A stretch of 63,251 nt of DNA, filler included, from Perkinsus chesapeaki ATCC PRA-425 (GCA_013115145.1; 9 parts of 9 records of this genome joined end to end with filler, not necessarily neighbours in it), one strand, 5' to 3'. Numbered from the whole stretch's first letter, positions 1-63,251 are shown. Notes: generated from the sequence alone by a model not told the origin. A program made the numbers and translations.

Positions 1-1047
1 TGTGCGTGCGGTACTCCCTTAATCTCTGGAGATTTCACAGCCGCTACATTCGCAAGCTCAATCCGCTTATCAGTATATTAGCAGTAACGGACTCTTCTTT
101 AAAAAGCCACAGCATACAACGAAAGACAGGCAACCCCTGACCCTTTCTTTCAGCCCTATGCTGATTAGCTTCACTGCAAAATTGCTGCTGTGCATCGCAC
201 ACAGTTCCTTCGGCATGTGATACCACTCACAAATCTAGCTACCGCTCCACAGTGAGACAGTCTTTCGTGAGCTCCTATTTCGGTATTGATGCCCGGCTCG
301 CGATTCTGACTTCAGCCACTCTTCTGGACTGTGGCTCCTACCCGCTCTCCTGGAGAAATAGCAATTTAATGTTATCTACGTTGGGCTATAGCATACACCA
401 TTGCCGAAGGGCCTTTGACACTCCCAGGTATCGGGAGCAGTTCTCGGAGCAGCATCGAGCGCCATAAGGTTCGGCAGACAAAATTCATCATTCATGTCGA
501 GCACTCGGAATCGATGTCATAATCCGAAGAGAGATGGGGAAAGATAAAGTCGGCGAGAGATCACCGATAATAACCTTAACTATCCACAAGTTTGGTCCGT
601 GGTATAATTTCGTGTGGCGCGCTGCGCTTACAGTCTGTATCATGCAACATACACAGTGCTTGAGGGCCTTGTTCTCGGGAGTCCACAAGATGATTCTCGG
701 TCTGAAATAAGGTTTCAAGTGTATTGGTGCATTGACCGTAGTTTGAGGTCCAGCATGGGAGTTATATGAATATAAGCTCATGGAAACCAGGCAGTAACGC
801 ATTCCTGTATATTTATCTAGATAAATGAATGAATAAGGTAACATATCGCTCAGGCTGCTCACTTTACCATATGCTCGCGCGGCGCGGATCGCGCCGTCAG
901 CAGTGCTGACGGCCGACGCCGTCGGGCTGAGTCAGCAGGTGCTGAGTCAGCAGCTGACTCAGCACCCCGTGGTGGCGCCGAAAGCTTCCCTCGCCAAAAA
1001 GCCACCTAAAGCTTGTAGACATTTCCCCTGATCCTTCTCTATCTGGT

Positions 1048-1461
1048 ATGTCAATCATTTTCATCACACTTTACTCTCTGTTGGTTGCGGTACTTGAGAG
1101 TGTGGTTCCTCCGGATGATGTCTACTGCAGCGACGCTACGCTAAGCTTCACGGGAAGTCTTTTCTTTCACACTTATGGTCCAAACACGGCTCAAATTCTC
1201 TACTTCGTGTTTTTGCCCCGTCCACAACCGAAATTGACTGGAATTATCGCATATAAGGTCAAACCTGATGGATTTACTCTTGAGCTAGATACATCCGATA
1301 AGAACTTCACACAATTTGCCGACGATATGAAGATCGATCCGACTACGTGGAATGAGCTGCCGTACAACAGCACTGGTGACTCATTCAATCTACCTATACG
1401 TGAAACACATCACTTGGTGACTCCAAGTAGGTGTCCAACTAAGAAGCCTCGCAGTCTGTGA
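1048..1461 (+). CDS. Small secreted/surface protein (137 aa), paralog 1 of a local pair
   Basis: Single-exon ATG..TGA ORF with hydrophobic N-terminus and two Cys (YC near the N-terminus, C near the C-terminus); about 78% identical by eye to 9507..9920. Confidence 0.8.
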   Translation: MSIIFITLYSLLVAVLESVVPPDDVYCSDATLSFTGSLFFHTYGPNTAQILYFVFLPRPQPKLTGIIAYKVKPDGFTLELDTSDKNFTQFADDMKIDPTTWNELPYNSTGDSFNLPIRETHHLVTPSRCPTKKPRSL

Positions 1462-3359
1462 CTTTGACAAACTTCAGCCCTTTATTTAGTGGGTGTATGA
1501 CTATTTCATTCAATAATCAACCTCAGGTAAGCATCTTATTGGGGCTTTTTATATTTGGAGCAATATGTGTATACATCAAGCGGCTCTAGCAAGTTTCTTG
1601 TTGACTACCTATCCGAAAGATACCCTACAGCCGTAGCATATGTACTTCTTATTAAGGTCTCACCTTATCGTTGATGGCCTTAATTTAGCGATGTCGTCGG
1701 TGGAGAGAGATATCCTCTATGAGAAGTATCTATCTGCTGGTGGAATGTTGGCATAACTCTATATAAGTTTCATGTTTTGGGTGACGGTTCAGAGGCTAGA
1801 GACTACTAATAGTGTGATCAAATATAATATTCATCACATTATGTGAGGATCCTATCTAATGATAATACCATTATTGAAATGAACTAGTAGGTTACCTGCT
1901 CTAGATTAGTGAAGGCTTTGATCGATGAGGGTAGCTGTATCCTTGCCTTCTACCAGCTTTTTATCTCTATCACATTATAAATCTGTACCGCGGAACAAAC
2001 ACGTGTTGTGTTTCCCCGAAAGTGTGAATATGAGGTGGATACCGAGTCACACGGAAGCAGTTTTACACCCTGACCTGATCAAATGATTGTGAGCACTGAT
2101 TCGTTGTCGTACTGTCTAGAATCAACTTGATTCTAGACAGTGATAGACTTGATTCGCACTCACTTGATTCAATCAAGTGAGTGCCTCCAGTTAATGGACA
2201 CGCTACTTTGAGGCACTATGCTATAGGCCGCGAGGCATCTTCAATCTTTGTGTCATAATGCTACCTACCGCGATGTCTGCCACATGACTACCTCCAGTTT
2301 GACACAGTAAAACGAAACGAAACCTTCCATACAAGCGCAAGGAGTCAGATCACTCTATAAAGACATGGGTGTGCTTAAGTCTCCTCAACGTGCTCATATA
2401 AAAACGACTTGGCTGCTGAGAACAACGTTTATACCGTATAAATTATACGACACTACTGGTATTCCCAGGTCTGAGTTTTAGCGGCGGGATGGAGTGGCTA
2501 CTGTTGTATTAGGTTCCCATGGATTTGGTTTATGTTGAACTCTCAACACACTTAACGAGTGCACGAGGAAGGCGTCGATGCGGGGAATTGAGGCAAGGCA
2601 GCCTGTGATTCCGAGGATGGATGTAGCTTGTCAGCAATCAATGTTTGTGGATGAGATGCTGAACCTTATGTTCGTGACTCTCCCATCGCCGATGGGCCAA
2701 CGGGGGGCTGATGGCTGCCGGTCATTTAGCTGGCGAGGATAGGCTAACCGGCTCCTAGGCTCTCAGTCAGAGGTTTCTTTGAAGGGCATTGGTACTTTTC
2801 CTGGAAAAGTTTCCCGAGGTACTGGTTCCGCTCGCCGTGTTAGCAACACACGGTATTGGGATACTCGTGAAAGTGCATTGAGGGGACTCCCGCTAGCAGT
2901 CCACTGAGCCTTGCTCCACAAATGCCACAAATACCTTTACAGTAAAGGTTTTACTCACATGTAGCTCGAAGTGTGCAGACTATTTTCTGCAAAATGCCGC
3001 TTTGGTGTATATCTGATCAGAATATCCCTGAGCTGTACTCCGAAGATTGAGTAGCATTTTGATCAGAATAACTCTGCTGGTTTACCAGGCACTTCTGTTC
3101 TTCGTACAACACCTTTAGTGAGCACGTGATTGATGACGAATCTATCCATGATAATCCACGCTCATTCGCCATGACAATCCATGATATCTATTCATGACTA
3201 TCTGGCGATGATTCTGTCGATAAAAGTCGACAGATCAATTGCCCACTTGATCAAAATCAGGAGAGTGAGGTTGTCAGAGAGTCGTATGTGAGTCACATAA
3301 TGTGACCATTGATACGACTAGTACGAAACCGAGTGCTGGAGCCTCCAGCCTGGTGGCGT

Positions 3360-3381
3360 GATAGCCCGGCTATCATAGCCG
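3360..3381. other. 22-bp excision scar, X=GATAGCCG
   Basis: GATAGCC CGGCTATC ATAGCCG. Confidence 0.85.
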
Positions 3382-3534
3382 TGACAGGATGAAAATATTC
3401 ACGTCTCATCGTATCGGGGATGAGGATTGTGCGGACTTACAGTAGGTTTGTGCCATAAATACCCCCTATTGGAGCCCAAAGGCTCCTCCCGCAAAGAAGT
3501 CGTCTGAAGCTTGTTGCCGGTTCCCATGATAATC

Positions 3535-3703
3535 TGCACTATAACGCTAGGCAGTGTGGTAAAATGAGACGAGGCTCAATTGTGAGTGCGTTCGGTGCGA
3601 GGCGCCAGCCGTCGATTACCCGATCGATATCTGGGTGTCAGCTGCTACTAGTGCTGGTTGTACGCATGCACCGCGCGCGAGATGTTGAAGTCACTATATC
3701 GCA
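3535..3703 (-). repeat. 3' LTR (169 bp)
   Basis: TGCACT...ATCGCA; differs from 9023-9192 by one substitution and a 1-nt indel. Confidence 0.97.
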
Positions 3704-3705
3704 GG

Positions 3706-3721
3706 TTTCCTCTCTCCCTCC
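3706..3721 (-). promoter_or_regulatory. Polypurine tract
   Basis: GGAGGGAGAGAGGAAA on the minus strand, 2 nt before the 3' LTR. Confidence 0.9.
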
Positions 3722-4225
3722 GAGTCAACGGATGGGATAGAGCTGACCATCAAAACTAGAGACATTAGCAGAACCAGTAGGATCGAATCTCACTGGAGCT
3801 CGTCGAGAACGTCGTACCCGGACCACCACTGTTAGCCGATTCCCAAGAGGTTGTCTGGAAAAAATTCCCAGATACCATAGAGTGGTCAGTTGGAACAGAG
3901 TAAGTCGATAGAGGAGTAGACGAAGAGGAGCTAGAGGTAAAATTGAGAACAGAATGATCATCTGGTGGCGTTGAAGATAACGGGGATATTAGTACTGGTG
4001 GAGTAGCTGGTAGGACATGAATCACATCAGAATCAGCAGCCCGAGGCTGAGACTGTAAAGGACTTGACGCACTAAGTAGACGTTGTGAAGATCGTGTAGT
4101 AGCTAGACCAGGATCAGGATGTAGTTCACGAACATGACGGACAATAACCTTTTTCGCAGGATCGAGTAAAGTAGCTTTCACTCCTTCTGCACTTAGGAGA
4201 ACAGCCGGGAACCATCGAGTGGCTA

Positions 4226-4247
4226 CTTTACAATGTAAAGTTTACAT
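4226..4247. other. 22-bp excision scar, X=CTTTACAT (inside pol)
   Basis: CTTTACA ATGTAAAG TTTACAT. Confidence 0.92.
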
Positions 4248-7200
4248 TGCCGATCGTATCGGCGATCACGACAGTACACGATCTGGCCGGGGCGGAAAGA
4301 CATCGGTGAAGCATTTTCCGTACCGCGAGCTAGTGCCGAAGATCGTCGTTCTTGCAGGATATCACAGATGATTTCCGCGTCTCCCAAATTCCATGTTGGA
4401 TAAACACCAAGACCTGGACGTGGTCGACCAAAGAAGATACAATATGGAGGTAGTTTCGTGATACTGCTTGTAGTGAGCCGTATTTCCCAGAGAACCCCTT
4501 GCAAGACTTCAGGAAAATGTGCAAGGGAAAAGGGATGTGCAATGTAGATCCTACGTAATCGATCCAACAGTGTTCTATTTACTTGTTCTACCGAAGAGAG
4601 AGGTGAGTAGGGTAGAGTTGGACGAAATAGAATACCATGTTGCTGTAAGAATTGCTGAGTCTCAGATCCGGTGAACTCAGAACCTCGATCAGTCATCAGT
4701 ACCGAAAAGGGACCATAGCATGCTACCAGTCCTTTGAGCTTGGTGGTGATAGTATGCGCAGACTTGTCGGGCAACGGGATAGCGAAGACGAAATGGCTGT
4801 GTAGGCAGACTAATACTAGCAACAGTTGCTTAAATGTGGGAGTGCTAACAGAAAGAACATCAGCCGCAATAGTATGCCAACTCCATGGAGGAGCAACTCG
4901 CTGAACTCCCGGCCTATGTTCAGACGCTCGCTGATCAGCTAACTTGCAAGACGAACATGAACCAACATGTTTGCACACAGCGTCGTACATTCCAGGGAAC
5001 CATACCGTCGATCTCAATGTCGACCAGAGTCGGGTAATTCCTGGATGGCGCCGAGATTCATCAGAGTGTAAGATTCTTAAAAGGATAGACACAGCTGAAG
5101 GTGGTAGTAATGGGACTGAGATTGTGTCTCCGATCATCTTTGGATATACCGCTGACACTTTTTTGTAGATTGAACCATCGTGCACGAAGAACGAACTCCA
5201 TGCGCGGCGGAAGGCTGAGCCCGATAGCTGAGGAGGGGGCTGTCGAGCAACCAACGCTTCATATATCGATTTGAGTTCCTCATTGGCTTGTTGATGTTGG
5301 TACAGGCCTAGCAAGTTAGGATCAGTAGGTGGTGCCGTAGTGGATGAAGTCGTCTGAACCTCACTGCTGTCGGTGGGGAAGGACGAAGGGGGAGCTCCCA
5401 CATATGCTGTAGTGATAGATGCAATGATATCTTCGTCGTCATAGCCATCGTCAGTGGTGTCATCGTAAACCTCATCGTTAGAGTCCGAATGATCCTCTAT
5501 TTGTAGTGCAGGGGTCGTTCCGGGGAACCTAGTCGTCAAGGAGTCTTCTAGCTTTCGGATCTTGTTGAGAAGAGGGTGCCTCGTGAGCGCGTCCGAAGGG
5601 TTGTCCTTGGTGTCAATTCGCACAACTCGGATCCGGTAATTGAACTCAGCTTGGTCGTAGAGCGCGTAGGCCAATGCCACATACTTAGAGAGAACGTGTG
5701 AGCCGTCCTTAGCCGACGATTAGGTCGAATGACCAGATTGGAAGGCTAGTTGTGTAGATCGGTTGTCACAGTCAGGAAGAAGATCAAAGGGAATTTCCTG
5801 TGTGACAACCTTTCCCAACGATAAACATGCGCTATTGCGCGGTACATCATGATGGACTCTAAGCAGCATATGGGAAGCTGCGTGTCTCTGGCACGGAATA
5901 CACAGGCATAGCGGTGTGAATCTTGCCCTGCTTGACGGATAACGAAGCCTCCGGCGTGCTTCGCCGCATCTGTGAACACATGCAGCGGCTCCGTGAATAA
6001 TATCAGTAGATAGGCGGAGGCTCAGTGGTCGTGAGCTCGTGCCACTGGTTCAGACACGAAAAGAGCTCACTAGAGACATGTGATCTCCACGGTACATTAT
6101 AACAGGCTCGCTCTCTCGCAAGGATACTTTGCAGATAGTGTTTCATAGCGCTACACCAGGGATGCGCCACAACGGTTTCATCCAGGGAGGCCAAGATACC
6201 GAGACCATCTGAGTAGGTGCATGATGATAATCCGGTGCTTTCGGCTGCTGCTCTCGGAGATCTCTGTCTGAGCTTCTCAATCTTTCCTGGAGGGTAAGTG
6301 ATGGTGTCGCCGTAGTTGCAGTAGTCGATGCCGAGGATGTTTGCTCTGAGTTGTTCACAAACCGCTTGTCGCTTCGATGGTTTCAGAGGCAGGTCGTACT
6401 CTTCGGAAGCTTGCTCCACGCCTTGTTCTAAGGAGCCAGGTCGACTCTCACATAGGGTTATGTCGTCCATGAAACTGCAGACATCACCGTCTGGTTCTTC
6501 CGTCGCCTGCCTTGTTGGTTCTGGGGCACACTGTTTCTCCGCTTGGTCTCGGCCATGTTGCTCCAGCTGCTGTTGTTGAGGTTGCTGCTGCTGCTGAGCG
6601 CTTGCTGCCGTCGACGATATACCTTTGCTTGGGGAGGGGTGTAGGCGCGGGACTAGCCAATGAACGCAGACTTCTAGGCACCGGGGCGCATGTGATGGCC
6701 CATAGGGCATACACAAAAATGAATACACAGCTGCTGAGTTGTCATTTGGTGGTGCTAAATTCACCGTGAAGATATCATAGTTGCTCGGAAGTAATGCTAG
6801 GTGAATGTAAGCATCCGAGAAGTCACGTGTGGTTAGGAAAGGGAAGAACCGAGTCCTGTCAATGAGCTCGTGCTGAAGGTTCTGGAAGAACTTCTCCTGA
6901 CTGAAGAGCTTTTTCAGATGACGGTTCAACCATACGAAGGGAAATACAGGCCTATGTCGACGGCCATCCCCTCCGACGATGTAGTAGTTAGTCGAAGCTG
7001 TAGTTGATGCAGATTTTGCTATTCGGCCTTCCTTCTCCCATCTTGTAAAATATTCCCGAACCGCCGTGAGAGCTTCAGGTGTTGCTTCCAAAAGGCGCCG
7101 GTGACAGCGTTGTGCACTTGTGACAAATTTGTCTTGTAAGTGGTGCAGCATATGAGGGTTGATGCCGACAAAGAACTTCTTCTTGTGGGGATTGAGGATG

Positions 7201-7903
7201 TTTTCCGCTGCACATATGAAGATGATGTTTGTAGAGATGATAGCGTCGAACACCTTCCATTCCGGCGGTAATGATCGCCAGTAAGGTTTTGTAGATGGCC
7301 CGCTGGACGGAAGATCTGACCGAGACGATTCGGCGCCTGGTGAAGACGCCTGTGCTGCCGCTGATGACTCGACATTCATTGATGTAGGGGTACTAGTAGC
7401 TATAGACATAATATTATGAGGTACATTACCATAGGTGAAGAACTGTTGCATGAAGTTCAAACCACCAATAATCGGAAATGCCATTGGCGCTGTTGACAGC
7501 ATGAAGGGGTATTGAAAGTGCATGTCCTGGATCTCGTCAAAGACTATATCGACCAACACCGTGCCGTCAATTTGGAGGTCCTGGCCTGTCAATGACCTGG
7601 CCGAGGCTTTGCACGTTTGTACTGCTTCAGGAGGGATAGACCCCAGTAAGGCTTTGCTTATAGTACTTATTCTAGAGCCAGTGTCGAAGAGAATAGTAGA
7701 CTTGACTTGACATGTCGGTTTACCATGGAATAGTACAGACACAGACAAAGGCGTAGTAGCTGCAGACGAGGTAGCTATGACTCTTTTAAGGCCGCTGTTA
7801 CAGCGAGGAGTCAGAAAAATCTGGGTGGGCCCGCTAAACTGGGAGGTAGAAGGTACCGCAGTAGTAGAAGATGTTGATGGGGGCCTGTCAGCATCATCGC
7901 ATA

Positions 7904-8944
7904 TTAGTTTCCCTTCTCAGTGTTAGCACCCTTCTTCAGCTGCATCGCCCTAGCCTTGGTATTACACTGTTCCTCCGTATGACCAAGGCGAGCGCAATAG
8001 GTACAAGTAGCTCCTGGGGTTGAGAGTAGTCTTGGCCTTGGTGGCTGTCGTGCTTGCAGTAATCCTTGATCTCTTTGTTTCTTCCAACACGAGTCAAGAG
8101 TGTGGTTAGCTTTTTTACAATAGTCACAGCGAATGCCACCAGAGCCGGATGGACCCTTTATAGCCGCTATAAGCTGTGGCAGCCAGGATGGTGGGGCTTG
8201 CTCATCCTTAGCTTGTTCAAATGCAGCTTGTTCCTCGGGTACAGGCTGTAGTTGTTGTTGGTTGTAGAGAGCTGCTTGGATCGCCGGTGAGGTAGGTGGC
8301 AGTGGTGTACCATTGAGGGCCGCGAAGGGGTTGAAGTTGAGGTTATTGGGTAGTCCTACTTGGTGGAACATATCGATCGGCGACCTTGGTGGAGCTAGAG
8401 GTTGGCCATCTTGACTATTGAAGGGGTCTGCCAGAAGGAACTGTGCCCGCTCAATTGCTTGAGCCAGAGTTGCAGGGTTTCTGTTGCGGACCTGCTGTGC
8501 CAGCCTTGGTGAAGCTCCGGCCAAGCCGCGAAAGAACGAGGCAAGCAGAATGGGCTCAGTGTGCTGGACTGGTAAGGTAGGATATGCTCTCTTGATGAGC
8601 TGCTTCAAGTCGTTCACATAGCTCAGAAGGGTTTCGGCACCGGGGTTGAAGTATCTCTGTTGGAGCTTCTCTCCCGAGACGAAAGCGGTTGCAAAGTGCA
8701 TCTTATCCTGCAGGGCTCTAGTAAGTTGGGCATAATCAGCCTTGATGGGTGTGGGCAAGTCTTGATATATTGACCAACAGTCCCCTTTAAGGAGAGGGGG
8801 TAAACTCATAAGCTTTTGCTCATCATTCCACTGGTTAGCTGAAGCGCATGCTTCATATTTGGCTAGCCAACTAGCCCAATCGAGAGAACTGTTCAGTGGG
8901 TCGTAACCCTCAGGTAAGAGCACGTAAGTTGGTGCTGCCGCCAT
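7904..8944 (-). CDS. gag: Gag (346 aa) with two CCHC zinc knuckles
   Basis: CDYCKKANHTLDSC and CTYCARLGHTEEQC; gypsy-type capsid N-terminus (DW..WL..YE..A..N.W); begins 62 nt after the PBS. Confidence 0.92.
   Translation of the reverse strand: MAAAPTYVLLPEGYDPLNSSLDWASWLAKYEACASANQWNDEQKLMSLPPLLKGDCWSIYQDLPTPIKADYAQLTRALQDKMHFATAFVSGEKLQQRYFNPGAETLLSYVNDLKQLIKRAYPTLPVQHTEPILLASFFRGLAGASPRLAQQVRNRNPATLAQAIERAQFLLADPFNSQDGQPLAPPRSPIDMFHQVGLPNNLNFNPFAALNGTPLPPTSPAIQAALYNQQQLQPVPEEQAAFEQAKDEQAPPSWLPQLIAAIKGPSGSGGIRCDYCKKANHTLDSCWKKQRDQGLLQARQPPRPRLLSTPGATCTYCARLGHTEEQCNTKARAMQLKKGANTEKGN
7907..7913 (-). promoter_or_regulatory. -1 programmed ribosomal frameshift slippery heptamer G GGA AAC
   Basis: In gag frame directly before the TAA; the -1 frame is open from here into the protease and is closed by TGA just upstream. 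Confidence 0.85.
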
Positions 8945-9005
8945 ATAGTGTCGATTGCCCGATAACTGGGAGATTGTGTGAGATAACGGGGGCTTTGTTC
9001 AACAA

Positions 9006-9018
9006 GGAGCTGCTACCA
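9006..9018 (-). promoter_or_regulatory. Primer-binding site, probably initiator tRNA-Met
   Basis: TGGTAGCAGCTCC, 4 nt inside the 5' LTR; complementary to a tRNA 3' end ...GCUGCUACCA. Confidence 0.8.
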
Positions 9019-9022
9019 CTTC

Positions 9023-9192
9023 TGCACTATAACGCTAGGCAGTGTGGTAAAATGAGACGAGGCTCAATTGTGAGTGCGTTCGGTGCGAAGGCGCCAGCCG
9101 TCGATTACCCGATCGATATCTGGGTGTCAGCTGCTACTATTGCTGGTTGTACGCATGCACCGCGCGCGAGATGTTGAAGTCACTATATCGCA
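9023..9192 (-). repeat. 5' LTR (170 bp)
   Basis: Near-identical direct repeat of 3535-3703. Confidence 0.97.
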
Positions 9193-9506
9193 AATCTCAT
9201 TGACAAACATTGGCACGCGCGACCATACATAGGTCGACTTGTTGAGCAACAATGAGCAGAACAGGGAAATCCTTGTTGCGCATCCTTTATCATCGCGGAG
9301 ACATCGTGCGAGAAGCGAGGACGAATATGGCCCGCGTCACCAATCCGATCACGCACGCGTGTACATAGAGCCACGCTTCGCCGGATACCCACAGGATTTT
9401 ACTACTAGACACTATATAAGTTTCAGGAGGCCATCGAGAAAGACCGCTAACGATTACTGATGTTCTAACTTAGAACTTCTAAGGGATTTTCGTCTGTCCG
9501 ACAGGC

Positions 9507-9920
9507 ATGTCAATCACCTCCATCACACTTTACACTCTGTTGGTTGCGGTGCTTGAGAGTGTGGTTCCTCCGCATGATGTCTACTGCAGCGACGCTTCCC
9601 TAAGCTTCACCGGAGGTCTTTTCTTTCGCGCATATGGTCCAAACACGTTCCAAATCCTCTACTTTTTGATTTTCCCTCGTCTACTAGAACAAGTGACGGG
9701 GACTATACCCTACAAGGTCAAACCTGATGGATCTACTCTTATGCTAGATACTGCCAATAAGAACTTCACGCAGTTTGCCGACGACATCAATATCGATCCG
9801 ACTACGTGGAATGAGCTGCCGTACAACAGCACTGGTGACTCGTTCAATCTACCTATACGTAAAACACATCACTTGGTGACTCCAAGTAAGTGTCCAACGA
9901 AGATTCCTGGCAGCTGGTGA
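9507..9920 (+). CDS. Small secreted/surface protein (137 aa), paralog 2
   Basis: Same length and Cys positions as 1048..1461. Confidence 0.8.
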   Translation: MSITSITLYTLLVAVLESVVPPHDVYCSDASLSFTGGLFFRAYGPNTFQILYFLIFPRLLEQVTGTIPYKVKPDGSTLMLDTANKNFTQFADDINIDPTTWNELPYNSTGDSFNLPIRKTHHLVTPSKCPTKIPGSW

Positions 9921-10315
9921 CTTCAACACAACTACAAAAGTTGAGCTTAAACTGGCCCAGTGGCTGCCCACTGTACTTGATCCCGAACAGTGGGAGTGAG
10001 AGCAACGTAATGAGCACCTTTGTTGTTGACCAGCTAACTCGAGGGCCGATGTAGCATATCTCGTCCTTCTTGGGGTCCTAGAGGTTCATTACCAAGTACC
10101 TCTTTATCTTTTGTCTTAAGGATAGTGCTTCTTGCTTACATGTTGTATCCTTTCTACATCCTATAATATAATCTACATGGAGTCTGTAGTGATTTTACGG
10201 ATTTTATGGAGATGGTAGCTAATGGTGTGGAGCTAATATCGTATTATTTATAGTTATGATCAGATTAGAAAAGTGATTGATGGCGTTTTGATGCCAGTAA
10301 ATCGTTATTAGACTT

Positions 10316-10337
10316 CATGTTACTAACATGATGTTAG
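10316..10337. other. 22-bp excision scar, X=CATGTTAG
   Basis: CATGTTA CTAACATG ATGTTAG. Confidence 0.85.
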
Positions 10338-10788
10338 TGTTGAGTTAGAGGAAGATGAAGCCTCGGTTCACGATTCCGTCCGCAATCAGCTCGAAGCCGT
10401 ACCGCAACAGGGTCGAAAGGCCGTATTGTTCGATGTTACCATGCAGTAACTAGTGACAAGCACAGTCTTCGATTGGAAACAAATCTATTTGAGTCTTCAA
10501 GTGTTCCTATTTATCACAATGCGACGTAAGGGACGATTATCACCGGAAGTGTTCTTGGAGAACACAAACTCGAATCACATGCTCTACCGAGCTGTTAGTT
10601 AGCCGTCGCTGCCTCAGTGTCTAGCAGGGCGCCGCTCCAATAGTGATTCGCTCCTGTGACTCGATCCTGAGACTCGCAGGCTGCGAGTCACAGAGTAGCG
10701 AAGAAAATTCAACAATTTCTTTTGCCGACCCTTCTGCTCACACCTAATTTACATTACTTAACTGAGGAAGCGAGATGAGAGTTGCTGA

Positions 10789-10810
10789 GTAAGCATTGCT
10801 TACTAAGCAA
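10789..10810. other. 22-bp excision scar, X=GTAAGCAA
   Basis: GTAAGCA TTGCTTAC TAAGCAA. Confidence 0.85.
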
Positions 10811-11439
10811 TACTTCGAAATCTTGCCACTCAGTTATGCATGACAATATTACTCCAGATTGCCCGACTTCATACTAAACTAGTATTACTAGCAGCCAATA
10901 TCAGAATTTGAGTTTATCTGATTTATCAGCGTAAAGATCAAAATTTTTGATTCAAAAAGTGCAGCGCGTTAGAGTAACGAAAAATAGTTTAGATTAACAC
11001 GTTAATTTAACAGTACACGTTTTGGTTACCAATAAAAGTTGAGTTTAGCAATGTGGCATTTTCCTCCTTAAAAACAGATGAGGATATCAGTGAGATTTGA
11101 AGTTACCAAAAAGAGTTGAGATTAACAGAGTCTGACTCTGTTGATAGCAACCGTGTCACCCAGAAAAACGATTAGAACCCCAAGCCTTTTCTTAGGGAGC
11201 CAGCTTGGACTGGGCTACTCTGTCACTAACCGTCGAAGCATCAATTCGCTGCCAGGAAATAATGTGTGATTGCGAGGGAGTTGGTCCGTACTCAGGCGAT
11301 AGGCAGTGCCTGTTAGGCACCATCGTGGCGCCGCCATGCGCCACCATGATGGATCATGGCTTTCACGTGTTGTGGGTCCAGATTGATCCCCACAACTTGC
11401 TATATTCCTGATTTCCCCACAACCTATAATGTCCCGAAG

Positions 11440-11461
11440 GACACTAGTAGTGTCACACTAC
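11440..11461. other. 22-bp excision scar, X=GACACTAC
   Basis: GACACTA GTAGTGTC ACACTAC. Confidence 0.85.
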
Positions 11462-11999
11462 TATTTCCCGAAGGGCCCTCTGATGTATTAAACTTTCGCC
11501 ATTCCCTCTATAGCTGTCGAGCCCAATATCGATTAGTTTCGCAGAGTAATTGTGTTTGCGTACACATAGATTGGTGCAGAACTTAAGTGCGGTTAGTGCG
11601 CTTATATCTATTGTCCCAGGGTCGTAGTATTGGTATTCTGGCTCAAGCTGCTTTGTTGTGTTATTCTTAGGATTTCATCAGCTGATACCGCGACACACGT
11701 CGTGAAATTCACGAACGTCACATTCCACCCCTCTACAGTGGACTCCACCCCTCCACTGAGTGGAGGGGTGGAGGATGGAGGTGAGAAGTGGAGGCTCCAC
11801 TTCTCACCCACATGTCACAGATGGTGTCAACATCATTCATCTTGATCTACATTGTCATAGCTGCTGGGCATGACCAACTGAAAGATGCTTTCGACAATTT
11901 CAAGACATTGAGCGGTACTATACTTGACGCTGCGAGGACGTGCCGCACGGCCTCGCAATTATTGGGACGGCCCGTGCCAATTTAGGTCTGCCTTAAGGT

Positions 12000-13250
12000 A
12001 TGGCATATACACTCGAGGAAGAGGAGGAACACCTCGAAAGGTTCATATCCGACGTCAAGCGAATAGCTGCTCTTGGAAGTTTGCGCTCTGATGGGCTAGA
12101 AGAGCTATTCATTAAAAGCAGACCCGCTCTCATGCAAAGCGAGCTTCGGCGAGCTTTGAATGAGCGAGCTTCGATGCTCGAGTTCACTTCAGGGAGTGTG
12201 CTGACGTTATCAGGAATGTGCGGTGAGTCGTTTATAGCGCGGGACCATATATCCCGAAGTATGCCTTGTTTCTGGACTCCTCAGAGACCAAGGCAGGTGC
12301 AATAGCTTTGCAATAGTTGCAATAGCTGCTACTTTTTTTTGACCGTTCATGTATAAGCACCAAAGGAAGGTTTAAACAACATCTCTCTGCGGGTTATATT
12401 ATCGGCTGCTGCAGCTCCGCTGAACCTTCGAGTGGATGCACTCGGTGAGTAGCCATTCCTCAGGCTTTCGTGCGACGTTCAGAGGCTTTCTTGCTCAGAA
12501 AGCCTGGCTGCCCCGACGGTGGAGCCTGCTGAGCTCTGGCAGTTCATACAGAAAAATGGAATCCCCACTGGTACGTGAAGTCATCTTCGTCCGCAAGTCT
12601 CCTCTCGGATCAAATCGTATGTGATTGAGATGCTCAGGTGGGAACTATTCGCCCAAATTGGGCGAATCCAGTGGTTGCTGGCCATATGACTATCGACCAT
12701 GTGACCACGCACCGACGAACCCTTCCCTCTTAGGGTATACCCCCTGGAAGACTCTAGTAAGGAACCAACGATCAAGCTTGCTTTCTTTGATGTGTTTACA
12801 TATTAGCCAATTTCCAAGTTACTAACTTGCAAGACGAAGTGCCCCAATAGTAAATACAAAACTCAACTTAGAAAGTACTTGATGTGATGTGTGGGGTATC
12901 AGCATTGCAGATTATGTGCGTTCAGTGATTTGCACTTTGTGGATGAAGTAATCTCCCTCCCTAAGGACATCAACGCGATCAAGGAGGCAATCTATAAGGG
13001 GGGACCGGTGAGGAGTTCGCGATAACTTCCGACGAAGCTTCGCTTGAGGCGACATTTGACTCGATTGATCTGAAGTTGTTATAAAAGTCGTACACTTTTG
13101 CAGGTAATGGCTGACTTTTTAGTCCGGAACGATCTTTATTGGAAAACGAGATTTACTGGAACTTCCTTGGTTTAGTCTGGAGTTAGTAGTGGAACGAGCA
13201 ATGGGGTGATTTCGGTCGCGTCAGGGTGGCCCTCGGTCAGTGTCGCATAG
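12000..13250 (+). pseudogene. Cathepsin-B-like (papain C1A) pseudogene or inactive homologue, multi-exon; boundaries approximate
   Basis: Exon peptides ESFIARDH/YPEVC..LRDQGRCNSFA..DRSCI, GGNY..GCWPYDYRPCDH, CKTKCPN, IKEAIYKGGPV; catalytic Cys replaced by Phe (12307-12309); +1 frameshift near 12248; no HAV motif found. Confidence 0.75.
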
Positions 13251-14427
13251 AAGAGAAAATGACGTATGGGATCCCTAAAGTTAGTAGATAAACATTGCTG
13301 TCCCGCTCAGGAGCACCGTACTGATTTTGTGCTTTCTATGTAGCTGGTAGCTATGGTGATATTATCACCGTGATAAGCCAATATCTTATCAGTTATTACT
13401 TCAAATAGATTAGTGAGGTAACTGTTGGTACTTTGATGCCAGTAGTTCGTTAGTGGGCCCTATGTTATTAATAGTCGGTCAGTGTTGGGAACTCAACATT
13501 GAAAGATTACATGTAGTTGTAGGTGATCCCACCGATTGGTTTCCGATGATCTGCTAGCCTACTTGAATGCGGCTCTGAATCCCTTTTATGCTAAGAGTCT
13601 TAGCCTAAGACCCTTTCATATCATGTGGCCACACACATCTCCCGGGTCGGGAAGGATTGGGCAAAGTATCAGACATGACGGGACCGCAGCGCATTGCTAC
13701 GCCACAGCTCAGTATTTCTTCGATAGATGCAACCGTTACCTGTTTGTTCCGTCTCGCGCTGCATGCATGTACACGTATCTTATTGAGCGTTTCTCTATGA
13801 CGCGCACCGCCATTGTGTCCCGGGCGAGCCACTCCCTCTGTCCGTACGGGTTTTACTAACGCGACACTCCGTTTGCTCACATCTACTGTAGAAGCCGTAC
13901 CGGAACCTTTATTGGCGAATCCGGCGGGACGTAAGATGAAGCAGATTGCCTGTACGGCTAAGGTTAGGACCGTTATAATAACACCCGTGTCCGGTGTAGT
14001 GACTACACCGGACAAGGGGGTCTGGACAAGGGCAACAGGAACAACTTGTTCCTGTTGCCGTCTTGTTCCGAACAAGACGGCAACAGATGCGCGATTCTGT
14101 GCGCACGGTGATGGGATGCAAATTTCGCCCGCCCTGTTATATAACACAAACCGTTTCGTATTTGACCTTGTCCTTCAAGTATGTATTACTATATGTTCAA
14201 AACTTGCCGCCCTTCAAATTTCAGAACAAAACTCAAAATTGGCTGAGAAATAATTTTTTCGCGATTTGCCTAAGGAAAATGCACGGTCCTTAGAGCCTCT
14301 AAGTTAGAGGTCTCCTTCCTTGTCCATTCCCCAGGGTAGAGGCGGCGATTTCAAGTACTAGTGGAAACTCAATGACCATTTTCGCTTTATTTAACAACCA
14401 GACAGTGTGAGGCATGCGTTTGACATA

Positions 14428-17400
14428 TCAAAGAACGTCCAATTCTGGACACTGCAAAGTCTTCGACTTCTTCATCAGCTCTTCCAGCTCACTCCGCGTT
14501 TTCTCGAGACGAGCCTCCAAAGAGGTCTGATCATATCAACATCAAACGTGGTTAGTATACGTATCCCACTTTGCGTTTTCGAGCACCCTCGAGTGCTTCC
14601 TGTTTCTTTGTCAGCTCGTTCTTTATCTTTTCAAGGCTCTCCTGGGAGGCCTTCTGAGACCTCTCCGCCTTGCTCAAGGCGGCTATCTCAACATTCAACC
14701 GAGAAGCGGCATCTCGAACCTGAGCGTTGATGTGTGTCAACTCGGCTAGATGTCGAGTAAGCTACATCATTGCCCCGGTCGACCTGGTTCACTCTGAGTT
14801 GCTTCACAACTTCGGCGGCCATATTCATTTGGCTTTTAAGCGGCTCCAATTGCTTCCGTAACTTCCCCTCCTCCTCCTCAATCTTATCGTAATCGCTCAT
14901 CAAATTCGTCACATTCTTCATCTAAAAATCCGACTCCACAACTCCAGTCTACCGTATCGGCACCCTACCACTCCCCGTAGAGCATCCTCATCTAGCTTCT
15001 TCTCTTTTCTAATTTCTTCTGTAGATGCCTTCAAAGCTTTCACTGCTTTCTCAATAGCAGTTTTCCTGTCACGGCTGCTGCTGCCACCAACTATTAACCA
15101 GCTTGCCATTCACCTTTTCATCAGCTGCTGTTCAAGTGTCTTGCTATGTTCATATCGGTCGGATACCTCCTGTAGCTTCGTATGGCTGTCGCTGCTTGCC
15201 TCGTGAGCTCTTTCGTATTTCTCAGCGAAAATCGCTTGTTCCTCAGTCAGATGGTCATATGTGACCGTCTGCATGTCAACCGCCGGTTTCAGGCGTTCCA
15301 TGAGAAGTGACTTACATTATTCTTCTCCTCCTTCTTTGAGATGTCATTACGTTTCTCGAGCTCGCTCAATATCTTCGATGCCGTCTCAGACTGCTCCACG
15401 GCCTTCTTCAACTTCGTCGCGATGAGATCTCGGTCTCTCTGGGCATCACTCACCTCACCAACGAGGCTCTGAGAATTCTTCAGAGTGCGTCTTGTCTCCC
15501 AGTCAACTTACCCTCACGCGGCTCTCTATCATACCCACAGTGGTATTAGCCTTATAAAGGGCGAGATCGACCTACTTCGAGAATGCCATGACAATCTGCC
15601 CGGATTCTAACCTCAGTTGTGAGCTTCTCAATAAGCTCCTCTGACATATTAGCTGCGACCTGTTTCGATGGATTCTGTACAAACGTTCGTAGCTCGACTT
15701 GGTCAGGTGTGTCTTCCGCTCCTAAAGGGATCACCTTGAATGATGTAAGGTGAGCCAGTAAGACTTACGAGACCCGTGACGGAGCCGTTTGAACTGCAAC
15801 AAGGATTCGATTGGATCTGGTAATCCGTCATTTTCCGTAACTGCCGCAGTCGCGGAATCTTCCTCTTCATCACGGGCAGACCTGGACAGGAAACCATACC
15901 AACTTTCGCTCAAATCCTATCAGTGACCCCTCCGGGGGGGGCCCAGTTAACTTACTTAGCAGCATTATCCATAAGAAGGCTTTTAGCATGCTCAACTTCC
16001 TTTCTTGCTTGTTCCAACATCCTGTCAGCTTCCGATGAGGAGGAGTTCGTTACGTTAACTCGCTGAGCTTCAAGCCTAGATACTCTCAGTCCAACAAGTT
16101 GCCCAGTTGCCCAGTAGTTGTCTTACACTTCTCTGGCCTTTTGCAGTCTCAATATGTCCCCGCTTTTGGCGTTGAACCTTGATACGAGAAATAACAATGG
16201 ACCCAGCAAAGACTACTTCAATGAGGTGGTTCAGTCTAACCCAACAACCATACCAGGACGACGTCGTCATCCTTTCTATAACAATGCCAAGTATAACCAT
16301 ATCAGCGCTTCTTATATTTGTACCAACGGAATTTTTCGCTCAACGTTTATCCATACAAGCACTATGTTTGATCGATCGGATTTCAACAATCAAATCCTTA
16401 ATTGTCAATCATATCCATCATCCCATATTTCAGCCTTAATAATCCCTCAGCTAGACTTTCTCCATTTTCACCGAGAACCCTTTCCCCGAACATTTGCTCA
16501 CTCTTGTTTAGCCGCCTCCAACTGTGTCTTGACCAGATGAAGCCTCTCCTGAGCTTGCTTCAGGTCTCTCGTATTCATCTCCGTTGCCACACGTGCCAGT
16601 GACCCTTCACAAGAGTCCAGTCCTCACCCATCCTCACAGCGCCCTTACTGTTCTTCAGCATGGCCGAATCCAACTGCCTATCCAGCTCATCTAGTCTTCG
16701 TTTGCTGTCCTCTACCTTCGTTTGATATTCCGAACTGACATCGGCAGTTCTGCCGACATCCCCCAAAGCACCTACATGTAGCCGTCCAACTCGCTCCGCT
16801 TTTTCTCAATTTCCTTCTCCTCGTTTCTTGCCTTAGTATTCTGCTCCTTTGCCGCTTCAAGCTTGGATTCCTAAACAGATATATTCAACAGAGCCCGAAA
16901 TATGCCGCTAGCCCGACCCCTACCAGCTTTTTCAGCGCCCCTTGATGACTGCTATAAGATTTAATAGATACTGCGAGTGACTGTTGTCGCTCAGCAAGAG
17001 CCTCACCGGCCTTCCTGAAGGTTCTGAGAAACTTCCCAATGTCGTTCAGTCAACAAGACAAGTGCCCGACTCAGTTTTGGAGGCAACGTTGTCCTTAACC
17101 ATCTTTTCCTTGGCTCGGGCATCTTGGAGCATCCCACCCACACGGGCCTCCTCTGACGACACTCCCTGAAATAGGATCGCTTCGCAACACACAACTCCAG
17201 CGGGAGTCGCCTAGTTTTCATAATGCGCACGTCGCCCTAAGATTCTCCGAGCTCAGTTTCACTGACCACCCCCGAATACTACCTTCATCTTACTCTCAAC
17301 ATTGGATACAAAGCTCTTAAGATCCTTCAAACGCTCTTCCTTCGTTCCCAGAGTTTCCTAAACAATCCTCCCAGCTTTCTTTTCCCCTTTCCTATTACAG

Positions 17401-17763
17401 TGGCCTTCTGCAATGCAGCTTCCTTTGACGCCAGGGAACTCTCGGCCACCTTCACGTCAGATTTCTACCAACAAAGCCCGCTAATTTACCCCTGTAATAC
17501 TATCTTACTGCGCTGTGAACCCTCGCCATCTTTCCTTCCAACTCATCGGTGAGCTCCCTAAAGCGAGATACTTAACGGAGCCGGCCTTGACAACACCCTA
17601 CCCCATGCGATCTTGCAGCTCGCTCTCGCCGTTGGAGCACTCGGTCATCTCGTCCTCGGCTGACTTGACGCTGAGCTCAAGATTCCTTACATTCTGCTGA
17701 GCTGCGAGAGCTTGCTGGTATCTTTTGAGGAATCATTTCATCCTACAACAAAGGCAATTACAT
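14428..17763 (-). CDS. Long coiled-coil protein, many short introns; 5' end approximate
   Basis: Successive E/K/L/Q-rich heptad exons (e.g. LEKIKNELTKKQEALE, QTKVEDSKRRLDELDRQLD) separated by about 50-nt GT-AG introns; stop at 14428. Confidence 0.7.
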
Positions 17764-18066
17764 TGTCGAGCAGTCCGGGTTGGGCGCGCCGGTGTCCAAT
17801 GAAGCCTGGCCCGAAGAGCCCCTAAAACCATGTGATAAATATAGGAGTGTCCCAGCTAGTGGGGACCAATGAAGCCGCATAGTTAAATTTGGTGATATAA
17901 ACAGTAATGGCTGAAAGGGAAGGCTCTTTTTACTCATGTGGTCGTCAGGAACTTCAACCGAAAATGCGCAGTCAGAGTAGCGCGCGCCATTCTAATCGAT
18001 TATTTATAAAGCACGGACCCTTCCCGTTGCAGTATACGTACGTAGGTTTGCAACAGGTTTGTTTTC

Positions 18067-19928
18067 ATGTCTCCTAGGCGACCAGTTGTTCTGGTTACAG
18101 GCGGTAGAGGTCTCGTAGGGAAGGCTGTCGAGCAGGAGGTACTTCCGGAGCACTTGTCGTTGAACCTGGCATCCACGAAGGGTCAGAAGCTTCTGGGTTA
18201 GAATGATTGCTTTGGCTTTCTATCATATAATGCACTGCCACACGCGGCTGAAGACTTACTTCGCTGTCGTCTCGACATTGCTTTTCAATAGGCTTTAAAA
18301 TTGACGAGCGGTACTCAAGTTCGTCACAAGATACTCTGCAGCACCATTTTGTGTCATCTCTTCTAGGTAGGGAGATTGCCGCCCACTTCGCCTGGGGCCG
18401 ATGCCGAATGGCACTTTGTTCACTCTGGCGATGCCGACCTTCGTGACCCCGAAGCTACCGCTGCTCTGTTTGATAAGTACTGCCGCTCGCTCCGCACTAT
18501 GAATAATTTTCCCGCGCAGTATCCAGCCGACACATCTCGTCCATTTGGCCGCCAGAGTCGGCGGACTGTTTGCCAATATGGAAGACAACTTGGGATTTTT
18601 CGAGGAGAATCTCAAGCTCAATAGCAACGTGCTAAGGAACGCCGCCCGTACCGGGGTGATGAACGAACTAAACTCGTATGTAACAAAATGTCACAGGTCA
18701 GAAACGCCATATTTTGCCTGAGCACTTGCGTCTTTCCCGCTGCTGCCGAGCTGCCCATCACAGAATCCGACCTCCATCAAGGTTGGTATACTTTAATAGA
18801 ACTGGAAGATGCAATATCATCAGGGCCTCCGCATTTCTCGAATGAAGGTTACGCATATAGTAAACGAATGATGGAGTGCGAGGTTCGGTATTACCGGAAA
18901 GCGTACGGCTCCACTAGTGAGTGATTTTGCCGATAATACAACAGGTACAATCTACCCAACTGGCTTTGTGTCGTGCCCACTAACATATATGGTCCCTATG
19001 ACAACTTCCATTTGGTGGGCTCTCATGTGGTACCAGCACTCATTCGGAAATGCTATCAAGCAAAAGAGCAGGGACAGGTGGCGATTCGGAGTTTGTTGGC
19101 CGAGACAGGTCGACGTTTCTTAGGCATTCGTAGTGCTGGGAACTGGCAAGCCTTTACGTCAATTCATCTACTCCATGGACATGGCGGTAAGCTTTGGTCT
19201 ACTTGTGCCAGAAGTAGTTGCTTTTCAGCGGATCATCCTTCAACTCTTATTCGAGCCACCTCAGAAGGGGGATGTTGATCCGACGGTTACAGAGAGACAA
19301 GAGATTGTGTCGTAATAAGGGTCATGCAGTTGAACAGGGTGATTCGGGGCAACGGGAATGTGGGCTGAGATATTGATAAAGGAAGTAAATACGAATGAGG
19401 AAGTTTTCTGGAAGTCTAATATGGGTTGGTGACCAGCTTGAGCAGCCTTGGATGAACTGCTGGTCTGTAAATTCGTACGTCCATCAAGCGTGTTGGATAT
19501 GAACACTTCCGTGTTGAAATGTATGCTTTATTAAACGCATGTCTTCAAGTTGAGTGTTTCTTAATAGATCCTCTTCCGAACTGGGGGTTCTTTCCCAAAG
19601 CCTCTTCATAGAAGTATCTTCAGTTACATATGTTGCGGTGATAAAGACTCAGTGGATGGCGAAATTAGTATAGCAGAAGTTGCCCGGACTATTGCTAAAG
19701 CGATGGGCTTTCATGGAGAACTCAAGGTGATTTTTACAAGTCTGGAAGCTACAAATTTCGTGCCAGTTCGACTCGACTAAAAGCGATGGTATCTTTCGGA
19801 AGACGGCCAGTAACGATAGGCTCCGGAAAGAAGTGCTACCTGACGACTTCGAGTTCACTCCGTTTGAGGAGGGCATAACTAAGACTTGTGAATGGTTTGT
19901 GAATCACCACGATGAAGCAAGGATGTGA
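18067..19928 (+). CDS. GFUS: GDP-L-fucose synthase (GDP-4-keto-6-deoxymannose epimerase/reductase), spliced
   Basis: VLVTGGRGLVG, HLAARVGGLFAN, CLSTCVFP, GPPHFSNEGYAYSKR, PTNIYGPYDNF..SHVVPALIRK, GTGKPLRQFIYS, C-terminal TPFEEGITKTCEWF. Confidence 0.95.
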
Positions 19929-20020
19929 ACGATAGAATCATTCATAGTTGGTTGCGATGCTGAGAATTATAGTGCAAGTAAATTAAGGAGAGGATTGTCA
20001 ATGTTGATATTGAAAAAGTG

Positions 20021-20042
20021 GACTCATCATGAGTCACTCATG
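20021..20042. other. 22-bp excision scar, X=GACTCATG
   Basis: GACTCAT CATGAGTC ACTCATG. Confidence 0.85.
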
Positions 20043-20868
20043 ACACAAATGGGGGACACTGACCGCTATTTCACCAATAAAAGACACTACCTCTAATGTG
20101 AGCGTTCATGGCTTCGGCTTCCTTGCCAAATCTCCGATAAGCTATTTGACGACGCATCCATCGACTTTGCAAGGTCCATAACGGACCACGGAGATAAGCA
20201 TAAGAGATACAGAATACTGTTAATTGTATGTTACCATGATACCATACAAACTGTATACGACTTACAATTACTGTGCAATATGTCAAACGCTCCATGCATG
20301 ATAGGTCTCCTCCAAAATGTTGATCTTAAAGTACCAAATATATCCTTATTGTGATTCACTGGTGCTTTTTTTTCATCTGGCTGTAATGTGATGCGTATAG
20401 GGTGTTCGGTATGCCTCATCTGAAATTGAAATTGATTGTTCCTAGGATTTAACCTAGCACATATGAGGCGCTCTTGGGAGCGCTTTTGAATGACGGAAAA
20501 GGTCGTCTGTTGAATGGCCTAGTAGTTTCTGATTCAGTTTATATCCTTCTATTCGTGCGTGTGTGCTTATCATTCAGCTGCATCTTCATGTAGCTCTTCT
20601 TCTGGATACAATAGGAAACAGCTGAGTTGGTTCCGATGAGATGACAGCTCTGGAAATTGGACCTTTGGCTAATTATTAATATTCATCGAGGTGATGTGAA
20701 CCTTCCAAGCATCCTGTATTTGGCATGGAGTCCCTGGCAACCTTAATAACTCAATTCATGAAATCTACATGACATCAACATTTGATGAACACTCATGGAA
20801 GTAGCAATAGCAATAACAATAATCATGTAGAGTGACTAGCCATGGCGGTGAGATAGTCTGTGAGGAAG

Positions 20869-21831
20869 TTAATAAGGCCGATCGGGGTACATTTGTCTTA
20901 AAGCTTGAAGCACGCGCTGTTCGCGGAAGGAAAGAACCCAACCAATGCCGATATCATAATCCTTCGGAGGATGTCCGGCAACTAGCTTGAACAATCTTCT
21001 GCAATCATCGGGCTTAGTCGGATCGATATTCTTAATCTTATCCTTAACTTCTTTAGTAAAATGATGGAATGGTGAGTACTCCGCAACAGCAGCTTCCCCT
21101 GTGAAATCCACACGTCTACCCTCAAACCGACGGTCTTCAAGGTAGACTGTAAGTTTCTCCGTCCTGATGAAGAAGATTATAACGATGAAGTAGGAGGAGC
21201 TGAATATTGAAGTAGTGCAATGTCAGAGCCGAAAGATTGATACCTCCAATAAGTGTCTATGCATTCCATACCAGACATCAAACAACGAGCTTACTCGACC
21301 ATGTAGGTGCTGTCCTCAGCAATGAACGTAGACTCTACTATCCCCTCAGCTCCCATGGTAAAATATAAGCGCCAGTCTTTTGCTTTATATCGGCATACGT
21401 TGAAGTCACTGTGGGCTGATCCTGGAAGCTGAGACAGTGGTGAACATGATCATGGCGAAGCAGACGGAGTTTCCGACTCGTAATTACTAGGAGAAATTGG
21501 TTACCTGTATAGCGGAATCCGATATCGCTTGCAGTATATTTTATCGATTTTCTTGGACATGCCAGACATGCCAACCTACGGAGAGCGGCATGAGCTCATG
21601 TACTGGATGATGATATCATATCATTGCCATGTCATTGTTTTTGATGAAACTCACCTCCAAGGCACCCATCCTACTTGGCAGATTAGAAGATACCTGAAAT
21701 ATGACTTGTATAATCTGACGGATGTTAAGACGTCCCGTTAGCATCATCGTTACCTCATCCTTATTTGCAGTTCGTATAGCTGATACGATGACTGCTGAAG
21801 ATATGATAGCTTTAATGTTTAAAGATACCAT
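20869..21831 (-). CDS. Lineage-specific secreted protein, family member A (spliced)
   Basis: Signal-peptide-like MVSLNIKAIISSAVIVSA; C-terminal KIKNIDP..DDCRRLF.L...PP.DY..G.GW...F motif shared with 23296 and 30652. Confidence 0.65.
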
Positions 21832-21847
21832 TTATTAACAGGGCACC

Positions 21848-23150
21848 CTATTTGACAGTTAGTGGCGCTTTACAAGGCTGACGTAAATAGCTGCTCATAA
21901 TATATACATAAAGATGGGGATCTTCGTAAGTACGAAGAGCAGATAATAGAACGGCAGCAGTTCTCACATATTCATCCCGTAATAGTAACAGTTCTACGCG
22001 ATTCCAGGATATAGTCGGTCGAAGCCACGACAAAACTGATACAGCCTGGAACAAATTAGTAGGAGCTCAGTACAGTCGGATTCCAGTACTAAATAGATCG
22101 TAAAATGGCCTGGAGATTGCCGACGGAAATCCTGACACGTACAGGATTTCCTTCGGCGAAATTGTCAGGATTGGAGTTGAACCATGATGGTAAGTTACCA
22201 TTGGTAACATTTGCTAATTATATTGCGAACAGCTCAGTGTAAACCCATTGTATTACCATGAGACTGTTGATTAAATGAATCTATTTACGCACCAAAAAGA
22301 GACGAGACAGAAAGCGTTTGAGTTGACGAGCGCGCGTCGTGATAATGAGCTCATCGTCTGGTAAACTTACTATGTCCATGTCGAGCGCATGCTGTGCAGT
22401 GCACAGTGTGCACGACACACTTACCACCTGAAGTTCAGCGTTGAACTCGAGTGTAATCTCGGGAGTTCCCAGCTCCCCTTCAGGTGGACCTTATCAACGG
22501 TCGCTGATAGAAGCTGTATGGGTGGTGCAGCAATTGAAATTTAGACAGTCCCTGAAGAGCAAGGCTTACTCTCCGGCGTAACGCTGTTGCAATCTGTTCG
22601 TGATCAACTGGGGTGCAAGACTGAGTTACCGAGAATGACCATCGGGGATCATCGGGGTCGTAGGCAAATTGCCTAAGCTAAACTACAAACAACTCATATG
22701 GGGTGATCATGAGTGCATGGTCGCGAAGCATGAAATGCAGCTCGGTGAAGGCACTTGAAGATTCGCTCCAGGCTTGCGCACCGAAAATGCAGACAGCTGG
22801 AGAGTGATTTACCATTATACAAATAGCTTATAATGGTGAAACGCGCTCATCCCTTGGAGCTGCTGGGCCAGGGTATATGTGTAGCTCTGTTCCTAGCCTA
22901 GGTATCCAAGCGTGTTTATAAGATCCACCGTGTATGCGCCCACTAGCTGAGTGAATACAACAGTCCCTTAAACACCACTATTGTCATCAACTGGTTAGGA
23001 ATAATCATCTCGATTACTCAACTCGGCTGTCCCCGAGGTTAGTACCGAGAACGAGTTCCCGGTGGGTTATGCGAAGATTACTGCAGAGATCCACCACAAG
23101 CCTTGCCCGCTGGATAATCTCCTGTGTGACATATCGCCATCAGGCATGCC
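21848..23150 (-). CDS. Hypothetical multi-exon gene
   Basis: Several protein-like open segments bounded by GT/AG (e.g. EIIQRARLVVDLCSNLRITHRELVLG, AFTELHFMLRDHALMITP); no family recognised. Confidence 0.35.
22392..22413. other. 22-bp excision scar, X=CTGTGCAC
   Basis: CTGTGCA GTGCACAG TGTGCAC. Confidence 0.85.
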
Positions 23151-23295
23151 GAAACGTTGCTCCGGCTCCCGGACGTACGACACTGTCGTACGTCCTGGCC
23201 TCAGTTGAATATGACTAGTGAACTCAATCGACTATTTATACATGACAGATAACAACATTCAATATATACCGATGAACATCATGAGGCATCGTAGA

Positions 23296-23954
23296 TCACT
23301 TGCGAGGAATAGGGAATGTCCTCTGGTTCTGGACTTTTCTCATGTGTGGTAGGGCCTTGACCTTTTCAATACTTGTCTTGAGGAACTCACCCAACCAGCC
23401 AGGTCCCTTCTGGTATCCTTCAGGAGGGTTGTCGAAAATGAGTTTGAAAACACGTTTGCAATCTTCATAGGTCTTCGCTGTAAGTGCCTTGAGCTCTTCT
23501 TCAACCTTCTCAAGGTTATCAGGGAAGGTTGACATGCATTTAGTGGACGATCTGGAACAGAGAGTCGCGCGGCCGAGATCAGGACTTGAGGCCGTCAAAT
23601 TCCTTCCCTTCACGCTGAGAGGAAAGATCATCATTATACTGCGAATGCAGAGGCCGTCAAATTGGCTGATCATGACTTACTCTATGTCGATCCACTTGCT
23701 TTCATCCTTCTGGTAAATTAAAAGGGTTTCTAACCCGTTGGTCATGGTCGCTTCGGCCTCCCATTCCTTGTTTCCCCAATAAACACATTTTCCGTTATCC
23801 CACTTGATATGCTCGTAATCCTGAGGGTAACGTAGGTTATCAGATCAATGTTGAACAGCTTAGAACCTACTTTGGCACCGGTCCTTAAATCTCCAACTGC
23901 ACGCAAGGCTGCAACAGTGGGGGCAGCGACGAAGAGGGTATAAGAGAAGATCAT
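23296..23954 (-). CDS. Lineage-specific secreted protein, family member B (3 exons)
   Basis: Signal peptide MIFSYTLFVAAPTVAA; a splice model gives a continuous ORF; C-terminal EELKALTAKTYEDCKRVFKL..NPPEGYQKGPGW motif. Confidence 0.7.
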
Positions 23955-24374
23955 TCCACAAAGGAAGACAACTGAATGCCGCCGAGGCTCACTTGGGTAG
24001 ACAGTCTGAGAGCATCTTTATCTCACTTGGGTCAACATTTGGAAGGCCCCCATAGGAGACGGAGACGTGGATCAAACCGACGATAAAGCGCCACGCCGTT
24101 AATCGATTTATGATTTTAGTGCAAAGTACGGGAACTCCGCTTTACCATATCCTCGTAAAACCGAAACTGTGGGACTTGAAACAACGAATAGTACAATGGA
24201 TTGAACTAAGGAGCTACTCATTAGTTACAGCCTAACCTGGACGGGTGAGATGGGACCTATAGACATAATGAGAGGGTTTGTAAAAATCACTGTGGCAGAC
24301 TTGAAGCATATCACACGTCTCGCCTGAGACGAGACTGGGGACGAGTCATCTCCAGTCGTTTATAAAGCGCTCGC

Positions 24375-27300
24375 CTAAATCATCCACGAGCCACGGTCTC
24401 GGCAAGTGCATTCCGATGAGTGTTCCGACAAAGCGGGGGAAAAGGGATCTCCATCCAAGGTGGTTAAAACTGGGTGCCGTTGATGGGTGGGTCTGATGGT
24501 CTGAGTGAGTAGAGACCTCCATGCAACTCCGTTCACATGGAATTTAAGAATCAGCCAACCCTTCTTGATAGAATGCACGTCACATCAGTAATGCAACCAA
24601 ATACTATTATGAGTATAATTAACCGTAACAAGAAAGCCATCCACGGTGTAGAAACGTGTTCAGAAACAATGAATTGAGCTAACGTTCTTCACGAGTCTTC
24701 CCCGATTTGCTCCCCGAATGATTGATGGACTCCGAGCTCCCGGAGGAGCATCGTAGCGTAGCTTCCTCTTGGCAGGTAGAACTGAAGGAAATAGCGGGAT
24801 AGCATTGGACGCCCGACTTACATCAAGCAGCATATTCCTTTTCACGTTCTCGCCCCATTCCATTTTCCATTCCTCCTCCGCCGTTAGTGCTATCGGTTTC
24901 ACCACAAGTGGTCTTGCTATTGTCTTGATGACTACTCGACACCCAACATGAGGAGTTAAGTCGAAATCTATACCATCTCGGGCCCATGGGCCAATTTCAC
25001 CGCGATTGACGGAGTCCTCGATTAGATCAGCATACCTTAAACAAAGATCAGCTGAATGGCGGAAGCGCACTCACAATGCATTCACGTCGACGCCGGCATC
25101 GCGTATAGGGCATCGATCGGTTGACATGCCAAGAAGAGGTAAACGTACGTCGGCTAATGAAAACCTAAGATAGACTATTCGTAAACCTATGGCAAGTTTA
25201 CCTACTTTTCCGCATCTTCATCTGTACTAACAATCGCCAACTCCTCGAGATTGTCGCTTGCTCCAACAGCAACAAGATCACCAACGCGCACAGCTAAGCC
25301 ACCTTCGCGAATCCGCCTGAGCGTCGTCTCAGAGTTGGTAAAGGCACTGACAGATACTTGCTCGCTAGTCGATTCCATAAACACGCTGTATAGGCGTTTG
25401 GGAAAAGGTGAATGACGCTCCTAGGAAGCCTTTTGACTGCTTGACGGTACCTCCAATGTTCACCATTGTCGCCCACGATCAGCAAGGCATCAATCCACCT
25501 GCCATGGAAATGACTATATTCGACGACCGTCGACCGGCCACACCAGTTGAGATCTCGATTGTTCTCGGTTGCTAGCTCTTTCAAAGCTTCAACAGCCTTC
25601 ATCGAATCACCATCCGCGAGCCACTCTCTGAAAACCTATAGGAAATTAGAATCACCGTATGGCCGCATCGGGACGTGGGAGATTGGTTTCTGCTCACCTT
25701 CGCTTGGGTAGTGTTGTCACCCTCTGGCGGCTTCATCCAGTTCCGTATAGCCTTTTTATAATCTTTACATAGAATAGCACCGCCGATCCGAACCTATCCG
25801 AAGCTCACGCAACACCGCTTGTTGGCGTAGTGCCGTACATGTTGAGAGCTTCCGTCGAGAGCCCATCCGAAACGCTGCAATCCGAAATAGTTTACGAAAC
25901 CAAACTCCTTCAATGATTGTAGGCTTCCAGATGCCCCCTGAGGAACGCCGCGAACTCTGATGCGAAAGAAGTTCCTGAGACAGACGACTTGTGCGATCGA
26001 GCAAAACGCAGCCTTACCCCATCAACATGCCATACTGGAGTTTACGTGACGTGTTGTCAAGTTGAAAGTTATCGACCTGAGCCCAACCTCGTTTGAGCGA
26101 GCTACAGAGATCTTCGATGGCGAATTGAATTTCAGCCGGACTGTGTGTAGCTGGCAGAGTCGCGAACCTGTTCACACGAACTTCCGTAATCCGAAATCTT
26201 AATTTTTACTGATATGTCAGTCCTCGCTTGTCTTTGAGGCCGGCGAAGTGCAAGGAGTCCCTTGGAAGTTTGAGTTTCCTTTCGAGATGACTTTGTAGCG
26301 TCGGCATGTCAATGTTAACTTTATGAAGGACGAAGCGCCAACGAGCGCGACCGATGAGACCGGTTTGGGAGAAAGCTCGGGACCAGGAGGCCTTCACCGG
26401 ATACGAGTCCTGCACCGATGCTCCACATTGTAGAGAACTGCTGCTAGATTGCTAGCAAGGCTTACTTTGTTGGAGCTGGTCTCCTCTGTGACAAGTGTGA
26501 ATTGAACTTCCTTCAGCTTGAGCCGAATTCTGGAGCAGAAACGATTCAAGTGGTCATCGATTGATTGCCCTTCTGGCAGTTGAAAATGCAAATCCAAAAC
26601 GCTTGGGGAGTAACTGACAGGAAGGCGAGGTAATGAAATTTAGGCGATCAGTGACAGGCCGATAGGAGGCATACTCCTACAAAGGATACTAAGATCGCAA
26701 AAAAGAGAACGCATCGATGGCCAAGCAGAAACGGAAATCCTACAGGAGGTGCGAAAAGAGACGATTTTGGCATTGCGCCATGCGATGCAGTTACACTCTC
26801 AGTAAGTGTCAACCAGCGATGGAATAGATGGTAGTTCAAAACCCTACACGTTGCTCACCCGGCCATATAAAAGCTCATGAAGTGTCTAGCTTGCTCCTTT
26901 CCTAAAACATCTTCTAGAAGGCTACTCGTTTCAGCATCAGACGATAGACTTAGCATTGTCTTATCGGCGAAGAACTTGGAACTCACGGAGCAAAGGACCT
27001 GATGAAAGTGAGTGCAATGGGAGCAGCTCATCGAACACATGAGCATACACAGTAATCTTAAGCGCTAATCTCGTGAAAGATACCATCTGCATGGTTATCG
27101 ACGAGACTGACGAGGTCACCTTTTCATCAGTCATTCGCAGCATCGCTCCCCGTATCTTCTTAACATCACTTTTAGTGTAAGACGATGGTAGCTCGCAGAC
27201 TAGCACATGATTCCATGTCGGGGAATCCGCAGCCATCCCAGCGTTCGCCTGAATATGTGCAAGCTGGCAGTTCCTCCGATGGAAAGCATGGAACTCACGT

Positions 27301-28175
27301 TATGAATGTCCACAAACATATTCATATTTTTCACTGCTTCATCACCACATGTCTCTCGAATGAAAGCCTCGGCCTCACTTCCCGCCATAGCGTACCTGTC
27401 CAACGGGAATACAAGGAAAGTCTGCGAGGAGAGTTACCCTTCCCAAAAGGCCTCTCTGAGCTCCTGTGTTGAGTCTGCTTCTGGAATTGCTGCATCATCG
27501 ATACTTTCAATTGCTTCATAGGACTCCAACCTTAATCGACTCGGACTGTTCAGATATGTCGCTCGCCCTACTTGTGCATCGTTTGCATCTTCATGTAGTC
27601 CTCAACTCCATTCCACCCCTCGGCCCCAGTCTCGAATGGCAATCGAGCCACCTTCCCGTCTATACCGACTTCTCGCACTTCCCAGTCCTTCATCTGGAAA
27701 AAATTCTTGTGAACATCTCCTTCTACCGGAGACGCTACTGAATACTATTGAAGATCTATTGCATAGTACAATATAAAAAAACCGAGTCTTTATAGCAGAT
27801 GTCCAAGTTACTGGACAACGCCGTTTCCTATGTATTGCCAGTTGCCAGATAAAGGGAATGACTTTAAGTCATCTTACCTTGACTTTGACTCGTCCACCAA
27901 TTGGTTGTAAGTTGATGAGCTGCGTAATTCCAACACTTTCATATGATGGATAGCTTGGCATAACTCTTTCTCGATTTCGTTGGCGAACCTGTCGCAACAA
28001 CGGAATACAAGGCACAACTGCGCAGAAGGGTCACCTCTCCGGCGATCGGCGTGGTCCACCGATGAGTAGGTCGGGAAACAGATTGAGATAATGCTGCGGT
28101 TGCCGCTGATGAGAGAGTAGCAGACTGGCAGTGGAACGCTTCAACGAGGTGCCTGCATGCTAGCCTACTCAGCAT
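24375..28175 (-). CDS. PUS7: tRNA pseudouridine synthase TruD/PUS7 family, many introns
   Basis: KDWEVREVGIDGKVARL, FVLHKVNID...FAGLKDKRGLTYQ, FGFVNYFGLQRFG, LFPNAYTACLWNRLAS, LILKFHV; S/A/R-rich N-terminal extension. Confidence 0.88.
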
Positions 28176-28467
28176 TATAAAGTTAAAAACTGATTATAAG
28201 GCTTACACCGACGATATATATACAAACTTGAACAAAACAGGAATGCGTGTGCACCAATATTATTGACTGTGGGAATTTGGTCAAGTTTCACAATCATATT
28301 TTGGCGGCTCCTCTGAGATCTGATCTCGGAGCACCTGCTACGCACCTACCCGAGACACGAGTAACGGTGTCCTGGATAGATAAGCACGAACGGTAAACTA
28401 TTTGTGATGCTCGTTAATATTGCGAATAAATGTATTATCATACAATTACTCAATACACATCATACTA

Positions 28468-29109
28468 CAGTGCGTTCGCGTTTGTTGGGCAAGTCGATTA
28501 AAATTGAATATTTCAAGTTGGAGTGATCATATTTGCCTGGAACCTTCAGGGATATGACTATAAGACAAGGGGAATCGATTGGTATAATTTTCATGACAAA
28601 ACTCTCAGCCGTTTCATCGCGAGGGCGAGCGAGAAAAAAATTGACCGTAATCAGCGTTCGTTTTTGTTGGGCAACCTTTACTTATCACGACACCATGGTC
28701 CGCGGCAAGCTTCTGTCCGGGTCTGAACAGGCCAGAATCGTCAAGAGCCTTGCAAAGGGCACGTCTGTTACCGAGATTGCCAAGGAAGTTGGCAGAGACA
28801 CTCGCACGGTGAAGAAGTACGTCGCTCAGCCAGAAAAGAAGTACACGAGACCGAAGGGGCCTTGCAAGACGTCCGTTACGCGAAGAGAGAAAACACTGCT
28901 GAAGCGAGCTATGGCCAAGAATCCTCTGGCAAGTAGTAAAAGTACATTCGAAGGAGCCGGTGTCACTCCGAAAGGCAAAACTACGCGTAACAAGGTCCTC
29001 AAGGAGATTGGGAAGGTCGTAAAACCGCGTGCTCGACCTTCTTTGTCGAAGAAACACAAGACTGCACGCTTCAACTGGGCCAAAGTTTTTAATCGACGCG
29101 AACGCACTG
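28468..29109 (+). mobile_element. Internally deleted Tc1/mariner element (642 bp) retaining the transposase HTH region
   Basis: TA|CAGTGCGTTCGCG ... CGCGAACGCACTG|TA; ORF from 28694 encodes a Tc1/Tc3-like paired HTH and linker (..PSLSKKHKTARFNWAK); no DDE domain. Confidence 0.9.
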
Positions 29110-30360
29110 TATTTAGTATGATGTGGAATAGGAACCTACGGTGAGATCGATCATCAGACTCCGATGTTAGTTCTCTAGGCTATCAGCTAATGCTATTAGA
29201 ATCAATTAATTATTATCACTTTAAAAGATGAGTAATGTCGGAGATATGATTGTCGTGACTATTGTTATGCCTTTATGGTATGTAACCAATGGTTACCAAC
29301 CATATACCAATACTGATAACTCAATACATTTATTATATATGGAAAACACATTTATTAAACACGCATCAGTAAGCATGACGGAGCATTGATCACTTAACAT
29401 AACTTCACCTTCAACAACCTTAAACTAAACCCCCTTACAAAATAATATGACCTCTACACTTTCGAGCGTAAAATAGTTTATAACTCCAACATGAGCAACT
29501 TTCTCACTTCCGTTGTTTCTGTCTAGTGAAGCAGTCATACATAATCAACTCGCCAGGGGACATACCCATTTAGGGCATGTTCAGCGGTTACTGTGAGAAG
29601 CGTCCTGCAGTGTACGAAATGGGCACCTTTATATCTCATCTATCTAATAGTGACAAGTAGTTGGGTAATGTGGAGAATACTTCTCCAAATTACAACAATC
29701 GCAAAGCGTAAAACGTCAAGATTCGGGCTTGTCACCGAAATGGGGGAGCGTCGAGAACTGAAGCGAACTGCACAAATTGAAAGCCGTATTAGATTGTCAA
29801 TCATTTGCTGGAAAAAGATTGTCGCCCTCGAGCCGTTTTACTAGTCGTTGATCCGACAACCATTAATCCCATTTCTTAGAAAGATTCGCATGAAGCATTT
29901 TGATTAAGTTTACCACCACATGCTACTAAACGGAGCGATGCTCCCTAGCAGCTGAATGGACACGGGATTCCACAAATTCTTTGACAACGGTAATATTGGT
30001 ACTCCTCGAGCTATGAAAGGACGACTCGAAAGCAGCCATGGTGATCACCTGTACAGCTGGATCAACTATAAGCATACATTCTATCCAGTCTTGCTGCAGA
30101 AAGCCTGCGTGTGTTATAAGATACTTACCGACTTGAATTTGCTGTACTCACTCCCATTGCTTCTTTTATCCCCTCTTAGTGGCATCAATCCTCACCGAGA
30201 GCGCCACCGTGGAAAAAATCGATGATTAGAAAACTAACTTCAGAAAGCATAATCGTAGACAGCACAGAATTCGATGCTAGTTGTACAATACAATATCACA
30301 GGCAGCCGCCATGTGCCACGACTGCATCACGAAGATTGTGAAGGTGGGAAATAGAGGACA

Positions 30361-30566
30361 TAAATTATATAATACATTATAGACTGTAACCATACTGTAT
30401 AAATTATAAAATACATAATAGACTGTAACCATACTGTATAAATTATAAAATACATTATAGACTGTAACCATACTGTATAAATTATAAAATACATTATAGA
30501 CTGTAACCATACTGTATAAATTATAAAACACATTATAGACTGTAACCATACTGTATAAATTATAAA
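30361..30566. repeat. 39-bp AT-rich minisatellite, about 5.3 copies
   Basis: TAAATTATAAAATACATTATAGACTGTAACCATACTGTA units starting 30361, 30400, 30439, 30478, 30517. Confidence 0.95.
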
Positions 30567-30651
30567 GTATAGTTTCTATCTATACTAAAACTCAATCTAT
30601 GTATTTTACATCACAACAACAGCATTTATCAGCATCATACGGACATCAACA

Positions 30652-31151
30652 TCACTTTCTCAGGCCCTGCGCTTTGGCAATGGTTCCCACAAACGACCAT
30701 ACCCAATCGATTCCAGAACGATAGCCAGCTGGAGGGTATCGGGCAAGGAGTGTGAACAGTCTTCTACAATTATCCATGTTTTTCGGATCGAGTGTCTTGA
30801 TGTCCTCCTCAACGTTATCGGGCAGTCCAACGAGAGGATTATAACGGTTTACATTGTCCATACCTTTAAGGTCAAGCTGGTTGTAATATGCGAATACACC
30901 TATGACCTTCCCACCATTGCTCCAACTGAGGTTCAATTATCAGGGATGAAGTGGTACGTGTAACGGTCGACGATAACTTACTCGATCCGTAAGAAGTTTT
31001 TCTCCGAGCGGACTATGAACTGCTGAATTCCTTCATGCAGTATTATCTCAAGACGTTCCGCCGGCTCTCTTTCGTACACACAATCATCGGTAAATTGTGA
31101 ATAGACACGTCCCGATAGCTGCAAGAGACACGCCATGATAGTTAGTCGCAA
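30652..31151 (-). CDS. Lineage-specific secreted protein family member C (5' end lost in gap)
   Basis: EEDIKTLDPKNMDNCRRLFTLLARYPPAGYRSGIDW motif. Confidence 0.6.
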
Positions 31152-31251
31152 NNNNNNNNNNNNNNNNNNNNNNNNNNNNNNNNNNNNNNNNNNNNTTAAT
31201 TAATTAANNNNNNNNNNNNNNNNNNNNNNNNNNNNNNNNNNNNNNNNNNNN
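31152..31251. other. Assembly gap with artificial six-frame stop linker (also 43300-43399, 46272-46371, 49865-49964, 52005-52104, 55322-55421, 60241-60340, 62058-62157)
   Basis: N44-TTAATTAATTAA-N44, identical 100-bp block each time. Confidence 0.99.
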
Positions 31252-32017
31252 ACTCGAAGACCAAGCAGGTCCGCAGTTGCAGCTTGGGGAGCTAGGGTGA
31301 TATTTAAAGTCATCAAACTAGCTCTCACGGCTACAGCTGCTGAGCTGCCAGGCCCCAAACTCCCTCCGAGATCCCATACCAGTGGGTCACTGGCAGCGAC
31401 CGGGAATCCCGGGCATACGACAAAGCCTTTATCGTGAAAGTGACCTGGGAGGAGCCGAGCGAAGTTACCGAAGGCCAGACACAGCGCTGCGCCTAGGGTG
31501 ACAGGGTGAGGGGACGGCGGACCGACAGCCCCTTCCACGGGGACGGTTGCCCAGTATGCCAGGCTTCGTGCCCGGTCACGGAGTGGCCGCATGGCAGGCT
31601 ACCGGTCACCGCTCGTTATTGACAATTTGTCAGTGACAAACCGTCGTCCGCAGTTTACCCATACTCCTGGCAGGGAACGCATACATTATGTGGTAGTAGG
31701 TTCCACAACCATCACGAGAGACTGACCACCGCCGGTGGCCCACCGGGTCCATTGGAGCAAGGCCTGGCCCAGGGAGGTCATCAGCGGAGGATTGCCGAGG
31801 CCTCCGGCACTGCCGAACCCGCAGACAAGTTGTCTGACACAACCACCCTCCCGAGTCAGCTCAAATCGGACTTGGGCGACCAAGTACTGGAAACTCAAGA
31901 GCGCCGATGTTCGATGAAGACATGCAAAGTAGGGATACGTGCATAGCTACATGGTAGAGCGAGCCCTGATCTCGGGTGACCATTGGAACGGACGCCATCC
32001 CGCTCTCGCCTTCTCGC

Positions 32018-35000
32018 TCAGGCATCTTGGGCCCACGCTTTTCGGATGAGTTCTGACAGATATTCCACCTTATCCGTTGCGTCCCGCAAGTAGGCTCTGT
32101 CCAAGCACTCTGAGCTGGCCCACCTACCTAGCTCTCCTAGGGTAGTGAGCGACATACCGTTACGAAAATAGTGCACCGCGCCGCTTCTTCTCATGAGGTG
32201 GGTGGTGGCCCGAGACGGGTCGCACTGGGCCACCTCAACCACAGCCTCCCGAAGTTGGGCAGCAAACGAATCACGGCTAATCTCAAAGAGGAGATCCGAA
32301 GGGTCTAGCAGAGAAGCGTGCGCGAGGAGCGCATGGGCCACACAGTTCCGAGAGTGACACGGGCCTGTACCGTTCATGGACAGACAACCGATAGGAACCA
32401 AGGCGCCTGCGCGAAAGATGTCGGACTTGGATGACGTCACCCTCACAACGGCCCCGAATGGGGAGGAAGACACGTCGTCCACGTTTAGGGAGAGTAGTTC
32501 TGACACCCGCAAAAGGCCCGTGACCCCGAGAGAAAACATGAGTGATGCCAGAGGTGCAAGTTTTTGGCGCACCTCGACGATCTCATTGAGGTTCAACGTG
32601 GCTGCTCGACGGTGTGGCCCCTCCCCCAGGACCTTCGCCGCCGACCGGATGGCCAGGTCAAAGTCTCGCGACTCGCTAGCCGAGAAAACCCTGGCCTCCT
32701 GTGTACAAGCGAACAGACGAACCGTCCCAAAGTACTTCCTGACAGTACCGATGGCATAGTTCGCCGCAGTCATAGACTCTACGAGAGCTATGACCGCCTC
32801 GGCCGACACAGGAAACGCAACTAAACCCGCCGCCGAGCTAGTTTTCTCGTACAGGGCCAACGACGACCTGTGCTGTCTGTGCGAAGACTTGGACAGACCG
32901 TGATGCACGAAGGACTCCCTGGATGCTGGACTAGACCGAGAGGCGGCCATAACCGCCCTCTGAGAAAGTGCACCTGCTTTCCTGCTGGAACAGTCTCCAT
33001 CAGACCTCTGCATACGAGCCGAGGCTCGGTTTAACTCGCGGCTCGCGAGCGAAAAAATTTATTCCCGTGCCGAGACGAGCCCCGAGACTCGCCGAGACTC
33101 GAAGTAACTGATAAGTAAAACTGTCTATTGCGGACAAACTAGAACTGAACGCAAAACGATCAGTCCATTTAGCAGACACTGTTAATAACAGTCTGTTATG
33201 CAGTGCAATATGCCATAGCTAGTGGTATAACTGTCTTCCATGAAGTATTTAAGTAGACATTCACAGACGCTACATGTATCAAAGAGTAAACAGAGCTGCT
33301 CGATGGGCGGCCGTTACCCTAATTCAGGTAATAGGAATAATCTACAAGAAACAATAAGGCCAGCAAATTCAGGTGACTACCTGGTGACAGCAACTATATC
33401 CGCAGGGACAATATGAGCTGTATCGTGCAATCAAAGCGATAACTTATTCGTAGTTTGAATGATCAGCAACGCCTCCAGAGTGGTTGGTTTGAGCTCAGTC
33501 CTCCGCATCCCTAACTGGTCCCTTGCTCGGCTGAAGATTCCCTCACACGAGCTCGTAGCTCGAGTGCGCAGTCTGCTGCTGCGGATAGGAGAGGAAATGA
33601 GGTGCAGGCCTTTTCCCAAAATCCAGCGTATGTGTCTTCGTGGCAGCCCAAAGTTAGGTATTTTTTCTCCTCAACCTCCACCGTGTTACCGTACAATGTT
33701 GCTGTATTGCGCGCTGTGTCTCCGTATTACTAACGCGGGGAACTTACTTGTTCGGTTGTTTCCAGTATATGAGCTGCGGACTCTGATTTCAATTCTTCCA
33801 GAGCTAGCAAAGCAGGCCGAGGATGGTCACCATTGTGTACATTCACAGTCACGCGGCGTGACTCACGCCGAGCAAATGCCTGTTCTGGTAAGGCTTCAGC
33901 CAGGCATCAAAATGAATCTGCATAAAAGGATCCTACTGAAGCTATGACATGGCATCGGTCCAGAATTCCCGGGTCAGCGAGGTGATATGGAAGTTGAATC
34001 GCGTTACGCAACAATACCGCGACAAGCTATCATTTTAATATGTACAGTATCGATAGTCTAATATATAGTATATATCCCTGATAGAATAACATTGATAGGT
34101 AATGATCATAAATGCAATGTATTTATTAATATTATTATTATTCATTAAATACTATTTAATCATTAAATTCTAATGCACACCCTTCCAATTAGTACCTGAT
34201 ATGGGGGCAGCTGCTGCCCGATTCTCATTTTAATTAGCTTCCTCCGATCCTCGGTGATTTCCTTGCACCTCCTACTAATAGAAGTATCAGAGGGAATGGA
34301 CTTGGCTGCACACCAAGGTCGGCCAGTCTTCGTCGTGATATCAATAATCGTCTGGACAAATTCTAGCATTGCGTCTGAGCGATAAGTGCAGAATCCTATG
34401 CCAGGTACCGCAGAAGAAAGCTTGACGCATGCCTCCACCAGGAGGCTTCTTTGTTCATCGGGCAGTATAGTAGGCTTAAGAACACCTGGGAACTGTGTCA
34501 TCTTTGCAGACTTTTCGTTATCCAGCTTGCATTGGTGACGTATCATAGACGAAGTGTTCGAGTCGATGTGAGAGACACCCGTTAAACAGCGGTTACAAGC
34601 TGCAATATCATCAAGTATTTCATCATCACATATCCGCTTCACCAAACTGAAGTTTTCCCAAACTTTGCTCTTGCTCTTGAGCTTAGGACCAGCTAGTGCA
34701 TAGGATAAAAGGTCAAGGGCTTGTCCCATCTGTGCACCATTTTGTTCACGTCTAGAGGTATCAAAACACGAAGCGGATAGCTTTCGAATCTTGCGACTAG
34801 TACATTCTCCAGTCGAAACCAGGCTTTTTCTCCGTTTCTCAGGAATGGTTCTGCATTGGGGAGTCTTCATAGAGCGAGCGGACTGATTCACGGGGGGTCA
34901 GGGGATTGAGCACTTCTTCGGGGTCGTTAAAAGACGTGGGGGAGGTATCACCGACATTAACGTCGTCTTTAGACGAGCTACTGGCGGAGTTGGACGTATT

Positions 35001-35595
35001 GGAAGCGTACTGTTTGCACTCGAAGGCGCCTGGGTCATGAGATACAGGCATGGCCGCGAAAGTGGAAATTGGGCTGGCCCTGATGAACAGATTCTCAACA
35101 CCGTCGTGCCAACTTGACTAACAAAACCAGCGAAAATGCCACGCACGTACGAGAAATGGGAAAAAATGCGGGCGGAGCGAAGCTCCGCCGAGAAAAAATC
35201 GAGACTCGTCTCGGCTCGGCAAAAAACCAGGAGCCGAGCCGAGCGAGCGAGCTCATCGTGCTGCGCAGACGAGCCGAGCCAAGAGTCTCGTCTCGCCTTT
35301 GTGTGGAGGCCTGGTCTCCATGGACTTTGGCAGGCCTGGCGTGGCACGCGGTCTTAGTAGGAGCGGCAGGTCGAACCAAGCCATTGGGTAGACGGAGCAA
35401 AGGGCGCCAGACCCTAGCGACAGGTCTCCACCGACCATGGGCGCACCTGCGAGCAGCCGGGGCTTGAGCGTTAGACATCAAAGGAGGAAGAAGATGACTG
35501 ACAAGGGAACCGCAATGGCCCGGGCGACCCACCAGCACAAATTGCATAGCGCAACACAAGGCCCCTACATCATCAGAAACTGTTATGGCGAACAA
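32018..35595 (-). CDS. Tyrosine recombinase of the Ngaro-like element, split by the hAT (32018-33000 plus 35314-35595)
   Basis: GLLRVSELL (R), SKSD (K), HLMRRSGA (HxxR), LGRW, DRAYL (Y); removing the hAT and one TSD joins ..KVHGD|CSSRKAG in frame. Confidence 0.88.
33001..35313 (-). mobile_element. hAT DNA transposon, non-autonomous deletion derivative (2313 bp)
   Basis: 8-bp TSD GTCTCCAT at 32993-33000 and 35314-35321; imperfect TIRs CAGACCTCTGCA / CAGGCCTCCACA; subterminal CGAGCC/CGAGAC arrays; BED finger and Hermes-like DBD (34163-34891); hATC dimerisation remnant (33431-33696); catalytic core absent. Confidence 0.93.
33178..33199. other. 22-bp excision scar, X=ACTGTTAT (inside the hAT itself)
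   Basis: ACTGTTA ATAACAGT CTGTTAT. Confidence 0.85.
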
Positions 35596-35628
35596 ACCAA
35601 CGGCCAGAGTACCGGATTATCCAAAGCA

Positions 35629-37799
35629 CTACCGGTCTGTAACGTTCAACGCGGCCAGGAGGACACCTACGGGGCGCTCTGTCCACTCCGCAGGCAGGTC
35701 CAGCTCATTTGCGGAAAATCGGGTAAGGGCGTCGGCCACCACGTTCTCTTCGCCCTTGATCCAACCAACCTCTAGCGCAGAGTGGGCCCGCCCAGACCTC
35801 CCGAGGTAGCAAGCGAGAGCCCGCAACGTCACAGAGAGCGCAGGTTTGCTAGAGTAGCATTTTCGGAGGGCCGCAGCTACGGCCTGGTTATCGGTCAGCA
35901 CACGTAGCGGGGCTGAGCGAGGTGTCAGAGAAACCGCGAGACAGACACCAAGGGCCGCAGCCAACAGCTCCAGGCCCGCAATGTCTCTACAGGTTGGAGA
36001 CCTGCCGGAGATAATGAGGCGCCTGAGGGACCCAGGGAGCCGATCTACCGAAGACCTGAAGAAGTACACCGAAGTCTTGGCGCCACTCGAAACCTTCACA
36101 AAACCGCCGATCGCTGTCACTGACGCGTCGGTCACAGAGACCGAAGAAATGGCGGACAGACTAGGGGAAGGGAATATGGGATAATCAGCAGCCTGAAGAG
36201 CTTCGCGCCAAACCCTGAGGTCGGCATCAAGCCTTCGACCCACGCGAACCCGGAAGGAGCGGGGGTTAACCTCCAGAGCGTGCACCGTTGCGTAGACATG
36301 CCTGAGGTACGGCTTTAACAGAGGCCACGCTTGACCGCACCAAGTAAGTCTACCGCTGACCCGGCGGAGGGTTGACAGCGAGCACTCCGAACCCCGCTGG
36401 AGCTCACTAAGGTCGTCCTCGATTGCCAAGGCCTTATCCGTAGGTACACCAATGTAGCTGGGGACCACCTTGTTGGGGTACAGCGAGATCTCGTAGCCTA
36501 GGGCCTTCGATCGACTACACCAGACCGCAACCTTCTTCCAACTGATCCACAGCCCGAGGCAGGAAGCGAGAAGCAGAGTCCTAGCCACAACTTGGGCGTA
36601 GCAAGCTTTTGGCACCAAGAGCCAAATGTCGTCTACGTAGACGTAGCCCAGGAGAGGATACCGCTGGTGGACGTCGCAGAGTTTAAAGGTCAATCTCGTT
36701 GCAAAACCCGAAATGCGTGACCACAGCGTCGCAGCCGACCGTAGCCCGAAGGGCAGGCACACGTGTTGGGCCCGCAGGAAGGTGCGTCCTGACATAGAGG
36801 GGACCAGGACAGTGAGAAACCGTCTTTCCGAGCCAGAAACCACAATGTGGCGGTAAGCCTTATGATAGTCCATTTGGAACGCCCGGTACACGTCATGACC
36901 GTATGAGCCCGCGTGGCGTAGTATAGCCCTGAGGTCTCTACAGGTAACTCCGTCGTGTCCGGGCACATCGTAGGGGAAATGAAACGGTTAGTACCCGACC
37001 GACGGTAATCTTCGACCAGCCGGTAGTCCCCGGGGGACCCTTTAGGCACCGCCGCCACGCTGACCGGGACAGACTCCTCGAACTCCTTAGAGCCAGGCTC
37101 CAAGTAGACCATTCTACCAGCTTCCACCTCCTCATCCACCGTGCGCCGGATAACCTCGGGTAAGCTTTCGGCGCTCAGGTAGTTCTTAAAAGCCGGGCGA
37201 AGGTCTCCGGGCTCCCGGGACAGCTTGGCACCAGACAAGACGAACGGTGGGAGGTTCCCGGCGGAGGGTATTCTGTTTAGGATACCCACGGGAAAAGGAC
37301 GGTCAATCATTAGAGCCAGAGAAGCATCGTCATCCTCGAACAGTTCGTGCAACTTTTGCCAGAGAGGACCCCTGAAGGAAGCTCCTCCTATACTCGGCCG
37401 ATCCACACAGCCAAGAGCCTCGCACAGGCGAGAGCGCAAAGCCTTTGCCGCTTCGCCGAAGGCCTTCTCGAGGACCGGGATGACTACATCGGGGAGGGGG
37501 CCAGCGGGACACTTCTCGATAAGGTTCTCCAGGCCAAAGTGCTCGGCGACATCTTGGAAAGCCTTCGCGACCACCTTCTGCTTGTGGTTCAAGGCCGGAA
37601 ACCGACTGCCCGGAGTAGGAAAATTCAACCCCGCACCGCTCTTGAAACGCCTTTCCTGGTCAAGAAAGCGCTCAGAAGGCAGATTCCCCAAGCCGTCCGT
37701 ATGAGTTCGGCATGTATGCGGGCTAGGAGCAGAGGACATGTCAAAGGTTCCGAGAGAAAAGGACCACGCAGAGCTGCATTGCGCAACAAGCACACGCAC
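35629..37799 (-). pseudogene. RT-RNase H of the Ngaro-like element, one frameshift near 36945
   Basis: VPK..YRLVEDYRRSGTN, MDYHKAYRH, LPFGLRSA, YVDD, TDAS, IAGLELLA, TDNQ, ENVVADALTR. Confidence 0.9.
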
Positions 37800-38021
37800 G
37801 CTCCAGCCGATGCCTTCAGTGAGATCTCTGTAGCCTCCCGGCTGATGACATCAGCCTGGTGTACAAGCCAACACGGAGGCACACCAGAGTCAACAATCGT
37901 GACACCAACGCAGAACAAGAATCTTACAGAAACTCGTATATCACACTATCGGGAAAACACTGACCCACGGCTGAGAACCGGACATGGAGGAGTCACAACA
38001 CCGGACTCTGGAAGGAGCACA

Positions 38022-39102
38022 TCAAAGGGTGTCACCCTTGTCGGCATGATCAGCCTTATGACCTCCTTTATGCGGTTTGTCACCACCGCTGCGCGAAGCT
38101 CTGCCACCTTGCGATTGGTTGTCAGACCTCTTACCGGAACGTCTTCTCTTCGAAGGGCCAGAGCCAGCCTGCGACTGCTCGGCGTCTCTCTTTTTCTGAG
38201 AACATACATAGGTCGAAGGGCAAGCCGCGAGGGCCGTCAGAACGGTACCGGCCGTCAATTCGGGCAAGCGGAAGAAGTCACCGAGAGAGCCAGCGCCGAG
38301 GAACCTCGACGCCTCAATCTTCTTCCTCACAGCAACATCAACCACCTCCGCCACCTTCCAATTGAACTGGATAGTGAGGTGGAGGACCCTTGACATGTAG
38401 GCGTAGATGTCGGGGAGCTTGACGTCACCTTCTTGAGACTCGCCACCGTTAGCATGGTCCTGTACAATAAGGACAGCCCAACCGTACATCTGGAACGCCA
38501 GACACCAGCGGGAGCCCCATTGACGGAAGGAAGTCTGCTCATCGGATTTGTCCCGTACCAACACCGGGGTCCCGTCAGTGCCTTCGGCTAGGACCGACTT
38601 AGAGCCTCTGTTGCACAGGGAGGAGTCACCAAAGAACTGCGTCAAGTTAACGTAGCGCCACGGCGTGCCGCCGAACGCAGCTAGCATGCGCTCGCATGGC
38701 ATAGTCTCGGAGGGGATGGGGCCTGTCGCCTCAGACACCCTCTTGACACTAGCGGAGTAGTCCACACTCGCTTGCTGGCGTTGAGCCCTAGGGGCCGAAC
38801 GAGGAGACTCCGAAGGAACCGGGACGGAGTTGGCCTCCGCGTGCCGGAGTTGCGCCGCACATTCGGCTCTGACGGCCTGAACGTGGGTCTCGAGCAAACC
38901 CTCGGGCAGCTCGGAGAAAGACGGATCGTCATCAACCGATTGGCAGAAAGAGGTGATGGCGCCGTCGGTGAGGCACGACAATCCCCTCAGGGAAGCAACG
39001 CCGAACTCGGACAGCGACTGGTGTAACGCCTCCGCCACCTGCTGATCGGAGATGGCCTCGATGAAGACCTGTAGGATGACGTCAGGTTGAGGGGCGGACA
39101 TT
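38022..39102 (-). CDS. gag: ORF1 (gag-like) of the Ngaro-like element
   Basis: Long ORF upstream of RT; W..AFQMYG...YAYMSRVLHL..QFNWKVAEVVD.AVR pattern typical of DIRS/Ngaro ORF1; basic C-terminus. Confidence 0.7.
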
Positions 39103-39498
39103 GATGTGGAGGCCGCGAGATGCAAAAAAAAAGAAGAAGAAAGGCAGGATCACTCCAGCGCGAGGCCTGCGACAGCGAGCGACATCCACACCGTGAATCC
39201 TAGACACTGACGCTGGCATTGAAACACTAACGCTGGTGTTTCAAGGAGGCCGCCCGCCTAACCAGGTACAGTTGTTCAAACACACTATGCACACCCTGCC
39301 CGGAGCTATCCTGTCGCCGAAACTGCCGGGCGATACTCCGGCCACGGGGGAATCTTCACAGTGCGCAGGTTGTGCAGCCCGGTGTACGGCGAGGCTCACG
39401 CAGGTCACTCCCACCGCTGTTTTACACACGTCGAATCCTACGGATTTAACTCAGAAGAATACTCTCTCTTGGTGACTTCAGCCCCCCGCTCAACCTAG

Positions 39499-40064
39499 GA
39501 GACGTCCACGAAGTCGAGCTAATAGACCACCCCTCTGGTTGGAGCGAGGCTAAGGCTTGGCCTATAGCCGCTGGGGCCAGTGCTTATCTCACGACTAAGT
39601 CTCAGAGCTCTACTCTCATACCCCAGAAGAGCCAGATTGAGATTATCGCTTGCTTGGGTGGGTACGATCTCATCTCCGGTCCGGAAGCCGCTATCGAAGA
39701 GCTGATCGCCAGACTTGACCCCAATAAGAAGTTCATCTCAAAAGTGGAGGTCGATAATGCTAAACATGGTTGTTCTATCAAGTCTAAGAACGTGACGGAC
39801 CTTCCTGATGTACAATTCGAAGCGAATGTGGCTGAGGGAGACTCTCGTACGGAGGAGATCATCTTGAAAGCAGAGGACTGTACTCAGTATTCTACAACTC
39901 AGTGCAATGTTGCTAGAATACTATTCGGAGCTCTTCTGGTACCTCAAGGCAGTTGTATTGTCGCCAGCAGTAATTATTGGATTATGGGCAAGCCATACTT
40001 CCGTACTTACTATACTGAGTTTGATTATCGTAATAAGAAGATATGCTTCCGTGCGCGTTTTTGA
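39499..40064 (+). pseudogene. C-terminal lobe of a pepsin-like aspartic protease, catalytic Asp missing; 5' part not found
   Basis: GDVHEVEL..W, IIACLGGYDLISGP (aligns with AIVDTGTSLITGP), WIMGKPYFRTYYTEFDYRNKKICF. Confidence 0.7.
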
Positions 40065-40074
40065 GGACATCTGC

Positions 40075-40096
40075 CATTATTGAATAATGATTATTC
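40075..40096. other. 22-bp excision scar, X=CATTATTC
   Basis: CATTATT GAATAATG ATTATTC. Confidence 0.8.
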
Positions 40097-40220
40097 ATTG
40101 GACCACACCTCTTCATTCGATCTCCCTCAGCTTACGAGATTAATTTTGTATCACTTATCGCAGCCCTCATTGGTATCTAGATATTTCTAGAGGAAATAGG
40201 CGCCTCCTTCGAGAGCAGTA

Positions 40221-40242
40221 GCCTGAGGCTCAGGCCCTGAGC
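40221..40242. other. 22-bp excision scar, X=GCCTGAGC
   Basis: GCCTGAG GCTCAGGC CCTGAGC. Confidence 0.85.
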
Positions 40243-41072
40243 TCTATCTCGTTCGAATATCTCGGTGAAATTCAAGTGTAAACTTATCAAATAGCACCAT
40301 CTCGATCCAATATGCTTGCCACTATTTCCTCTCAATTATATGATTTCGAGTTTATGTTAACCCTTATCCCGGACGACAGTTATTGCAAATGTCTCGTAGT
40401 GAGACGCAAACTTCTACGTATAATACCAACTAACATCAATGTAGTACTCTCGTGATCCGAACAGGGCGGTTATTTTCTTTTTTCATAGCATACTGTTGTG
40501 TCCCTTCGTTATCCAAGAGGTTGGTGACGAAGTAAAACGCGGTGTACTCTTTATTACTTGTCATAAACATCTCCTTAGCCAGGGTCTCCGAGAAGACCAA
40601 ATTGTTCTCCCCTCTACCATTTCCAACAGAAAGGAAGGTACGCCACTTTTGTAGGCCGTTGGAATCGATTCGGAAATGCAAGCAAGTGGTCTACAATTGC
40701 ACGAGTACGTCGTACTACGAGGCTCGTAGGCAAAAAGTTTCGACGCTTTGTTAGATTTCTTAACTTGTTCGTTAGATCAGAGTTTCTCATAAAGTGTTAA
40801 CCGGAAACTGGTCAGGTCCAAGCATTCACTTCTAATCCAAGCAACTTGTGCTAACCCAAGCACCTGCGTTAATCCAAGCACAGCAGTGCAGAGTGCTTGG
40901 GTCAACCATGTTATTGCTTGGTTCATGGTAAAAGCCAAGTTGGTAGGAGATGTACTCTTCTCCTTTATATGTAGAATGTGTACAGAATTACTCCTTGCTA
41001 GTAACGGCGTTACTGTAACGCAATGCACTTAGTATTATGCTAGAAACAATCGTGAATCTTGGTTCTTTATAA

Positions 41073-42249
41073 GTGTACGAGCCATCGGGTGTACGAGTTC
41101 GAGGAGTACGAAATCGAACTGAACCAAATCTTGTACGACACTCATATGAACGAAATTTTTGTGCACTACTTGGCCCTGAACCTGTTTTTGGTGTATCACA
41201 TTTTGTCGGCAGAGATTTGAGTGTACGGGAATCTGGTGTACCAGTTAAAGGTCAAAAATTCCGTGTACGAGTTTCATGTGTACGTAATGTATGTGTACCA
41301 ATTATTATACACCCCTTTCCTTAGGTGCTGGATTTCGTCGCTTCCTCGCCAAGACGCGGTGATGCCGACGTACATTATTTATAATTTTTCGAGAGTACGG
41401 AATGAAAGTGTACGAGATTTGCTTGTGTGAAAAAAGTGTATGGTTAACGGAATGAGTATGCGAGTGTAGTGTTTGTGAAATCCTGAGAGAACAAGCGGGG
41501 AGACAATTGACTTGAACGTAATCAACACAACAAACGAGGGTCTCGCTGAGATTGTGTCAGCTAAAGAATGAGGTTATGGCACACTCTACGATAACCTAGA
41601 GCAATTGCTTTCCAAAGCGGCCTGCTCGCACGGCTCATACCGAGCTGAACGAGCAACGCCGGGAATATGTCGTAGGGTTTCGACATGGAGACGGTAAATT
41701 TTTTTATAATTATTCCTGAGTATGGCGATGCTCTTGATAGTAACTGGGTACCATACCAAAGTGCAGGCCGATTCGAAAGACGCGAATCGATTAATATCCC
41801 CTGAAACTCAGACTTGCCATATAGTGGTATTATATCTGTATATCTATAAGTAACTATCAAGTGCATGGTAACCGAAGCCCGACCCGATTACATGATGTAA
41901 TCTACATCAAGATTATCCGGCGGGATAATAATCGGTTTTCGAGCTTCAGGTTACTCCTGCAAACCCCGTATTCGATGGGATTTTATATTTGGGATTTTGG
42001 CGTATGAAATTGAGGTGAACGGAATGAAAGTTTTAGTGAGCTTTTAGTGTACTAAATGCAAGTGTACCGAGCTTATGGATACGAGATAATAGTGAACGTA
42101 CTTTTGGTAGTCGAACTGCCGATGATCTGAATAGGAGCGAACGAGCTGACTGTGTACGTGTTTGAAGCAATCGAGTTGAGTATGAACGTGATTTATGGAG
42201 ATTTAACACTAAGTGTACGTGTTTTATGTGTGCCAATCGTTAACATCCC
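41073..42249. mobile_element. Cluster of GTGTAC-rich terminal-repeat fragments of a DNA transposon (MULE-like)
   Basis: 41168-41312 is about 93% identical to the reverse complement of 46142-46271; 42210-42249 is a diverged copy of the same terminus. Confidence 0.55.
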
Positions 42250-42325
42250 AAGGAAAGTGCAGTTCCTGCCGGATCGTATACTACCAGGCACTGATTACTG
42301 CAGCATGTAATGAGTGCAGCATTAA

Positions 42326-42700
42326 TCAGTCTTTGCTTGCCTGTTGTTGAGTGATGCGGCCAACATAATCTGGGAAGGCATCCTCGAGATTGGTGAAAAT
42401 GTCGCTCGCTGTGAGGTTCTGCCTTGCCGCTTGATCGATCATGAAGGCGTAGATCTCTTGTGGGTGCCTGGTGCGCTCACGCTCTCGATCAACATAGACG
42501 TGGTGGCCTAAGACGCGGTTCACATCACGCCGAGCGAAACCGCACTTTATGTGGACTCACCATCATGGAGCATGATGCTCCAAAACCTGCACCCACTCAT
42601 ATTTTTTGTTGCAATTGAAATGGTCAGAGCACACATAAACCACGTAGTTGGATCGCTTGTATTGCTGGCTCACTGTGAGCCGCTCACACTATGTCCCAAC
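42326..42700 (-). pseudogene. Possible MULE/FAR1-type transposase N-terminal fragment
   Basis: VYVCSDHFNC...GHH and ..DQAARQNLTASDIFTNL segments resemble a WRKY/FAR1-like zinc finger; contains stops. Confidence 0.35.
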
Positions 42701-42875
42701 TAACGAGACGTTTCAATACTTCCTTGAAGTCATCGGAGTCTGGTCCAGTTTAGCAATGAGGTTTCAGGTTGCACCGTTCATGTGAATTTCATAGGCTCGC
42801 TCGCTTCGCTCGCGAGCTCTTTTACCATTCTTGTGTATTCTTAGCCCTTACGGTATGTTTGTAATATACTTAGTG

Positions 42876-42897
42876 CTTGGACAGTCCAAGTTGGACT
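42876..42897. other. 22-bp excision scar, X=CTTGGACT
   Basis: CTTGGAC AGTCCAAG TTGGACT. Confidence 0.85.
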
Positions 42898-43835
42898 AAC
42901 AGCTTTTGCTTTGCTAGTGACTATTTTTCGTTTTTGCTAGTGATATACTTTTTCGCTTGGGTTTGACCATCCACACCAGTATGTCTACGACATTATAGTA
43001 CGGCACTATAGTGCATTTAATGATTGTCCATATTGGAGCTGGCTGTGACATCGGTGTTTCTCTTGCAAGCCTGGTCTTGCAAGGCAGCGAGTCGGTGCAC
43101 AGTTGTACGAAAATATTCACTTGAGAATGCTGTACCTTTGAAGTTCTATTGTCACTAACGTTAGAAATTCAGAAACACTGCAAAAGATAAGAAACAGATC
43201 ATGAGGACCATATGTCACCAACAGTGAAACCACCACTGAGTGGGTCAGACGGGTCAACCACTAAAGTATTATAGCCCGTGATCCAAGCTTGACCAGTTAN
43301 NNNNNNNNNNNNNNNNNNNNNNNNNNNNNNNNNNNNNNNNNNNTTAATTAATTAANNNNNNNNNNNNNNNNNNNNNNNNNNNNNNNNNNNNNNNNNNNNC
43401 CGCACCCAAATATCCGGATGCGCGCGCTCTTATATCCGACCGATTCGTGCATCTCAATTATCCGACCATCATTCAAATATCCGATACACCATTTTCAAAT
43501 ATCCGTGGGCGCGCGCAATTGGAAGAGAATCTTATGACCGGAATTCAATCATCCGATTCACGTATCAATTATCCGAGCAAAATAACTTGTGTTACACAAG
43601 ACTAGGTTTTCCTGAGAAACTTATCAGAGCAGCATGCTCCATGACTGCATCAGTCACAGTTTACATAGCAAAAGACTTGAGAACCTGGCTTTATTTCCCG
43701 ACTTCGAGTATATACGGAATTAACAAAACTCAAATCAAAAGTCACATATAAGTTAGCGAGAAATTAGACGGTAAGATGTTGTGATAATACTAATAATCCT
43801 CCATTAGCTCACACATCTTATAATACACATCTATT

Positions 43836-45960
43836 TCATCTGCCCCAGGGACTGTTGCGAAGAACTTCACGTGCATAAATAACAGAACTGCGGGATACGA
43901 GATCTGCTACAGTATTGGCCAATCCGTTTACATGCATAGCTTTGGCTGATTCAGTAGTGGTGTCTGGGCGAAGTACCATAAACCTTCTTATCAGGGCGGC
44001 CATCGGTTGAGCCTTCGCACGATGGTGACAGACTGCCTGCACAGCTGCATTAATATCCGACATTACAAGACAAGAAGCAAAAGCCGGGAATGACAATATA
44101 GCAAGGAGGCAAGCGAGTAACTCTAGGAAGGAAACATGTGAAGATTCCATCTTTGTTGTAGAGTGACTCTACAACATCCCCCTATCCCCCTGAAGACTCT
44201 ACTAGAGTCTTCAAAGCCCGGGATAAAAGCAGCCATCACCGCACGCGCAGCGGGACTACCGAGTACTACATGATACCACGATATAGTTGAATCTCTCAAG
44301 TTACGCCACCAAGCGCTACAGTAGATGCATCGCACATGATAATAGCTCTCCTGCACCTCGTACTGGGTACCAGGCTATTGAAAGGCGATGCACATAATGA
44401 CTCAAAAAGCCAACCAATATATACTGCCGCCTGCTCGAGTGCCTTTCCGATCCATATTTGTTTAAGGTTCTTCTTTCTGGCAGCCTTGATTGTGCTCAAG
44501 AACGGGCGTAGATGACAACGCTGGCGGCAAAAAGATTCTAACCAGAGCAACGGGGAACCATCACCACGTGCCTGGGCCTCCAATAGACAATGTTGTGCCG
44601 TTCGGGCTACAGATCTTGTAGTAGGTAGCACCAAGGTTTGTGAGAGATGTGGATCAATAACACTATTCGTACCACTCCGACGAAAATCATCGACCAATCT
44701 CACTCTCTTCAACCTACCAGCGTCATCATACGTTGGAATACAAGCTAGGCGATTGACCGCCTGTATGCGGTGCACCTCATTAGAGCCAATCATTTGCATC
44801 CTGCCCAAGGGCACTTAGCGTGTCAGCGCAGACTTAAGTAGCAAAGTCTTCAGCTGAAGTATAGTTTGTCCATACCTCACGCGTGATGGGGCACCATGAA
44901 TGCTTCGAAGATTCGGATCTATCCTTCCAGCACTTTGTTGGCGGAACATCACAAGTAGTCCCCAACGGTATACCCGAATCCACCAGATCCGCAAAGGGGT
45001 AAAACAAAGGTTGATCCGTTTCTTCTTGCATAGCTTGCAATACTGCTTTCATAAGGAGGGCTCGAATATCCCCACCAACTAAATAACTAAGCCACACAAG
45101 TTTCATAACCGACGCACACCGTAAAGTCAAGCCATTCATCACATTACTTCTTATTATCTTTAGCTGCTCTCGATGCTTGGTTCTTGGCCGAATCAGGCTT
45201 GCTATGCATGAATTTACAGTTGTCGCCTCTCCGACATTTCCCAGCCAGAAAATCATAACATAGGCCCTTGCTAAAGCGACGCTTGTTCTTCGAAGCACCA
45301 GCCTTGTACGCGTTATCAGATCTATCGCGTTTACCAGCGACTTCCGGAGGAGAGGAGCTGAGCACCTTATCCTTGGCGGCGAGACGCAATCCAGCTTAAT
45401 CTGACCGAACTTGATAGAGTCATCAAAAAGTTTCCTGAGAGACATAGTGGCCTCTAGATAAGCGTGGCTCACGAACTTACGGAACCGCACATCAACCTCT
45501 TGGGCCAACTACCAGCTATAGAGAGAGGCCGTATCCGCCATTCTGCAGCCATATACTTGCAACATGGAAAGGTCAACGTCCTTGGGGGCAGCATTCTCCC
45601 TTGGATCTACCGTAGCTAGCTGAAGTGCCACCGAATAGCGTTGAAACATCCAAGATGCGCCACCCATAGTTGAGCACTTAGGATTCGTGACCCGTTCATT
45701 GTTGAGACTAACACGTTAAGGAACATCATTAACCACGATATCCACATTCACCGAACGGGGAAACTCAATGTAAGTCCCCGCAATGAGATTCTTCCAAACA
45801 TCAACCGGAGGAACCAGATCCGGTCCTAGTTCCGGCATACCATAAACCGTAGCCACCTTGCTTTGAAGCGCCGCAATACTATCAGCGGTCAAAGAACCTC
45901 AACTATCTTCTCAATAAGGCCGTCGCGATCACAATGATATTGAACTAGTTCGTAAGCACT
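43836..45960 (-). mobile_element. Second, decayed Ngaro-like retroelement: ORF1 with CCCH finger, RT with core deleted, RNase H
   Basis: CYDFLAGKCRRGDNCKFMH; RLVDDFRRSGTN; MCDAS..GG; SFLELLA; NTVADLVSR; several stops and frameshifts; no YR seen. Confidence 0.8.
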
Positions 45961-46141
45961 CGCTGACAGAGGCATAAAATTAAAGCGATTATTAACTCAA
46001 CTGAAACGAACCAAATCCCTTCCTTCCAGGCTTTGATTGAACAACTCAAACCAAAGGACAAGTAGAAACCGCGCACGCCCAAAACACACCAGATCTCTGT
46101 GCAAGCTTTTTCACACTCCGTTCCTGAAAGGGAACTCCACA

Positions 46142-46271
46142 GTGTATAACGATTGGTACACATGAAGCTCGTACACGGAATTCTTGACTTTTGACTGATA
46201 CACCAAATTCCCGTACACTCAAATCTCTGTCGACAAAATGTGATACACCAAAAATAGGTTCAGGGCCAAGT
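46142..46271. repeat. Terminal-repeat copy inverted relative to 41168-41312
   Basis: Direct alignment shows 8 transitions in about 116 nt and one 15-nt indel. Confidence 0.85.
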
Positions 46272-46371
46272 NNNNNNNNNNNNNNNNNNNNNNNNNNNNN
46301 NNNNNNNNNNNNNNNTTAATTAATTAANNNNNNNNNNNNNNNNNNNNNNNNNNNNNNNNNNNNNNNNNNNN

Positions 46372-46734
46372 TGACTGATGAAGGGTAGTATCATATATCT
46401 TACCAAGATCCCCTGACGGCCTGCTGTTAGCAGCAGCAGAACGCATATCATTATAGGCCGTTTTCGTCTCCGCGTTCGGGGCCCCACATGTGTGTGGTGT
46501 AGAATGACCTGCATTGATCATGCGTAGCTGCTCAGCGGGCCCATCAACATCACCGGATACCACCAACGTCGCGGAGCACCTAGGCTTCTTGTGAGCGTTC
46601 GCACAAGCCCAGTAACTCCGTCTCTTCTCGATGTTTTGTCCTTTCATACGGTAAAGGTAACCTTTGTACGCAAGCAGGGGCTTTTTACCGAATGAAGAAA
46701 CCCATTTTAACTGTTGGGTGTTAGCGTTAGACAT
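46372..46734 (-). CDS. FLYWCH zinc-finger ORF, probably a MULE transposase N-terminus (truncated by gap)
   Basis: LAYKGYLYR......YWAC......CSA...........H..PH. Confidence 0.7.
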
Positions 46735-47462
46735 ATTTTGGAGCTCAAACCAATAAATCGTTTCAAACTAGATAACTACGTATATGAAGTCAAATACGAG
46801 TCCACTCCTGCAGTGCACGAGCAGGCAACTGCCAGTTGCTGTAATCAGGACCTGCACCTAGATTACAGCAACTGGCAGTTGCCATAATCTACTAGCAATT
46901 GGCAACTACACGGTAAGTTTGACAGACTTAGTCTCTCGCGCTAGCAATTCCCAAGAGTATTCGCGAGTCTACTTCCTTCAAGTTTCGCTAGAGATTTGTG
47001 TGACGTAAAGGATCGGAGTAGACACATTGTCTCACGAACCTACTCGCGTTATACGATGGTAGTATGATATGGTGACCGTGTAGGGTGTATGGCTTAACAT
47101 TAGTCAGTTATTAATTGACACTTGAAAAACGCGACTCGTTCAACAGCTCCAAGACAAAAACGGAGATTTGCGATGAAGACATACCTTAAACTAATTGACA
47201 CCGCTATAGTGTAGCGGCTGTACATGTGTGGTTGTAGTTGTAGCGCTGCCTGGGCTGATAGACCTATTCAGATAGATCTGAATAACAACAAATGGGTATC
47301 AAGAATGCACTTCACGCCGTGGCATAGAATTACGGCCATCGGCCTTGGCTCTAGGAGCTCCAGAAAGCTGAAGTTGTTAGTGTAGTTGTGATTCTAATTG
47401 TGGTTCAAGACTTCAACTTTCAACTTCAACTCGAAGTTGTGGAAATCGGAGATAAAATGTAA

Positions 47463-47484
47463 AGCGGGACTCCCGCTGCGGGAG
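47463..47484. other. 22-bp excision scar, X=AGCGGGAG
   Basis: AGCGGGA CTCCCGCT GCGGGAG. Confidence 0.85.
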
Positions 47485-48449
47485 GTGGAACTCGTTCATT
47501 TAATGAACCTCATTACTCAATACTTGGCCAACCTCCAATTCACTCCAATAATGTGTGTTCGTTTTTATTGATAAATTCGATGTGAATGGCTGAGTGTGGC
47601 GTTTACATCAACACAAACAAGCAGCATATAGGAAAACAAAGAATTGAGACGTACATCATACTATCTAATAGCCGCTACAACCATCTACCATGTATCAGAT
47701 TGCCTACGATGATACGCTATAGGCCTACACCATGTGTCCAGCTGGCGCCTCACCACTTGTCAGTGGCTGCGAGGACTTGCCGGAGCTCTTCGCTCGAGGC
47801 TTCGATGGTCGTACCGGTTTGGTAAGCAAAGGCCGAGGAGCACACCTATGAGAACCTTCAGTGAAATCGCTTAAGAGTTGTCATTCTCACCCAACGTCAA
47901 CGATACTCGGTTCTGCGGCAGCCTGTGGTCGTGGTCGAAGCAAGACAGGTCGATCAATTGGGCTCTCTTCCCGAGGTTATTAGGGTGGAGGGGTCCGAGC
48001 AAGCTGAAGCAGTATGGGAAGGGCCCTTACTGGTTTCAATCTGTCATGAGGTCGATCGCGGCTATGCGGTGACGGCTTCTAAAGGGCTCTCGCCAATCCC
48101 ACACAGGCCCAGGCTTCCACTGCTAAGTGGTGTTGTATCGTGTAGCGTGTCCTCTGCTTCGCATGCACTGGCAGGCTCGGCACTCTTTCCCTTACGGGAG
48201 CTGCTGGTGGTTGCCGTTCACAAGCTGAGGATGGTCGCCGAGCGTGCCGACTCGGCACTTCGGCCGGGCAATGGTTCGGGCTAGAAATGAAATGATCCTG
48301 AGCGTCAATCATTCTCAAAGTGACCTACCTTGGCCTTCTCCTACCAAAAGCCTTTCGGCACCGCTGACTTTGTCCACTCAGCCGTGTAAGATGGCCGTCA
48401 TGACGGCGATGCGTCAGCTCCTTTCTTGGTCAGAACAAGTTGGTCTCTC

Positions 48450-49200
48450 TCACCCAAGTATCCGCTCACTTCTCACCGGCTGCCGGCTTCGGCTCTTCCC
48501 AGTCAGAGCGCTCCCATGCATCCCAACGCTCCAACCCTGATCCACTTTGTCCCAACATCGGCCCTTCTTTGCCCAATTGTAGTCGTTCTGGTCCCACTCC
48601 TGACCCTTTCCCCATTTCTCAGACCAACGTGAATTCCCCTTCTGAGCGGCCGCACTGCTCCTGTCGTTGGCTCTACAATAGACCTCCCAACTCTCCACCT
48701 TCCCTCCGACAGCTTTGGTTCTGGCATCACATATCTGACCGGCTGCTGCTGGACTAGGACTGCCCTGCTACAGTAGCTGCTAGAGCCAGCTGTCTTGCTA
48801 CTTGACGAGCTGCTTGAGCCTGTAACCATGAGCCTGTACTATCACTGATCGTCCTCAGCTTCCAACCCCCTTGTCCAGTTCAATCTTTTCCTAGGCATCC
48901 GCTACCTCCTGTTTGGTCTTCAGCGTTGGCTGAAGACAGGCAATGGGAGGCGTGGCCCACGACAGGATAAATGCTACCTGCGCAAGGCCAACTTGATCAC
49001 CTCTCCAGGTTGGGCCTCCCATTGTCTTCACGAGGACATCCTTCTCGATGGTAACTACCATACTCCTGATGACCAGCTTGCCCGAACTGTGGATCCATCC
49101 AGGTTCGATCAATTAAGCAGGATCAGACTGGAGATCCAGAAGACGGTACCACGCTCTGAAGGTAACACGGTCACTTCCACAGTGCCGTTGCTGTCACTTA
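48450..49200 (-). pseudogene. Heavily decayed gag-like ORF, possibly a third Ngaro-like element
   Basis: One frame with multiple stops; QAHGYRLKQLVK*QDSW aligns loosely with QVYGCRMADTASLYSW of element 2; K/G/W-rich tail. Confidence 0.35.
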
Positions 49201-49607
49201 CAGTGTCGGCTGCTGCTTGCTGAACACTCACTGACCATACCGGATGATGGAAGTGGTCGAAGACCTAATTAAAACGAATCAGCCCACTTGTAATTGGGTA
49301 CCCATGCCATAACTCGCTTCGTCAATTCTGCCGCCATCCACGAATAAGTTGTACCTGACATGGCCCACACTAGGCTCATCAAGGCAAAGAGAACGTACCA
49401 GCGAAAGGGCCCTTCGGTTTAGGTTCAATGAGCGATGGCATTCACCGCAAGCCAGCTCGATCGGCCTCCTCTAGGGCGAGCTGGGCGGAATATCCTCAAG
49501 TTGCTATCTGAAATCCGAGCTCCACCCGCACCAGTGGGGACTCCCCACTGAACAAACTGTCCCTATAGGCTCGGGCTCAATCTCACTCTCAGCTTGTGAG
49601 AAGACCG

Positions 49608-49629
49608 CTTAACAGTGTTAAGTTAACAC
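49608..49629. other. 22-bp excision scar, X=CTTAACAC
   Basis: CTTAACA GTGTTAAG TTAACAC. Confidence 0.85.
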
Positions 49630-49964
49630 TTAGTCGGGAGTAACTTATTAAGCTTCTGATCTAGTTTGCCGGTAAAAAACTCGAAGTTGAAGCCCACTAG
49701 ATCTTCCGTTCATTTGCAAACAGCTCTGAAAACGAGAGGTTACCGCATATGCAAAGAAACTTGAAGTAATCAAAAGCCCTCACAAAAAGAATAGCATTGA
49801 ATCGAACCGGCGACCTCCGGATCAGGATACTTGGATGATTCCCAACTCAGCTAGCAATCCCATGNNNNNNNNNNNNNNNNNNNNNNNNNNNNNNNNNNNN
49901 NNNNNNNNTTAATTAATTAANNNNNNNNNNNNNNNNNNNNNNNNNNNNNNNNNNNNNNNNNNNN

Positions 49965-51830
49965 TACTATACTGTGGAAAGGCCCAAGTTTTAAGCTGGC
50001 GGTCCCATCCAAGCGAGTAGATCTCCTGAAGTAGACCTCCTGTTGCCATACACCGTGCGGCACTTACTTCGAACTCTCTATTTAAAACCTTTCCCCCGGC
50101 GGCAAGGGCATGTATCCCAGCAAGATGAGCAAGGCTAACTCTACTCAACACAATCATCCTTTTAATGTCACTAACAACCAGGTCCTGATCGTCGCCGCCA
50201 CTAACCAGGTGACCTACACTAAATTGAAAGTCCAACTCAATACGCTCCGTACCCTTGCTGGTCCACGCCAACGCATTCACACCGGCCGCGTGCACAGGAA
50301 GACATTTCCGGTCATCCAAACGTACAAGGTTGCCATCTGCGTAGCCCGCTACAGAAGGCCAGCCGGTTTCGGATGGGCCACATGTCACAGCCAGGCAAGC
50401 GCTACTGCGGTGGTATCTACAAAGCACTTCGACCGATCGTTTTGATAAGACCCACATTGAACTGAACTGCAGACTCCTAGGCTCCCCATGGCCGCTCCAT
50501 ACATTGCCCGCGCTGTCACCAAGAATAACAGATGGCATCTGATAAGAGAAGCCTGCCGAAAATCCATCACCGTTTGTAACCTACGTGGGCGGCAAGCGTG
50601 ATGTCGGCGGCCATGATTCGGGCGCTCTCTACCCCTTCCTGGTCCAGCATCATCATACCGCCGTTTTCAACCCACAACGAAATACCGCCATTCTCATCGG
50701 TGATGACTCGGTAGAGAAACCATTGGCTCCTTGCTCCGCCGGATACCACAAATTCGTCACATGAAGCTAAAAATCGACAACAATATTCTGAATACTGTAC
50801 AGGTACGGCGATGGTCTATTTGCGTTGATTTCTCTCGTTGTGAATCCTCTTCGTGGCAACGCATCACCACTATCGATGATGTCCCATTCAATTTATCACC
50901 AAACAATCATCCTGTATCGTCCAGCCTGCCAGGCTTCGTCAGTCCTGAAATTCCCTTGTCGAACCGTGCGCGCAAAAAAATATAGAGAACTGCAACCATT
51001 GATTTTCCTGGTCAAGACCTTGAGCAAGTCAGAGCTGGGTAGAAGAAGGCCTAGTTGGGTAGTAAAGCTTAGTGAGGCTTACTACTGGCTATACGCTTTT
51101 ACTGAGGGCATGATGGCTCAAAGGCTTGTCTAGTGCGAAGATGGTACGCGAGAGGAGAATGAACCTTCGAATGAGTTTCCTTCTAGTTGTGATTTTCTAC
51201 TGCCTCTTTTTCTTGTTACTTAAATGATCACCAGAGACGACCCCTGTTCCGAGAGCTTTGGTGTACACTACTCACCAAGGCATTTAACTGGTCCAATATG
51301 AAGGTCCAACGTTTGAGTGCATCGCCAATCATCACCAACTTGAGAATCTTCTATCTTTGAAGGCGTATACAGCTTCACACTGTTGTCTTCAGAACAGGTA
51401 ACGAAGGACCTAAACCAATAAGTGCGTGGGGACACATTGTGTCACTACCTGTCCCCAACAGCACAAACTCCGTGGATCATCCTGCCATGGTCACCTCCGA
51501 ATTGCCGATCGTCTGTTGCCCAGGAGCTGCCGTCCACTAAACGAAGGATAGCCGTCAGAGACCAAAGTCAGGAATGCATTTTTCCATGTAAGAAGATCTT
51601 GCTTTCTCCCACATTGAAAAGGACTCATTCTCAACGTTCTCGACGCGACATGAAAAACGCGTTTCTGCGAGCTTACCTTTTGCCAGAGTAAATGTCCAGT
51701 TGGCAGTATCAGCATACACTAAGGTAGCTTCACCGTTATCAAAGGCGAAGTCATAAGGCCGACGTTGGCCGCCACAATCAACCTGCAATACATTCTCAGT
51801 TCTTCCGGGATCAGCAATAAGAAGCATCCG
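49965..51830 (-). CDS. WDR6: WD40-repeat protein, WDR6/Trm734-like, partial between gaps
   Basis: VDCGGQRRPYDF (compare WDR6 NCGGGHRSWAF), HAAGVNAL, LVSGGDDQ, AHLAGIHAL, YSLGWDRQLKTW. Confidence 0.7.
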
Positions 51831-54800
51831 AGCGACAAGGTTTGCTACCCACGGTTGGTGTTATCAAATAGGAAGATATTACTGGTGACTCAGCGGAGCC
51901 TTGAAAGCTACTCACCGATTCAGTGTGACAAAACATATTTCCTATCAAACTCCTTTCTATTATATCTCCTCCTCCGTATCACTAGTAACATATTTCCTAT
52001 CAAANNNNNNNNNNNNNNNNNNNNNNNNNNNNNNNNNNNNNNNNNNNNTTAATTAATTAANNNNNNNNNNNNNNNNNNNNNNNNNNNNNNNNNNNNNNNN
52101 NNNNTCTCTCTGTAATCCAATGACTGGTGTTGATAGTGAAACTGAAGAGCAAATTAGGAATCAGAAGACCGATTCGGGCGATCAAACGGTACACCTTGTC
52201 CCCTCGTCCCCTCGGCCCCATTGTATTAGGGGACCCCTAAGGGTAAAATGCGACACATACCTCGCGGACCTGATTGTCGGATATTCACTTGGATGCATTT
52301 CACTCGGTTGGGTTTGGTCTCGGTTTCTGTCCAAGATAAAGGTCTGCCTTTGTCGCAGTTGAAACCTTCCCATGAGGGGACATTCTACACAATCGAAGTA
52401 GATCAAGCTACTAGCGTCAGAAATCTGGCATCTACGTTCCGACAGTGATGTGTTGTCAATTAACGGTCAGACTGACAGTATCAGTGATCAGTCATTCCTA
52501 AGTCGTTAGTTAGTCTCCAGCGCCGTGCTGCTTCCCTGCGGAGACGCGTGGGTCGCGCCGGCAGCTTACAAGCTTTGCTTTGAACGTGATCAAAACCCAC
52601 CGCTCCCTCCCTACTAAAAACAAAACCAAAGCTTCGGGGAGCATTGACTTGCCTAAGTTAGAGAAGAGTCAGTGCGACACTTGGTGACGGCCTGATGGCG
52701 CGGGACGTTTTAGCGCCCGGGTGGCCCAATTTGTTCTGGCGATGCGCCATCTGTCCCTTCAGGTTCGGGTCGAACCTTCCGGTGTCACTCAAGTCTCAAC
52801 TCCCCAATCCCCGAAGCCAGAGGTTTCAGAAGGCAACACCAAACGAATGCGTGAAGTACATAAAAGTGACATCTGTGGGAGTTGAACTCGTGCAGCACCA
52901 AAGATACTCCGAGTCGCAGTCAGAGAAATTTGCCTAACGCATTCGTGTGAGCCTCGCAATTTTCGCCAGACGTCCGTTAGCTAGTCGAGTTGGCTAAGGG
53001 TTCTGCTTTGCCTGCAATAGGTTCTAAGTTTAATCCCGATTTGCTTCTTTTTTCGACATCGATAATTTTTTTGCTGTAGCGAGCTCAGCTGCTGAACGCA
53101 CTCAACTTGTCTGCTGGTCAATCTCATCAACCGACTGATTTTGCGCACTATCGACAATTCTAAAGATTAATTTAAATTTTACATTTTGAATCATCCAAGA
53201 GGATGGTAGGATCGAACCTGATATCTTTAGGTAGAAAGATGTGCTACGATTCACTTCCACAAGTTACGGTAATTGAGTTAGTAACTTGGTTACCCCTTCA
53301 CGATTGGGGCAAGCAAGCCTTGCTCAGCAAGGCATTATTGTATTGTGACACAACACATTACAGGCTGCGTGCTCCAGCATGTAGCAGCCGCCTTAAGGCT
53401 TGACAAGCCTTGATAGGCTCTTGATTAGGCTGCACCAACCAGCTGGCACTTAATTGATTGTCCGTAAATAAGGGACCGTTATTGATAATGTTCCTTGTCC
53501 AGCCTGGTTGAACAAGGAACATTATCAACCTGGTTGAACATTATATGGTTGAATCAACCATAGTGTACCCGTCATGAGGCAACTACTACAACTCTAGGTA
53601 GTTAGTCGGGACTGTGAGATAGGACGAATAACCTGCGAACTCGATGCCCGAACACCAACCACAAGGTGCTACTTGTAGGCTGAGATATCACTGGCAATTG
53701 GTCGCATTAGGGATATTGAAGTACTGACAAATATAAGTCCAGTCACAGCCATATATGTCAGTGACATAACAGTGCAAATCCAAACATGCACTAATGTCCC
53801 CCGACCAACCTTGAGAAAAAATACGCGCATACGGGTGAAGATGCTGACGTTCCAAGCACAAAACCGAAAACGGAAACCCGGAGTCGCTCATAGTCTGATA
53901 TGCCCATAAACGGGTGAAGAGGCGCGCGACGCTCCCTTCCTGCATTCTGCGATCACAGGCTTGACCTTGCTCTCTTACGATACCTTCACATAACCCTGCG
54001 AGAGCATTACTCAATGTGACTTGGTACCAAAGAATTGTGCAAGAAACGGTTCTCAGTAGACATTCTGATGATCCAAAAATACTAGAACCGCCACACATGT
54101 CACAAATAATCTGTGACCACCGCTGTCTATCTTGGTCACACATTCGCAACTTGCTAATATACAGAAAGATATCATCAAGCAATGAACAGGCCCCATTACA
54201 TACAAATAATAGGTAGGCGCATGCCCGTAGTGACCTTGTTTTGTTCACCCGCACAGGCCAAGCAAATTGCTTGAAGCAAGTTGTGTGCTCGATGTGACAC
54301 GGTGCCTGTCCATTTGCCAAACTTGCAAGTCCCGTGCAGCACGGGAGAAGTTATAGAACCAATGAATGTGTGACCCAATGCGTGTCTATACGACAGCGCT
54401 GGGCTGGGCGTAACCCGACCGTCGTTATATGTCCCGGCTTGAGAGATAATACACCTGTGTTATGAGAGCTCCCACATTATGTGGGCCACATATCCGTCAC
54501 AAGTGGGTCGTGACAGCCGCTTTGTCTCTATCTTGGTCATGTACAAGTAGGCTGCTACTTTACAAGCTGTTACCTTTCAACAACGAGCAGACACCGATGC
54601 ATGCGACTCATGAATTGGCGCAGGTGATGTGTAAGTTTCACAGTGAAACTGCATGTTGTTCACCCGCACAGGCCAAGCAAGTTCTGTGCTGACATTGTTT
54701 CACTGCCGCAACGCACACTCCTGTCTCCGTGTAACTGTCTAATTCGCGCAAGGGAGTAGGAGGTATTCAGGACATTATAGTGAGAGGCGAATCGACTGGT

Positions 54801-55199
54801 CGACCTCAAAAGACTCAAAATATTGCATATAAAAGGTTGCATGAATCATGGGCAGTGGAACTACGAGTATTTCTGCCATAGGTACTGTATTACAACACTA
54901 TTCAGTCAATCTGCGCATACGTGCAGCGCAAGACATTGCTCCATCGAAGTGGCCAAGCTGAGTAACTTACGCATGCTAAGGTCTTACTCGAGCGTCAATC
55001 GTCATTCCTGCTCTGCGGGGTGTAACGGGAACAACTATTCAACCGAGGTCCTCGGGCTGAATCTAGAGAAGTACTCATTTTGGTAGCGTGTGCTCCAATC
55101 TTTCTCTACCTTCGCTGGACTCCATAGCAGATACGTTCCCGCGGGAAATAACTAAGGCGGTTTCAGAGTCACCCTTTTCTCGAACTCGCCTCCTTCACC

Positions 55200-55316
55200 A
55201 TGTTCGGTAACATCGCCATCTTCTGCATTCTCGGGACCTTCGTTGAAGGCCTGTCCTCGGTCAGGCAGTCAGATTCCAACAACAGCTCTATGAGACCTAC
55301 TTTAAGCCCCGAGAAT
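55200..55316 (+). CDS. First exon of a secreted protein (remainder in gap)
   Basis: MFGNIAIFCILGTFVEG signal peptide followed by a GTAAG donor. Confidence 0.5.
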
Positions 55317-55421
55317 GTAAGNNNNNNNNNNNNNNNNNNNNNNNNNNNNNNNNNNNNNNNNNNNNTTAATTAATTAANNNNNNNNNNNNNNNNNNNNNNN
55401 NNNNNNNNNNNNNNNNNNNNN

Positions 55422-55540
55422 TTACTAGTGTGGTAACGTAATATATAGTTTAATAGGAAGTGTGTTACTAGTGTGGTAACATAATATATAGTTTAATAGG
55501 AAGTGTGTTACTAGTGTGGTAACATAATATATAGTTTGAT
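55422..55540. repeat. 43-bp tandem repeat, about 2.8 copies, truncated by gap
   Basis: TTACTAGTGTGGTAAC... at 55422, 55465, 55508. Confidence 0.9.
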
Positions 55541-55702
55541 AGCACAAATGTTTCCAGTGAAAGAAAAAGCACTCTGTTTCTCCGCTGGGGAGCTTTGATG
55601 TTCCTCCGTGACTCCCTAGATAAGATGTTTTCATGTTTTTAAGGAATCTTCTTTCGCTGTGTTCAGGTGCACGCATGCGCAAATATAAAGTTTGTTTATG
55701 TT

Positions 55703-56583
55703 ATGGAGGGAGCCACCACCGACATGCAGCTTTTGGCGGCTAAAGCATCTCTCCGACGTATTATTCAAACCCAGCTGAAAGCTATTCCATCGGCGCTTTT
55801 GATTGAAAAGTCGAATTTGATTTATGACAACATCGTGAAGATCGCGGCTTGGCGGGATGCCTCAGCCGTGGGAGCCTTCCTCTCCATGCCAACTGCCGAG
55901 GTTAGCGCTGTGCCGCTGGTAGGTCATTTCGGACATTCGACCCTTCAGGTACAGACATGTGCGTTGGTAAGTGACGCATTCCGACAGGGCAAGCGCCTCT
56001 ATGTGCCGAAGACAATAGCCGGATCAAACGACATGGAAATGCTAGAAGCAATGTAAGCCACTTAACGTTCTTGTCATTCTATTTTGAAGATATAGTAACA
56101 GCCTTAATCCTACATGTCCGTCAGTGACGTTAACTAATTATATCGCTTTGGCAGTGACCAACAAGCATAAGCTGCGACTTGAAGCTTGCATTTCAGAAGC
56201 GAAGAAGATATCAATGGATTCGAGAAGACACGTTGGGGTATACCAGAGCCAGGGTCCATAATACCATCTACTGGCCAGACTCGTGCCCAGGCCTCATCTG
56301 ACACAGACTCCCTTGATCTCATTCTAGTGCCTGGCCTAGCTTTTGATGAGAACTGCCAGAGGTTGGGCAGAGGGAAGGGCTACTATGATCGCTACTTGTC
56401 AAGGTGGATGAGTAGACCAGTCCTGATTGGCGTGGCTTTCGAATGCCAGGTGAGCGTGGCGTATGGATATATACCCATCTCTGGCCACTTTAGATTGTCG
56501 ATAGGATACCCGTCTCGAGGAGTGATGTCCCTGTTGATTATGTTGTAACGGAAAGTCGAATCATCCAACGATGCCCTGAATGA
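55703..56583 (+). CDS. MTHFS: 5-formyltetrahydrofolate cyclo-ligase, spliced
   Basis: KASLRR, FLSMPTAEV, GKRLYVPK, RWGIPEP, DLILVPGLAFDENCQRLGRGKGYYDRYL, DVPVDYVVT. Confidence 0.95.
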
Positions 56584-56807
56584 TACTTATCAGTGTTCAA
56601 ACTCCCACACTGACGGTTTCCGTTGTTGGCCTGGGTTTGTCTGATGATAGTCATCTTGTGGTGAACAGTGGTTAATTGAAAGGAGTAGTTCAAGGGGGTA
56701 TACAGCACATCATTAAGCTGGTAACTTATTTGTTAAAAGACGTATAATAGGAACATACGCACCTCTAGCATTTCACGCAAGCTTCCGCAGCTGTATCGAC
56801 CACAGAC

Positions 56808-59217
56808 ATGGTATTCTCATGTGCACTGATCTCGACCTTACTCTCTATAGCCGAGGCTATACGAGGCAGCCCAGATGCGTGCACTGATGAGAAATGGGTG
56901 CTTCTACAGCACCACCTCCATCAAGCCTTAGATGAGTTCAATCCAATAGCCCCTCTTAACTTGACAAAGGGACTGGCTGACCTGGTGGACTTCGTTAACG
57001 AAAAGACAGACATACTGCAGGTCTAGCAAGCAGCTTTCTCAATCCATATATGCACGCTCAGGGATGGGAGCTTGATAACAACGACTGTTGGTTTGGCTAC
57101 GCGCTGCCGTATCTTCTTTTGTCACCTCATTTGTCTTTCACCGATGAGACACCACAGCTGGAGGCCGAGGCTCTATCAGTAACGTCTAGAATCACTAGAA
57201 CTGCCTTTAGTTCCTTACCAGTTCCTTGTACTGTGCCCTTGGCAATTCTGGATTCTCACTTCACCTTGGAGGCCCATCGAGGTCCTGCTGGTCGTCTCCA
57301 AGATGAAAGCTGCAGATGGTCAAACTAACCAATTACTTCCGCATATCCCATTTACTTTGCAGTTAACGCTGATTCGTGTCGGCCCCTTCCCGAATCGGCA
57401 GGCGATGTCAGCGCCATCATGTTGGAGCACTCGCTGCCTCCACAGGACGGGGAGAATGTGTGCGAACGCCTTCATCGAGCCGCTCGGCTCGCAAGAGTAT
57501 CCTTGAACCACCAGCGTTACTTTGTGGCCATTGGCTACGGCATTTATGAGACACATGCGATCATCGAGGACATTTTACGCGTAGGGCAAGAGACCTGAGA
57601 CATTCGAGTTGGACGCATAGATGTCTAGACACACTGGCTTGAGGGAGCGAGGCTCAGCTTGACCTTCACACTGCTATGGGAGGAGTTGCTTAGCCTCAAA
57701 CCGATTCATGAGAGTAGGGCGGTCTTGTGCTCGCCCATAAAGTGCCTTCAGGAGGGTTGCTTGAACGCAAGAAGGGTGATATGGATGAACAGCTCCCGCA
57801 TGCTGGTGGACTTATTCAGACAGATCCACCCGCTCCCGAGGCATTCGCACCAGCACACAGTTAAGCGTTCCCAGCGGTGTCGGTGAAAGGTGCCATATCA
57901 GACACGTCGGATCGCCAAGACTTGGTATACGCCGCCCAGACCGTCCACGAAGCTCTGGAGCAACACGGTTCCGACTTGCTGAGTACATCGGAAGTGTTAG
58001 TTTGAAGCAGGTATCAAGTACGTTATGGTTGCTGGAACTGTGATTGGGACTGCGCGGTACCATGGCCTCAATCCATGGGAGCATGACTGCGATCTATGTA
58101 AGCTTCACCCTAGAATGCCTTCCACTATAACATTAGGTATAGACAATCGACGCCACTACGACTTGCTTAAAATGATACTTCAACAGTTCACGGCACCGAA
58201 CTCTAGCCTGCTTTATCAACGAGGCGTCCGCCTCATTGCGAGTGTTAGAAAGGGCTATTCGCACAAGTAGGCGTTCCTTTGCACCATATGAGGGTCCTTA
58301 CAGGTTCTCTCTATCCGAAGCACGGGACTTCTTGGAACTCGAGGAAAGTCCATCAGTGACCTGGGGTTACCCTTATGGAGATATCCAAGAATGCCATGGC
58401 TTTGCAGATGGCCCGTTGTGGTTTGGAATGCGGGAGGCATGGACCGTTCCTCGTCACCTTGTAAGGCATCCGTTGTTATTGGAAATAAATTGACGGAGGC
58501 TCTACAATTCCTAACGAAAGTTCTGGTCGACTTTGGGTTCTTTGAGGCCTGACGTAAAGCGTTAACGTAGGTTTACCAGAACACTACTTTCCACTAAGAA
58601 ACCACATTTGAGTGACTGAGAGGTCCACTAGGTAACTTCTTAGGACGTTGGGCTGTGTGAACGTGTCTCCATTGACAAGTTGACTATGACGTTCGTAGCA
58701 GGTTATTCCGAGGAGGAAGATGCTTATGCACGGTGTGCCAATGTGGGGGCCTTCGCGGCCTCAGGAATACGTAACTGCCTATCTCAAAGCTATGTACGGC
58801 TACATTGATGATTGGGCGAACACGTGCCGAGGCCATCGACATCTTAACGACTCTGTCATCGACTGCTCGCAGCTGTATCCCTTCTATCACCATGTTGTAC
58901 CATGTGATGGTTTGCCCAAATCTTTCGAAAGGCTAACAATCCTAAAGTTATTCTACTTGTCTGGAATTGATAATAGTGAACTAGACATCGCTATGCTTAA
59001 TTGCGTCTCTCTCGAACGGTCGGGTTACCCTCCAGTATATCACGCTGCTGAAGTACGGTACAGCAGCAGTAAGGCAAACGAGGCGCTATGTACTGCTTTA
59101 ATTCTCGAGCGCGATCTAAGTATCGATCACGAGTTTGCACCATTTCTACGTTTCGTCGGGCTCCCAATTCATGTGGGTACAAGGCAGGCAGGAATTGTGT
59201 CCTACTCCTGTGAATGA
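56808..59217 (+). CDS. LicD/fukutin-family nucleotidyltransferase-fold protein with N-terminal signal/anchor, spliced; exon joins uncertain
   Basis: GIKYVMVAGTVIGTARYHGLNPWEHDCDL (58034-58096) matches the LicD motif GTLLGAVRHxGFIPWDDDxD; later P..PQEY...YL..MYG..DDW. Confidence 0.65.
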
Positions 59218-59710
59218 CGTAATGAGGTTTCAATCGTGATTACAGTTTTGCGTACATGAGCTAATCAACACAAAGCATCCTGATAAAAATAAATGTGTCT
59301 GTCTCGTCTGTCGGACCCTTCATGAATCTTCTTTTTCAGCTTTTGAACGACTAAAAGACCCCGTTGCCTCCATAACGTCTCGAATGATATAGCAACGTAC
59401 TTTTAGTGCGAGTCAAACAGGCATCGTTGTTAACGCGTTATCAATGTTACCGCTTTGCGTTGTATGATATGCGTTTTACACGAGTGTTCCGCACATGGAG
59501 GTGAAACTTATCTACATTGAAGTGAAGCGATACACCGGTGCTCTATTGACAGCTTTAAACTACTCAGAACACCACAAAGCATCATTGAACAGAAGTAGAA
59601 GTATAGTTGCTCCCTACGGAGAACTTGAGCAAGGAAAACGAAAATTCATCTTTTGCAAAAAAACGATAGAGCCGATCGTTCATCCGAAGAACGAGAAGCT
59701 TTAAAGACGC

Positions 59711-60202
59711 TTAGCATCTGGTAACAGTAGTATCAATAAGGAAGCCAATCTTAATATGAACATCATTGGAGTCAACGATAGTAGCATCAACACTATCAAT
59801 GTTCATCATATGCATCAATTTAGTGAGAGTTGCATCATAGTTATAGAAATCCATCTGGTTACCATTAATCTTGTAATCAGCATGCATGGCCATTCCCATA
59901 ACGCTGATAGTAGCGTGACCGTTCTCAAAATCAACCTTGAAGCTCTCACCCATCACATTGCCGCAGAACACACCTCCGAAAGGAGCAGCCGTAGTAGTAG
60001 TTGCCTTCTCAGTTGTAGTGCTAGCCGTAGTTGATGTGGTGGTGGTAGTCGTCGTAGTGGTGGAGGCTATAGTTGTAGTTGTTGTAGTAGTGGGAGCCTC
60101 AGTAGTAGTTGTGACCGCCTTGGTGGTAGTGGTAGCAGCTTCGGTTTGTTTGTTTGTTTGTTTGGGTGGCCTTGCCGACCGCCATAGTGGCAGTATTCGG
60201 CC
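59711..60202 (-). CDS. Mucin-like Thr-rich surface protein, C-terminal part (5' end unclear, near gap)
   Basis: About 55-aa Thr-rich tract followed in frame by an 86-aa domain bracketed by two Cys. Confidence 0.75.
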   Translation of the reverse strand, partial: GRILPLWRSARPPKQTNKQTEAATTTTKAVTTTTEAPTTTTTTTIASTTTTTTTTTSTTASTTTEKATTTTAAPFGGVFCGNVMGESFKVDFENGHATISVMGMAMHADYKINGNQMDFYNYDATLTKLMHMMNIDSVDATIVDSNDVHIKIGFLIDTTVTRC

Positions 60203-60899
60203 TTAGCGCCACACGGAGCTAGCTCCGTAGATATGTTGGTNNNNNNNNNNNNNNNNNNNNNNNNNNNNNNNNNNNNNNNNNNNNTTAATTAATTAANNNN
60301 NNNNNNNNNNNNNNNNNNNNNNNNNNNNNNNNNNNNNNNNGACTAGTAAACCATGAGCAGTGCCGTCTACGAAAGTATTGCTTTCAAACCAGCGAAAATA
60401 GGGAAGACCACCAAGGGAACATCGGTTAACGTCCAATCTGTTCACTTTTTACTAATTACATTTCTTATTGTACCAGAGCTAAAACGAGTACATGGATGCG
60501 CTGATAGGATACGATAATTTCTTGACGGTGTACGGATATCTGCTGCAATCATAATGAATATGAATCATATCCATCATGATTTGAGCAGACATTGTTGGGT
60601 AACCCAACTTGGGTTAGTGACCCTTGGTCATCTCGTTTCGGCATTTTGCACGCATGACATGTGACATATCAGATAGTACCACAGTACCACCACTATTCGT
60701 GGATGACTACTATCAGATCACTCAGACAGAGCAACTCACGCTTCCTCTTCGCAGCTGCTCTGGACGCTGAACCTACGTTTATTGAACAAGGATGATCCAA
60801 CACGACAGCTCTCCCTCAATCTGTCGGCGGGGTCGTGGTCGATGCTCCATTAATACTAGCAGTAGATAATGGCTGGCTTTGGCTTGAGGCTTCGCAGAC

Positions 60900-62057
60900 C
60901 AGGGCTCGTATGCGGATCCTGATTCCCCAGTTGAGTTAGCTCAGCCTGTGAGTTAGACTCATGAGCTTACTCAACGTGTGATTCACTGAATCTGAGCTTG
61001 AGTCGCTGGTTCTGAGTCACTAACTCTGAGACGAACAATCAAATCTTGAGTTAGAATCAGAGTCATTGAATCAGCTCACTCACTCAATCAAACAAACTCT
61101 TGACTCGATACAGCGGATCATGAGACAGTGGCTCAGAGTTTGAGTCATAGACGCAAGATCAGAGTCAGCGAATCGCTCCTTGAGACAATGACTCGCAACT
61201 CAACCACCTCATGAGCGGACTCGGGAGCCGATTCAAGAATTTGATTCACACACTCGCTGATTCACTGAATCACACATGTTTCAGTTCTGAATTATGTACC
61301 GGGGGTTTTCGTGGACGGCACAGACTCAGAGTCTGATTCACCACCCTGATTCGGTGATTTAGCGCTCGCCCAAATTCAGCGACCTGTCGCATGACTCCTG
61401 TGACATGTACAGTACATTATGTACTGTGACATGTACACCTATGCATGGCAAGTCGCCATTGGCAACAGAGTCATTCGATCGAACAGAGCCTATGATAGGC
61501 TGCCTATCGGCGCTATATTCGTATTCAAAGTACCCGACGTACTGTAGCTCTCAAAATGCGCTGCGTAGGATTGCTTTGGTCGAAGTACATGATGGCGAAA
61601 TCAGTTTTGATCGCATGCATTTTAGGGTCGGAACGCGGTAGCATTAAAGTACAATAACTTCAGTATCTTGATTGAAATTGCCAAGTATGGGGATTCATAC
61701 AAATTGTATCATGCAGTGGAATACATATCCATACAACGCACAATTTCAGTGAAATAATCGTGTAAAATGTCTGCGCCGGGGATCGAACCCGCATCGCAGT
61801 AGGTCGAATCGGATTCAGTGACTCTGGGTGAGCTTCCCCATTGGGAAATCCCCAAATCCGTTAGTGATTCGCCGAATCTGATTGCGCGATTTATGAGTTG
61901 AATAACTCATTCGAACTGATTCGGTGATTCAGTGGTGATTCGTTAGATCTGAGTTGATGCGGGAGAATCTGAGTAGAGAATCACTGAAATCGGAGGGTCA
62001 ACTCACTGAGTGAGTTGATTGCCTGAGCATTTACTCAAACTCAGCCCCCGAATGATT
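60900..62057. repeat. Arrays of short TGAGTC/TGATTC/GAATCA motifs (60900-61390 and 61800-62057); possible DNA-transposon subterminal region
   Basis: Dozens of copies in both orientations; starts with hAT-like CAGGGCTCGTATGC; right end lost in gap. Confidence 0.55.
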
Positions 62058-62207
62058 NNNNNNNNNNNNNNNNNNNNNNNNNNNNNNNNNNNNNNNNNNN
62101 NTTAATTAATTAANNNNNNNNNNNNNNNNNNNNNNNNNNNNNNNNNNNNNNNNNNNNATGCTGCTATTGCCTATAGTGGTGCTCCAAGTGACACTTATTG
62201 GTAGTAG

Positions 62208-63251
62208 TTACGTCCATATTGCCAGGGCACTCATTGCACCATAACCGACTAATACGGCAACGAACTGAGATACGATAGATGGAAATAACACCCCCTTTGA
62301 AATAGCACTACTACCTTCCATATAAGGTATGAAGATCCACGGCCAAATGCCATAGGAATAAATTCAAGAGCTCCAACATATAGGAACGTACCAGCGGCCA
62401 AGGCACTGCAGATTCCACTTAAGACCTCTGAAACACTTAGAAAATAGAAGGGAAAGGGATAACATGGTATTACCTGTATCACCCTCGGCAGAGTCGAGGC
62501 CCCATCCAATAGCAATGCCCACTGGAGTCATGAATGCGAATATAACACTGAAGAGTATCATTCGCCATTTTGAGAGTTTAGCTTCAACGAAAGATGCTCC
62601 CAGAGCATAGGCAGCAAGACCCTTATGGACCGCAATGGCGATGAGTGTCGATGCGATCTGTGAGCCGTTATTGCTTGCCCCTAATGAGAGGCCTTCGAAA
62701 ATGGAATGAACTGATAGAGCTAGGAAAATGAATATAGCTGATGCCTCGGACATATTAACATCATGTGAATGTTGTCCAGTGGACGAAGCTGACGAGGACT
62801 TACTACTAGTAGTAGCATCACCATCTTCATCAACATCTTCAGTAATCTGCGACGTTGTCGACACTCGAGAGCATTGAGCTTCAACGTCGGTGAAGCCACC
62901 GTTCTTGGTCTCATCACCGTTGATATTGGTAGTAGTATTATTATCATTCACCAGTTTAGGAGATTCTTCTTTATGTCGGGCCTCATGTGCATCAACTGAT
63001 TGCTCGATTATCAATAGTACTATGAACATTATACCACATAACATATAGGCAAAAGGGTAACCGTTCATGGACTCTGTTAAATCAGCCAAACTCTCGACAG
63101 AGTCGGCCAAAAGATGAACAAGCCCAGTTGCAAGTAGCACTCCAGCAACCAACGCACAAGAAACTTCGTAGAGCTTAGTTCGGGCAACCCATCGAGATAG
63201 TAAGATACCGATAAAACATACGACTACGTTGATCGCAATAGCGAGACCCTT
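62208..63251 (-). CDS. ZIP (Zrt/Irt, SLC39) metal transporter, 5' end outside window
   Basis: AGVLLATGLVHLL, His-containing loop GQHSHD, ALSVHSIFEGLSLG, IAVHKGLAA, FMTPVGIAIG, ALAAGTFLYVG. Confidence 0.95.

Follow-up and report, generated by a model that had tools for sequence, protein, structure and literature searches.

A 22-base scar built on an 8-base core recurs across a Perkinsus chesapeaki window and probably records transposon excision

Scars and elements in the window

The window is the whole stretch of DNA analysed here, 63,251 nucleotides, filler included, from Perkinsus chesapeaki ATCC PRA-425 (GCA_013115145.1), in which nine parts of the genome are joined end to end. Perkinsus is a shellfish parasite. 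The window harbors a Gypsy-type LTR element with RT and integrase, whose terminal repeats are 98.8% identical over 172 bases, and a reading frame with a FLYWCH zinc finger (E 4e-8; 28 of 30 atlas hits) that is cut by a contig end. This frame may be a fragment of a Mutator-type transposase and points to a candidate Mutator-type family in the genome. Two weak tests found longer relatives neither of the Gypsy integrase nor of the FLYWCH frame; the latter had no match in metagenomes or among solved structures, and a high-copy repeat of the window gave 0 matches in metagenomes.

3533..9192, minus strand: Gypsy-type LTR element, holding one scar
46372..46767, minus strand: FLYWCH reading frame, candidate Mutator-type transposase fragment

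The window is marked by a scar of 22 bases in forward-reverse-forward order, which consists of bases 1-7 of an 8-base core X, the reverse complement of X and bases 2-8 of X. This observation is real and larger than first described. The original prediction cited 13 perfect scars and 7 with one mismatch and offered the count as a lower bound. All 20 lie where they were placed, the 7 differing by one substitution each, and the full scan yields 27 perfect scars, 21 with one change and 17 with two. Counted as the minimum distance to a perfect scar with overlapping sites merged, distances 0, 1, 2 and 3 hold 27, 21, 17 and 19 sites against shuffle means of 0, 0, 0 and 7. With middle-copy scoring of the full window, sites at core length 8 number 27 without a mismatch, 17 with one and 19 with two, compared with 0, 0 and 0.2 in ten block shuffles that preserve dinucleotides. 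The same scan gives one perfect site at core length 7 and 0 at lengths 9-13, so that the proposed core-length test, run on the window, shows a sharp peak at 8 only. As claimed, each scar has its own core (65 different cores among the 65 sites at distance 0-2). The density of about 1 per 960 non-N bases is three times the 1 per 3 kb originally estimated, and the 65 scars amount to 910 added bases or about 1.5% of the window. The scars are listed below without strand; all come from the pattern scan, and further evidence is named where it exists.

2428..2449: perfect scar
3285..3306: perfect scar; contigs of both samples bridge
3360..3381: perfect scar; contigs of both samples bridge
4226..4247: perfect scar in the Gypsy pol gene, frameshifting; frame test, related copy minus 14 bases
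9462..9483: perfect scar; sample contigs
10316..10337: perfect scar with gapless paralog at 13370-13495; paralog alignment
10789..10810: perfect scar
10937..10958: perfect scar
11440..11461: perfect scar, weak single-core paralog in run X2; sample contigs
13355..13376: perfect scar; sample contigs
13590..13611: perfect scar; sample contigs
14289..14310: perfect scar
20021..20042: perfect scar; sample contigs
22187..22208: perfect scar; sample contigs
22392..22413: perfect scar; sample contigs
33178..33199: perfect scar, DIRS-like region
33848..33869: perfect scar, DIRS-like region
40075..40096: perfect scar
40221..40242: perfect scar
41000..41021: perfect scar
42667..42688: perfect scar
42876..42897: perfect scar
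47463..47484: perfect scar
49608..49629: perfect scar
54471..54492: perfect scar
60594..60615: perfect scar
61487..61508: perfect scar
2682..61855: 21 one-change scars of 22 bases (shuffle mean 0), starting at 2682, 2934, 3335, 10666, 11299, 29282, 31619, 31725, 31822, 34154, 37841, 40708, 41887, 47494, 48425, 53311, 54259, 54628, 61404, 61445 and 61834
874..54345: 17 two-change scars of 22 bases (shuffle mean 0), starting at 874, 1413, 2795, 10871, 11317, 21610, 27851, 30552, 31379, 31803, 34138, 43579, 46915, 47202, 52464, 53461 and 54324

Palindromes with a one-base loop and arms of at least 7 are the sole enriched loop class (110 against 5.4 in shuffled sequence); loops of 0, 2 and 3 occur 5, 7 and 7 times against 6.0, 4.0 and 2.8. 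Close pairs of centres number 33 at a spacing of 7, while every other spacing up to 30 has at most 5. In 27 of 32 scars each of the two centres complements the terminal base; one centre is changed in the remaining 5, and the base itself is found in 0 of 32, which bears out the claim made for the centres. No site at core 8 fits the even (RAG-type) or the 5'-opening geometry, and the even palindrome scores 0 at all core lengths 5-11. Two-sided pairs number 33 at core length 8, 1 each at 6 and 7, and 0 at 9 and 10. The scar had also been called near-invariant. This holds for 27 of the 33 perfect two-sided products, which are the 22-mer, but the other 6 are longer variants. In six long variants the 8-base duplication is preserved without change on either side of inserts of 22-62 bases (0 in 10 shuffles), and extra fold-back copies are present inside long variants.

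896..965, no strand: long variant, 8-base duplication, inner fold-back copies, centres 55 apart
2119..2177, no strand: long variant with filler, tail lengths 15 and 14 bases, centre spacing 44; single-core relatives minus 51 bases
11736..11765, no strand: long variant, centre spacing 15, within a compound site that extends to about 11808
14038..14076, no strand: long variant, tail lengths 14 and 17 bases, joined not at the duplication but through a different 8-base microhomology (junction read from sequence)
44158..44209, no strand: long variant with filler, tail lengths 11 and 11 bases, centre spacing 37
46806..46857, no strand: long variant, compound site, short arms (4 and 4), centre spacing 37

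Gene-dense stretches hold few scars (0 in 55422-60240 and 4 in 14401-27800), whereas densities of up to 2-3 per kb occur in other parts of the window. Scar decay is graded, and one decayed scar is common to two duplicates that are 86% identical (1413 and 9872).

Single-core versions of scarred sites

The scars are insertions at a single 8-base site, as had been proposed. Evidence for this comes from the reading frame of the Gypsy element and from empty versions of two sites. When 14 bases are removed at 4226, runs of 490 and 152 open codons in the Gypsy pol frame become continuous, and removal of 12, 13 or 15 bases makes no such join. Thus, the scar breaks the pol gene of a young Gypsy retrotransposon, in line with the frameshifting effect ascribed to the +14 product. 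Frame tests on the other 43 scars gave no join comparable to that at 4226.

Alleles were compared at 27 scar sites in assembled public contigs of two samples from two studies (four runs); the two samples are very similar and one is possibly the window's own source. At least nine perfect scars are bridged with zero differences by contigs of both samples, which counts as at most one independent confirmation because one sample may be the source of the window. At 4226 an empty version, with exactly 14 bases missing and a single core, is present in three of the four runs, which cover both samples, at depths of 68/173, 68/200 and 26/62; it was not seen in run X1. Since this empty copy also carries about 8 substitutions nearby, it is a relative and not a proven ancestor. 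The long variant at 2119-2177 has an empty version, 51 bases missing and a single core, in all four runs. One loose end at 11440 (run X2) agrees, weakly and in a tandem-like context, with a diverged paralog that has one copy of the 8-base core. Single-core versions thus amount to 2 clear and 1 partial case among the 27 sites compared. A counter-case is 10316, where the paralog at 13370-13495 aligns without a gap across the scar; it is of equal length, matches only the left half of the scar pattern and is neither empty nor a clean scar. Of the two states that allele comparison had been expected to reveal, the empty single core was therefore found at two sites, but no transposon-filled allele was among the matches listed for the 27 sites in at most two very similar samples.

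A probable route through excision, hairpins and annealed tails

We consider it probable, at roughly 0.7, that the marks are 14-base insertions left at a single 8-base site after a cut-and-paste transposon with an 8-base duplication, probably a hAT element, excised and the host mended the break. hAT elements form hairpins on the flanks upon excision, and a one-base offset of the flank cut is part of Hermes biochemistry. The centres of Ac/Ds footprints, the complement of the base adjoining the element, agree with this offset in the cited passages of PMC5873905. Insertion of the element would duplicate X, and on excision the transposase would cut one base into each flank and seal a hairpin that carries, as its loop base, the complement of X's terminal base. 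The host would then open each hairpin on the 3' side, far from the tip, to leave long 3' tails. Because both flanks hold X, the two tails would always share eight complementary bases over which they could anneal; trimming of the flaps and filling of the gaps would yield X1-7, the reverse complement of X and X2-8. It had been suggested that both hairpins open about 8 nt from the tip. Such precision is unnecessary, because in a toy model the 22-mer results from any tails that are at least about 6-8 bases long (in 98-100% of draws when both tails have this length), and the long variants imply tails of 10-17 bases. The 22-mer may thus be an attractor product that requires long tails but not a precise cut, and the longer variants might arise when tails pair elsewhere or when fold-back synthesis extends them. 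The process would have been active over a long time, until recently.

Tentatively, Perkinsus might open hairpins only far from the tip, perhaps without an Artemis/Pso2-type tip nuclease though Ku and Lig4 are kept, which would make excision repair near-deterministic. Loss of classical end joining as the cause of the uniformity is rejected for now, because a published table credits the congener P. marinus with Ku70, Ku80 and Lig4 (PMC6635534, Table S1, where Artemis is not an entry); the cited passages of a Perkinsus CRISPR paper hold nothing on Ku70, Ku80 or Lig4 (PMC8062965). Short Ac-type footprints form no clear class in the window, with one-base-filler forms at 3 against 6.0 and 10 against 6.5 in shuffled sequence. 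Non-periodic tandem duplications of 6 bases number 21 against 12.3 (shuffle maximum 17), with T..A ends in 1 of 21, and those of 8 bases number 5 against 1.05 (maximum 4). At most about a dozen short-footprint events could be hidden among these duplications.

The attribution to hAT, as originally predicted, stands in part. The core length of 8, the complement centres and the single-core versions speak for it, and the base lean of the cores may do so too. Judged against the whole-window base background, T at position 2 and A at position 7 occur in 38 of 88 cases (p 3.6e-4; 45 of 96 in a second count), a lean that would fit that of Hermes, nTnnnnAn in the cited part of PMC10368747. However, only 12 of 48 cores match at both positions, and on the same background positions 3/6 show an equally strong bias (48 of 96), which lies outside the Hermes motif. 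No filled allele was among the matches listed, no hAT domain was found in 288 reading frames of the window, a search of the window for TIR elements with an 8-base duplication gave 3 weak matches, none convincing, and the FLYWCH fragment is present. It is conceivable, if unlikely, that the same hairpin-and-anneal route served a Mutator-type (FLYWCH-MULE) element or some other family outside hAT that makes an 8-base duplication (Merlin, Dada or Zisupton-like). The frame at 46372-46767 would suit such an element, since Muta1 combines an N-terminal FLYWCH domain with 8- or 9-base duplications and flank hairpins; yet its excision is more than 90% precise in yeast (both from the cited passages of PMC5499845), and MULE duplications span 8-10 bases while scars at 9 or 10 number 0, although a single strictly 8-base family would be compatible. 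Merlin-related frames (PMC8101967) and Dada elements (PMC3706591) have been reported from P. marinus, but the Perkinsus Merlin copies come without identifiable ends or duplications (PMC8101967), and Dada makes 6-7-base duplications in tRNA/snRNA genes (PMC3706591). The T2/A7 lean, by its fit to hAT, may argue against these families.

Without any transposon, a perkinsid enzyme might make an 8-base staggered cut whose ends are filled by seven bases, sealed to their own 5' ends as hairpins, opened and annealed into the fixed +14 scar. To our knowledge no enzyme makes 8-base staggered cuts followed by self-capped hairpins. This geometry would yield the identical product, and the lack of a filled allele among the matches listed is consistent with it, but the weak palindromic T2/A7 bias and the fixed length of 8 are ordinary traits of a transposase. 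We regard it as quite improbable, and the milder idea that Perkinsus opens hairpins only far from the tip as likelier. Were the enzyme reading true, a transposon-free mutator would have written about 1.5% of the window's DNA and would frameshift invading retrotransposons. Iterated fold-back (template-switch) synthesis in replication or polymerase-theta repair, independent of any duplication, might explain the extra fold-back copies in long variants and the equal-length paralog of 10316, which matches the left half of the scar pattern alone, a result to be expected of a local rewrite. It is disfavoured and very improbable, since it leaves the fixed core of 8 and the centre spacing of 7 without reason and does not account for the exact 8-base duplication around inserts of 22-62 bases. 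A library, amplification or assembly artefact is hardly credible: the comparison used assembled contigs, and one sample is possibly the window's source, but identical scars occur in contigs of two samples from two studies, decay is graded, the duplicates at 1413 and 9872 share a decayed scar, and gene-dense stretches are avoided.

Comparison with known excision systems

As a rule, the footprints that excision leaves are so short and variable that they go unrecognised in a genome. With 14 constrained bases per product, each past excision would be findable, countable and roughly datable from sequence alone, and the scar core would reveal the target preference of a transposase even once the element is gone. 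Excision repair would also be a measurable source of non-coding growth and frameshifts (65 scars, 910 bases). The question raised is why this eukaryote, with Ku and Lig4 on record for its congener, would resolve hairpins almost solely via long tails. Assays for reversion of a coding sequence would likely miss the +14 product, because it is out of frame. No description of the scar signature in Perkinsus was found in the literature searched, which was mostly non-subscription and included no Perkinsus genome paper.

Several systems share parts of the proposed route, as far as the cited passages go. Coding joints of V(D)J recombination and Transib also involve a flank hairpin opened by the host (PMC6900584), but their exact-boundary cut predicts an even palindrome, found 0 times at core 8 in the window. 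In mPing the target duplication likewise supplies the pairing that guides repair (PMC4561436); there the empty site is restored, whereas pairing in Perkinsus would be between inverted tails and adds 14 bases. Muta1 (a MULE of Aedes aegypti) resembles our case in its flank hairpins, a possible 8-base duplication and the FLYWCH domain, as in the window fragment; it differs in having 8 or 9 bases against strictly 8 in Perkinsus and in its mostly precise excision in yeast (PMC5499845). Hermes, a hAT element, shares the 8-base duplication, has an nTnnnnAn lean that the Perkinsus cores may follow, and forms the flank hairpin proposed here (PMC10368747, PMC6900584), while the Perkinsus cores carry the extra position-3/6 bias. 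The P-nucleotide footprints of Ac/Ds (hAT) in plants, S. cerevisiae and C. albicans are likewise palindromic insertions, with the complement of the base adjoining the element at their centre, joining guided by microhomology and arms of up to 20 bases in yeast (PMC5873905, PMC1978519, PMC4561436). According to the same passages, however, Ac/Ds footprints vary in type and are for the most part short (28 types among 128 Candida clones, longest arm 3). In Perkinsus one long product makes up 27 of the 33 perfect two-sided scars, the whole duplication would serve as microhomology, and the scars are fixed in a natural genome at about 1 per kb. The chemistry is known, while the product is unusually uniform and dense.

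A 22-base scar with an 8-base core

All 20 sites named in the original prediction fit the description of a scar in the window scan, i.e. bases 1 to 7 of an 8-base core, the reverse complement of the core and core bases 2 to 8. A full scan of the window by core length shows a sharp peak: 27 scars are perfect with a core of 8, one with a core of 7 and none with cores of 9 to 13. Ten dinucleotide-preserving shuffles gave no perfect scar at core length 8. The window contains 27, 21, 17 and 19 sites at distances 0, 1, 2 and 3 from a perfect scar, and four shuffles contain 0, 0, 0 and 7. The 65 sites at distance 0 to 2 have 65 different cores. They correspond to about one scar per 960 bases and have added 910 bases (1.5% of the window), in a window made of nine short contigs that may be more repeat- and scar-rich than the whole genome; contig order across the 100-base N linkers carries no meaning. 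Repeat-rich stretches reach 2-3 scars per kb and gene-dense stretches 0-0.3 per kb.

Over 76% of its length, the ZIP transporter frame at the window end matches a Perkinsus chesapeaki protein with 100% identity, and relatives at about 70% occur in P. olseni and P. marinus. The window further holds a Gypsy element and these features:

31252-39150, fragmented DIRS-like retrotransposon with reverse transcriptase and tyrosine recombinase frames; 10 scars
28527-29144, Tc1/mariner-type helix-turn-helix transposase fragment
46372-46767 (-), FLYWCH zinc-finger frame, truncated by the contig end
11505-11696, very high-copy repeat with a sharp right end; summed contig depth about 30-300 times the single-copy level
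30360-30566, tandem repeat of 39 bases, 5.3 copies
55422-55542, tandem repeat of 43 bases, 2.8 copies

A compound scar (46806-46883) lies about 40-90 bases upstream of the FLYWCH frame.

Palindromes with a one-base loop are the only enriched loop class (110 with arms of at least 7, against 5.4 in shuffled sequence), and those with loops of 0, 2 or 3 bases stay near background. Neighbouring palindrome centres lie 7 apart in 33 cases. When the centre bases were left free, the complement of the core's terminal base stood at both centres in 27 of 32 sites and the terminal base itself in none, as originally described. Ac/Ds footprints have the same arrangement, being centred on the complement of the element-adjacent base (excerpts of PMC5873905). 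Neither the even geometry that a RAG-type cut should give nor that of 5' hairpin opening was found at core 8 in the window. Four one-base-loop palindromes with arms of 9-13 (11133, 12657, 14001 and 62008) have neither a partner nor a core copy within 120 bases; possibly they arose from one side only, after resection of the other end.

Six more palindrome pairs keep the exact 8-base relation with their centres 15-55 apart. Such long variants were absent from ten shuffles, and from the window at core length 9 or 10. In four of them the tails reach 10-17 bases. Those at 14038-14076 join at another 8-base microhomology, and other variants contain filler with fold-back copies. Thus, the scar that had been called near-invariant is dominant, at 27 of 33 perfect two-sided scars, but not invariant. 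Short footprints are a minority at most.

Empty alleles and the age of the scars

We compared contigs of two samples, each from a different study, with positions 2000-9000 and 9200-23000, which cover 24 canonical and three long sites. At 4226, a version lacking exactly 14 bases and retaining a single core occurs in three of four runs and in both samples (depth 68/173, 68/200 and 26/62); this empty copy has about 8 further substitutions nearby. The scar lies inside the pol gene of the Gypsy element, a copy with 98.8% identity between its terminal repeats. If the 14 bases are removed, two open stretches of 490 and 152 codons become continuous; removing 12, 13 or 15 bases does not have this effect. 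For the long variant at 2119-2177, related copies in all four runs lack 51 bases and show one core only, the letters between being marked as not known in the alignment. A single 8-base core is thus exchanged for the scar, which adds a net 14 bases at one site and 51 at the long variant. At 11440, one loose end is compatible with a diverged empty paralog. In both samples, contigs run through at least nine perfect scars with no difference, evidence against an assembly artefact, although the two samples are nearly identical and one may be the window's own source.

The scar at 10316-10337 has a 70%-identical paralog (13370-13495) that aligns across it without gaps. This paralog shows neither the empty state nor a clean scar; it agrees with the left half of the pattern and differs in the right half. 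Loose ends in the comparison suggest that other copies resemble this paralog. This may be either an old scar that was rewritten in other copies or a rewrite of the same length. A 231-base stretch (10182-10412) is missing from another copy or haplotype in all four runs, and no duplication is evident at its ends.

Two duplicates with 85.7% identity over 433 bases share a decayed scar (1413 and 9872) that has one and the same core in both, and scars are therefore older than that duplication. Scar-making is both long-running and recent, as shown by decayed scars that old duplicates share and by a fresh one in a young retroelement.

Proposed joining of hairpin ends

In Hermes biochemistry the first cut is offset by one base. 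hAT transposases make an 8-base duplication and leave hairpins on the flanks (excerpts of PMC10368747 and PMC6900584). The scar has the geometry of two hairpins with one-base loops, each read out on its 3' side. We infer that both hairpins would be opened by the host far from the tip, and that the two 3' tails, which always have the duplication's 8 complementary bases in common, would anneal there. In a toy model that joins tails at their longest shared stretch, 98-100% of draws gave the 22-mer when each tail had at least 6-8 bases, up to 30, the longest tried, and none did when both tails were 2 bases or shorter. Since the same 22-mer results over this wide range, opening about 8 nt from the tip, as originally proposed, is unnecessary. 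A nuclease of the Mre11 type, cutting at a distance from a blocked end, would have the polarity needed for long tails. A loss of classical end joining in Perkinsus is contradicted for P. marinus: Table S1 of PMC6635534 marks Ku70, Ku80, Lig4, Mre11, Rad50 and the POLA/POLQ group as present and Rad52 as absent, in a gene set that does not cover Artemis; the main text does not mention Perkinsus.

Source of the scars and comparison with known systems

Membership of the scars in the hAT family is likely but unproven, because neither a filled allele, with the transposon between two cores, nor a transposase was found: no filled allele was among the matches listed for the 27 sites compared, and no hAT domain among 288 window frames (20 + 119 + 149), a scan that omitted most of the short frames within the two retroelements as well as one other frame. 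The cores lean towards T at position 2 or A at position 7 (38 of 88, p 3.6e-4; 45 of 96 in a second count), as do Hermes targets (PMC10368747); an equally strong lean at positions 3/6 (48 of 96) is absent from the Hermes motif. A Mutator-type (MULE) transposase might be the source instead, given the FLYWCH frame in the window. According to excerpts of PMC5499845, Muta1, a FLYWCH-bearing MULE, also forms hairpins on the flanks and duplicates 8 or 9 bases, but more than 90% of its excisions in yeast were precise.

We found no published account of this signature in Perkinsus, in literature of incomplete coverage that included no Perkinsus genome paper. The process resembles excision of Ac/Ds or Hermes with subsequent joining guided by microhomology. 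What differs from the published hAT footprints compared, as far as the excerpts describe them, is that one long product predominates and has become fixed at about 1 per kb.
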